From: Tubulanus polymorphus
Lineage: Eukaryota > Animalia > Nemertea
Assembly: GCF_964204645.1 (NCBI RefSeq)
Contig: NC_134034.1
Coordinates: forward strand, 6,174,914-6,238,913
Length of the DNA stretch: 64,000 nt
Direction: 5' to 3'
Both the position numbers and the translations under genes were made by a program. Below the pieces are notes generated by a model. It searched no databases. It worked only from the letters and a program-made list of their open reading frames with translations, and was not told the origin of the DNA. Of this stretch, positions 1-64,000 are shown piece by piece. The first letter of the stretch is position 1; each line of letters opens with the position of its first letter.

Positions 1-3000
1 TTCCAATTATGTACTTCGATTTAAAAATATTCTGTTAACTCGACCGCCGAACACACATCTATATCTGTACTTCGATTTCCGATTTCAAAATCAAACCCCC
101 TGTTTCGCTCCCGGCAGGTGTGGTGGGTCTGTAAGGGACACTCAATCGAAAAATCAAACAAAATTTACCAGCCAAATAAATAAATAATGGGAACAATCCC
201 TATTTTAAGTAAAAAAAAAAAGAAAAAAAAGAAGCTATTTCTAGTTAAGGCGTACGTACCTCTAGATACAGGGCCGTACCTATAGTGAGGGGCAGGGTGG
301 CAATTGCCCCCTGGACAAATGTGCCCTTTCTGCGAATATTATTATATCAAATAGAAGCGTCGTCCTTCGGGTTTCTCTGCCCCATCCCCCCACGTTTGAA
401 GCTGAATGGATTCTTAAAATGCTATGCTTTGTAATGGAACTACTGAGCATCATATTATCAATTTGAAATATTTCAATAACCGATCGATGAAATATGCTGT
501 GCATAATAAAATATCCATGTTTGCGTATAAATCGCGTTATTTGTTCAGTCGTCATGAGAGATTGATAAACGATCGAGGGATTTCAAATCGCATTTTTCGA
601 TTGAATTAGACCCTTTCCCAGCACATCGTGTGTCCATTTACAGCAATAGGCGTAGCTCAAAATAAATTTTGCATTACCTTGGTCTAATGAATTACAGTGA
701 TTGGGTCATTTTTGTTGAGCTATCAATTTGATAAGGGTACATGTGGTTGAAATTTATCAATTCAACGGATTGTGACTTCATCTGAATTTAAATGTAGGCC
801 TATACGTATAAACCATGCGTCTGTTTTTACTGATTGCGAAATCAAGGAGATTTCTAGTGCATGAACTGTAAGACGTCCGGATACCAAACGAAAATATAGC
901 TGTAAAGCAGCAATACAATTTTTTCTGCTCGACGTACACTGGTATGATATGTGGATCCATATGGGCTATGTACAAAGTACTGATGTACCAAGTTTAGTCA
1001 ACATAACTTTGATGATACGGTGCTTTACCAGCTCCCTGGCGGCAGTTGTATGAAATAATCACTTTGTGCCAGTTGGCATTTTCCACCGATGTACATGTAC
1101 TTATATACTACGTTTTGTGATTTCTATAATAATATGATAATTTCATTTTCCATTTTGAATTATAGTAATCGTACAAAGTAATACAAATACAAAAATTCAA
1201 GATGGAGGTACACATGAAGAAACCTGTTTATAAAATGTTCATGGCACTGGCCTCGTACACCCAATCACACTCTCTTTCACACCACGTTCACACAGAAAAT
1301 ATGAAATATATAATAAAACAAAAGCACTGAATTACACGCGAAAAAAGCGATGCTGAAATAAGGTTTTAAAAATTTACACCACCTAGGCCAGGGTTTGTAT
1401 GAACATGGACGTATAAACTATGGTATGAATGATGTGCGTCTTATCGAAGTCTGAATTATAGTGTTGTGTAGCAGCAGCAGTGTGTGCAGTTAGTCTACAC
1501 ATTCGACTTATATCTTTATTTTCTCCTGGAATAAATTTACGTATTTGAATAAGCTTTGAATAAGAATAGTAACGTCGATTCGCCACAGTCTGAGTATTGG
1601 CAGAGTATTTAGTGTTCAGGATATTCCGTTGATCGGACGCGGATCTAAGCGGGCATATTTACGATTTGCAACGTTAACGCTTTACGTAGGCAACTGATAT
1701 ATCTAATTATGATTCCGATGACTCCTGACTTAAATGATTTTTTTTGATCCCCCAAAGTTTCATTGACCCTTGTCATAATAAGTGACATCACACAGGAAGT
1801 AAAAGAAATATAACGGGATAAAAGTTATTTTGTTTAGACTCGGAACCCTTGAGCTTACGTATACAACAGCGCATCACGTTAAAACGAATTAGACAGTTAT
1901 TCTAGTGGACGCAACTATTGACATTTTGAGATGCTTCCTTATCAAAATCAGGCCGCGTTAAGGTCGTTCATTCTACTATAATGAAATAATTGAATTGACC
2001 GCGAAAAAAGCGAAGCTGAAATTATTCTTTCAATGATGCAATTTTACGTAACACTTTTCAAAGAATACTAACCTATGATTTCAGAGCAATATGATTCTCG
2101 TCACCGTTTACTACCAGTTAGTAGTCGTATCTGACCGAGGATTACAGATGATACATGAGAGAGGGTACATTAAATGACATTTTTCTGGGTGGAAAGGGGA
2201 AAAGAAATAATAATCACCAGGAATACAAGAGACAGAGAGTCAGAAAACCCTAATTGAATAATTCAAATGTCTACATTTCCTCCCTCATTGTACTTCCCCG
2301 AGGAGATAATGCACCTGGCATCACAATGCGTCATATTGGACGTCAAGTGCAAGCTGCCGGCTAAAGTTAAAGAGTCTTACTGACATTTGAAGTTCAATAT
2401 GATGCCCGTGTACAAAACGACCGGCGTCCGTGAATCATCTATGTATATATGTATATATACATCAACTATCAATAATCTGAAATCTTTATGATAATTTAGA
2501 ATTATGTATTCAAAATACTTTCATCAATATTCAAAACGCAATACCGTACCGAGTATGCCAAAACTATTAAATCCTAAAACGTATGTTTTATATCTGTGAT
2601 GCAGCTGTCTGTTTAATTACTTGCATATATATGAAATATATATGGATCATAAACTCATGTAGGAATACATGATCACTGGCCGGAATATGTGGGAAAGTTG
2701 TATCTTTGTTATAGTTTATTGTAAAGATCAACAGGAACTGACCACATCGTTAATTTCCGTTGAATCACCTGGTCGAATAACGCGTTTTACAGTTGTGAGC
2801 CTTGTATTGTAGATAATCATCCAGCGATAAATCGATTAATCGTTTTCATTATCGCCGAGTCCAGTTTACTTTGGTGTTCATGATTCAAGGATCCAGCTGT
2901 GTACAATCCCTATCTTTAACTGAAGGAAACAGGTGTTACGTATTTTGGAATATCAAATATGTGTACGGTCTTTGAACTGCACGTGGCAATAGTGCATGCT

Positions 3001-5022
3001 GTGTATTATAAATTGGATTGTGTTAGATGCTCCAAGATTTTTCCATGCAACCTTTCCAACCCAAACGGTTGGTCATATGGTCATCTCACCAGGTGTCGAT
3101 GACTGAAAGACCGACCCGGACCTGGACTACAGAGTCATTCCTAGACCGTTAAACGATGTCAAATACGTACCATGAGATTGCTGCCCGTTGCAGCCAATCA
3201 CGTTCTACATCACTATAATTATAGGTTGAGGATGCTAGCTAATTCGTTTTTTTTGTTGAAAATAGCCTTTATTATTATCAGGCTAAGCAATCCATCGTGA
3301 TTACTTCAATTAACCATATAAATTTCAAAACGAATCGTTTTAAGCCGCCATCAATATGAACCGTTAACCGTGAACTTTGACCCAATCCCCATCAGTGTTA
3401 GATACGTTCTTTACCGAAAACCGATTCCTGAACGAACAGATTAGAGAAACTTTCTTTTAGTTTAATTCTATTCATTCTATTAAGTCTTCAACTAATGATT
3501 GGAATCAAAACTGTTTTATTGACAAACGTAATACATCAACTATGGAAAGAAACACGATTGATTTCACATTCATAAAAGGGGTCATTGCGGGGTCAGGACA
3601 AAACGTGGGATAGTAGATTGGGGTGTTGGGGCACCGTAAATCTAATATTGTACTTGCTCTTTTGAGATTAGATTTTCACTCACAGGGGAAGTAATCTTTT
3701 CATATTGAAAAAACCAATATCTATTCTTCATTATTCTTTCACTTTTTCAAATGTAGTCCTGGTGTTTTCATGAATCCTTGGGTGAAGACCTGTAAAATGT
3801 CTGACGAGACCGCTCTGGCTAAAAAGTTGAAAACCTGGCTGAGACGATTATTGGGCTTAGGCATATATAGCTGTCAAATCCTGAGCGGAAATGTTTATTA
3901 GAAGTTTATTAGAAGTGTCGAATAAGTTTCGAATGCGTGAGGTAGGGGGTTAGGGTTCACATCGAGGCGCATTGGAGTCCATGAAATGTTCATAAAATCG
4001 TCATCCGTGTCCAGCTTTACGATCAGTTGATGGCGTTGACAGGTCCGAGTCTGGGTTCGGCTGCTTTCAGTCAGTGCCATGTTGTCTGTTGTCTATGTAG
4101 TAAGCAAATCGTTTTTCAGGCACAATGGCCCGGTTTTATAGACAGTGTTCAATCCATAATAATGTGTTATGTTTATCTAAAGGCTGGCTTATGTCGACAA
4201 GTGTCGACGGCTACCGACGCAACTGAGAGCAACCCAGCGCTCCGATTCCCATCTACTGAGGCCGACTAGCGGGATACGTGATCCGACCAGTTGCTTCCCT
4301 GCTTATGTCGGTTACGATAACTGGCAACTGCAACGGCTCATGGTCACGTGATAAGCATTTTGAGAATGAATTAATATTACTTCCAATTATTGGGAAATAT
4401 ATTTCTTGCAGAAAAGCAATTTTTTTAAGATCTCTATCTTTCTGAATCTTTTTTGAATAAAATGTGCTGTCGAAATCATATATCGAAGGCCGCGGTGTCT
4501 CTGGGCCCCTAGTACTATTCACTATTCTTGTACGGTGATGGATCCTTTTCCTAATATTGAGAACGCGACGTTTCGCCTTCAGTGATCATCGTCACACCTG
4601 ACTTATATCTGTACATTCAGTACTGATCTTATTAAGAGAAAATATCAGTTGTCGAATTTTTTTTTAGATAACCCCTAGATTAAAGTTAATAACAGTCTAT
4701 AAAACTATAGTTGTATAAGATTGAAGTTATGAAAATTGGATTAACGAGTTCTATTGATCTGCTTGACAAATGCTACACGAATGGAATTTAAGATGAGTTT
4801 AAGACGAGGGCCATTTCAAAAAAACGGGGCAAAATCACGTGCTCCCACTCCTCAGTGAATGGATGACTGGACAACTGGATGACTGGATTACTGGAAGCTC
4901 GTAGAGTATAGATGCATGTAGTCGTAATGATAACGGTTGCGATGGTGGTAATGGTTCAAACGGTAGTGATCGATATATTATCATTACTATTACCGTACCA
5001 TTAATATTTATCACTTCTATCA

Positions 5023-5347
5023 TCCGAGTGTTTTCTGGTGAGCGGTTTCCAGCTACGTAGCTTTTTCCTGCTACCGCCGGAAATTTGTTCCGAGATAGAA
5101 AACGCGGTAGCTGAAAAAAGTAACTGCAACTTTTCTCAGCTGGAAATTGCTGGCTGTAAATCGCTCATGAAAATGCTTGCCGTCACAGTTTCCAGGCCTG
5201 CCCAATGACGCTCGTGAAAACAGCCACACTGCGGCAGCGCGGTTTCCAGCTGCCGGCAGAAATTTCCAGCTATGCAAGCAATAGCTTCTTTAGTTGGAAA
5301 GTATTCCAGCTAAAAAAGCTATTTCAACCGCTCGTGAAAACCAGGGT
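5023..5347. mobile_element. Degenerate MITE with TTTCCAGCT / CGCTCGTGAAAA internal repeats
   Basis: Imperfect inverted ends GTTTTCTGGTGAGCGGTT / AACCGCTCGTGAAAAC. Confidence 0.55.
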
Positions 5348-8300
5348 CTATTGTTGGTGTCTTGTCATCCAGTCGACCAGAGTCAACCATCAGTCGCCCA
5401 GTCATCCAGTCGGTATGTCGCTCAGTATACGTCGTTGTCATCTGTCTCCGGTCGGCGAGTCCTCGGATAGCATCAAGATGAGGAACCGCATCACAACCAA
5501 CATATGGAATATATTCATACACCACGTGCACTATTCTACCGCATTTTCATCTGTATTCATGAAAATTCCCTTACGACACATATCTTATTTAGTGATCAAT
5601 AAGCTCATCGCATTCATGCCAGACCCACACCACTATGCTTTCATAGGTTTGAATTATCCTCTGTGAAGAAGAGCACTTGATACTGGCAACCCATCTGTAA
5701 CCTTAGCATATTGATCATGTATGTATGTAGTAACAGGTGTTTAATGGGATAAACAACCAGACCAATGAAACGATTATAGTACTTATAAATCAACTCTCAA
5801 TTCATTTCATTGTACGCGTAACTATTACATGAATTATGTATGTGTCACAAATCCTACAACGATATCAGTGACACGCTTACGCCGGACGTTTGAGACCTTT
5901 TCGCAGTTCTACAAGTCGTCTCAATCGACCGCGAATGACACTGGTATGTGATGACTTGTTCTCACTTGGGAAAAATTATATCGACTATCTCTGATTGTGA
6001 GCGGGAAAAAGAAAACAGAAGAAAACAGCATACATACACTTTACACACGCTAGCACGGAGTTCAGCAACCGTAGTCTCGCTAAACACCGAATGTATCAGC
6101 GCCATCGGGTGGTGGCGAATGGCGTCACGTTACAGAATCAAAAATACTACTGCAACGACGTTTTTATAGTCTGACTCGCTGTTGTTAAAACTCAACCAAA
6201 ATGCTGACAATACTTATTTTAAACTCTTAGAATGAATTCATATGAAGAACTTACGAGAATATATCAATACATTCAGGTTCGATACGCATTCAAAGTTAAG
6301 TTTAAATTGCATTTAAACTATTAAGAATCGTCTTAATCATCTTAATTGTTTTCTCAAATTAAGAGTGTAAATGCAAAATGTGCCCTTTTTTCACTGTGCT
6401 GTAGTCACTGTATGGCCCTGGATCCGCGCCTGGTAATCTTCTATTACATCAGTCGTTCAAAAATTGATCAAGATAATGGCTGGATAAATACATAGTAACA
6501 AATGAATATTTAATTGTCACTATGTCAACATTCATCATCCTGGGGCGGGCGCAGGAAAACCTTGTAAGCGCTAACCGTGGTTAGTAAACTGTAGTTATTC
6601 GTAAATGGGCGCAGGAAAACGCTGTTAACTAACCACGGTTATGCTCACTGTTCGTGAGACCGCACCAAAGCGTGGTTAGGCGATGAGTGCTAACCGTGTA
6701 AGTACTAACAGCGATTTCCTAATAGTGGGAGGGGGCTCGGTAAGGGTCATGGTTAGTGATAATTTCGCACTTAAAATCGTTAATGGGCCACTCAACATTC
6801 AAGGAATTGTTGCTAAAATATGCGTATTTAAGAATTTTGCTCGAAATCCTATCCGGGTATTTTGCAGATGGCTTTTTCATTTTTGAAGAGCAGGTAAAAA
6901 GTATATAAGAAACTGGTGACCAGCCTGATTTTCAAAGAAATGTTCAAATATATTATCTAATGCTTCGAGAAATAGGTCAATATGAAGAAATTGTTGATGC
7001 CGATACCACAGTCAAGACATGAGGAAATGCAACTGGCTGGGAAAGAATAAATCGTCGGTGAACTTGTCATCCAGCTCACTCTCCGTTGATGAGGTTCTGT
7101 GGCGGATTTAGGGTACGGTACCTACATGCCTCACATTAGCCACTCAAACGATCTGAAATTCCTTTCGAAATGAAAACTTTTCAAATGCCTTTTCTGGGGG
7201 AAATTTCGTTAATATGTGCCTTAAACAATTGTTTCCATATGGTCCTGAATGGTGTTCCAAATATATAATCGTACCATGCACTTTCGTTTTCAGAATCCAT
7301 GATCGACTCGTACGCATTGTCAAGCAAAAGCAACAAAAATCGTTGAAAATGACCTTTACAGTGCATTGGGGTCGATTCCTTTCATGTGCCTCTTTTTGAA
7401 AAAGTGCCCTTTTTTCTTTGGTGAGCCAGGCAAAATTGGACCATGGATCCGACCCTGAGGTCATGCATTTGTCGCGTGGGTTTAAATTTTGTCCTACTCA
7501 AAAGACATGGATAAATTAAGCTAAGAACAGATTTACATCGTTTGCACGGCGATTACGACTACAGGAATATTATAGAAGTAACAACAGCGATCCTGACCAT
7601 CATTTTGAACCATCACCAAGCCACGTAAAATCCGATGGATGTACTCCGATGAAATTCCGTGATGAAATTCCCGTATTATAGACTAACGCACAAATGGAAA
7701 TATCAGGTTTTCCTGGTGGCGTTGTGCTTAGGCCAGCCGGCTGTGCATGCAGGGGTTGTTTGAATGATGTATAGACACATTAGACGCCCAATTTCAATTA
7801 AGATGTATGTCCACAAGACGTTTCCCTATTGTAACATTGCAAGCTGTGACAAGACAGAACTTTTCAGTTAAGATGATTTATCAATTTGACAATAAAACGT
7901 GAACAACGCATTTTTTGTGTCCAGCTGTGCCTGGCATGCTGGTAGACACGCAGGCTTCACGCATGCACTGTTTCGATTTATCTCGATAATTAAGAAATGC
8001 TACCGAATTATTATCTTGAACCATTCAGGATATTACATATTATATATTCAAATATAATAATAGAATGTCTGGTCATCTTCCTAAAAGCAATCCTGCATCC
8101 ATCTTAGATGCTGGGCCAGTTTTATTGACTGCTATTATCTTTTGGGGGGCTAACTCGATAGAAAATGGTTGAATTGCCCCGGGTTAAAAAATGATCAGTC
8201 TATAAACCCGGCCCCAGGTATTTATAAATGTTATAAATGTTTTTAGTTGTGATGAATTGTATTTAGGTGAAACCGGTCGCTGAAACCGATATTGTATTAT

Positions 8301-9876
8301 CAATCAACATCCCCAAAGTTATGTAGCTACCCAGTTTGGGATACTAATGGTCATAGATTTGATTTCGATAATTCATTAAGTTTTTCCGTCTTCCAATGTT
8401 ACCCGACGCCACATAGTTGAATCGGCCTTAATAAATTCACATTCCAATAATGATAGACTCTCGTCCCAGTTGATTTCCTCTGGTCAATGTCACCTAGTTA
8501 TGTGTGCGCTAGTGTGTTTTGTTTATAAACTGTGATACGCTGTATTTCGTGTCATTCCTTGATAATGGCTTTTGGTGAAAAACCGAAAATTCAGATTTTC
8601 AAAAAAATTAGCGTTTTGATATTTTCAGTATTTCGTCTTCGTGACTGTTGGACTTGTTGGTTGAATGAATCTGTGGTGTATTTCATGCATCACTATTGAT
8701 GTTAACCTGTTACGACGGCTTCAATTTTATACGATACCAGTTCTATACCTACTCAAGCATTGCCGACTTACCCTGTACCACTTCTATTGGGTTACTTGCA
8801 AAGGCCTAATATCATGACTGAGATAGAAATAAACTCTCCACAAGGCAAATTTCTTCAATTCTAGGCTATTCAATCACATATTGAGCATACCGGCATCTTC
8901 TAAACTATTTGAATTGGATTATTGTTAACCTATCAAGGATAAGATGATATTTATTTTCATCAGATATAAAGCTACTTCTGGTCTAGGTTTGTTGTACCTA
9001 TTTATCTTGAAAATGAAAGGAGAGTAATTCTGTTCTATAAATATGTGGTAATTTCCGAAGGACTAGGTGCAATATTGCACCTTTCAAGAATAGTCATCGA
9101 CCGTTAGAACTGTTCAAATTGGGATATAATAATCTTTCCAATATGCGCGACAAAATTATTTCTCGATACAGTATAATCCCTATCTGTGCGAAACACCTGT
9201 GCATGGGTTTATGAGAACGCTTGTAGAATGATTATCTGGAGGAGAAATTGATTTTCTTTTCAGCACGAAATAATATAAATAAAAGCATATGCTTTCTTAT
9301 TTATAATTGCCATAAGGCTTTATCGCTGACTGCAAGCAGGTATATCTACGTACCGTACGTAAATGCGTTGTAAAACGACCAACTTTCAAATGAAACTAAA
9401 TATATAAACATCGTTCATAGAAAATACAATGGATTTTTATAAAAGAAGTTGCCAGTTTCTAGGCGCCATTTTGTGGCGGTCCCTCGAGGTCCCCATTGTT
9501 GCGATGATTTACGCTCATTTTTGAAACATAAGTTTAGATTGAATATCATATAGTTCTGCAGCCCCTTGCTCGATAAACTTAAGTTATACAGCATTTTAAT
9601 GGAAATGAAATGCAGATATTTGCTGGCGATTCCTGGAATTTTTGAACGCAACAATTAAAAACAGTGACGATCTGAAACCAAGGACCGCATATCTTAACCG
9701 TGCGTAAAAGAAACCGCAATATCTATTAATTTTGAAATATCTTAGTATCTCTTGAAGCTATATTTTGCTATTTTCACAGAGGTTAAAGAGGGTTATTTGC
9801 AGTTTAAGCCTGCGTTAAAATGTTTGGAATATCTTTCCTGACGACTGATCTGTACCCGCTTGAGTTTGAGATTACG

Positions 9877-10711
9877 CGCAAAAGGGGTCTCCCACTGCGC
9901 ATTGCAATTTAACTGAACATTGAGATTTCCGACAAGAAATCTTTAAACGCAGTTTGATTCCTTCACATTTTCCATGGGGATATTTTGAGATGATAATCCA
10001 TATCTTGTTTGTACCGTATTTTGGCGGGGGCAATTCGTTTAGCTGGTTTCGGGATCCGGTTTGTCCCGCTATTGAAGTTTGATCGGCCCAGTTGAGGAAT
10101 TGTCGTATACAGCCCGTCCAGCCTAGCGCCGATTTTGTGTTCGGCGAAATCATGGGCCCTAAAACGTTTTTAGAGTCCATTGTAAAATGTGGCAGTTAAT
10201 TTAAACGCTCATGACATATTTAACACATAAATCTCTCTAATAATCCCTCATTCTGGGATCGTACGATGGATTTACTGAATCTCAACCTTCTTGCTGGAAA
10301 ACAAGTAATCTGTTCAAGGGGGTCAACGTCCAGTTTGGCAACTTTCAGCGGAGCCGCATTTTCAAAAATATATAAAACTTTTATTAGAGATACTAGATTT
10401 TGTTTTTGTCTCCAACCATGAGCGGTACATTCTGTTGAAACGCAAATTATGCTCTCAATTAGGCCACATTTGCAACCAACACAGAAAGTTCCCTCTCTTA
10501 CAAGAAATCCTTTAATTCCCGACGCTACACAACTCGAATTTCTCAAAGCACTCAAAGTCCATTTTTAACCATACAAAAATAAAGGTAGTAGATAACTCTA
10601 AGAAGCAATATCAATAATTACAAACCAGCATAAAATTTTATTTTTGCGATTTCCTTTCGCAAATCTCAATGTTCAGTAAGATGGCGGTGCGCAGTGGGAG
10701 ACCCCTTTGCG
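9877..10711. mobile_element. Non-autonomous element with ~65-bp imperfect TIRs
   Basis: CGCAAAAGGGGTCTCCCACTGCGCA...ACTGAACATTGAGATTT versus AAATCTCAATGTTCAGT...TGCGCAGTGGGAGACCCCTTTGCG. Confidence 0.72.
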
Positions 10712-10925
10712 TCTCAGGCTAAGACGACACCGAATAACCAGCGATAAATGACATGTTGAAGGGAGAACGGCGCCTCCGTTCCGCCTCTGGCAGGTAGCCC
10801 GAGTGGCCACGATTTCCTGTGCGCGGCTAGTGAGGAGGGTGACTCCGATTAGCCGCCGACCCTCGATGTGTCTGCTCGGGTTTTAATGATAACAGAGATA
10901 ACAAACGCTCATTATTAGACATTTA
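10711..10925 (+). repeat. ~210-bp interspersed repeat, inverted copy at 32035-32236
   Basis: Direct sequence match, e.g. CTCGATGTGTCTGCTCGGGTTTTAATGAT. Confidence 0.85.
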
Positions 10926-11778
10926 GTCTCAGACTTCGCAACTATAGATGCCATCAGGGGCAACGACTACATCAAATAATTTAAACATAACATCGCGTGG
11001 GAGTTTCGCGCGTCTGCCTTTTTTGATAAATTAGAAAGCTTTATCGGAAAGATATTTTCTTGCTTTTGAAAACTACCGTTCCAGTTAAATTAACCCGTTT
11101 AAATTAAGTGCTGCCATCTATTAAGACGTTATGGAACAAGCAGTGGATTCCCGTAATCTCGTCGAAGAAAGAAATGGCGTCTCTTTTATTAAAAGCTATT
11201 TTATGATTCTTAACATCACAGCGGCTTTGGTGACGTTTCTGAAAGCGCCAAAGTCGAACAACGCCCACACGTTGGAACATAGATAGAAAGTGGTTGCCTC
11301 AAAAAACGTGTTACGACCGCGATATCAAACTTACAGTACGCAGAATATAGAGGAAATAGTATAGCTGCAAAAACAGCGATGCTGGTTCAGATTATGGCCG
11401 TAGGCGGTGAACGTAAAATGCACTCAATGAAGTTTAATCAACTAAGCGTCATCGTGGATAACTAACATGCTCGTATCAAGCTGAAATTACGAACATAAAA
11501 TTTTTTCCAAGTAGGCCTACTCTCCCAAGCTCATCACCTTTTCAACTTCGAAAGTTCGACACCTAGAGGACGATACTAATTATTACTAGTGTAACTTAGA
11601 TCTCGAGCGTATCTGTAGGTCTGTTAAAAACCTATTACTTAATGATGTTAGATAAGATTTCTTAGATCATTGGCCGACCATATCGGGATTCATCAAAGGG
11701 GTACATACACTATGCCCAGGTGGTTATGCCCAAAATTGTAGTTCAAAATGCGATGTATACCTGTGTTTGAAGACTTAA

Positions 11779-12088
11779 GGCGGGCGTAGGTCGGCCTTTC
11801 GACGGCTTGCGACTCACTGCGACCGCCAGCGACGATCGCGTCGCAACGACTCACCGACCTACGCTACCTTGCGACTGCCAGCGACGGGTCGCGACTGCCA
11901 GCGACGCCAGTCGCAATGAGTCGCACATGTTCTACTTTCTGCGATGCGACGCGACCGTCGCAACCGACCTGCGTGCTGTTGCGACTGGCAGCAACTAGTC
12001 GCACTTTGTCGCTGACAATCGCGTCGCAACCGACTTGTGACGCTACGCGACGATCGCGTCGCGTCGCAACGTCGACCTACGCCCTGCT
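11779..12088. mobile_element. GC-rich MITE (Harbinger/Kolobok-like)
   Basis: TTAA|GGCGGGCGTAGGTCG ... CGACCTACGCCCTGCT|TTAA; internal GCGAC/GTCGC repeats. Confidence 0.8.
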
Positions 12089-13430
12089 TTAAACTATTTT
12101 GTAAGTTTCCATTCTCTGTTCTCTGTTCTGTTCTCTGTTCTTTGAAATCAGAAGCATAAATCTGAAAATATTTTCTTGTCAAGTTTATGGAAACGTTCGA
12201 TATTTTTACCAATGTTGCGAATATACAACATTTAAAGTAACAAGGTCAAACAGGGACAACAATAAAAACAGGAAAGAAATTCTAAAAATGGGCTTGCTGA
12301 CATGTTTGTACTGAAAGCTTGTGTAGTTGGCTCCATTAATGTGAAGAAGACCTTTCTTTAGGATTTATATTGGATTTTAATATCGAGACATAACGAACAC
12401 GATATGATGAAATGCTGATCTGAAATTAATAACATATAGAATTTAAACTCTGATCTTAAATAAATTTGAACACTGATCTTTGATTAATTTCTTATTTCAA
12501 ACATTCATTATCAAATATAATAGAATACAAATTAACTGGTTAAACTTACATGTTTTTTGACCAATATATTCTCCTAAATACTCGTTTAATTGCATGAAAT
12601 CTAATCTGTAAAAAGAATCGACGTGTCGCTCGTTGTATCTACAAAAGTTCTCATCCTAGATTTCGTTGTTACACGTAACTCGTGATGAGGCTCTCTATGA
12701 GCTATTCGTACCTCTAACAGCTTGGTTTTGTATTTCCGTAGTAGAATTAATCGAACTGATAACTTTTTAAAGAACTCGGAAATTGGTGCTGTTGTCTTAC
12801 TACATGAAATATCATCATACACCCGCGGACTGGGAATCGGAATATGGTTTTATTGTAGACATGAACCAAGTTAGTGCAAGCTTTTAGATGGATGTGTTTC
12901 TTAAATATTGAGGTGTCTTTTCGGAATCTATCATATGTTGATAATTGCTAGATTAAATAATAAAAAAAAAAATAAAGCAATAATAAATTGCATTTCCTTC
13001 AAATGTCAATCCACTACGATCATCCGATTAAGTTAGACTGGTTGCCGGTCTCTACCTTCAGTTACCTATTCTGACTGCGAATGCAGGTGGCGCAGAATTG
13101 GACAGGCGACCAGTCTACCGATTAAGTTAAATGCCACCACAAACAATCGCTCCCTGGCTCTCTGAAGAGACAGGGAACCAGTCAAACCGGTCAATTCAAT
13201 TCAGAATTTATTTGACAAAGAAGCGGTTTTAAGTTTTAGATAAACTGAAAACGTATAAATGTTCTTACAATGATTTTTTTCAAATTGCCGTTTATGCAAG
13301 CACCCAATGAACGTAAAAGTAACATGAAAGTAAGTGTTTCATTGTAAAATTTTAATTGTGTCAATATAAAAATGAATTGAATTGTCATCAGCATTATACG
13401 CCCCATGAATACGCACGCTCAACCAAGGTT

Positions 13431-14359
13431 TATGGGCGGCCATCTCCGCCAAACAAACGTTTAAGTCACCACGTGAAGGATAAACCCATAACGTGAAGGT
13501 TAATGTCATGACGCGAAGGATCAACTCACATCATTAAGGATAAACCTATAATGTCACCAGATGGCGTGCCAGTCGGTCGAAATCAATTTTGTTGTGCACA
13601 GGCGTCATGACATGTGAACTTTAATGACTGCAGCATGAGCGTCGCAGTAGTTTCTATTAGATTCGAATCCCACAAAATATTGATTCTTATTTCAAATTGA
13701 TGACCACATGTCACTGGTTTATTTCATAAGCGGCGCTATTTATAATCCCCAAAAATTATTCATAGATTTGATTTGACTCTTTTTGGCCCACAACGGCGGA
13801 CGCACCAGGATCAGGCACTCTTCGTTTTGTTGTCAATAATTGCTTAAGACGATCTTTTGTATTTTTTGGGATAACGGGTTATGAAAACTTTTGCAGTAAG
13901 CTAAAGATTTGAAATCGGTGTATGAATAAATCCTAATGTATTTTTCTATTACACAATTTCGGGATTCGAACCTATTAGCACATACAAATAGATGCTGGGG
14001 CTTTCAAAGTTTATTTTTTCCTATTTGAGATAAGAAACCTTTTTGTGCGGCAAACAAAATAACCCAGCGGACAGCTTCCCAGCTTCATAATTTGCGGGAT
14101 TCGAGCCTAATACGTAGAAACTTATTTAAGTTCATATGTCATGACGCCTGCGCTTAACTGAATATATTTCTGATCGACTGGCGCGCCATCTGGTGACATA
14201 ATAGGTTTACCCTTGATGACATGAGTTGATCCTTCGCGTCATGACATTATCATTCACGGTATGAGTTTATCCTTCACGCTACTACATTATACTCCACGTT
14301 ATAGGTTTATCCTTCACGTGATGACTTTAGCGTCTGTTTGGCGGGGATGGCCGCCGATA
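13431..14359. mobile_element. Non-autonomous TIR element, IS3EU-like
   Basis: Termini TATGGGCGGCCATC / GATGGCCGCCGATA; ~190-230-bp imperfect TIRs built of ~21-bp ACGTGAAGGATAA subrepeats; 6-bp TSD AAGGTT on both sides. Confidence 0.8.
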
Positions 14360-16296
14360 AAGGTTGGCGTGCGCTACTGAACTAACAAAACCGATAAAAT
14401 AAAATCATAAAACAAAGAAAACGACAACCGATATAGCCAATATAGCCAATATAGCCAATATTTTATTACTGCATTAAATGTTTGTATATATCAGAGCCCA
14501 AGAAAGTTTCTAACGAAAGTTATCGGCTCCCCAAGCAAGTTATCAATCCGGTGATAAAAATATGAGCTTGCAAGCCTGCAAGCCTATGATAACTATGATT
14601 ATGGACTATAAGAATCTTAACTTGTTTAGAAAATGAATTGAGTAATATTTTGCCTACTAGAAATGTGCGTGTTTAACATAAGATTAAATGGATTGATCAA
14701 CGAATGTTTTACCGAACAAGAAAGTATTTTGCAAATCGATATATGACGTCAAGCGCAACAGCAACAGTAAATTAATCACGCGTCGTGAGGCCAGGGGGCT
14801 GGTGGAAGCGAGTTCGGGGAGCGATGCTGGACCATAGAAAGCGAGGATGACCCTTTTGACTTATGGGAATTCCCTCGCCGTTCTCGGGGTAACTTATAAC
14901 CCGTGGACTTTGTTCACATGAATAAGGCCCGAGGCTTCCCTGCACCCTTGGTTATATGTCGTTTTATTTGACACAATCTGCGTTCATTTTATTCACTGAA
15001 TTTGTTTTGGCTACCGGGGGTGGACTTTTGCCTCAGGTTGAACTTGTGGTAGCCTACCATCAAGCAACGGCTGTCCTCTCCTTCCTCCTTTTTTTATTGA
15101 TGAGTTTTGGGAATAGAAAAGAGGAATTACTCGGATAGACAGTCGCCCTATTCGGTCATCTGGGTCCTTACATATTCCATTGGAAAGCGAGTCATTTCCT
15201 CCCAATACTCTACAGAGGGCGAGTAGGAGGGGAGTTGGTGTAACTGGGCAAACGGATAATTTCTATGTGACATCAGCGACATCAGTGTAATCTGCCACTG
15301 CATATTTTGCCAAGAAGCTTCCTGGATGACGAGTCCGTATTGTGGCGGGATGGCCTGGGCCCTCTCGTTTCCCAAATGGTTTGTGTTGATTCTCACGGTT
15401 CATTGCAAAAGTGCTACGCCAACGAAAGAATCGCATAATTTACAAATATTTGCATAAAAAATCGATTAGCCAGTTCTTTTGAATTACTAATGCGCTCCGG
15501 GAGAGCTGAAGCCATACCACTCCATTCATCATTGATCGACAACTTACTCTGATTGGCATAGACCGCTAGCCTACCGCGATGATAGGATGCAGTCGCTTCC
15601 TGCAACACATATTCAGTCCGATTGGCCGAATAAGTCTGTTTTTCGACGTAAAATTTGGATGATATCCACTTCCGTCCGTGGCTATGTAAATACGCATAGC
15701 AGCCTGGATATTTGGTCTAAACCATGGTCACGAAGTTTATCAGTAGTAAAGTTTTTAGTCTTTTTTGGCTTTAGATAATCCAAGATTGACGTCATCTTTC
15801 CATCGTAGTCATTCGCTAGATAATAAACAGTCCCATTCTGTACTTCTCGAAAGATATGTTGCGAACTGCTTCCAGTAACGAATCCTTATCTACCGCTCGA
15901 ATGCTCCTCGTAGCACGTTCTACCTTCGACTGAAACGGTTTGGAAAACATTGACCTAGTTTAAAACAGAACTGTTATCCGACGATTGAATCTCTAATATT
16001 TAGCAATGCCATGCCATATATACCATACACCAGGTTCAAAACCAAACCTTCCAAGATCCTTTTTATGTTTAGAGCTTTTCATTTTTTGATATCTCTATGA
16101 CTTCATTATTCCAATTTCATACAAATGATTTAGACGTGATTAAAAAGATGTTCATGTTGAAAAACTATAAAATCATATCCAACCGTGAGCGCTGTCCTAA
16201 GCAACATTGCAGTGTTTCGAGAATATCATTACTTTTTTAAAGAATTTAGCGCACACCTTTCCAAAAATTTCCATTGTGGATCCAGTTAAATGAAAA

Positions 16297-16591
16297 CTAA
16301 GCAAATAACTTGTACAAACTAAACGTCATAAAACCCAATGCCCCTGTCAATGTTCCTGTTAATAAAAACACCACAGTTCGTACTTTCCAGTGAGCCCGTG
16401 AGCTACGTAATTTTGCAAAAACATTATCTACTTCAACCTCAAGAGCTTCCTTAGTAGAAGAATTGTCGATGACAATTGTAGCCTTTCGACATTTATCCGC
16501 TAGCGGGAGCTGGGATTGTATTCGCTGACAAGCCTCAGTCTCAGTAAGTTGATTTCGCACTTTTAATCGGGAATATTGCTGTTGTTCATAG
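16297..16591 (-). CDS. DCAKD: DCAKD coding exon 4 (YEQQQYSRLKVRNQL...RIQSQLPL..K...A..VIDN...hydrophobic C-tail, stop)
   Basis: TTTTTCAG acceptor; 295 nt to TAG. The four exons sum to 699 nt = 232 aa + stop. The hydrophobic C-terminal tail is typical of DCAKD. Confidence 0.95.
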
Positions 16592-18468
16592 CTGAAAAAT
16601 ATTTAGATATCAAGAAATTCAATATCCTACCTCAATGGTAATTTGCGGTCAGTAGTAACTACAGTAGAACCCGCATACATCGGTTCCACATAGCTCGAAA
16701 TATCGGTTTGCTCAGACAGAAGTTTAAGCATTTTTTTAAATAATTCATTCTCAAATAAATTTCTTTGTCTAGCTCGGAATTCTATACCGCGAAAAATGGC
16801 ACACCTCGGAACATTTTTTAAAAGAGTTTGACGAAAATATCGCATACTAAATGGCCAGCGGCCACCAGCCTATATATCTAGCCAATCAGATGTGTGGTAA
16901 TAATATAATGAATCTGCCGGTGAAAAATATCGCATCCGATGGACTTAATATCTAGACTGGTGGCCGTGTTTCTGAAATACAACAGGAACGAAGGCAGAGA
17001 AATGTTTGGGCTGAAAGAGTTGGCGGGGAGGACGCTGAATAATAGCGATTATTCTACTTGATTTCACTTTTGCTGTCAGGACACCACAGTATTGAGGAAT
17101 CCCGCTTTTGTTGTGGTAACAGAAGTAAGTGCACTCGTAAATTTCGGGGATTGTATCAGTTGGACTGCATAGTCTGTACACAGGAGAATATACAAAAATA
17201 GTTCATGAAAGACATATAGAAGTACGTAAGAAAATATTTTGTTGAAAGTGGTTTATTCGTGTTCATAGTTTTGTAGGCTTACGGAATACTTTCAACCATT
17301 TGAAAGAATAGAAAATTATATTCCCTATCGTACAGCTCGGAAATCGTTTACCTCTGAACAATTTAGGTAGTCCCGAGTATCCCGAGGTATGTATGTATGT
17401 ATATTTATTGTATTATTGTATCATGTGTTAGAAGTCTTCTATGTTTCAACACAACCCAGCCCTCAATGGGCTTATAAGTCACCAATACTTATTATAATTA
17501 CTTATAAATAGGTTCAAGTGGCACTGAAAGTACATGAACTCCTTTTACTCCAACATTGTTCAATAAAAGTTGCTAATTTGATAGTAAGCCATTGATATTT
17601 GAAACTGTCGTTGTTTTGTTAGCTTGGAAGTCATGCACCTCCTGTGACATATTTACAAAAAGTTTGTACACTTGTACCGTTCTTGTTCGTATTTCTTACG
17701 TTTGACATAAAAAAGTGAAAGTATGCGGAGTCTACTGTATAAGTTAACCATTATGGAAATATAAATAATTCAACTTAAGTGGCCCGTATGCCTGCGCTAT
17801 ATCAGAATCAAAATAACCATCTGAAGTAAATCCCACCATAACAATACATACACATTTAAATTTGGAAGATCAAATTTTGATCTATGATAAATGTTTATTT
17901 GAATGTGAGTTTTATCAAAGGTTTTTAAAGACTATAGTCTTCGTGAATATTGGGTAAATATCGTCAATTCACTACGTTCAAAGGGACAATCAATGATGTC
18001 CACTACCTTATAAAAGTTCATCATAAATAGGACCCTTCAATGTGAACTAGTATTTCAACTTATGTCTAGTTAATATGTCGATGATAGTACATATTGAATA
18101 TCAATTGTCAGGCCGTAAATTGTCATGCGGATATACGAACAAAATATTTACAAGAACAGTTAAGGCCTAAAATTTGAACGTGGAAATAATAGGGCATGGC
18201 ATATCATCTAGCTACACGCGCCCAAGGTATTCATGCTCTGCTGTTTTTGTAGATGCGGTTGGTTATGACACCACCATATATTCTCTCGAAAGTTTCGCCG
18301 ACCAATCATAACAAAATATACAGCAGCCTGGTAATCGTTTAAAGAATTCTTCTTGATTTTATAAAGATTGAGAAATCCGGATTGGGTGTACGGTTCTTTA
18401 ACCCATGATTCCACTATTAGTAGCCAAGAATGCAAGACACGAAAGTGTCTAATACATAATGTACTTAC

Positions 18469-18556
18469 CAATAAACGACGATTATTTCGGTTAAGTAAGG
18501 TAAAGTGACTGCCGATTCAAATAATAATGGTAGATCAAGAATGACAAACTGTTCTC
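18469..18556 (-). CDS. DCAKD: DCAKD coding exon 3 (EQFVILDLPLLFESAVTLPYLTEIIVVY)
   Basis: TTTATAG acceptor and GTAAGT donor; 88 nt. D(L)PLLFE CoaE motif. Not in the supplied ORF track. Confidence 0.95.
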
Positions 18557-18769
18557 CTATAAATCATATACAAAGACATCTTGAATTAAATTGTATTCAT
18601 ATATTTTTCTATCAATTACACTGATCCAACCATTTGATGTATACTATACGCCCTAACGTATAGATAAACTTGGACAACCATGCCTACTTGGTGAAATGCT
18701 TGACATTCATACAGTCCTCAATATATTCAAGTTATCTTTTTATCTATCAGAGTGAAATACCTGGATATA

Positions 18770-19020
18770 ACCGCCCCGAATTACCTATAGCAAGAACCAG
18801 AATGTCCAGCCTTCATTTATTAATTGAAACGGGAAGATAGCAAAGGCCTTCACTCGCACGAGGTGACAGAAAATGTAGGTTTTGTAACCACAACGGCTAA
18901 AAAGATGATCATTTAGCAATCAAATGTCCTCGTTTTGACGATATCAGAAAGCAGTATATCAAATCTTACCATACGCTATCCATCAGTTACTTAAAGACAT
19001 ACAACTTCTCAATATTAACA
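18770..19020 (+). mobile_element. Decayed RTE-X-like LINE C-terminal fragment
   Basis: RMSSLHLLIETGR*...DRKCRFC...HLAIKCPRFDDIRKQYI, with a stop and a frameshift. Confidence 0.65.
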
Positions 19021-19192
19021 ATAGGTATGAAATTTGTTTTTTTTAGTTTCCTCACATAATTACTACAATGGATTGTATGGGGAAGCAAGCTAACGGATTG
19101 TGTCAGCCCATGGACTCTCCAAACGAATTCGTTTTAGAGTCCATCGTCAACCATAGTATATCTGAAATTGTGAATTCTGTTATGAATAATAT

Positions 19193-19338
19193 TGACGACG
19201 ACGACGACGATAACGATAATAATGATAATGATAATGATAATAATTAATGATAATAATTAATGATAATTATAATAATTAATGATAATGATAATGATAATTA
19301 TAATTATAATGATAATTATAATTATAATTATAATTATA
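19193..19338. repeat. Compound (GAC)n/(GAT/AAT)n low-complexity repeat
   Basis: Read directly from the sequence. Confidence 0.9.
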
Positions 19339-19526
19339 AATACAATACTGAATGATCATGACTGCAATCGTAGAACTTGTCATGAACTAGAATTTAGCAA
19401 TTGATTGTCGTTAGAAAATATGCATGTACCAATATATAAACAAGCAGCCTGTCGGGTGATACTACCGATTAATATTTAGTACTCTATTTCAAAATAGGTT
19501 TATACTTACTAAACTGTTGAGAAAAA

Positions 19527-19785
19527 ACTAGGGTCCAGGGACACCATGCCCACTTGGGAAGTGGTTTCAAATGCTCAACAATCTAACAATTTCAATATTC
19601 AACGCCCCCTGGTGACCATATATAAAACCAATAACCTTGAAACTCACCACAATCATAGAACATTTCAGCAGCTACGTCATGAACTACAACTTTGGAATTA
19701 ATCATGGTAACAAAATATGCCTAGGTACCAATATAATAAGGAAATACTAAGTTATTCTACTATTCAACGCCCCCTGGTGACCATA
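19527..19785 (-). mobile_element. Helentron family A, 3'-terminal fragment (2 CTCF-motif units) in DCAKD intron 2
   Basis: Reverse complement of the family 3' end (ACTAGGGTCCAGGGACACCATGCCCACTTGGGAAGTGG...). Confidence 0.85.
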
Positions 19786-20005
19786 ACGTGAAGTATAATG
19801 TAGTAACGTGAAGGATCAACTCATAACGTGAAGGATAATGTCATGACGTGAAGGATCCTTCACGTCATGACATTATCCTTCACGTCATGACATTTTCCTT
19901 CACGTTATGAGTTGATCCTTCACGTTACTACATTATACTTCACGTTATGGGTTTATCCTTCACGTGATGACTTTAGCGTCTGTTAGGCGGGGATGGCCGC
20001 CCATA
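19782..20005. mobile_element. Foldback copy of the IS3EU-like family, left end truncated
   Basis: Near-perfect palindrome centred on GGATCC (~19853-19858); right terminus GATGGCCGCCCATA. Confidence 0.8.
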
Positions 20006-20526
20006 CGAGTGGGCTAATGAAGCAACATTTTCTGGGGACACGGTGATTTGAAGTACTGAAGGGATTTCATTCGTTGCCACCCAAATATATAAGAAGCAGT
20101 GAAAATTGCTCCCCATTTATAATTGTAAAAAATTTACGCGCACTTTAGGTGGCATATATGCCACCTGCCAATTTATAAATTGCACCTCTAAGTTCCACTG
20201 TCCTTTCATGAAAATCCACCCTCCCATGACAGGGTTGGCTACGGGCTTGATCTTGAATCGATCGTGCCTGTTTAGGGATGTGTACGTAGCAGATAAATAA
20301 ACCAAATAAAGACAATATGCAAAGACATAAAACGAGTATCAAGACAGTCCATTGAAGCGTCTACGAAACTTAATAAATGGTTTCCCTACGGACGAATGGA
20401 CAGATGGACGACTGATGAAAAGCGCACACAATTAGCTCGCTGGAGTTTCAGTCCAAAGTGGGGTAAAATTGTCTTTGTAAAGCTGATTTCCATGGTTCAT
20501 ACGTATATTGAACTTGCTGATCTCAC

Positions 20527-20730
20527 CTCTGAATAAATGGATTATAATTTTCCATAACATCGCTTTATATATCTCGGGATGCGTAATGCGATTTAATAGT
20601 TTACGTTCTTGTTCGTCTGAGAAGATCAGCTCTCCTAATTTAGAGCGATCTATGGTTCTATCAGATCTCAGGATCTGGCGACCAAAATGCTGAACGATCT
20701 TTCTGTAAGCTTTGGTGCCGGGTTCAACAA
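20527..20730 (-). CDS. DCAKD: DCAKD coding exon 2 (VVEPGTKAYRKIVQHFG...LNRITHPEIYKAMLWKIIIHLFRG)
   Basis: TTTCTAG acceptor and GTGAG donor; 204 nt. IDRxKLG and L(N)xITHP motifs of CoaE; phase compatible with neighbours. Confidence 0.96.
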
Positions 20731-22119
20731 CTAGAAATAAACAACAGACACCGCATAACACCATCAATTACTAAAAACCTTTAAGTAGAAAATGCTTACA
20801 TAGTATAATTAGTGGTAGCCAAGGACCAGGCCTATTCAAGAAGCACCCGTAAGTTACGTGTCACGTAAGATTTACGGGTGAGCTTGTCTGACTTGATTCT
20901 TACGAAAATACCCATAAGTCTGCACTTAAAGTTCACGCTCGCACCAGCACCAGCACAGCAGATATTAAACATAGGCAAGGCGTCTGATCGTATGAATCAG
21001 ACAACGTTTCCTACCTTCGAGTACGTCAAACCATTTACTGGTACAATGCTCAAATTCAAGAAATGTTACAAGTTGGGTTGATAAATAATCAAATAAAGTA
21101 TGTACCGTACCCCAGAAACACAGGTCTCATCCATTGATAAATGGATTAGAGCACATAAACCGGTATCATACTAATCATTATAGTTATTATCATTATTATC
21201 ATTGTTATCAATTTTATTATTCAATCATACAATTTCATAATATTTATTATCAACTAATTGACATAAGACCTAGTTACGTATTGATCTCTTGGGCCCCCTC
21301 CCAATCATTTGGTACAGTCTTAAGACTTGGAGTTGTCAATAAATTATATTTTGTCAATGTTATATATTGTAATTATGTACATGATTTGATATTTATTGAG
21401 AACTATAATTCATATTCATATCACTAGGACTTGAATATTTAGCCTCACAGACCTTATGAGTCTGATGATAAAGAAATACCGTAATCAAAACGAATTATAA
21501 TGCAGGTGGTGCAAGTAACTGAATTTTGCAGCTTATTTGAAAAGATTCATTCCATTTCTCGAACCCTGACAGATACACCATGAGATGATGATATTCAAAT
21601 ACCGGTATACAGAACACTGGATACCAGTTAGGCTACTGAGGGAGGCAAAGATTCGGCAATAATCCGCATAAAGTACCGCTAGTGGGACCGCGCTTCAATA
21701 GCTTCAACATATTTCAATTAAATCCGAGTCAATTTTCCCATTTGTAAATAATCTTTTTAGTGAAATAAATACCATACACTGAATGAGAAATGAAATCTGA
21801 TGATATCTGATTACCAGTATTCGTTTTGTAATTTGATAATTTTTATACGTATATTTACAAAGCAACACTAACGTCATATATAAGATATTCTTTTTATATA
21901 TATAGTACCAGGGATACTGGATGATCTAAGCTACAGTTCACCCCCAAACTTCAAAAACGAGCCCCTGGGCATCTAAGCCGGTATCCTCAATAGTCGTCTT
22001 AAGTCTTGAGGTATCCCATTACGTACCGTGGCATACAACTTATTTGAATTCAGCGGGTCAACAATTGTGCTGCCATCTAAATATAATGGTCCGAACTACC
22101 AGGTATGGAGACTAGTTAC

Positions 22120-22231
22120 CTTCTCGTGCAATTTTATCAGCATCTATGATCTTACATCCCTTATCATGTAGTAGCCTTGCAACACAAGATTTTCCGGTCG
22201 CTATACCTCCAGTTAGTCCTACCAAAAACAT
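22120..22231 (-). CDS. DCAKD: Dephospho-CoA kinase domain-containing protein, coding exon 1 ([37 protein letters not shown])
   Basis: ATG at 22231. CoaE P-loop [11 protein letters not shown] and IDAD motif. GTAAC donor after 22120; 112 nt, phase 1. Confidence 0.96.
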
Positions 22232-22905
22232 GGTCATAGAACTGCATTTAATCACATTTATCGACAAATCTGCTTCCGTGATTCAGGTGATTGTTAGCAG
22301 ATGGCGCTTCGGAGCAATCCGCGCGCAGATATTGACCTAACAGTCACATCGCCTGACTTGGGTCATTCCTCTTTTATCGTTCATTAATGATATAGAAAAC
22401 GTCTTTCTACGGCGGAACTTCGTTTATGAAGGCTCTACCTGGGGCAATACAATATCATTCAATCGGAGAATTCGTACATGTAGTATATAACCATGCAATC
22501 CAGAACATGCCAAGTTGCATTCCTCGCCCGCCCTATTTGGAGAGATCGTTGGTCCTTTGCTGTCAGGTCTATATGTACACGATTCTGAATAATTAAAATA
22601 TAAGAGATAAAATTGAATAGATTTTTTTTCAAATATATATATATATCATTCATTTGTTGACCGATAACTCTCGGCACGATGTAAAAATCCGGTATGTCCG
22701 ATATACGTAGATGATCCACCAGGCGTATTTAATCAACTGCATTGACTGGCCTACGAGTGGAATGAGACGGGCACCGAGAATTTTCAAACCAATCTCGTTC
22801 GGATTCAACTGATTTTATACTACGCTAGCCTAGATGAGATTCGTGTAGAGTAGCCGTGTTCGCCGGGTTTAGAATAACGAGACAAAGGTTAACTATTTAT
22901 TTGAC

Positions 22906-22946
22906 GCACGAGCTTTCGCTACTACTAATCTAACTTCACCAGGTAC
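22906..22946 (-). ncRNA. Hammerhead ribozyme with core substitution (CUGGUGA)
   Basis: GUAC-CUGGUGA-A-GUUA...UAGC-GAAA-GC-UC-GUGC followed by AATAAA; A6G relative to the consensus core. Confidence 0.6.
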
Positions 22947-23043
22947 TCGTCTCGTTAGTAATTTGTACTATACATGTGTAATGTATGTGGCCGAGATGTA
23001 CGACGAGTCACGTAATGGGCCGTCTCGCAATAGGTTCGGTTCC

Positions 23044-26000
23044 CATTATGAGAATGCCGGTTTGCTAGCGTATCTCTTTAACACCCGTATTGCTCGGGTT
23101 AGTTTTACTATCAACGGGTGGCGCTGTGTGTAAATTTCACATAAATCAACGACTTTCGGCTATTAGCGGTACTTAAGACCACTTGAAAACATCATAGTCA
23201 ATTACGGTAGTAGTGAACAATAAAAAGATACAGTACAAATATACAGTACGGTGTACAGTTAAGGACATGATTCCATAGGACCCATACCAGAGACATTTTG
23301 TTCAGACAAGGACTATTAGTTAAACACTAATCTTCATTATCAGCAATTAACGATCTGGTGAATTAATTAGTGATTCGGTCTTTCGGTGGTTCGAGATAAA
23401 ATGCCCGCAAAATAAGAACCTAACGAACTAGGGCTGACCACAAATTGCCCAACAGATAAATTTTCGAAACGACACAATCCAATCATGTTTGGTAACAAAT
23501 GTGGCGTGGACCATGGTCTTTTAACTGACCAATGCATGACCAGTACTGACCATGTAGTAAATTATTTGTTTGCAAACAATTAAGTTGTTTGGTGTCAAAT
23601 AACTAGATATGATGTGGGCATTAATCTAAAAATTGTTTAACTGACCAATGCTTGACCAGTACTGACCAGTTACCAGTGCTAACCAGAACCCCCATAAGTA
23701 ATTTATATGTTTAGTGAATCCTTCGTTGGTACTACTAGCTCTTACATTTAAATTTGTCGCTTGAAAAAGTCTTGTCCGATTTTTGTTGTAGGTAGCGAGC
23801 TAACTTTGAAATTCCGCTAAAATGCATAAGATTTTTACGTAGGGTTTTGAACGAACAACGTTTCCATTTGTAATTGTAACGTGCGCATTTGAGCCTGTAA
23901 CGTGCACATTTCACTCGCGTGAATGTGCGTATCGGTACCAACATGCGAGACTTGTCAAACTTTTACTATCAAGACTTTTAACCTGAACAAAGAAGATATC
24001 ATATCATATTATATATACATGAATAGATGGAATGATAATGTAGTAGTTTTAAATGTTTCGCAGCTGCTGTCCACTGACCACAGATCAAAGCTAATTGCCT
24101 GATATGAAATATATTTTTGTTATAGAGATGTAGTAGATCAGTGAGAATTCAAACTTATGGTTAATTTTGAGTGATCACAACGCTAACCTATAGAGAAAGC
24201 TGTAAGTCCTAAGAAAATATGCATTAAGTATAACATATCTTTCAATATAATGATGAAGTATTCAACTGGCCATCACAACAATAGTTTGACTTATCTTATT
24301 GAAAAAACCGGAGTGTTAATGGGAAAACCTTGAATTCGAAACAATTCCACACTCAATCGTTTACTTTGAAAACACAATTTGCATTTTGTGGACATGTATT
24401 TTTTTCTGCACCAAAAGCATGAAGTATATTATCTTTGCTTGTAAAAATTTGAAATTTTGGGGAAGATTTTTGGCCTCGTTAACCTGTGAACACGTCCTTC
24501 GTATATTTTCTAAGACCGACCCTTGAAAAAATGCTGAGAGTTCCGAGGATAATTTTGGTAGGATGTAAACTTAGGCTGCTTCGTATCCGTGGAGGGTTGC
24601 TAATACACATTAATCATAAGTACCATGAGATTCGATAGAATATCGTTTTTCAATCATACGTACACGAATTATCGCGATATAAAGATAAATAATATGTTCA
24701 TATACTTTTTACGTCTTATACTGTATATTTCTTTATTAGTATAAATAAAGAGTGGATCAGCAGGCCACCTGAGACCATTCCACGATCTAAGGTCAGTTGC
24801 CAAAAGTTATTAAGTTTACCAGTGGATAGTTAACATTTATAATGACAATTAAATTTTCATTGCTAAAATAACTTTGTACTTGTTGACTCAAAGCAGAGAA
24901 TTGAAAATACGATAATACGATACGAAAACTCAGTGTACAAATTCAAAAAGATTATCTCTAGTGAGAGATCGAACGTTGTGTCGTAATTTTCTAATGATAA
25001 AACATGGTTTGAAATTTGAAATGTGTACATAGTTGATCTTTTTCAATGTATTTAGTCATGTATCATATTGGATGATGGTTAATTTAAACTATCTTTTGAG
25101 AAACGGGTCCCAGAGCTGTATCCTTTACTCCTGTAATAGAGGATGCAATCTATTTGCGACAAACAGCTAGTGCAAATAGCTAGAAAAGGTAACAATAGTG
25201 CATTGGGAAACTGAGAGCAAGCGTACATTGGTTGTTCAGGTTTTTTGAAGGGGAGAATTTGTGGGAAAATTAATCATTACTGAGATATATCCGTGGCGAG
25301 CTTTTCCAGGGATTTAAAAAGTTGAGCTGTACACAAGGAAATTTTTGTAGTCCAATATCCGTGATTACCTCTGGCGTGGAGAGATACAATCTAAAACCAA
25401 CCCTAGAATCAAATATTTTACCACAATTTTTTATGATCAATAAAAATATTGAGTAATAGACATTCAAACAGTATTATCTAAATTCCACTCCATTTTAAAC
25501 TCATTCATCTCTTCACAAACTCCAACTTGTTGAACAGTCCACATTAAAATTAGGGACCACTATTCTTGCTCATCTACACACTGGCTACCAATCTAACAAA
25601 GGATTAAATTTGAGTGTTTGATGTTATAACAATACCAGACTGAGTTATGGATTCGGTTTCTACTTTTTGATTAAATATTCATATCACATATTGGGCATCA
25701 TTTTTACCAGTATTTATGGAATAACCTATCCATATATCATGTTCAATTTTATATAATCTGACTTTTGAGATGTCATTCAATCAATGCATTCACATGCGGT
25801 CGTCGCTTTCAATAGCCACCACGGACTGGCTCATTATTATTTCTTTGGCGATACCATTGGCGGACGATCCCACACGTTTCTTGCTCCAGCCCTAGAATGC
25901 TCAATATTCGTCATGAACCCCGATTTGAATTTAAATTCAAAATACTCCTAAAACACACCTGTTAACTAGATTACTCTAAAACACCTTTATGTGCAAGAAT

Positions 26001-29000
26001 CAGTGAAATTGGGGCTTTATCAGTTGTAGTCATCATTCGTACCCACGAATCTCGTATCGTATCCTATGAATGTGGAGACCCATCCTCGTAAAGAGAATGA
26101 ATAGGCTCTGTATCGTTCATAATCATTTGATATGAGGCTACGTGTCATCTTCAATTGAAATCACGTTGTTTTTTCAAGGGTGGGCGAGAATATATTCTTA
26201 TGTTTTTGTTTCTCTGAATGTTGCTATTTAAGAGTTCAATAATTTCAGTCTACCAAACAAAGGATTTTCCGTATGTTTCGTGACATGTTTTTCCATAACC
26301 CTAGGAGAGAATTTTAGGTATTTTTTGCGGATGACCGAAAGCTGCTGTCCCTTTCTAGTAATTTGATGATATCCGTCGAAATCTAAATTCTAAAAAGGAA
26401 TCAGGCATATCTTCTTGTTTGACTAAATATGAACTCAACAACAAGTGACACTCCCATCAAAGGCACCGAAGTAAAATCATGTGTCGAGTGGAGATGATAT
26501 TGTGTCAGAATTTCTTCAAAATCGGAGAAAATTGAATATTTTGAAAATAATCATTTTACATGTATGTTTAAATCCGTTATAACTGGAGCAATTTTCATGA
26601 AAAAATATCTATGGAATCATCGAAATGTAATTAAGAAGAATACTATGTTTAAAAAGTTATCAAAGACATTGGAAAAGAGTTTTCTGAATTCGTCAACTGT
26701 TAAACTAGTAACAACCAGATGTGTTCCCATTAAACCACCGACCGCGAGCCGAGTCGATGTGAGATGTGCCCTTCACTGAAAATCTCAAGTGCTATACAAC
26801 CGGTTTTTTAGGTGCCTCTGAATGTCGGCCGTTAAAAAACTGAACAATTCCCATTTGGAAAGGGCCTACGTAGTTAGAGAAAATTCAAGATGTGTATATC
26901 GTGTGATACAGGCTCCATATTTCATGTGCGTTTGGAATTTAACCTTGTTTATAACGAAACACGCATGTATTTATGCTATTTTAGATTTAAAAAGAGCGCA
27001 CGAAAATGTTTCATGAGACCCGCAAATAACGTCAAGTTATTCATGCATTTTTGATTTATATGAATACATTTCGCTTCGAAATCTTTAAATTTCTCAGGTG
27101 GATTATTCAATAAATTCACAACAGTCCATTATGGTTTAGTTTGACGCCAATCGTTCTTTTAAAGATCTTTCTTTCTCGAAGAAAGATTTTCTTAAAAACT
27201 TTGATTATGGCGAATCTTTTATGTGTCCGATAGTTAAACCTTCGGGTATTATACTAGAACACAAATTTTTAAAGATATTCATAACATACTGAAGGATATC
27301 ACAGTTTATACCCGAAGATATGCAGTTTGGATAGATCTTTTTGTTTCGACTCGCATGCGACAGTATAAACGGTACTTGATATAATAAGTGAACTTCATCA
27401 TTGATATTTTCACTAATCTACTTGAATTCCAAAAAAGAACTGACAATGAAAAAGGGTTACAGCTGTGACTGATATCACTCCAAATTTCAATTCCTATGAA
27501 CACTTTTCATATAAAGAAAACTATTAACGAAACAGTTTTTAGAGGCGAAGAATCCGCGTTACCATTGAATTTTCAAAACTTGAAGGAATGGTTAATGCCT
27601 CGGTGACCACTGGTCTAGGACGCGGTTTTCTGAAATGAAAGTGGCCAAGTCTAAAGAACGACTATTGTATCACATGATTTCAAATATTAGGAACCCAATG
27701 CGTTTAATGATTTAATTAATTGGTATCGCGCAGATTGGTTGAAAGACGTGTGTTAGTCACCTTGTGATTTAATTGTTTTTCATGCATCGATTAATTAATC
27801 TTATTATAACTTATTTGTAGGCGCTTCCCGCAAACATTTTCTATTCGTTGAGTTTTCAATCGCAGTACTGTTCAGATGATTCGAGTCAAGTAGTAAAAAA
27901 GTTTATGTATTAGCATTACTATGCAGTGAAAATAACGCACTGCGGTAAGTGAGGTGCTGTGATCCAGATGTGTAACCCATTTATGGGTAATAAATTTCCA
28001 TCATGTCAACGCCATTCAAAATCAGTAGCAAAACTTTCTGCTGGTTTCTAGAAATAGCAATATGACGACAAGCACTTTCGAATTCGACCACGATATTTGA
28101 GAAGTTTCACTTGGGCAGTGGTGGTCAGTGATGGTCAATTTATGAATTTTAATGGCGAATCCTTTCTAGTTTCACACCAAATGCGGTACCGGTATATCGT
28201 TCTTTCAAGAAGTTTCAATTGGTCAGTGGTGGTCAGTGATGGTCAATTTATAAATTTTCAATGGCGACTCCTTTCTAGTTTCACATCAAATGCGGTACCG
28301 GTATATCGTTCTTTCAAGAAGTTTCAATTGGTCATTGGTGGTCAGTGATGGTCAATTTATTAATTTTCAATGGCGAATCCTTTCTAGTTTGACACCATAA
28401 CGCGGTATATCGTTTTCATATTCGAGAAGTTTGAATTACAATTACAATTAGTTTATTGCTCCACAAAATTTACATTTGCACAGAGCACAAAAAACAGGTT
28501 CATACATTGTACACGTATCCATGCAGTTTACAGAATTCATACAAACACGGTTTAAATGAAAAGAAATACATGAATACTTATCAATCAACAATAGCTTAAG
28601 GCGGGCATTGAACAGTACATATTTAATATGAGTTAGAGAAACTTTGATCCTTGCTGTATAAAGCGAGACAGGTTACAGAGCTGTTTGCCTTTAGAATTTA
28701 ATAATTGTATCAGTTTGAAGGCACTTGGTCTTATTCGAGAAGTTTGAATTGGTCATTGGTGGTCAGTGATGGTCAGTGATGAATTTGCAATGATGATTCC
28801 TTAGTAGTTTGAAAACAAACATTACATGATGAATTTCCGAAATTCGAAGTCAAGTGTTCAGACTCGGGGATATCTCAATTGGTCAGTTACTGACCATCAT
28901 GGTGTCACCATTGTGGTCTATAGCTCAAATGAAACATGTGGAACCGACGAAGGGGCCCAAAAGCGTTAAGTCATTTCCTGGAGTGACGTGATCCAAAAAT

Positions 29001-29330
29001 GCCCTAACTGGAAAAGGCAGTCTCTCAATTGGATGAAACCAAATCGGACAGGACAATTAAAATTTGGGAAGGTCACAGGTAGTGGTCTTTCTACGAAGCC
29101 CACGCGGTGAGCGTATTATTATGAAATCTTTTTTTAAACCACCATGTACCACGAAGTAATAAGCATCGTTGTAAGCACTTGAAACAGCCATTAACCACTT
29201 GAAACTGTCAGATCAAACATCATACCGCATCCCCGCAAAGAGGGGTGGTTCAGCAAACCGGAGTTTTCATTGGCCTCTCTAGACTACCCCGCCAGTACGG
29301 GTAGCCGAGCAAACCGGAAAACTCATAATG
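23044..29330 (+). mobile_element. Large decayed TIR DNA transposon (possibly Sola-like)
   Basis: Imperfect TIRs CATTATGAGAATGCCGGTTTGCT / AGCAAACCGGAAAACTCATAATG. ACTGACCA motifs cluster at the left end and TGGTCAGT at the right. Broken coding traces inside. No TSD found. Confidence 0.5.
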
Positions 29331-31139
29331 AATCTTAAAATCTATCAGGTGGATTATTCAATAAATTCACAACAGTCCATTATGGATTAGTTTGACGCCA
29401 ATCGTTCTTTTAAAGATCTTTTTTTCTCGAAGAAAGATTTTCTTAAAAACTTTGATTATGGCGAATCTTTTATGTGTCCGATAGTTAAACCTTCGGGTAT
29501 TATACTAGAACACAAATTTTTAAAGATATTCATAACATACTGAAGGATATCACAGGTTATACCCGAACATATGCAGTTGGATAGATCTTTTTGTTTCGAC
29601 TCGCATGCGACAGTAAAAACGGTACTTGATATAATAAGTGAACTTCATCATTGATATTTTCACTAATCTACTTGAATTCCAAAAAAGAACTGACAATGAA
29701 AAAGGGTTACAGACTGATATCGCTCCAAATTTCAATTCCTATGAACACTTTTAAAATAAAGAAAACTATTAACGAAACAGTTTTTAGAGGCGAAGAATCC
29801 GCGTTACCATCGAATTTTCAAAACTTGAAGGAATGGTTAATGCCTCGGTGACCACTGGTCTAGTACGCGGTTTTCTGAAATGAAAGTGGCCAAGTCTAAA
29901 GAACAACTATTGTATCACATGATTTCAAATATTAGGAACCCAATGCGTTTGATGATTTAATTAATTGGTATCGCGCAGATTGGTTGAAAGACGGGTGTTA
30001 GTCACCTTGTGATTTAATTGTTTTTCATGCATCGATTAATTAATCTTATTATAACTTATTTGTAGGCGCATCCCGCAAACATTTTCTATTCGTTGAGTTT
30101 TCAAACGCAGTACTGTTCAGATGATTCGAGTCAAGTAGTAAAAAAGTTTATGTATTAGCATTACTATGCAGTGAAAATAAAGCACTGCGGCAAGTGAGGT
30201 GCTGTGATCCAGATGTGTAACCCATTTATGGGTAATAAATTTCCATCATGTCAACGCCATTCAAAAACAGTAGCAAAACTTTCTGCTGGTTTCTAGAAAT
30301 AGCAATACGACGACAAGCACTTTCGAATTCGACCACGATATTTGAGAAGTTTCACTGGTGGTCAGTGATGGTCAATTTATGAATTTTAATGGCGAATCCT
30401 TTCTAGTTTCACACCAAAAGCGGTACCGGTATATCGTTCTTTCAAGAAGTTTCAATTGGTCAGTGGTGGTCAGTGATGGTCAATTCATGAATTTTCAATG
30501 GCGAATCCTTTCTAGTTTGACACCATAACGCGGTATATCGTTTTCATATTCGAGAAGTTTGAATTGGTCATTGGTGGTCAGTGATGGTCAGTGATGAATT
30601 TGCAATGATGATTCCTTAGAGGTTTGAAAACAAACATTACATGATGAATTTCCGAAATTCGAAGTCAAGTGGTCAAACTCGGGGATATCTCAATTGGTCA
30701 GTTACTGACCATCATGGTGTCACCATTGTGGTCTATAGCTCAAATGAAACATGTGGAACCGACGAAGGGGCCCAAAAGCGTTAAGTCATTTCCTGGAGTG
30801 ACGTGATCCAAAAACGCCCTAACTGGAAAAGGCAGTCTCTCAATTGGATGAAACCAAATCGGACAGGACAATTAAAATTTGGGAAGGCCACAGGTAGTGG
30901 TCTTTCTACGAAGCCCACGCGGTGAGCGTATTATTATGAAATCTTTTTTTAAACCACCATGTACCACGAAGTAATAAGCATCGTTGTAAGCACTTGAAAC
31001 AGCCATTAACCACTTGAAACTGTCAGATCAAACATCATACCGCATCCCCGCAAAGAGGGGTGGTTCAGCAAACCGGAGTTTTCATTAGCTTCTCTAGACT
31101 ACCCCGCCAGTACGGGTAGCCGAGCAAACCGGAAAACTC
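27080..31139 (+). repeat. Recent tandem duplication (27080-29330 / 29331-31139) with internal ~109-bp tandem units
   Basis: Highly similar colinear copies at offset ~2251. Copy 1 has one extra 109-bp unit and a LINE insertion. Confidence 0.95.
28438..28731 (-). mobile_element. 5'-truncated RTE-X-like LINE with 19-bp TSD
   Basis: TATTCGAGAAGTTTGAATT at 28419 and 28732; absent from duplicate copy 2; C-terminal remnant RPSAFKLIQLLNS..LCNLSRFI; AATAAA plus short repeat tail. Confidence 0.85.
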
Positions 31140-32993
31140 CACTGAAGAAAACGGTTATGAAAATCTTGAAAGCGTCATAAGTCTTCGGTTTCCCATTAAA
31201 AACATTTCAATGTCCTGCTTACGATTTTTAATGGGAAACGAAGACTTATGAAGCCTAAAGACAAAATTGCGAGACACTTAAGTAAAAACTTGCAGGCGCG
31301 GATCCAGGATTTTTTCCAGGAGGGGGTGCATATTAAAAAATGTTAATGTTAGTCCAAAAAGATGCCTTGTTTCTCGTGATTTTGGAATCCCGCCCGCATC
31401 GAAAAAATCATCGGCAAATTAGCGATAAATATAAGTCCGCCCTCCCGCATCATAGCTCGAAAATAAATGTGTTTTTTTTAAATAAAAATTCAAATCCGCC
31501 CGCCCGCATTGATATAATAAACACATCGTCATCTTTTTATCTTTCCATTTCTCTATGAACGTGAATCGAGAAAAGTTGATCGTATAGATATCATCGGCAC
31601 CACTGGTGACTCGAACCCATATCAACGGAGTCGGTTACCGTAGGCCTATGTCAAATACCAAGGTCGCTGCGGTGCTATTTCCGGGTTTGATTTCTGGTGT
31701 TATTTTCATTTCGAAGCTATTTCTTATGGAAGCCCTGAGACGACACCTTAGGTTCATGAGAGTTCCCCAGTTCATAACTTCCAGATTTTATGATATTTCG
31801 AGTGTATTTGGGCATGTACAACACTATGAAATTACGCGACATAAAGAATCCTATTATAAGGATATTAAATCCGTTTACATCATGAATTAACTACAAAAAT
31901 GATGTCATGCATCAACCAAGACTGGTTGACTGTGTCCAATTCTGCACTGGCAGTCAACTGAAGTCGACCGGCAACCAGTCTATCATCAGCCATCTGCTTT
32001 CTTGATGGTTTATAGAAAATAAATAGATGTTTAAAATGTTCTAATAACGAGCGTTTGTTATCTTTTTCATCATTAAAACCCGAGCAGACACATCGAGAGT
32101 CACCACTTATTCGGAGTCACCCCCCTCACTAGCCCGCGCACAGAAAATCGGAGCACCCGAGCTACCTGCCAGAGGAGGAACGGAGGCGCCCTTCAACATG
32201 CCATTCGCTGGTTATTCAGTGTCTGAGCCTGAGACGTGGATCTTTGATAGAGCATCGTGTTTACATTCGACGTTTCGGTATCGCAGGCTTTTTGTCATTA
32301 GACGAACTCATGAACTTGAGAACTCAGGAAGTTATGAACTCGGAACTCATGAACTCAAGATATCGTCTCAGCCGCTTCCATAATTTCTCTTATTTTTCGT
32401 GCAAATGTGCTGCTAAGAATTTTAGAAAAATACCTCCCGCATCTGAAGAGAATATGTCATAGGGATATTAATGTTATAATAAAAATAAAAAGACACCTCC
32501 CGCGTCTCCAAAAAAATGCAAACAGTTCTTATTATTTCTACTTTTTTTTAAAAACCGCCCGCCTCGTCATGGTAAAAGGCAAAAGTGTGATGAGAAACAA
32601 GGCATATTTTTTGGCCTTAAGTTGCCGAAGGGCGGAGCACGTAACGAATATAAAGTGAGGCACAGGGGGGGAGCAAACAATTTTGAAAATACACGGCTGC
32701 GAGGTTCTTTGTTGGGGTACATCTGTCAACTGCATTATTGAAGAAGAAATGTGTGAACTAGCTTAATACATTTTCATAAAGAAAATGAAACGCACCAAGT
32801 GCGTGCTTGTCATACCCATCGTGACAATTAATGATATGCGGCATATTGTTTGGCCAAAAACAAGATGATATGGTGGTACGATAACCACACTCAAACGTGG
32901 TGAATAGATGATAAGATAAAAACCCACTATTTACAAATTAAAAGAAATCCAAAAATCGAGAATTTATTAATTGAAACAATCTAAAATATAAGA

Positions 32994-33035
32994 ACACGAC
33001 GTTTCGATCTCACACTAGAGATCATCGTCAGGTGT
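32994..33035 (-). ncRNA. Minimal type I hammerhead ribozyme (Penelope/retrozyme-type)
   Basis: ACAC-CUGACGA-U-GAUCUC[UAGUGU]GAGAUC-GAAA-CG-UC-GUGU: intact core, 6-bp stem II, GUC site, downstream AATAAA. Confidence 0.88.
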
Positions 33036-35016
33036 GAGATATGAACTAAAAACAGGGGTATATATACAGAGGATGGTATGGTACCGATGATGTGGTACGT
33101 ACTGTCCGCCCGCGCTGTCTTGAGTACATTCCTTCAAGAAAGCGATTAAAACTGTTTTTGGGTAGCTGAGCGGGGGGGGGGGGGGGTATGCAAAATCTGC
33201 GTTTTGAAATGTACCGTACTTAATTCAGGATAAATCCTAGTCAAAGACGATGGAAATCAACCGGACTTTTTTCCTCGACAACATCTTATACTCGAAGAGT
33301 AATACGATACTAAAAACTACACGTAAACACTTTTGGACTACTTCGGTCGGATTGTGAATACTTTTGGACTACTTAGAAAACGAGTAAAACATACCGGGCA
33401 CTTTGATGTCCCGTGAAGGCACATTCACTTCAATCCGCACTGAGGGGCAGTAAACTGGCCTTTTGTCGCTTGTTCATGACCTGGAAATTGTTACTCCCCA
33501 AAAGCACGATGTCCAAAAAAAAACACGAAGCCTCCCGCACTGAAATGCAACACGTTGTTTTTGTTGACCAATGGAAAATGACACTTCAAAATATGGATCG
33601 TGGTCGCATCGACCCACCGACGACGCGGCCTGCGATTCAGGGACATTAAAGAGAATAAGTGAAATATTGCGCTGCAGACTGGGCAGTTGAAATGCCCTGA
33701 AAGATAATGGCGATTGTATTGTCAAAAAGTCTGTCATGGATCTTCAGGTCGCCTCAAAGCGCGTGCAAGACAGCCACAATGTCAGGCAACAGTGTGAGAA
33801 AATAAAATGGGCACGAAAAAATTTGCTAAGCGACGACCGTTACAGATATCACCTGACCTTTATGCCGTGCTGTAGGTCTACCATGACTATGGAACTAGCC
33901 CCAGTAGGCCTACAGCAGGGTTTTAATTCTGATGGTTTTCGGTCAAAATATCCGCAACGTAGTAGGCCTATATTAAGCCCGCGCACATTTATATTTACGA
34001 TTATTTCGCACGGAAAAATTGCATGCAAAAATATGAAACATGTTGGATTTGATGTGATCGTCTTAGAGGTCACATTATACCTTTATCTGGTCAAGGAGGG
34101 ATCGTAGCCTTCAATGAATCGCAAAAAGGCGTACGGCGGGCTTTAGATGCAGGAAAAATGTCAGCATCGGAAAGGTATTGATGACTCTAAAGCTGGGGCA
34201 CACCTTAATGACCATCGTATATATCAGCACCCAAAGCACCTCCCTCCTGGATCCGCGCATGTGAAGTAAACCGGGCCGGGGGATAGAGATTGACCTGAAG
34301 TCGAGCAGACAAGCTCGAATCAGCTGTATCGAACAAAAAAGCTTTTTGTGATGCAGGTTCAAGACGGCTTAAATGTGATCAAGTAACGGAACGGAATGCC
34401 AGAGAGGAACGGAAAGGAACAGGGACCGTATCACAAATATCTTTTCAATGACTATATATAATTTAAAAAGTCTGTCACCGATACATCCATCTACTAAAAT
34501 GAAATGAATACGTGGTGAAACAATAATTTTGGAATATTCGCTACAAATACCTGCGCCTATCCCAAACTTCCGGGCGCAGTCAAAAGCTTTTTAAAATCAT
34601 TTCCATCACATTTAATTCAATTACGTTTAATAGTAATACGTACGATCGATCCATAAACTTAAAAACATGATGACATCAGATTTGTAGAGAAAAACCAAGA
34701 AAAACACCATGCCGTGTCAAATGTCACCAATGCCTAGAACCCCCAAAATCTTAGGCCTAATAATCTTCAATTGTTTGGTTACCGGTGTTTAAGACATCTT
34801 TCCGATAGTCCTCGCATTGAAACAATTAGCCTGTTTTGAAAAGACCTTGCTGGTTTGTTTTTTTGAACAAACCAATGATCAATCAACTGACACGGTACCA
34901 TACAACAATTTCATATAATATATTATAAATCAGCGAGACAGGTGGATTTGCAAATCCAAAGCGATTTGCTTAGACAAAAAAAACGCCGGTTCAGGTGGTA
35001 AAAATGGAAAATATAC

Positions 35017-35031
35017 GGGAGGTGGCGCTAG
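35017..35031 (+). promoter_or_regulatory. CTCF-like motif ~160 bp upstream of the MINDY4 ATG
   Basis: GGGAGGTGGCGCTAG matches the 3' part of the CTCF core. A similar AGCAGATGGCGCT lies at 22296-22308, upstream of DCAKD. Confidence 0.3.
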
Positions 35032-35188
35032 CGGACGGTCGAGCAATCGGCGTAGTTGTCAATCGCGTACATACCAACTGTAAATAAATGGAATCTCGAA
35101 TGTCATCGGCATCCAGGCCTGTATAGTGTAGTATCTTGAGGTCTTCCATCAGATTTCATACAACCAATCGTCAGCGGCGGACTCCTTC

Positions 35189-35254
35189 ATGTCAGAGAAA
35201 GACTATATAGAAAATTTAAGCGAGTCCATCGTCAGAGAGTACCTAAGCAGAAAG
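35189..35254 (+). CDS. MINDY4: MINDY4/FAM188B deubiquitinase, coding exon 1 (MSEKDYIENLSESIVREYLSRK)
   Basis: Matches the recalled MINDY4 N-terminus (S-L-V-R-E-F-L-S-R-K). AAG|GTACC donor, phase 0. Confidence 0.9.
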
Positions 35255-36654
35255 GTACCACCACACACAACACAGTCAGTCAGTGGTCAAGAGATTGAGA
35301 ATTGAGAAAAATTGTCTGTTGTTGTCTATACATCATGGCCTATTTTCACACCCAGTCCTGGCAGTGTGGATGTCTCCACACGATCACAGTGATCTACATT
35401 GCTCTACGATCCTACCTAGTATAGGCCTACGGATATATTAGTCAGTAACCTGTATGGTTTAGTTTCACGATCGGATATTTTCGCAAACCACAGTCAGTCA
35501 GGAATGGGAAGGTCATTTTTGTATGCAATCTTCGTCAGCCAATTTGACTGACGAGTAATTTTGCTGGCATATTCTAGTCTTTTGAGTTAGGCCTATCCGT
35601 CTCATTTTTGTTGTAATCAACGCACAACAGATTCGTAGTTTGTTTGATACCTCTAACACCTCTTACCTGACGATCTTAATCCATGCGCAAATCAGCCGTA
35701 AAGTGAGAGTAAATTTCCGTCAATTCAACGGCGACCATTTTGAAAACTTGTGGAGGGTGCTGGCACCTGTGGACTGAGGCCAGGACAACAGCACAAACTA
35801 ACGAAACGAAACAACGAAATTGAAAAAGAAAGAAATCAACACTAATTCACATTTTTCTTCATCCAGAATTTATTATTTCATTAGCTATCATGGAAAGCAC
35901 GAAGATTTGAAATATATGTTGGAAAACCATCAAAAATAAAAATTGTCGTTTCGTCTTGGAAGTTTTATATAAATCCTTGTAGGTCACCTTGGCTATCATG
36001 CCACATGTATGCAATACAGAGAAATGCGGCCAATGGCGGAATTTGTGGAGATCCAGGCCCAATTTGAAGGGGTAGCACTCATTCAAGAGGGCACCTGTCC
36101 GGATTTGTATTACAACGACGAGGCAAATTTTTGGCAAATTAAAGTGCCCTTTTTGACAATATAATACACCCTTTTTTGCAAAATAATGTGCCATTGTTGA
36201 CAATATAACATGCCCTTTTTGGCAATATAACGCGCCTTTTGGCAATTGATTCAATATAACGTGCCCTTTTTGGCAATTGATTCAAATTCAAATTCAGTAC
36301 ATAGGTCTGGACGTTGGAGTTTGCGGGCGCTGTAGCGGGCCGGATGGTATTTTTATGAGAATTTTTTTTAATTTTTGAAAAGGGCACTTGACAAATTTAA
36401 GTGGTCGCACGTGCTGCAGTGTGTGACCCCCTGTATTTGCCCTGGATGGGCCACAGAATTCCGGAAAATCAGAATTATTTTTCCAGAAATTTCAGGTAAC
36501 GGCATGGAGGGGGGGGGGGGTACTGCGGAATCCCGGAGAATCAGAATAGTATAGGCCTACGCGATTCTATGAGTTGAATATCACTAATGTATAGTGCGAT
36601 TCATATGATCGCAAAATAAAGCATGTGAGTCTAAGGAATTAGTGATTCTAACCA

Positions 36655-36890
36655 TCTGAACCCTAAACTTATAAACTATGGTACCGTACTCTAAAGCTTA
36701 ACCCCTCCCCCCAAAAAAACCTAACCCTCTAAATACTAAACCCTAACCCTCTAAACCCTAACCCTTTAAAACCTGAGCCTCTAAAACTAAACCCTAAACC
36801 TCTAAATTCTAACGCTCTAAACCCTGAATCCTCTAAACCCTAAGACCCCAAACCCTAACCCTCAAAACCTAAAAAAACTCCAACCCTGTT
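36655..36890. repeat. Degenerate CCCTAA/CCCTAAA/CTCTAAA tract
   Basis: Repeated AACCCTAA and CTCTAAA units, flanked by TTCCGGAA-rich blocks (36457-36500, 36955-37105). Confidence 0.8.
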
Positions 36891-37159
36891 AATTTCCGTG
36901 GTAACAGATCATAATCTGTGAAATATTCACTGTCCACGTTAGTTTTGGAATGAGATTTCCGGAAATTTCCAAAAAAATCTGGAATTTTTTTCCTGGAATT
37001 CCTAGTGAGATTTCTAGAATTTTCCGGAAAATTCTAGAATTATTTATTTAAATTGTAAGACCCCTCCTTAGATTTTTCCAGAAATTTCTAGATGATTCCG
37101 GAAATTGAGGAAATGTCAGAAACGGCACCATAATGCTGTAAAGCATCCATAAGTGCTAG

Positions 37160-37201
37160 ACGCCTGATGATGGCTTATAGTCTTTAGCCGAAATGTTGCG
37201 T
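37160..37201 (+). ncRNA. Minimal type I hammerhead ribozyme in MINDY4 intron 1
   Basis: ACGC-CUGAUGA-U-GGCU...AGCC-GAAA-UG-UU-GCGU. Confidence 0.72.
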
Positions 37202-37797
37202 AACTATATAGGGCCTAGGCCTACTCTTCTATTCAAGATTCTCATTTTGGCTGTATTTATTGTGGGATTTCTCGAGTTTTTTGTAAGTTCGATAAATTCG
37301 CCTTTAAAATCAATCCCCCCACTTCCCTCGAATTCTCTTAATCGCACACTAAGTGCGCAATATGCAGTCATGTAGATTAGGGTAAATTATCCATAATGGT
37401 GCGGTTATTATATAATATTGTGTTTTCCTCTCGACTAATCAAACTTACCTTATTGCGGGTAGGTCAGGCCTACTTGATGAGTACCGGTAGTCAATTCTGA
37501 GTAGCGTTTGGATAAATGAGTTAGGCCTAATGTCTATTTCAACTTGACTTGAGAGCACATTGGGTGGTCTAGCTTGCTTATTTTTGGTAGGCTTAGTACG
37601 TACCTGATAAAAGTCTTATTAGGACCAGAAAGGACCGGCAGTTGACCTTAAACATTGATTTTTAATCCAGTCTTCACTGTATTGAAGGATATCCAAAAAT
37701 TCTTCCTTGAAAGGGGTTCATGAGAGAAAAGAGACTCCATGACTTGAAAGTTTAACAATATGTCTCCATGCCTACCAACTGAAGTTTGGTATTTAGG

Positions 37798-38130
37798 CAG
37801 GCGCGGATCCAGACTGTGGCACCTGCTGCACGTGCGATAGTTGCAGTGTTACACTGCCCTCAAAAAATTTTGGTTTTGGGCAAAAAATAGAAGGGAATGC
37901 GATTAGTGAGCCATGAAAAAAAAATTGCCTTTCTGCACTAGGCCTAAACCAAAATTTGGATGAAAAAATAGATTCCCCAAAATTAAAAAGGCAATATGAG
38001 GCACTCTCCTTTGCTCAAAAGGGCACTAGGCCTATTTTAGAAAAGATATTATTGATACGTTAAAGTTTAATTGAAAAGGGCAAATTTTGCCACAATGTTT
38101 TAAAAAGGTACAAACAAATTGCATGTGAAG
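37798..38130 (-). mobile_element. Partial inverted copy of the 52058 MITE family
   Basis: Begins CAGGCGCGGATCCAGACT and aligns to the reverse complement of ~52230-52512. Right boundary approximate. Confidence 0.7.
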
Positions 38131-38387
38131 GATTGGCATGGGTCTCCGCAAATTTAATGGCATCATGATATATAAATAAAGAGCACATAAACTTTGAGCT
38201 AATCTAATAAAAAGGCAAGTTGAGATAAGTTTTCACTTGGAATCAGTGCCTTGTTGACATGTCTCTTGTATGTTGCTCAACTTAAGTGCTTGGAAAATGC
38301 TTTGAAATAACATGAAAAGAGTGCCACCACTCGCCTACATCTGCTTCACGACTACGTGGCTCGCTGGGGATGGATGCTCGCCCTTTG

Positions 38388-39522
38388 TAGCCCACTTGGG
38401 ACTTGTCCCAGCGGGCTATTGCGCTCACTTTTCGCCCGTCGTTCGTCCATCCGTCTGTAGATGGAATCCAGTTATTTTGGGAAGTTTTGAAGACGCTTCA
38501 ATGTAATGTCTTGATATTTTGGTTACACATGTTTCTACCTTAGACACATCTTCAGCCAAAAAACTGGCCCTGTCAGAATCAAGATGGCCGACTGGCAGCC
38601 ATTGTTGTTCGGCAAAATCAGCACTTTTTACACATTTTTGAAGATTTTTTAAGGGAAATTTTGAAAACGCTTTGATCAATTGCCTTGATCTTTCGTATAT
38701 ATTTGAAAACCCCAAGGGCCCATCAGCATAATAAAAATTGGGTCGATCGGACTCAAGATGGCCGTCCTATGACCTTTTTGGTGCCCAAAAATGTCAATTT
38801 TGGCCGGAATTCTGGGTCCTGTTGCTTCCTACTGGTTTGCCATTTCTCATTGCAATTTGTGGTGGGTATCCTTTGGAAAAGGATGTTTTATGCCCGAGAC
38901 AGGTATTTTTGATCAGCCAATTATGACACAATTGGCGGCAATCTTGGTGTCATCAGTAATCATTCGTAGGTTGGGAAAAGTTTTTCGATATTATATTGAT
39001 ACCTAAGCACATTGTGTTACTACTATCAATTGGAAAGTTGTAGCCCATAATGTGTTCTATGATTGTGGTGAGTTTCAAGGTCATAGGTTTTTGTATATGG
39101 CCACCAGGGGGCGTTGAATAATACAATAGCTTAGTATTTCTTTATTATATTTGTACCCATGCATATTTTGTTACCACAATCAATTCCAAAGTTGTAGCTC
39201 ATGTCATCGTCTATGATTGTGGTGAGTTTTAAGGACACTAGTTATTCTATATGGTCACCAGGGGGCGTTGAATAGTAGAATAACTTAGTATTTCCTTATT
39301 ATATTGGTAACGATGCATAGGCCTATTTTATTATCACAATCAATTACAAAATCGTAGCTGCTGACATGTTCTATGATTGTGGTGAGTTCTTAAGTCATTG
39401 GTTTTTGTATATGGTCACCAGGGGGCGTTGAATATTGAAATTGTTAGATTGTTGAGCATTTGAAACCACTTCCCAAGTGGAAACTACTTCCCAAGTGGGC
39501 ATGGTGACCCTGGACCCCTAGT
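38388..39522 (+). mobile_element. Helentron-associated non-autonomous element (HINE/DINE-like), family A copy 1, 3 CTCF-motif units
   Basis: 5' TAGCCCACTTGGGAC..GTCCCAGCGGGCTA hairpin, short (CGTC) microsatellite, ~154-bp tandem units, 3' subTIR TCCCAAGTGGGC, stem-loop GGTG(A)CCCTGGACCC, then CTAGT. No TSD. Confidence 0.85.
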
Positions 39523-39667
39523 ATGTCACCAGGGAGCTTTGAATAGCCAGATAACTAATGTTCATATTTTATTGGTACTTATGGGTATTTTGTAACCGCA
39601 ATTTTTCTGATTTTTTTGCTTTTCAAACCACTTTCCAAGGGGGCCTGGTTTCTCTGGACCCCTAGTT
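39523..39667 (+). mobile_element. Degenerate older family-A-related 3' end directly after copy 1
   Basis: Diverged unit (GTCACCAGGGAGC) and diverged terminus TTCAAACCACTTTCCAAGGGGGCCTGGTTTCTCTGGACCCCTAGTT. Confidence 0.7.
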
Positions 39668-39704
39668 CTTTTTGCTTACTCTTTCTACTTAACTTTAACT
39701 ACAG

Positions 39705-39824
39705 GGGTTAAAACGAACACTTTTAGTGATGGATGAAGAAATGCCTCGTACTAAAGAAAGCATCAGTAACAGGATGCTCTTGGCTAAAGAATGCAATCTA
39801 GAAACCTTACTCAAAAAAAATAAG
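39705..39824 (+). CDS. MINDY4: MINDY4 exon 2 (GLKRTLLVMDEEMPRTKESISNRMLLAKECNLETLLKKNK)
   Basis: Polypyrimidine tract + CAG acceptor and AAG|GTAGG donor; 120 nt. Resembles the recalled GLKKT..MDQERPR...SINNR segment. Confidence 0.92.
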
Positions 39825-39996
39825 GTAGGCCTAATGAACCTGAAATTTTTGAATGTCATCCCAAATGCAGATCTAGGAATGTTGTAAGTGGGGGAATCCA
39901 AATGGTAGATTTATAATGAAGTTGGCGCTTTGAAGTTGTATCTGCTGAAGCCGAATATTGAAAGCTGGTGTAACTGGCTGGTTGTTGTATCGGCAG

Positions 39997-40159
39997 GGGA
40001 CCATTCATTTGTTACGTATCCATGAAATTTTACTTTTTCAACCCCCCTCCCCCTGTACTCAAAATCGGCCATTTTTTCATATACATTATGCATTACAGTT
40101 ACGCAATTGCACTTACCCCTCCCCCTCCCCTAATGCGTACGTAATAAATGAATGATCCC
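39997..40159. mobile_element. PIF/Harbinger-type MITE
   Basis: GGGACCATTCATT / AATGAATGATCCC with 3-bp CAG TSD. Confidence 0.75.
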
Positions 40160-40489
40160 CAGGCTGGCTGGGGAACTAGCATTTACACCAGCGGTACAGG
40201 ATTCCATCCATCAGGAACAACAAGGCATTTACACGTACAATCTTAATTGCATCCCGGAATGAGAATGATTATCATAACTTTACATAGTCTTTATATACAG
40301 AATCATGAGAATGATGTGAGAACTTGTCAGACAAGTTGTAGACCTCAGGAGTCACAAACTGACACCTTGTAACATGTTTGAAAGACATTAATTAATTATT
40401 GATGAGCACTGACAATAGTTAATTACTGTGAAAACATATTGATTACGACTTGAAAGCACATATTGACTATATTTATAAGTTATGTCACA

Positions 40490-40499
40490 TTATTATTTA

Positions 40500-40558
<59 letters not shown>

Positions 40559-40575
40559 CATTATTATTATTATTA
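40490..40575. repeat. (TAT)n microsatellite
   Basis: Read directly from the sequence. Confidence 0.97.
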
Positions 40576-41327
40576 TGTTTATGTATTACATGTACGACAT
40601 TACATGATATTACATGTGTTAACTAATGTATATCTGGGTGACAGTGGTGTACAGCATTTTAGAGGAAGAATTGAGGAGTTTTTAGGATCAACTTTGTTGA
40701 TCCTTTTAGAAAGGTCCTGAGAGTAACTTTATGTTAGCTCTTGGTGGCACAAATTGTAACCGCTGGATATAAACAGCAGATATTTTGTCATTAGGAGGGA
40801 AATAGGTGTTGGAATTGACATGGAGACTTTCATCCATCAACTCAGCCGTTTGGAAGAATTGGGAGAAAATATCAGTGAATTTTTCTCCATTCTACTAATT
40901 GATGCTGGACCTTGTTTCTGGATGATACCATCACGGGAAAAGCCCTTCAGAATAGCATCGCGAAAAAATCGATTTTTGTGCTTAAAAGTATAATGTACTC
41001 AGTTGATCCTACTGGAGCCATGGCCCTTTATTTTGCTGTTACGATAGTACGTATATTGCAAAAACTCACAAAACATGTGACTGACATCCAAAATCTAATA
41101 ACGATATGCAATAGATTTTAAGCCATTTAGTACATGCATGAAGTACATGTTGATTCTACTGGACCCATGGTCTTTAATTGCTGCATTTGGTCTGCTGGGA
41201 TCCGTTTTCCCCAAGTGGGATTCCAAAGGAATTATGCTCCTGTGACCCTTGACTTAATGGAGCACAAGTGGGATTTAGCATCAGCACCTAACATCTAATT
41301 CAAAACTGTGTTTAATTTTGTCTTAAG

Positions 41328-41583
41328 GAACAGCCTGCACCATACAGAGCTATGCTTGAAGTAATGACCAAGGATTTCGCAGGACACAATAGGCAATCAG
41401 GAAGCAGTAACATTGTACCAACACCTGGATCTTGCTGTATTTCTCAGGAGGCTTTTTCCTCTCTACATTCAAATCCCTCGGACAGCAGATTATCTCCATC
41501 ATCAACCCAGAACCTTCAACAACACTACAGCCGCAGTAAATATCTGACTCCTTTGGATTCTGAGAATGGTAGAGTGAATGCAG
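41328..41583 (+). CDS. MINDY4: MINDY4 exon 3 (EQPAPYRAMLEVMTKDFAG...low-complexity linker)
   Basis: TTTTGTCTTAAG acceptor and open frame; P..(A/T)xLE(V/L) similarity to MINDY4. Donor is either after 41583 (G|GTCAAT) or after 41568 (G|GTAGAG), both phase 1. Confidence 0.75.
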
Positions 41584-42030
41584 GTCAATAAGGTCACAAT
41601 TTGTAAGATAAAATAATACAACCCTTTCACTGCCAAAATACATCAGGTTGAAATTTTTCCACCTCAGTTCAGTGCGTTAAGAACGTACCAATATTCTATT
41701 TACCTCGTAGTATGGTGAATCATATTATTGGTATATCGATACACCACTCCACTGGGTAGATGCTATGTAATGCTGGTAATTTATGCAGCGCATAGCATGT
41801 AGACACAGTGAAAGGGTTTTGTAGCGAGACACATTTAATATTTAAGAATTACTGCATTTTTTCTTGCACAAATTCAACAGTTATTGAAAAAAATGTGTAC
41901 TGTCAATTATTCAGTACCATTCACACACAGCTTTCATTGACCTTTTTGATATATGTTTTAGAGATGCTAGTTTACACATGCTTATCTGCACTGTTATCTG
42001 TGTTACGTATGCTTATCTGCACTGTGTAAA

Positions 42031-42490
42031 CCAATTAGTACTCAAGCCGCCCGTATATCTGGCCTGCCTATTACTCCTCAAGCCGCCCGAATCCGCCCCA
42101 GTACTTTTTTCGTAGGCTGCACTAAAACGGTTATAGTGGGATTCAAACCCAATAGCTTATGATAACCTACACACCTAAGTCCTAGAAATACCAAACAGAA
42201 ATCAACATGCTCCTATCGAATTTAAACATGACACATCTGGGCCTCCCTTCAAAACCAAGTAAGTTTGGATGAGATTCGGGGGGCCAAAAGGACACAATTT
42301 TGGTGGCCCACCTCATCAAATCTTATATCATATGAAAGCCTTTATTATTTACTACATAATAACACTAGCTTGTAATGCATGGAAATAAACAGCAAATGAG
42401 CTATTCAGTATCGTGATGATCTTGGATTTTACCTTGAATTTTCTGAGGAGTAATTGACACTACATAGTGCAATTCCTGAGTGCGAATGGG
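42031..42490 (+). mobile_element. piggyBac-type MITE, second family, copy 1
   Basis: CCAATTAGTACTC ... GAGTGCGAATGGG|TTAA; inverted homolog of 42953-43343. Confidence 0.72.
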
Positions 42491-42494
42491 TTAA

Positions 42495-42782
42495 CCCTTT
42501 CAGTGCTGACTAATTAATACCCTATAGTGCTGGAGAAAATTTGAAAATTCTAAAAAATTCCACCCTAGTGTGTTGAACAATGGGAATACCACTATAGTGC
42601 GTCTACACCACAGTGCGGTGTATCGTTAGTTACTAGTATTTCACTATGTTTGACACTTGCTGCCATTTTTCAATAGAGATAATTACAAATTACTAATTAC
42701 ATCAATACACCGCAGTGCGGTGTACTAGCAAAATCCATCACTGATTTATACACCGCACTGCGGTGTAGACGCACTGAGAGGG
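42495..42782. mobile_element. piggyBac-type MITE
   Basis: TTAA|CCCTTTCAGTGC ... GCACTGAGAGGG|TTAA; internal ACACCGCAGTGCGGTGT palindromes. Confidence 0.88.
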
Positions 42783-42952
42783 TTAACCTATTCAACACGA
42801 AAAGCCTTTCAATTCGTGCCAGAAAAATGGAGCTATGAACATAGGCCTAATGCTGACTATTTCATGCCAGAATTGCATTATTGCAACTTCCGCGCGTTGT
42901 TGCATTGATTTTTGAGATACAAGGTTTGATGGTATTATGCCCTTATAGTTTA

Positions 42953-43343
42953 CCCATTAGCACTCACTACGTAGAATTTATTATCCTCAGAAAATTCGAG
43001 GGATGATACAAGTTGTCACAATACCTAATAGCTTATTTGCTGTTTATTTCCATGCGTTACAAGTTCGTGTTATTTTGTAGTAACTAGTCGAGGCTTTCAT
43101 ATGGTATAAGTTCCTTGTAGCCCCTGAAATTCATCCAAACCTACTTGGGTGTCATGTTCCTACTCTAAATACTTGAGAATTTCAAATAGGAAGATGTCGA
43201 TTTCTGTAGGGTATTTTGAGGACTTGAGTGTCTAGTTAATCATAAGCTATTTGGGTTCAAATCCCACTATAACTGTTTTTGTTCAGCAGATGAGAAAAGG
43301 AGTAATAGGCAGGGCGGATATGGGCTGCTTGAGTGCTAATGGG
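42953..43343 (-). mobile_element. piggyBac-type MITE, second family, copy 2
   Basis: TIR CCCATTAGCACTC / GAGTGCTAATGGG with degenerate TTAA flanks. Confidence 0.75.
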
Positions 43344-43539
43344 TTGACGTGTGAGTGGGTTCAACAAGAATATTCAACATTCTTACTAAATTACTATTAG
43401 AAATTTTATAACAAAATACAATTTAATGATAAGATATTCATTTTCCGTATACTAGCGCTCTTTTTGAAGGTAGTGTTTTGTCTACTAAGGGTTATGACAA
43501 GGGTGTTAAATAAGCAATTATCGATTGGCTGATGGCATA

Positions 43540-43747
43540 GGGGCTGTGCATTAGGAACGTGCGTCCGTAAGGGAGGGTTAGAAATTTGTACACAAATTCT
43601 GAAAAAGGCACTTTTACAAGGGGGGAGGGGTTCATTCGTAAAAGTATGTACGCAAGGTGAGTTATAGAACAATGTACAGGGCGCGTACATGAGTATGGGA
43701 GTTCAACATACGCAGAGGTCAAGACTACATACTTTATGCACGGCCCC
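43540..43747. mobile_element. PIF/Harbinger-type MITE
   Basis: GGGGCTGTGCAT / ATGCACGGCCCC with TA-containing flanks. Confidence 0.72.
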
Positions 43748-44010
43748 TAAGGCACTGCGGCAATTGCAACATGGCATTGATAATAGATTATTATTACTTA
43801 AAATTAGGGAATGAAAAGAATGACAGATGAACCAAATGGAACTGTTATTACACTCTCCAAAATCATCCTATCCCATGGCTTAGTACGTTGGTTGTACTCC
43901 CTAACTCCCTTAGTTTTAGATTACTGTAAGTTTTCATAATAAAGAGGAGGCTTCATGATAGCTTATGTTTACCATATTTAATGTTGGTCTATTTGTATTC
44001 AATTTTGTAG

Positions 44011-44186
44011 GTAAAGACTTAGTGTTAGAAGATGCTGATAATGATGGTGAAACAGTTTTGGGAGCTGGACGTCAATCAAACCAATACATCCAAGATTGTG
44101 ATATATACATTCCTGCCACAAAAGCGTCTCGTAATAAAAAGAGTGCCATTTCATCAACTGGTGGTCTGATCACTAGTAATTTAGAT
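44011..44186 (+). CDS. MINDY4: MINDY4 exon 4 (GKDLVLEDADNDGETVLGAG...GGLITSNLD)
   Basis: TTTTGTAG acceptor and GAT|GTAAGT donor. Phase 1 in and phase 0 out fit both neighbours. Confidence 0.75.
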
Positions 44187-45078
44187 GTAAGTAGATGTAG
44201 TTTTGCCGACGATGTATTAGTACATAGCCGTTGACGTATCTTTGTACCGACGGCTTCAAAATGCCACCTATTAAATTTCTTAAAGAAGCCGTTGACAATT
44301 TCAATTACTGACACCAGATTTTGTAATCAAAATTCTGTAAAAATTCTGAAAAGTTTGACATGAAATCGAAAGTTACAGCAGCTGATGCCTCAACTGTATC
44401 CCGTACGGTGCTGCCACCTTGCAAAATTCCTGTGCTAGGACCAACATCTATTGCTGCCACCTAACAAAAACAACTGCTATAAACATGAATTTTGATCTGA
44501 ATTTTTAAACTTCCAATACATGTAGGCCCAATATTCATTCCTTCAGTAGTTTAATTTAATAGTTATGCGCAGTGCCATATTCTATCTTTGAGAAATTACA
44601 GATTATTAGAATATAACTATGCTATAAGTTCTTTCAATGATTTAGTAATCAATTATTCAATTTCAATCACATATTATGAAATGACCCAACTCTGATGATT
44701 TCATTTTTAGTGTATAATTTTTACAGATATTGTTGACAATATTATGATTGATTTGATGTACATTTAAATGTTTAAGTCAAGTAACGAAATAACATTAACA
44801 TCATATAGAATTAGTTTTCATTGTTCATGGAATACATTATTAACCGGGTATTGTTTTCAAGATAGGCACTTGCTGTGGTGATTTCTCAAAGCAACTTGCT
44901 GTGGATGACAAATTCTGAAATTCAAACCCTGAGTCAATGGAATATAGCTAGACTAGGTCAAGATACCATCCAATATGTCCGCCTTGTGGCCATCTTTAAT
45001 TCTGAAATTATACATATTGTGCCTTTATTTAGCATCTGACTGAACGTGTATAGATGCGTTCGCATCTTGTTGGTTTGT

Positions 45079-46495
45079 TAGCCCACTTGGGACTTTAGTC
45101 CCAGCGGGCTATTGCGTTCACTTTTCAACCGTCGTCCGTCCGTCCGTAGATGGAATCCAGTTATTTTGGGAAGTTTTGAAGACGCTTCAAGGTAATGTCT
45201 TGATATTTGGTTTATACATGTATCTACCCTAGACACATCTTCAGGCCAAAAACTGGCCCTATCAGATTCAAGATGGCCGACTGGCAGCCATTGTTGTTCG
45301 CCAAAATCAACACTTTTTACACGTTGTTACAAAATTTTGAGGGAAATTTTGAAGACACTTTTATCAATAACCTTGATTGTTTGTGTATATTTGTACCTCC
45401 CAAGGGCCCATCAACATAAGAAAATTTGGGTCGATCGGACTCAAGATGGCCGTCCTATGACCTTTTTAGTGCCCAAAAATGTCAATTTTGGCCCAAATTC
45501 TGAGTCCTGTGGCTTCCTACTGGTTTGCCATTTCTCATTGCAATTTGTGATGGGTATTCTTTGGAATGGGATGTTTTATACCTGAGACATGTATTTTGAT
45601 CAGCCAATTATGGCGCAATTGGCAACCATCTTGGCGTCATCAGTACTCATTCGTAGGTGGGAAAAAGTTTTTCCACATTATATTGATACCTAAGCATATG
45701 GTGTTACCACAATGTATTGGAAAGTTGTAGCTCATAACATTTTCTATGATTTTGGTGAGTTTCAAGGTCATTGGTTTTTGTTTATGGCCACCAGGGGGCA
45801 TTGAATAATACAAAAACTTAGTATTTCTATATTATATTTGTACCTACACATATTTTGTTACCACAATCAATTACAAAGTTGTAGCTCATGACATCGTTTA
45901 TGATTGTGGTGAGTTTCGAGGACATAAGTTATTCTATATGGTCACCAGGGGCGTTGAATAGTAGAAGAACTTGGTATTTCCTTAGTAGATTGGTACCTAG
46001 GGATATTTTGTTACCACAATCAATTACAAAGTTGTAGCTCATGACATCGTCTATGATTGTGGTGAGTTTTAAGGACATAAGTGATTCTATATGGTCACCA
46101 GGGGGCGTTGAATAGTAGAAGAACTTGGTATTTCCTTATTAGATTGGTACCTAGAGATATTTGGTTAACATGATCAATTGCAAAGTTGTAGATCATGACA
46201 TGTTCTATGATTGTGGTGAGTTTCAAGGTCATTGGATTTTGCATATGGTCACCAGGGGGCATTGAATAGTAGATTAATAACATAGTATTTCCATATTAAA
46301 TTGGTAACGAGGCATATTTTGTTATCACAATCAATTACAAAGTCGTAGCTGCTGACATGTTCTATGGTTGTGGTGAGTTTCCAGGTCATTGGTTTTTGTA
46401 TATGGTCACCAGGGGCGTTGAATATTGAAATTGTTAGATTGTTGAGCATTTGAAACCACTTTCCAAGTGGGCATGGTGTCCCTGGACCCCTAGTT
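45079..46495 (+). mobile_element. Helentron family A copy 2, 5 tandem units
   Basis: Same termini as copy 1 and T-rich flanks. CCAGG anchors at 45791, 45945, 46098, 46252, 46409. Confidence 0.88.
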
Positions 46496-46580
46496 ATTTG
46501 TTGATTTTCCACATTCCTTTGTTAACCACCTTTTTGGTTTACCTTTGTTAGGGATATTAAAGTTGGCATTGAGCACATTA

Positions 46581-47170
46581 CCGTAAAAACCGGCGTATAA
46601 GTCGAGTTTTTAACCCTTGATTTTACCACTTAATTATTGACCTCGACTTATACGCCGAGTACAGTTTTCTACTAAGTATTTTCAGGTCACAAGAAATATT
46701 GATTCTACCAGACAAAAAAGACAGTGTTCATCTTCTCACTGCTATAACAGTTTCATTAATTATTCATGATAAATAAATTTATTTAATGAAAAAAAACTTC
46801 TTTCATTTTGACACAGCTTCATTAAAAACGATGTATTCATATATGCGCGCTCATAGCAGCACTTAATACATTAGGCTATAAATAGCGTGTGACTCACACT
46901 ACTGTATCACTGTATGGTAGTGTATTATACCTGAGTGTGTGTGTAACAGTCTATTGATTAACGCACTGCAGCAATCAGGCTGACGCGCGGCGGCGTGCCT
47001 GAAGGCGCACATCGTTATCAAAACAAACTATTTAATATGATACAAGTAATTATTCTTCTAAGAGAAGGGACTCGACTTATAAGCCGGATATATGTTAAAA
47101 TCATGAAATGTAGGTCTAAAAATTGACCTCGACTTATACGCCGCGTAGACTTATACGCCGGTTTTTACGG
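46581..47170. mobile_element. Tc1/mariner (pogo-type) MITE
   Basis: Perfect 23-bp TIR CCGTAAAAACCGGCGTATAAGTC and TA TSD. Confidence 0.9.
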
Positions 47171-47221
47171 TATGTAAAATCACTTAATTGTCAAGACTCA
47201 ATATTTAGCCACCCTCTGATT

Positions 47222-47900
47222 TGTGAAATCATATGAATTTTTAGGTTAGCCGTAGGCTGAGCCTATTACTATACAAATGGAGGGAATTTGAATGACATGG
47301 TTTCCAGAGCAAAGGCTCTTTGACTGTGCAACTGAGCATATATTCATACAAATCATTCATTAGAGCATTATCCATTCTCCAACCCCTATGAAGCTGAATT
47401 TTGAAAAAGGGCGTCGTTAAAATTTATATGTGCTTTTTCGCGAAAATCTGAACGCAAAAATATCTGTTTTAAATAGCCAATCAGAAAGCAAAGACTCCTC
47501 TGTGATTGGCTCAGCTGCAGAGATCAGTAGGTGTTCACATGAACCCGCGGTATCGTCTACCGTTTGACTTCCGGGTTTTATTTTAAGATCTAAAATTGCA
47601 TTTCAAGATCGATTTCTGTGAAACCTTTAGTTGACTTGGTTTTTTTGGAAGGGATATTTTTGTTAGCACTACAGAAAATATCATTGACATTTATGCAAAG
47701 TCCGGGAAAATAGCTTTTCTCAATTCGGATGGATGACCTTGATATGCTAATTAGCCATGTGCTCAAACTGCAAATTCAATCAAATTTTAATTTCCCAAAA
47801 TATATCAAATCCAATTCAGTTTTACTTTATCACACAAATTAAATACCAAATCCAATTCAATTTTGTTTTATCAAGCAAACTTCAGAAAATTAAATTCTAT
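47222..47900 (+). repeat. Interspersed repeat family B; second copy at ~63163-63750 is cut by the Gypsy LTR
   Basis: Colinear over ~550 bp from ACATGGTTTCCAGAG. The 5' hairpin AGGTTAGCC-GTA-GGCTGAGCCT in a T run is Helentron-like. Confidence 0.8.
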
Positions 47901-49567
47901 TCCACATTTAAATCGATAAGACCAAGGGAAAAGATTTATCTGAGGTATTTGTTCCTTCCAGCTCCAGTCGCTGTCTGTGCTACTTATGAAAACACGATTG
48001 TAATGTGGAAATTATGGGTATTGTCATACGTAAGATGAAATAAAATAATTGAACTTTGAATTCACAAATTAAAATGATTTTTCATAAGCAATGCCCTTGC
48101 CAACAAACAGGCTCCAGTTTTCAAGGTACACAACACTTTGCCCATGGGCAATTTATTTTCTTTTTTTTTCCTGTACTTATTTTGTATTGGGTGAGGGGGA
48201 TGTTGATATCAGTTTGAGCCTGTTGGATATTTTCAAAGAAATTCCGTGATAAATATTCCGGTATATTTTTGTTATTAAGTATGACATCCATTGGGCACCC
48301 TGCAGATTGGTGGTAGGTTGTAAATATGACGATAAGCTGATTGTACTATTGTTCGTCAAAAGATCATTATTTACAGTAGGCATTCCACCGGCAGAAGTAA
48401 TGGTTTCCATGCCAATGTTTTGTAAACATACCTGAGTATATTGCTTATCAGAGGTTATATAGCCATTGAATTTTGCCGGTTGCGACTTTTCTGTAGGATT
48501 GTATGGGGATTTCCTTTTTTCCACACTTAAACACTGATCCTGGAAGTGTGAAGGCATCGTAATATAGAATTTTAGATTTTTCTCGGTAGCTCAGCACAAT
48601 CGTGATCGATAGTGCATGCACAGTCTCGAACTTCAGTTATTCAGAATCCAGTTATTTTGAGAAGTGTTGAAGCTGTAAAAACCAGTATAAATTATTAGGC
48701 AAGCTAAAAATTCAACCCCAATTATACCACTCATTGACTTCGATTTAGGATCTTCTATCAAAGTCGCAAGAAATATTGATGACTAAGTCAAAGTTTGATT
48801 ACATATTCCACGAAACAAACAAGGCACTTTGATATATAAAGTTTATTTTGTTTAAAAAAGCTTTTCATTTAAACACTGAAATAATGCCAGCGCACCAGCA
48901 TGTGTAGCATACACAGCGTTAGCCTATTCTGCATTCCCGCTAAGTGACCACACTGCACACAGTATACGGAGATCGTAGTCCGAAAATCTTCTAACTATTC
49001 TTAAGTAATTAAAATGACAAAGTGTGTTTAGTAGAGCTTTTGATTTTATTACCGTGCTGGGTCTGCTAGTTTTAGTTGTTTTATGTCATAGTCTCACGGG
49101 ATCAAAATTATGAACATTTGTTAATTCTAAAATTCCCATAATCAATCTTGGGTACATATCACTCTAGAACCATCGTTCTTCTGCTGGTGAATATTGTTTT
49201 TCTGTTCGACTTGGTCAATTGTAAGACTAGCTATAGGCCCTCAGGTTACTGCTAGAAGTTGGCCTTAAGGTTCAGTGCGTGAACGGCTTCAAAACACCCA
49301 TGTTGAATCATGGATGTCAAGCTTGTACCCCGTGTACTGCTTGCTCCATTGGCCATGGCAAGTATACATAATGACGTTTCACCCTGATAGTATGGATTAA
49401 ACATGCATCGCATCGACATAGTTATTTCCATTCTCGTTTCAAGTTCAAAGTCAATATGCCAAAACCCATTATGGAAGGTTTCTTTCTGCATGTATATGTT
49501 CACCAATTGAATAGCCGTATAACTTAAGTATTTTCATGTTTTATTAGAACCTAGGCATATTTTATTA

Positions 49568-50124
49568 GTTTAAGGTTAAGTTTAGTTTAAGTTTATTTTA
49601 TTGCTCCACAAAATTGTACAAGTTTGCACAGAGCACAGTAGTACTGCAAAATAGAAATGTAAAGGCGGAAGTTATAGAGGTTAACCCTTTCGGACATGAA
49701 ACATCATCTTATATTATCTTCATCGTGATATTAGGAAGATTATGCTTCATGACCCAAAGGGTAAAAAAATTGGCAGGTATTAATCAAATTAATCATATCA
49801 ATTGTATTAATCGTTCAGCCAGTGATGACAGAACTTTCAACACACATATTATGGTTTATGTTTAAACATAGCATGCTAAACCTTTTTTTATGAATACTGC
49901 TACTTTTGAAGTTTCAGCAGAGTTAAGCAATCTGCTGAGCTGGCCTGGACCAGCCCTCTGGAAGCGGGGATGGATATACTTATTCCTAAGTTCATGAAAG
50001 AAAAGGCAATAAAGTAAAAAATGTTCCTCGTCGCCAAGGGTTTGAATTTCACATTTCGTGCAATGACGTTCTTCCCAATTAATTCGGTTATATCTCCCAA
50101 CTTCGATTGGTAATTTATGATTAA
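49568..50124 (-). mobile_element. RTE-X-like LINE 3' fragment
   Basis: NHKLPIEVGRY...RHCTKC...GDEEHFLLYC zinc-finger C-terminus. The 3' motif TTTATTGCTCCACAAAATT..TTTGCACAGAGCACA is shared with 28452; TAAAC-type tail. Confidence 0.8.
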
Positions 50125-50300
50125 TTACCACAATCAATTGCAAAATTTTAGCTCATGACAAGTTCTATGATTATGGTGAATTGCCAGGTCATCAGTTGGT
50201 GAATAGCATCACCAGGGGGTGTTAAATAGCCAAATAACTTAATATTTTTCATATTGTATTGGTACACAGGCATATTTTGTAACCATAGTGAATTGCAAAA
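50125..50300 (+). repeat. Degenerate family-A 154-bp unit
   Basis: TTACCACAATCAATTGCAAA...CACCAGGGGGTGTT...GCATATTTTGT. Confidence 0.7.
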
Positions 50301-50807
50301 CCATATGATATTCATACATTTTAGAGTAATCCTACTTGTTTCATGGGCGAATAAGCTCTACACATTAGTTTGGTATCCTTAGTGCTGGTAGCAGGGAACA
50401 AGACATGTTTAGTAGGCTACTATAAAATGCTCCTTCTATATTCACATGTGATTCAGAAGTGATTTGAAAAGTTGAAAGTTCTACGTTAAAAAGAGAATGC
50501 TCATGGTTTTCCATGGGTTTTCTACTTGTAATCTATATTCACGACATGGCCTTCTATCAGGTTTCCATGCCAGAAGAAAATTCGTGAATCAGTCCAATAA
50601 AAACCAGACTTAGCAGATATATGTAGTAGAGTGACACTATCAATGGATGAAAAGTTAAACACGAATGTTGACAGAACTAAACGTTAACAAGAAAGGGAGA
50701 TGTCATGACCAACTACATGAATGACCTACTGATTGCTATATATAAAATGTGTAACCTTATGAATCTACTGATTGATGCATTGTATAGTTTTATGTTAACA
50801 ATTTCAG

Positions 50808-51485
50808 GATCGAGCAAGGCGAAGAATGAAACATCCACCTCACAGATCTGGTGTTGCTCTGCATTCAGCTGTTGATACTAAATTAACGAGCAACTCTCCG
50901 TTAGAAGGCAATTTATCATCTAAAAGTATCGATGGGTGTGTGACAAAAACAACTGGCGTATGTTCAGAAAACAACTCCAAAAAAATGTCAGATGCCAATA
51001 AGCTGAACAGTTCACACTTGGAGCATAAAATCCCGGAATCTTATGCTGATATTCTTCCCACTTCTGAAATAAATCGATCATCAGTGAATGGCATATTAAA
51101 TAAAAATGACCCGTCAGTTGGACAAATAAGCATACAGGGTCGATCAGTACAACGGTCCCCAGTTGTTGAGGACTATTTTTCTCGTAAAGGAAAAGTACCG
51201 CGGCAGTCAATATCTAACATTATTAATGGCAATGATGTCCACGAAAATGCTGATCATTGTGAAACTTTTCAAAATGACCAGAAAGTAGGTGGTTATAGCA
51301 AAATCAATCATAATGCTGGACAACAACAGGCGACAACTATTGTAGGTGATGTTGAATTTGGCGATATTGATGATCTGGATAGTGAGTTCAATGAATTGGA
51401 ACTTGGAAAACCAATCAGCATGGATCATCATATACAACAATCAAAGTTTTCAAATGCTAAGCCAATTGATCTTCAAACTGCTATT
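50808..51485 (+). CDS. MINDY4: MINDY4 exon 5 (large disordered region ending ...AKPIDLQTAI)
   Basis: TTTCAG acceptor, 678-nt open frame, ATT|GTAAGC donor. The PIDL motif precedes the MINDY catalytic domain. Confidence 0.85.
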
Positions 51486-52057
51486 GTAAGCACAATAATC
51501 TTTAATCCTTTGCTATTATACATAGTCATGTAGGTTTTCTGCATGTTAATGCTGTAGTCAATTCAGTATTTATTGTTTTATTATCAGATGCAGTTATTGA
51601 TCTACAAGATCCTCAAACTGGTTCCAAATTTCTTTTTCACATGCATCTCACACATAGCTCTATCTGATCCATGAAGTAGTAACTACTGCTGCATGAAAGG
51701 TTTATGCTCTGCATACCTAGTGAAATTTCAAGCACGCTCTTTGTCTTTAGATTATAAGCTGAATGAAACCCCTGGTCCATCTAAATACAATTCCAAGAAA
51801 AAACATTGCTAGCCTTCATACATAACATACTCCTTTAGGCTGAAATGTAAGCTTACCTTTGTAAGCTGTGAAAATCAGTGAGAATGTGTAAATTTTTACT
51901 TACCGTATATACTCGCGTAAAAGTTGACCTAGGATTTTGGCCTAAGAAGATTTTTCATGTAATCCATGTAAAAGTGGGGCTCAGTTTTAGAGTATCATAA
52001 ATAATATAGAAATCAATATAATTTTTGTGACCAAATCTCAGAAATGAACCGACTGCT

Positions 52058-52512
52058 CAGGCGCGGATCCAGGGCCATTCGGTGACTACAGCACAGTGAA
52101 AAAAGGGCACCAACTTTGAAAAGGGCCAGTATTAATGCCCAACGAGCGAATTTGAGTTTGAACGCCATTTATTGGTATCATGCCACTAAATTTGTATTCA
52201 CATTCAATTTGCATGAACCTTTTTTAAGATTTTTGGCGAAATTTTCCCTTTTCCAATTAGATTTTTAGAGCAACATAATGTCTCTTTTAGAATAGTGCCC
52301 TTTTGAGTAAAGGAAAATGCCTTAGATTGCCTTTTTAGATTTTGGGCAATTTATTTTCATTCACATTTTGCTTTAGTCCTAATACAGAAAGGTAATTATT
52401 TTTTATCACAAATTGTTATTTACTGTTTACCCGAAACATAAATTTTTCAAGGGCATTTGAAATCTGCGACTACCGCACGTGCTGCATGTGCGATAGTCTG
52501 GATCCGCGCCTG
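52058..52512. mobile_element. MITE with CAGGCGCGGATCCAG TIRs and 5-bp TSD
   Basis: Perfect 15-bp TIRs with CTGCT on both flanks. Related ends at ~6380-6432, 31293, 34247-34261 and 37798-38130. Confidence 0.85.
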
Positions 52513-52999
52513 CTGCTGTGCAAGCGAGTGTTGCACTTTATAATCTGGCGCTGGTTTAATAGGCTGGTATCTGGTATTAAGGTTAACCTGAGGTCTATCT
52601 CAAATTAATTTTAAATTGAGTAAACCCCCAGTTAAAATTCAATATTAGTCTATGAAACTGGGCCCGGGTTTCTTGCTCTTCCAATGGTCTTCGATGCCCA
52701 ATTAGTGAACATTATGAGACATAATTGTTAGTGCTCTAGACACTTGATATGAGGTAGCTATCCCTAAAAAGCCAACAAGGTGAACATCTTGAATTTCTCA
52801 TTAGTGCTCTACACACATCAAATTATGTGCATTTTCTTTTTAACTCGTTAGGTGTTATGAGGTTGGCACACTCATTATACTGATTGAAAAAGGGGTCATG
52901 AAGAGGTTTTTGAAATATGGCTAAAAGTAATTTTTATCATCAATTATAACCTAGTTAATGGTTAGTGGTCAAGAAATTTATTTAGCATTCTTCAATTAC

Positions 53000-54469
53000 T
53001 GTAAAAAGGAGACTTTTGATCGACAGATGAGTTTTTGATGAGTTTTCCGTCGTCTTTAGTCAGAAGGTTGCACGAATTCGTGATGATCTTGATTGCTCTG
53101 GAAATGAGACTGTCGCAGAATCGAGCTGTTTAGTTATGCAGCCTATCAAACAATTCGCACTCACTTCGGATGACAAACTTAAACGTCTGGTTATGTCTCT
53201 ACCTGCCAAGAGTTGTGAACTAGACGTATAGGCCCCACTCCGCGCGGTTGCGCCACCGCGCAGTATTTACGCGAAGCAGCAGAACACAAACATGGCCACT
53301 CTCTCAATTTTCAATGATAGAAATCGGGTGTGCATTTCAATTATTTCGGCTGTTAGGGTTTTAAGGCACAATATAAGTTGATGATGTGATATGGCGATGT
53401 TAATCAATCATAATTCCGCAGTGAAGCTAGTCACGAACGGTGCCGATTAAGTGTACAGCTGCCAAAAGTACTGAAATGTGCGTAGTTGCGTAACTATTTG
53501 CAGTGAATTGCAGACGAAACATGAAGCCTTAACGGCCGTTAAAAAAAAATTATACCAATCGCAATTGTAAAATAAAAATGAGATAGAACCTAAGTTAAAA
53601 TTCTGGCCATTTCTAAAATGTTATTACTAATTTTTAGTCAGTGTGGAAAGTTTAGTTTTCCAACAATAATGAGGGGTGGTAGGTAGTCATGCAATTCAAG
53701 TCATCATTTATTACACGTTACTTCCGTGTTGTTGAAAATCTCGCGAGTCCTGGACCAAACCCCAATGAACAATGTGATCTGCACTACCCATTACACACTC
53801 CAGTACCCACAGCTTTTATATATCCATCCAAATATTTAGTGTCTTTCTTCCTGGATCCAATTCCTACCAGTCTACTTAAGGAATGTATTGAACCACTTTT
53901 ACCGGTACTAGTTCGTATAACTAACATGTCCATTACCAGTGGACATGTACCCATAGTACTTAAACACGCGATTGTTAAACCTCTTCTTAAGAAAACTAAT
54001 CTCAACAAAGAGGAACTGTCTAACTATCGACCAGTTTTTAACTTGAGTTTCCTTTCGAAGTTGGTTGAACGCATAATAGCTGCCCGACTGAGGAGGCATA
54101 TGGAGCTTAATGTACTGTATGATCCCCATCAATCAGCCTATCGCTGTGGGCATAGCACTGAAACTGCCCTTCTTAAAGTTTCTGACTTCATAATGTCAGC
54201 ATTAGATAATGGTCATGAGGCTTTGTTGGTCCTTCTGGATTTATCGGCTGCATTTGATACCGTTGACCATCAGATTCTATTACAAAGACTTCATGCGCGA
54301 ATGGGAATATGTGATGGTGCTTTGTCTTGGTTTAGATCGTATCTACACGGGAGGAGTTATTCACTTTGTGTTAAATGAGAACTGTCTACAGTTGTATAGA
54401 AGGCATTATGTGGAGACAGCGCACTGAGCATGGAAACACGGATTCTGCGCTATACAAGCTCTTATTATT
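53000..54469 (+). mobile_element. L2/CR1-group LINE fragment (RT), interrupted at 53225-53855 and internally deleted
   Basis: KSCEL|DPIPTSLLKEC...NYRPV.NL.FLSKLVE...QSAYR..HSTETALL...LDLSAAFDTVDH. L2-type 3' tail AGCGCACTGAGC..GCGCTATACAAG..TATTATT. The 5' boundary is approximate. Confidence 0.88.
53220..53855. mobile_element. TIR-less element with CT(A/G)GA terminal direct repeats, copy 1
   Basis: Splits the L2 LDP codons; highly similar to 54824-55505; GC-rich hairpin near the left end. Confidence 0.8.
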
Positions 54470-54823
54470 TGACAGTGCTGATTTAATCCCAACCCGGAAG
54501 TGTGACGTCATTCTGAGAACTCAGACAAAAACCACATGGTGTAGTGTATAGAAACGGGTGTTACTAACAGTGATTAAAATGCAAAATAGTGACTCAAATA
54601 CATCTGATTCCAATCAAAAGTTTATGAAGCAGTTGTTATTAATTGACTGATTTGGACCTGACGCCTCAAAACGAAGAAATTTGGGACTATAGTGGAACCT
54701 CGTTCTAACGAACCCCTGCGGGAAAAATAATAAGATGGTAATATCGGATAGTTCGTTAGATCCGTTTCATATCATTTATGTATGAAAAGAGAACACCCCC
54801 TGGTGTGATGAAACACGAACCAA

Positions 54824-55505
54824 CTGGACGTATCGGCCCCACTCCGCGCGGTGGCACCACCCTGCGGGATTTACGCGAAGCAGCAGAACACAAACACGGC
54901 CACTCTCTCAATTTTCAATGATAGAAATCGTGTCTGCGTTTCAATTATATCGGCTGTTAGGGTTTTAAGACACAATATAAGTTGATGATGTGATATGGCG
55001 ATGTTGATTAATGATAATTCCGCAGTGAAGCTAGTCACGAACGGTGCCGATTGAGTGTACAGCTGCCAAAAACACTGAAATGTGCGTAGTTGCGTAACTA
55101 TTTGCAGTGAATTGCAGACGAAACATGAAGCCTTAACGGCCGTTTGAAAAAAAAATTATACCAAATCGCAATTGTAAAATAAAAATGAGATAGAACCTAA
55201 GTTAAAATTCTGGCCATTTCTAAAATGTTATTAATTATTATTACTAATTTTTAGTCAGTGCGGAACGTTTAGTTTTCCAACAATAATGAGGGGTGGTAGG
55301 TAGTCATGCAATTCAAGTCATCATTTATTACACGTTACTTCCGTGTTGTTGAAAATCTCGCGAGTCCTGGACTAAACCCCAATGAACAATGTGATCTGTG
55401 TGCTGGCCACAAATGCACACAGATCACACTACACTACCCATTACACACTCCAGTACCCACAGCTTTCATATATCCATCCAAATATTTAGTGGCTTTCTTC
55501 CTGGA
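54824..55505. mobile_element. TIR-less element with CTGGA terminal direct repeats, copy 2
   Basis: CTGGA at 54824 and 55501; carries an extra 33-bp internal hairpin segment relative to copy 1. Confidence 0.8.
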
Positions 55506-56272
55506 TTGGAGTAGACCTACTATTAAAGTATAAATACTGACAGCTAATAAATCACTTATTGAGAACTGTAAACTATGAAATGAAATATAAATTTAAACCA
55601 AATTCAGAGATTCTCTCTGTTAACTTTGAGTGGCAAATACATGTATTGGACACATGAGTCCCTCCCAAAGGATGCAATGGAATGAGATCAAGGAAATGAA
55701 TGTAACAATGCTATGCCAGTTAAAATGTCAGAACAATTTTAAAACTTCAGAGCGTTTAGTCCCTATTTCAGTTTCTCAGATGGATCGTGTTGCGTAGTAC
55801 GTTTTCATTAAGCATGTGTGCAGATCACTGTTAACGGGCTGAAACAATGACCAACTACCATATTACAAATTGTAGCAGCCAGCAACACGTTAATCTGTAT
55901 CACTAATCTCAGGTAAATAAAGCAACTCTGTCTCTCGGTTTGAAACTGACAATAAATAAACAAGTGTGATTGATCGTGGCTTAGCGATCATTAGAACCGA
56001 TGAAAATATGTAATAGGACTCCAAAACTAAGGTCGTTATAACCGAAAGTTTGTTAGAAAAGGGGTTGTTTCCGATAAAATATAACTGTAAATGAGAAGGA
56101 TTTGGCCGTAAACTTGTTCGTGTAGTATTCCAGCCAAGCCTGCGCCGACCCATGTAATTGGAATGTGCTGCATACATTCGTAGCCAGCCAGTATGTTGTA
56201 TATACTACAGCTTAAGTGGGTCACCGGGGAAAGCCAGTACTATATGCGCAGTGAAAGCGCGTATCTCTTTTT

Positions 56273-57390
56273 TAGCCCACTTGGGACTTAAGTCCCAGCG
56301 GGCTATTGCGTTCAATTTTCGTCCGTCCATCCGTAGACGGAATCCAGTTATTTTGGGAAGTTTTGAAGACGCTTCAAGGTAATGTCTTGATATTTGGTTT
56401 ATACATGTATCTACCCTGGACACATCTTCAGCCCAAAAACTGGTCCTGTCAGAATCAAGATGGCCGACTGGCAGCCATTGTTGTTCGCCAAAATCAACAC
56501 TTTTTACACGTTTTTACAACTTTTTGAGGGAAATTTTGAAGACGCCTTGATCAATTACCTTGATCTTTCGTATATAGGGCCTATTTGAATCCCCCACGGC
56601 CCATCAGCATAACAAAAATTGGGTAGATCAGACTCAAGATGGTCATCCTAGGACCTTTTAAGTGCCCAAAAATATCAATTTTGGCCCGAATTCTGAGTCC
56701 TGTAGTTTCCTACTGGTTTGCCATTTCTCATTGGATTTGCTGATGGGTATTCTTTGGAAAGGGATGTTTTATACCTGAGACAGGTATTTTTGATCAGCCA
56801 TTTATGACGCAATTGGCGGCCATCTTGGTGTCATTAATACTCATTCGTAGGTGGGAAAAAGTTTTTTAACATTATATTGATACCGAAGCATATTTTGTTA
56901 CAACAATGAATTATACAGTTGTAGCTTATAGCGTGTTCTATGATTGTGGTGAGTTTCAAGTTCATTGGTTATTATATATGGCCACCAGGGGGCGTTGAAT
57001 TATACAATATCGTAATATTTCTATATTATATTTGTACCAATACCTATTTTGTTACCACAATCAATTGCAAAGTTGTAGCTCATGACATTGTCTATGATTG
57101 TGGCGAGTTTTAAGGGAATAAGTTATTCTATATGGTCACCAGGGGGGATTGAAGAGTAGAATAACTTTGTAATATTTTAATATTTCCATATTAAATTGGT
57201 AACGAGGCATATTTTGTTATCACAATCAATTACAAAATCGTAGTTGCTGACATGTTTTATGATTGTGGTGAGTTTCAAGGTCATTGGTTTTTGTATATGG
57301 TCACCAGGGGGCGTTGAATATTGAAATTGTTAGATTGTTGAGCATTTGAAACCACTTCCCAAGTGGGCATGGTGTCCCTGGACCCCTAGT
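56273..57390 (+). mobile_element. Helentron family A copy 3, 3 tandem units
   Basis: Same termini; inserted in a T run (TTTTT|TAGCCC ... CTAGT|TT). Confidence 0.88.
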
Positions 57391-58366
57391 TTACTAAGTA
57401 TTGAATTCGCGGGAGTAGCATCAGTTGGCAGAATGAAAGGCTCTCAGATAATGAAAACATAAGTTTTGTGTATCTGAGTTTATATCTGCCGTCATATTTG
57501 CGAGAATCCTTCTCTAAAGTGCGAAGCTAGTTTACACGTAGGCTGGATGTTTTTCCTTTTAGTCTTCTTACGGTCCATTATCTTAAGCACCGAAATCTGT
57601 GGTTTTGTCTCTGCTTTTGTGGGAAGAGTTCATAGCTACACACAGCCAAGTCATTTCAAAAATTGGCGCTATATTCGACAAAAATGAGCATTGTATTATA
57701 ACGCTTCTGAGTGTGCTGCAGGCGATGTGTGCTCAGAATGACTTCATCAATATCACCGTGCAAACACGAGCAACCCGTTGCTAGGGCTTTTGCTACGGGC
57801 TTTTCTTGAGTTTGGATAATGTTTTTACTAAAAGATTAGATTTAAAGATTTTTTTCAAAACCTCTTCATGACCCCTTTTAGTCAATCACTCTTCCAATAT
57901 GGTTTCCATGGCAGACATCCAGAGATAGGTTTTTTACTAGCAAATATTGGGAAACTGATGTTTGATTCTTATACAGTACTACAGTAGAACTCGCTTAATT
58001 TTTCCTTCAGACTTTTAAATGAATATTATGAAAACTGGACTCGAGAGAACAACACCTTAGGTCCTCTAGTTTGTTCTTGTCAAAAGAGGAGTTGAATATT
58101 AACAAACAGTAGGCCCTAATCCCATCGCTACAGCATAAGTATAAATAAGAGCAGTGTTGCCTCTGCCTCTGCCACTCTGCCTCTGCCGCTTCTCTGGGCA
58201 GCCACCTTTGAATGTAATATCGTCTTGATACTAGCTTGCACCAACTAATTACACTACTATCTATACTAAGATGTATGTTATCCACATCCATTGATGCTTA
58301 TTGCTGTTTTATCTGGGATGTACTGTACTGTGTGCCTTTCACATGAATAAAACATTTAATTTTCAG

Positions 58367-58483
58367 GATTTGAAAATGGTGATATTTGGCTCAGCTAATC
58401 AAACATTTAATGATGAATGGCGATATCAAAGTTTAGTCTTCTTGGATTTACCACACCTCTCATATGGCATACTTCAGAAAAAG
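58367..58483 (+). CDS. MINDY4: MINDY4 exon 6, start of MINDY domain (DLKMVIFGSANQTFNDEWRYQSLVFLDLPHLSYGILQKK)
   Basis: TTTTCAG acceptor and AAG|GTTAGT donor; 117 nt. FG...FN.EW..QS..F......YGI.Q.K is the segment just before the GGPCG catalytic motif, which I did not find in the window. The six exons sum to 1413 nt in frame. Confidence 0.93.
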
Positions 58484-60296
58484 GTTAGTGCTATACATTT
58501 TCTAGTCCTTTCTGTAATCATATGGTATTTGATTTTGTGTGTACGTTCATTTATCAAAAATGGAAAGTACAAATAAGTCATCGGTTGTTGGCTGATATCT
58601 ATGTAATGAATTTAATGATTATGAAGGTATGTTAAGAAAGAAGTGGTTTTTAATGGTCGAAGACCATAGGCACGGTCTCTAGTAAGATTCTGCCTTTCAC
58701 CGAACAACACCTGTAGTATAGCTACTGCCATGGATATAGTCCCATAATGAATACAGAACTGATAATCCGACAAAAAATTGTCCCTAACGCGTCATTTGCC
58801 TTTATCCATGATCCTAGCTATGACTACCATAGCCTGTTGTACTTAGGTTCCCAAAATCGTAATGAATTATGGAAAGTTTTAAGTGGCATGAAGGGCCTAC
58901 CTGTCAGTGAATTGTCTATATCGGTTTTACCCGGCAATGAAGTGTTATCCCCATCATTATCCTCACAGGTGCTCGCGCACAGATACATTTGTAAGTAGTT
59001 CATGGAAACTGCGCAGTTCATGGTTTACACTGACTGGGAGTGGATCGTTAGGGTTGTCTCTGCAGGGTTTGTCAGTGGCTAGCCCAGATTTTATGTAATC
59101 TTGAGAGCACTGCAAGTGAGGGATTTTTTACCTTGAGTGAGTAAGCACATGTAGTAGGCTAGAGACAGCAGTGCTGTGTACACACAGCCAGATAAGCGGC
59201 TGCATCTTGCCTTGTGTGAACACAGGCTGTCTCAGATTGACTGACGAAAAATAAGCTGTTTGGTGCGTGTAGTGGAAAAAAGATATAAATATAGCTGCAT
59301 AGCAGCGATAACGGGTTTCTGCCTAAATGGTTCATATGTCGAACTGGGAAGCGTTTCATCGAAATAATTCTAGCCCAAAACATTTGACTATTGCCAAGAA
59401 ACGCAACATGATGCAACATTATGCTGGATATGTGGATATCAGGAGTCCATTTGTCAAAGCATCGAAGTATAATACAGTTCAACTTGTTTATGTCTCAGAT
59501 GGAGCGCGCGGGGCAGGGTTGTCATTGTATTGCTGACTTATCCAAATTACACTTACACAACGCAACGTTTTTCAGTGTGTAAACTCCGTCGTACTCTGCG
59601 TTACAGGACAGTGAGGAATTGTATTTTAGCCACCTGAGCCCTTGGCTTGATTCGAGCAAAAGATCTTAAATGACTTCACAGAATTTGATTATAATTCTAG
59701 AATTTTTGAAGAATGCTTTCTCTGGAATACGTACTCCTGAATACATTAGTAAAAAATTAGTCCGTCGTAGCGTTCGTCCGTCCGTAGACAAAATCCAGTT
59801 ATTTTGGATTCTCAGATTCAAGTTGGCCAACTGGCAGCCATTGTTGTTCGCCAATATCAGCACTTTTTACACATTTTCGAAGTTTTCGAGGGAAATTTCG
59901 AAGACGCTTTGATCAATTACCTTGATCTTTCGTCTATATTTGAATCTACCAACGGCCCATCCGCATAAGAACAATTGGATCGATCTGACTCAAGATGGCC
60001 GTCCTACGACCTTTTTAGTGCCCAAACATGTCAATTTTGGCCAGAATTCTAGGTCCTGTAGCTTCCTACTGGTTTGCCATTTCTCATTGCAGTTTGTGAT
60101 GGTTATTCTTTGTAAAGGGATGTTTTATACCTGAGACAGGTATTTTTGATCAGCCAATTATGACACAATTGGTGGCCATCTTGGTGTCATCAGTACTCAT
60201 TCGTAGGTGGGAAAAAGTTTTTCCACATTAAATTGATACCTAAGCATATTGTGTTACTATATTCAATTGGAAAGTTGTAGCCCATAACGTGTTCTA

Positions 60297-61291
60297 CAGA
60301 GATGCTAGTTTTCCGGAAATATCCGGAATTCCGGAAATTTAGGATCGCCGATGTCAATTCCGGAAATTGGGTGAGAATTCTTGCGGCGACCAGTAATGGC
60401 ACGGACTGTAAAAGCGTTCGTTTGCTTGTACTCGTCATCGCTTCTGTGTTATTTTATCTTGGTCTCTGTTTCCGAGGACGTTCTGCTACAATGTATATAC
60501 GTGTGCTTGTTGTGGTATCTGTGCGTGCATAGGCGGAGTGCCACTGTTGTGACTCCATTTCCAATTAATAGTCAAATCTTTACGCGCCGTTGTACATCGT
60601 CCCACTGACGGCCAACAATGTGAAGATGCACGTGGTAATAATTAAGATTATATTTAATAAATATCATCTCAATTATTAGCACGTGCGTGCTATGTCCTGA
60701 GGCACGCAGCTTTGTAACTTTCTTTTTACCTGCAGCTGTCAAGCGGGACGGTCTGCAAAATGAGCACGCACGGAAAGATTGTCAGTCGGGAGTCGGCCGA
60801 TATAAAGGCAATTGACAGCGGTATAAAAAATAAATTTAACTGGCACTGGCTAGAGTATAAGGACAGTAACGGGGACTACTTATCAAACTACATTCGTAAG
60901 TTAGACTTAGCTGGCGTGGCGTACTGCATCGTTTGTAAAGACCAGGTCAAATACGGTAGTGGCGAGAAAAAAGATATTCTTCGTCACCCGGATAGCGCGC
61001 GGCATAAGAAGGCAGCGAGGGGTGTGAAGCACAACGAATGCCTTCCGTCGTATTTTGAGATGGAAGATGCCGATCGTGATACTGCCGCTAGTACATCGAC
61101 ACAAGGAAAAGTATCTGTCCCGTATGGTGCTGCTCCGCATATTGAAAATGTAGTAACAGTTACCGAGACCACCCAGATCGCTCTAGAACGCATCTCCGGC
61201 GGTGCAAAAACGCAAAATTTTTTCTGGGGGAGGGCCTCCAGACCCCCTTTCTAAATTCCGGAATTTTGGTACTTTGGCCCTAGCATCTCTG
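60297..61291 (+). mobile_element. hAT-like deletion derivative with 12-bp TIRs and 6-bp TSD
   Basis: TIRs CAGAGATGCTAG / CTAGCATCTCTG; GTTCTA duplicated relative to the intact host unit; subterminal TTCCGGAA repeats at both ends. Confidence 0.85.
60760..61254 (+). pseudogene. Truncated transposase N-terminus with BED-like zinc finger
   Basis: FNWHWLE...AYCIVC...DILRH...ARH (C2H2) inside the TIR element. No DDE domain; the frame runs into subterminal sequence. Confidence 0.7.
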
Positions 61292-62190
61292 GTTCTATGA
61301 TTTTGAAGAGTGTCAAGGTCATTGGTTTTTGTATGTGGCCACCAGGGGGTGTTGAATAATACAATAAATTAGTATTTCTATATTATGTTTGTACCTATGC
61401 ATATTTTGTTACCACAATCGATTGCAAAGTTGTAGCTCATGACATCTTCCATGATTTTGGTGAGTTTTAAGGACATTAGTTATTCTATATGGTCACCAGG
61501 GGGCGTTGAATAGTAGAATAAGTTAGTATTTCCTTATTAGATTGGTACCTAGGCATATTTTGTTACCATGAACAATTGCAAAGTTGTAGTTCATGACATC
61601 GTCTATGATTGTGGTGAGTTTTTAAGGACATAAATTATTCCATGTAGTCACCAGGGGGCGTTGAATAGTAGAATAGCTTAGTATTTCCTTATTAGATTGG
61701 TACCTAGACATATTTTGTTACCATGATCAATTGCAAAGTTGTAGATCATGACATCGTCTATGATTGTGGTGAGTTTTTAAGGACATTAGTTATTCCATAT
61801 AGTCACCAGGGGGCCTTGAATAGTAGAATAGCTTAGTCCTTATTAGATTGGTACCTAGGCATATTTTGTTACTATGATCAATTGCAAAGTTGTATTTCAT
61901 GACATGTACTACGATTGTGGTGAGTTTGAAGGTCATTGGGTTTTGCATATGGTCAACAGGGGGCATTGAATAGTAGAATAACTTAGTATTTCCATATTAA
62001 ATTGGTAACGAGGCAAATTTTGTTATCACAATCAATTACAAAATCATAGCTGCTGACATGTTCTATGATTGTGGTGGGTTTCAAGGTGATTGGTTTTTGT
62101 ATATGGTCACTAGGGGCGTTATGTATTGAAATTCTAAGATTGTTGAGCATTTGAAACCACTTCCCAAGTGGGCATGGTGTCCCTGGAACC

Positions 62191-62769
62191 CTAGTTTCCC
62201 TTGATGCTGTTGACTTCTTCGTAGCCGTCGTTTGGCATCAGTTTCTTCATTTGTTCGGTTGTCGCCTTATGTGTTCTTGCGATGTCCAGGGCATCGTCAA
62301 TCGTCAGATTCTCTCTCCCGATAAGCTTTTTCTGTACCAGCGGATGCGCTGTCTCTATTATTAACTGTTCAATCAACCTCTCGTCGGTTTTGGCTTGATC
62401 ACAGAACTTGCATTTCGCGGCAACAGTTCGGCATTTCGTGATGAACGCATCTACAGTCTGCACATCACTTTGTCGCAGGCGCTGCAGCTCAAACCCTGAC
62501 AGCCGATGGTTTGTTTTAGGCTCAAGATGGGTCTTGAATTTGTCAAAAATCGTTTCCGGATTTACTGAGTCTTCTGTGGATAGATTCCATGTGTTGTACA
62601 CTCTTCGGCCTTCATGGCATACCCACATTAGCAGATATGTAGCGTGACATTTAGCTGCCTTTTCACTCAACGGGCCTTTAAAAATCAACTCACAGTAATG
62701 TCGAAACTCACTAAAAGCTGTTGAACCCCAGTCCATCACTGGCGGCGTAACTCCACTCAATTCACCCAT
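62191..62769 (-). pseudogene. Ty3/Gypsy Gag fragment
   Basis: Retrotransposon Gag pattern (LLMW..EG..VY, F..HLEP..N, Q....VDAFIT.CR..A.KC.F, LT.D.AL.IAR). It follows a PBS and is cut off by the Helentron end. Confidence 0.85.
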
Positions 62770-62941
62770 TCTGTCCCGTTATAGCAGTCGCTTAGTCACT
62801 GTCGCAAGATTCTTCACCCTACTACCTTCGGCCTTAGCCCAAAATTTCACCACACAGGACACCCCCAGTAAAATGTTAAAAATCACACTTACGCCTTAAC
62901 ATCCGAAAGTCTTCTGATGTGGCATGGCATATCGTTCTTCA

Positions 62942-63165
62942 ACTTCTGACACCAGCGATTTCATGCCCAGCAATCGACAATTGGACGATTATCATGGATT
63001 ATATCAGAGCTTTTTATTCAACATGACTGTACACAATGGCTGCAGTACCGGAAGAGGCTGCAGAACTAGAGAACATGTATCAGGCTACAATAGCCATGAG
63101 ATAACGGGGTACGTATCCTAATACATAATACATAATAGTACATGTTTACTCATAATATTACAACA
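62942..63165 (-). mobile_element. Gypsy 5' LTR (~210 bp) and tRNA-Leu primer-binding site
   Basis: On the minus strand the LTR starts TGTTGTAAT at 63165 and contains AATAAA. It is followed by TGGTGTCAGAAGT (62954-62942), complementary to a tRNA-Leu 3' end. The LTR terminal CA is not intact. Confidence 0.75.
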
Positions 63166-63756
63166 TGGTTTCCAGAGTAAAGGCTCTTTGACTGTGCTAC
63201 TGAGCATATATTCATACAAATCATTCATTAGAGCATTATCCATTCCCCTAACCCTATGAAGCTGAATTTTGAAAATGGGCCTTATTAAAATTTATTTGAG
63301 CTTTTTCGCGAATATCTGATCGCAAAAATATCTGTTTTAAAATGCCAATCAGAGAGCAAAGACTCTGTGATTAGCCGCAAAGACCAGCAGGTGTTCACGT
63401 GAACCCATGCTATCGTCTACCGTTTTACATCCATGTTTTATTTTAAGATCTAAAATTGTATTTCATTATCGATTTCTGTGAAATCTTTAGTTGATTTGGT
63501 TTTTGGGAGGAATATTTTTATTTGCACTACAGAAAATATCATTGGCAATTGTGCATAGTCCGGGAAAAATAGCTTTTTCTCAAATTGGATGGATGACCTT
63601 GATATGCTAATAAGCCATGTGCTCAAACTGCAAATTCAATTAAACTTTATTCTGCAAAACATATCAAATCCAATTCAATTTTACTTTATTGAACACAGTA
63701 AATCAGCAAATCTAATTCAATTGTGTTTTATGGAGCAAATTTCCCTAATCAAAATA

Positions 63757-63970
63757 AAGTGCACTTTAAGTGCACGTTAGAAGTGCACTGAATTGAAACA
63801 AAGTGCACTTTCCCCTAAAGTGCACTTTAAAAGTTCTATTCTTAAGTGCACTCAAAAAGTACACTCATACTGAACTGAATTGGAACAAAGTGCACTTCTT
63901 TTAAAGCACACTTTAAGTTCACTTTTAGTGTAATGAACTCAATAAGTGTACTTTCTGAGTGCACTTCTCT
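63757..63970. repeat. AAGTGCACTT motif array (transposon subterminal-type repeat)
   Basis: Roughly ten copies of AAGTGCAC(T) variants. Confidence 0.75.
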
Positions 63971-64000
63971 GCACGGAAAAAATCCTGAAAACCTTAAAAA

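Follow-up and report, generated by a model that had tools for sequence, protein, structure and literature searches.

Arrays of CTCF-type motifs in a HINE family decay neutrally after insertion and look like the cargo of a selfish element

Background

Do arrays of CTCF-type motifs, carried into the introns of a gene by a mobile repeat, work there as insulators of the host, or do they belong to the biology of the element that brought them? The question is raised by the MINDY4 locus in a 64-kb window (the whole stretch of Tubulanus polymorphus DNA analysed here), for which an earlier note proposed a mobile insulator cassette of the Helentron type. The CTCF of spiralians has, to our knowledge, barely been studied. 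The role of CTCF outside vertebrates is itself an open question (PMC13317027).

Results and discussion

Structure and classification of the repeat family

The family that carries the CTCF-type motif is a HINE, a non-autonomous, DINE-1-like derivative of Helentrons as defined by Thomas et al. 2014 (PMC4067079). Its plan, shared by 30 genomic loci, comprises a 5' end with a 12-bp subTIR and a nested hairpin, a (GTCC)n microsatellite, a head region of about 600 nt and three to eight units; the same loci end in the inverted subTIR followed by a terminal CTAG, and T-rich sequence flanks them on both sides. The 12-bp subTIRs GCCCACTTGGGA and TCCCAAGTGGGC, present in the window copies and in most of the 30 loci, have a length within the 11–15 bp that characterise HINEs. 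The 5' hairpin (−9.9 kcal/mol) was strong, with z of −3.6 and −3.8, whereas the imperfect terminal stem at the 3' end and a 6-bp hairpin overlapping the subTIR were no better than shuffles (z −0.59 and 0.02). The head region usually has two or three AAGATGGC cores, which we take to be YY1-like, and no credible ORF was found in the element.

The family shares with the published HINE/DINE-1 elements (PMC4067079) the subTIRs, the nested 5' inverted repeat, the microsatellite, the central tandem repeats, the T-rich target without duplication and the noncoding character, which supports the identity proposed in the earlier note; the 3' stem-loop is only weakly formed in this family. That work does not describe a central repeat with a CTCF motif, and the autonomous partner is known here only as candidate Helentron Reps. 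Seven Helentron-type Rep loci (L046–L050, L052 and L053) with the RGS-P/A-H signature and open frames of up to 2,009 aa were found, the long Helentron ORFs lying at C3:12.18 Mb, C6:13.63 Mb and C8:2.68 and 6.11 Mb, and a resident Helentron is the probable mobilising partner.

Reads from a second sample broke sharply at 45078 and 46495, next to T-rich, heterogeneous flanks, and thousands of loose-end reads marked both ends of copy 2. T-rich flanks were seen at the loci and in the loose ends of reads alike. Set against unoccupied units of a 31-bp minisatellite, which do not make a clean empty site, the insertion showed no target-site duplication, and among the joints listed from the second-sample reads none represented an empty site at copy 2. 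An array-less derivative was revealed by 153 reads that jump from 45583 to 46429, against a unique depth of about 12-fold.

Copies in the window and in the genome

The window contains five copies of the repeat (Table 1), 85–90 % identical to one another in self-comparison, with 2.7–5.7 % of private change. A scan of the window with the 16-nt core, allowing up to 3 mismatches, gave 16 matches, all within these five copies. The unit numbers of 3, 5, 3, 6 and 2 reported before were reproduced by Tandem Repeats Finder and self-comparison, and the exact 16-nt consensus matches at 39098 and 56979 proved real in the scan. The unit length of about 154 bp was mostly right: 154-bp arrays were called by Tandem Repeats Finder at 38989, 45666 and 61293, but the call at 56889 was of 165 bp and two motif spacings in the window are 160 and 165 bp. 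Three of the four copies described as near full length (38388, 45079 and 56273) deserve that name. The fourth (59760) does not, as its start (~59761) lies inside the microsatellite, without 5' subTIR and hairpin, and the copy is internally deleted and split by a 995-bp element with the 12-bp TIR CAGAGATGCTAG, the 6-bp target duplication GTTCTA and a 164-aa ORF.

Table 1. Features of the window discussed in the text
Feature	Position	Strand	Description
MINDY4	35189..58483	+	six exons mapped; codons 1–455 of 759, remainder past window end
MINDY4 exons	35189-35254, 39702-39824, 41325-41567, 44013-44186, ~50808-51503, 58367-58483	+	
HINE copy 1	38388..39521	+	full length, 3 units, MINDY4 intron 1
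CTCF-type motifs, copy 1	39098, 39252, 39412 (39098..39430)	+	PWM 25.8, 20.6, 20.6 bits
Relic 3' piece, older sub-lineage	39523..39665	+	ends just before MINDY4 exon 2 acceptor
HINE copy 2	45079..46493	+	full length, 5 units, G lost from 2 motifs
5' terminus, copy 2	45079..45112	+	12-bp subTIR GCCCACTTGGGA, nested inverted repeat, then (GTCC)n microsatellite
Head region, copy 2	45150..45665	+	two old diverged ~172-bp repeats, 71 % identical; AAGATGGC cores
Central array, copy 2	45666..46424	+	154-bp units, the first, middle and last being of different types; one CTCF-type motif in every unit
3' terminus, copy 2	46461..46493	+	subTIR TCCCAAGTGGGC (one mismatch in copy 2), weak stem, CTAG then T
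Relic unit, older sub-lineage	50097..50305	+	~75 % identical; its motif (50206) retains 11.6 bits
HINE copy 3	56273..57389	+	full length, 3 units
CTCF-type motifs, copy 3	56979, 57133, 57298 (56979..57316)	+	25.8, 12.3, 20.6 bits
HINE copy 4	59761..62194	+	5'-truncated, internal deletion, split by TIR element, 6 units; last motif minus one G
TIR element, 995 bp	60297..61291	+	inserted in unit 1 of copy 4
CTCF-type motifs, copy 4	six, 61336..62122	+	21.7, 20.6, 18.6, 13.4, 15.1, −4.4 bits
3' fragment	19528..19785	-	2 units; downstream of DCAKD exon, same strand; fused to 20-bp-repeat element

All four plus-strand copies lie in MINDY4 introns in sense orientation. The exons were mapped with the host's own 759-aa protein as the reference, and the best named relatives of MINDY4 are molluscan (43–46 % over full length). 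The claim of about 17 motifs in these introns was correct as to location, but the motifs at 45939, 46403 and 62104 have each lost one G and score below 0, so 14 of the 17 are intact.

The genome, 267.8 Mb long, is assembled in 77 contigs, of which about a dozen are chromosome-sized, and the family numbers about 2,000 copies (at least 1,711 5' ends and at least 2,008 3' ends). On contig C1 (32 Mb) the initial 6 Mb had no exact 5' end, and 12–20 Mb held the majority of the first 100 matches; among the matches listed, HINE copies were massed mid-chromosome, whereas native CTCF-type sites were spread evenly. Copies less than 10 kb apart shared orientation in 12 of 13 neighbour pairs (p 0.003), a pattern that hints at local hopping or at the loss of inverted pairs and leaves few close convergent pairs. 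T-richness of introns was rejected as the source of this clustering (TTTT 328 vs AAAA 321).

Fit of the motif to host CTCF

The motifs were scored with counts of the vertebrate CTCF matrix (JASPAR MA0139.1) whose column sums were consistent. The match was far beyond chance, at p of about 1e-9 for first units (25.8 of 30.7 bits, p 9e-10) and about 1e-7 for the others (20.6 of 30.7 bits, p 7e-8). Exact cores occurred 3,391 times genome-wide against 0 for the reversed control, and together with the matrix scores this bears out, at the family level, a CTCF-type motif in each unit.

Two bases of the element are off the vertebrate consensus: T at position 17 and, in units other than the first, T at position 4. 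Native dispersed 14-mers were counted 864 times in the canonical form, 665 times with T17, 315 times with T4 and 254 times with both; the reversed controls for the same classes gave 7, 8, 12 and 4, which places the natives 26- to 123-fold above. Since native sites take T4 and T17, host CTCF would likely bind the motif of the element in vitro. The G at position 12 of the element is a minority native variant (31 of 100 matches listed). The 3,391 exact cores outnumber the approximately 2,100 native sites counted, a figure that excludes the G12 variants of three classes; these might add about 550, with the family still above half.

A host devoid of CTCF was rejected, as the gene was found at C3:3.43 Mb (best PDB match CTCF, E 1.5e-61). 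The contact residues of ZF5 are identical in the alignment, those of ZF3–ZF4 are presumably conserved, and ZF6–ZF7 are insect-like. The assumption that the host has a CTCF of conserved specificity was thereby upheld, with the gene present and the ZF3–ZF5 contacts kept.

Decay of the motif after insertion

Substitutions were counted in 150 units of 31 elements; for every unit the reference was a consensus of the five nearest units that belong to other elements. Sampling favoured the best BLAST matches of one copy, a bias, and 14 of the loci lie within a host repeat that was amplified passively; the free and nested subsets agreed. Private non-CpG substitutions were found at 38 of 1,668 sites within the motif core and at 342 of 14,976 sites outside it, 2.28 % in both cases (p 1.0). 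The motif window ranked 69 of 123 windows, with an observed/expected ratio of 1.03, and a neighbouring 16-mer was about as frequent genome-wide as the core (3,190 vs 3,391). These data show that the motif decays neutrally once inserted, like the DNA around it, and is no more conserved than the rest of the unit. Motif CpGs changed in 7.4 % of cases (19/258), compared to 5.9 % for head CpGs (40/676) and about 2.5 % for other G/C, a decay that points to germ-line methylation and an unprotected motif.

With its CpGs unprotected and the motif decaying as fast as the unit, one of the outcomes that the earlier note had named as refuting, the proposal of a mobile insulator cassette went unsupported as a family-wide function, and the arrays look like selfish-element cargo rather than insulators maintained by the host. 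Units of 140–180 bp are generic to HINEs (PMC7492417) and occur in oyster CL1 monomers without the motif; variable unit number and a period of ~150 bp being generic HINE traits, the spacing, which had been likened to that of nucleosome cores, is no evidence of CTCF design. Unit number as a setting of insulator dosage is likewise unsupported; 2–5 units per array are the general HINE pattern in the oyster (PMC7492417). The same orientation of motifs within arrays was observed as claimed and is a consequence of tandem duplication.

Across the master unit types, variation affects 6 of the 13 columns of the motif, compared to 68 of 123 columns elsewhere. Most shared motif changes fall on degenerate matrix positions, and one sub-family has the disfavoured C7>T. 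In an older sub-lineage, about 25 % diverged, the core was still at consensus in 13 units retrieved with a flank-only pattern; by a hand estimate the chance of this is about 1 in 13, which weakly supports retention of the core.

CTCF cores in other HINE families

Metagenome contigs were scanned for two cores 142–172 bp apart, a design that selects for the motif without a control and so informs on recurrence, not on frequency. Many of the 56 matches were arrays of 143–147 bp with 40–46 % GC, and many of the array matches look like animal host DNA. A clear HINE 5' end was found in L059, which has 146-bp units with the motif backwards, and in L087, with units of ~161 bp and the motif forwards; several further arrays of 143–170 bp carry the core. 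It is a new observation, from this motif-selected and uncontrolled scan, that CTCF cores recur in unrelated HINE families in what looks like the DNA of other animals, and the literature outside subscription papers yielded no account of such motifs in the central repeats of HINEs. Apart from the motif, no homology was detected between the 154-bp unit and the metagenome families (best masked-HMM E 4.1). None of the contigs was treated as human. GC-rich matches of short period came up in batch scans only, e.g. L056, L063, L070, L075, L077, L078, L095, L100 and L101.

The oyster Cg_HINE CL1 monomers lacked the core (1 match in about 400 kb of supplement), so it is not universal in HINEs; other bivalve satellite supplements yielded nothing. 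Recurrence in unrelated HINE families, taken together with the older sub-lineage, suggests a constraint on the element and not on the host. So far, the central repeats of HINEs have been noted chiefly for seeding satellite DNA; should the recurrence hold under a controlled survey, it would give them a first function. A wider proposal, speculative and rather doubtful, is that the central repeats of bilaterian HINEs and Helentrons recurrently carry CTCF (and YY1-like) motifs through which the elements draw on architectural proteins of the host to stay active; here they would supply most strong CTCF sites, be occupied by CTCF in the germ line and influence how the repeat-rich chromosome centres fold.

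Origin of the motif arrays

The explanation that we favour, with a probability of about one half, is that the HINE is copied in trans and that binding of its motif by host CTCF would benefit the element, so that the motif is kept in masters and the inserted copies are passengers. In this sequence-based model the Rep-helicase of a Helentron would copy the HINE, the copies would insert into T-rich DNA without target duplication, and the central 154-bp unit would be multiplied together with its CTCF-type motif. Host CTCF might bind the motif in donor copies and keep them accessible or nucleosome-phased in the germ line, a benefit to donors that could retain the motif in active master lineages. 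Inserted copies would decay, probably often masked in repeat-rich chromatin, and the host would be left with thousands of decoy CTCF sites, a minority of which may be co-opted. Against this explanation, motif columns are not clearly less variable among master types and the C7>T sub-family exists; the array-less derivative means that the array may be dispensable, and the CL1 repeat of the oyster is without the motif.

Somewhat less probable, but to be taken seriously, is coincidence or another binder, in which an old HINE repeat has a GC-rich box that happens to fit the G-rich CTCF matrix or serves proteins of the Helentron itself, and any binding of CTCF would be beside the point. Neutral decay and the lack of excess conservation among master units agree with such an origin, as do the minority G12, the ease with which G-runs arise, the variable motif orientation among HINE families (reversed in L059) and a box in oyster CL1 that by eye appears to be the counterpart and is no CTCF site. 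However, the exact 12-bp core has a chance of about 1e-5 per 150-bp unit (hand estimate) and yet is present in several otherwise dissimilar families, and the preference of shared variants for degenerate matrix positions also weighs against coincidence.

It is unlikely that CTCF on the inserted arrays insulates host genes to a degree set by unit number. The strong motifs, the host CTCF and a share of the family above one half among the exact sites counted would suit this role, for which mammalian TE-borne CTCF sites (PMC7786948) and Helitron-borne HSF-1 sites recruiting genes (PMC8896005) provide precedents, but neither purifying selection nor CpG protection was observed, 3 of the 17 motifs in the introns no longer score, and the four plus-strand copies of the window are all inside introns of one gene. 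The mid-chromosome pile of copies on C1, which leaves the first 6 Mb empty and, among the matches listed, contrasts with evenly spread native sites, argues in the same direction, as does the finding that CTCF motif orientation does not set domains in flies and echinoderms (PMC13317027). Very improbable is a recent, still-active family with copies too young for a selection signal: some copies are only 0.3–1 % off their neighbours, but private change in the window copies is well above this, 38 substitutions at 1,668 non-CpG motif sites are enough to reveal a reduction of about 40 %, and no empty-site joint for copy 2 was among those listed for the second sample.

Relation to known systems

One family more than doubles the exact CTCF-type sites of this genome, and its arrays of 2–8 sites form a natural dose series that can be used to study invertebrate CTCF binding, insulation or exclusion from such sites. 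It is also a warning that HINE repeats can dominate CTCF-motif counts in spiralian genomes.

The Cg_HINEs of the Pacific oyster form arrays with, on average, up to about five monomers, mostly 140–180 bp long (PMC7492417). They share with the present family a GTCY-type microsatellite, a subTIR of 11–12 bp, similar arrays and residence in noncoding gene parts, and differ in that CL1 monomers are without the CTCF core. CTCF sites are supplied in mammals by B2 SINE, MER20 and HERV (PMC7786948), and masking of such TE-borne sites by H3K9me3 is described as well (PMC9067402). Common to both cases is a mobile family that gives a large share of the genome's motifs; here, it is a rolling-circle DNA element with arrays of 2–8 sites per copy in a spiralian host, and the motifs are called from sequence alone.

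Helitrons of C. elegans carry binding sites of HSF-1 (Garrigues 2019, cited in PMC8896005), and Helitron-minisatellite PATC insulators are mechanical, independent of protein motifs and tested in function (bioRxiv 10.64898/2026.08.08.743475). Helitron-class elements spread regulatory sequence there as they do here, and the factor differs. Helitron-marked sperm chromatin loops in Xenopus tropicalis were reportedly described by Shi et al. in 2023 (PMID 36827186), which would likewise link Helitron-class elements to anchors of the three-dimensional genome.

Amplification and orientation of HINE copies

Judged by their flanks, 14 of the 30 best genomic loci of the HINE family (L007, L009, L011-L019 and L028-L030) represent a single insertion, which sits in a 31-bp minisatellite that is part of a larger repeated element. 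This insertion was multiplied passively by the larger repeated element around it. Neighbouring HINE copies less than 10 kb apart had the same orientation in 12 of 13 pairs among the first 100 exact 5' ends on the chromosome-size contig G000:C1 of the host genome. In the window, every HINE copy and relic is sense-oriented to the host gene or the nearest exon. In the interval 39523-39703, the relic HINE 3' end directly precedes the pyrimidine tract of the MINDY4 exon 2 acceptor, with the acceptor itself ~37 bp past the relic.

Other repeats of the window

The HINE head (45150-45665) contains two old ~172-bp repeats that carry YY1-like AAGATGGC cores. In L083, the CTCF motif and an AAAATGGC core share bases. 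The ACATGGC overlap in metagenome contig L087 is similar.

The second short repeat family has 20-bp units containing ACGTGAAGGATAA, and two of its copies form an inverted pair separated by ~500 bp. A CTCF-type motif of the invertebrate kind is found at the end of this family, scoring 11.4 bits at 13551 and 15.8 bits at 14199.

The ORF of the TIR element within copy 4 of HINE has a zinc-finger-like CxxC...H pattern and gave no match in Pfam; the element may be a hAT-group derivative. Tandem duplications at 27080-31139 (1.3 kb at 95% and 0.6 kb at 98%) have an internal repeat of 108-109 bp.

Repeat features located in the window
Feature	Position	Strand	Remarks
20-bp-unit family copy	13412-13625	+
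20-bp-unit family copy	14124-14373	-
20-bp-unit family copy	19783-20005
Reverse-transcriptase fragment	53689-54378	+	within MINDY4 intron
TIR element, 995-bp	60297-61291		6-bp target duplication, 164-aa ORF
Retrotransposon gag fragment	62191-62769	-	directly after copy 4

CTCF-type motifs elsewhere

One identical native CTCF-type 14-mer is repeated at a spacing of 16-53 kb in G000:C3:0.41-0.69 Mb, and four native 14-mer sites lie within 370 bp at G000:C1:31.23 Mb. Both clusters possibly correspond to tandem gene clusters or subtelomeric repeats. The element of the L055 cluster (14 metagenome contigs) carries four CTCF-type motifs inside 180 bp and a further, inverted one upstream, in a layout other than full tandem units.
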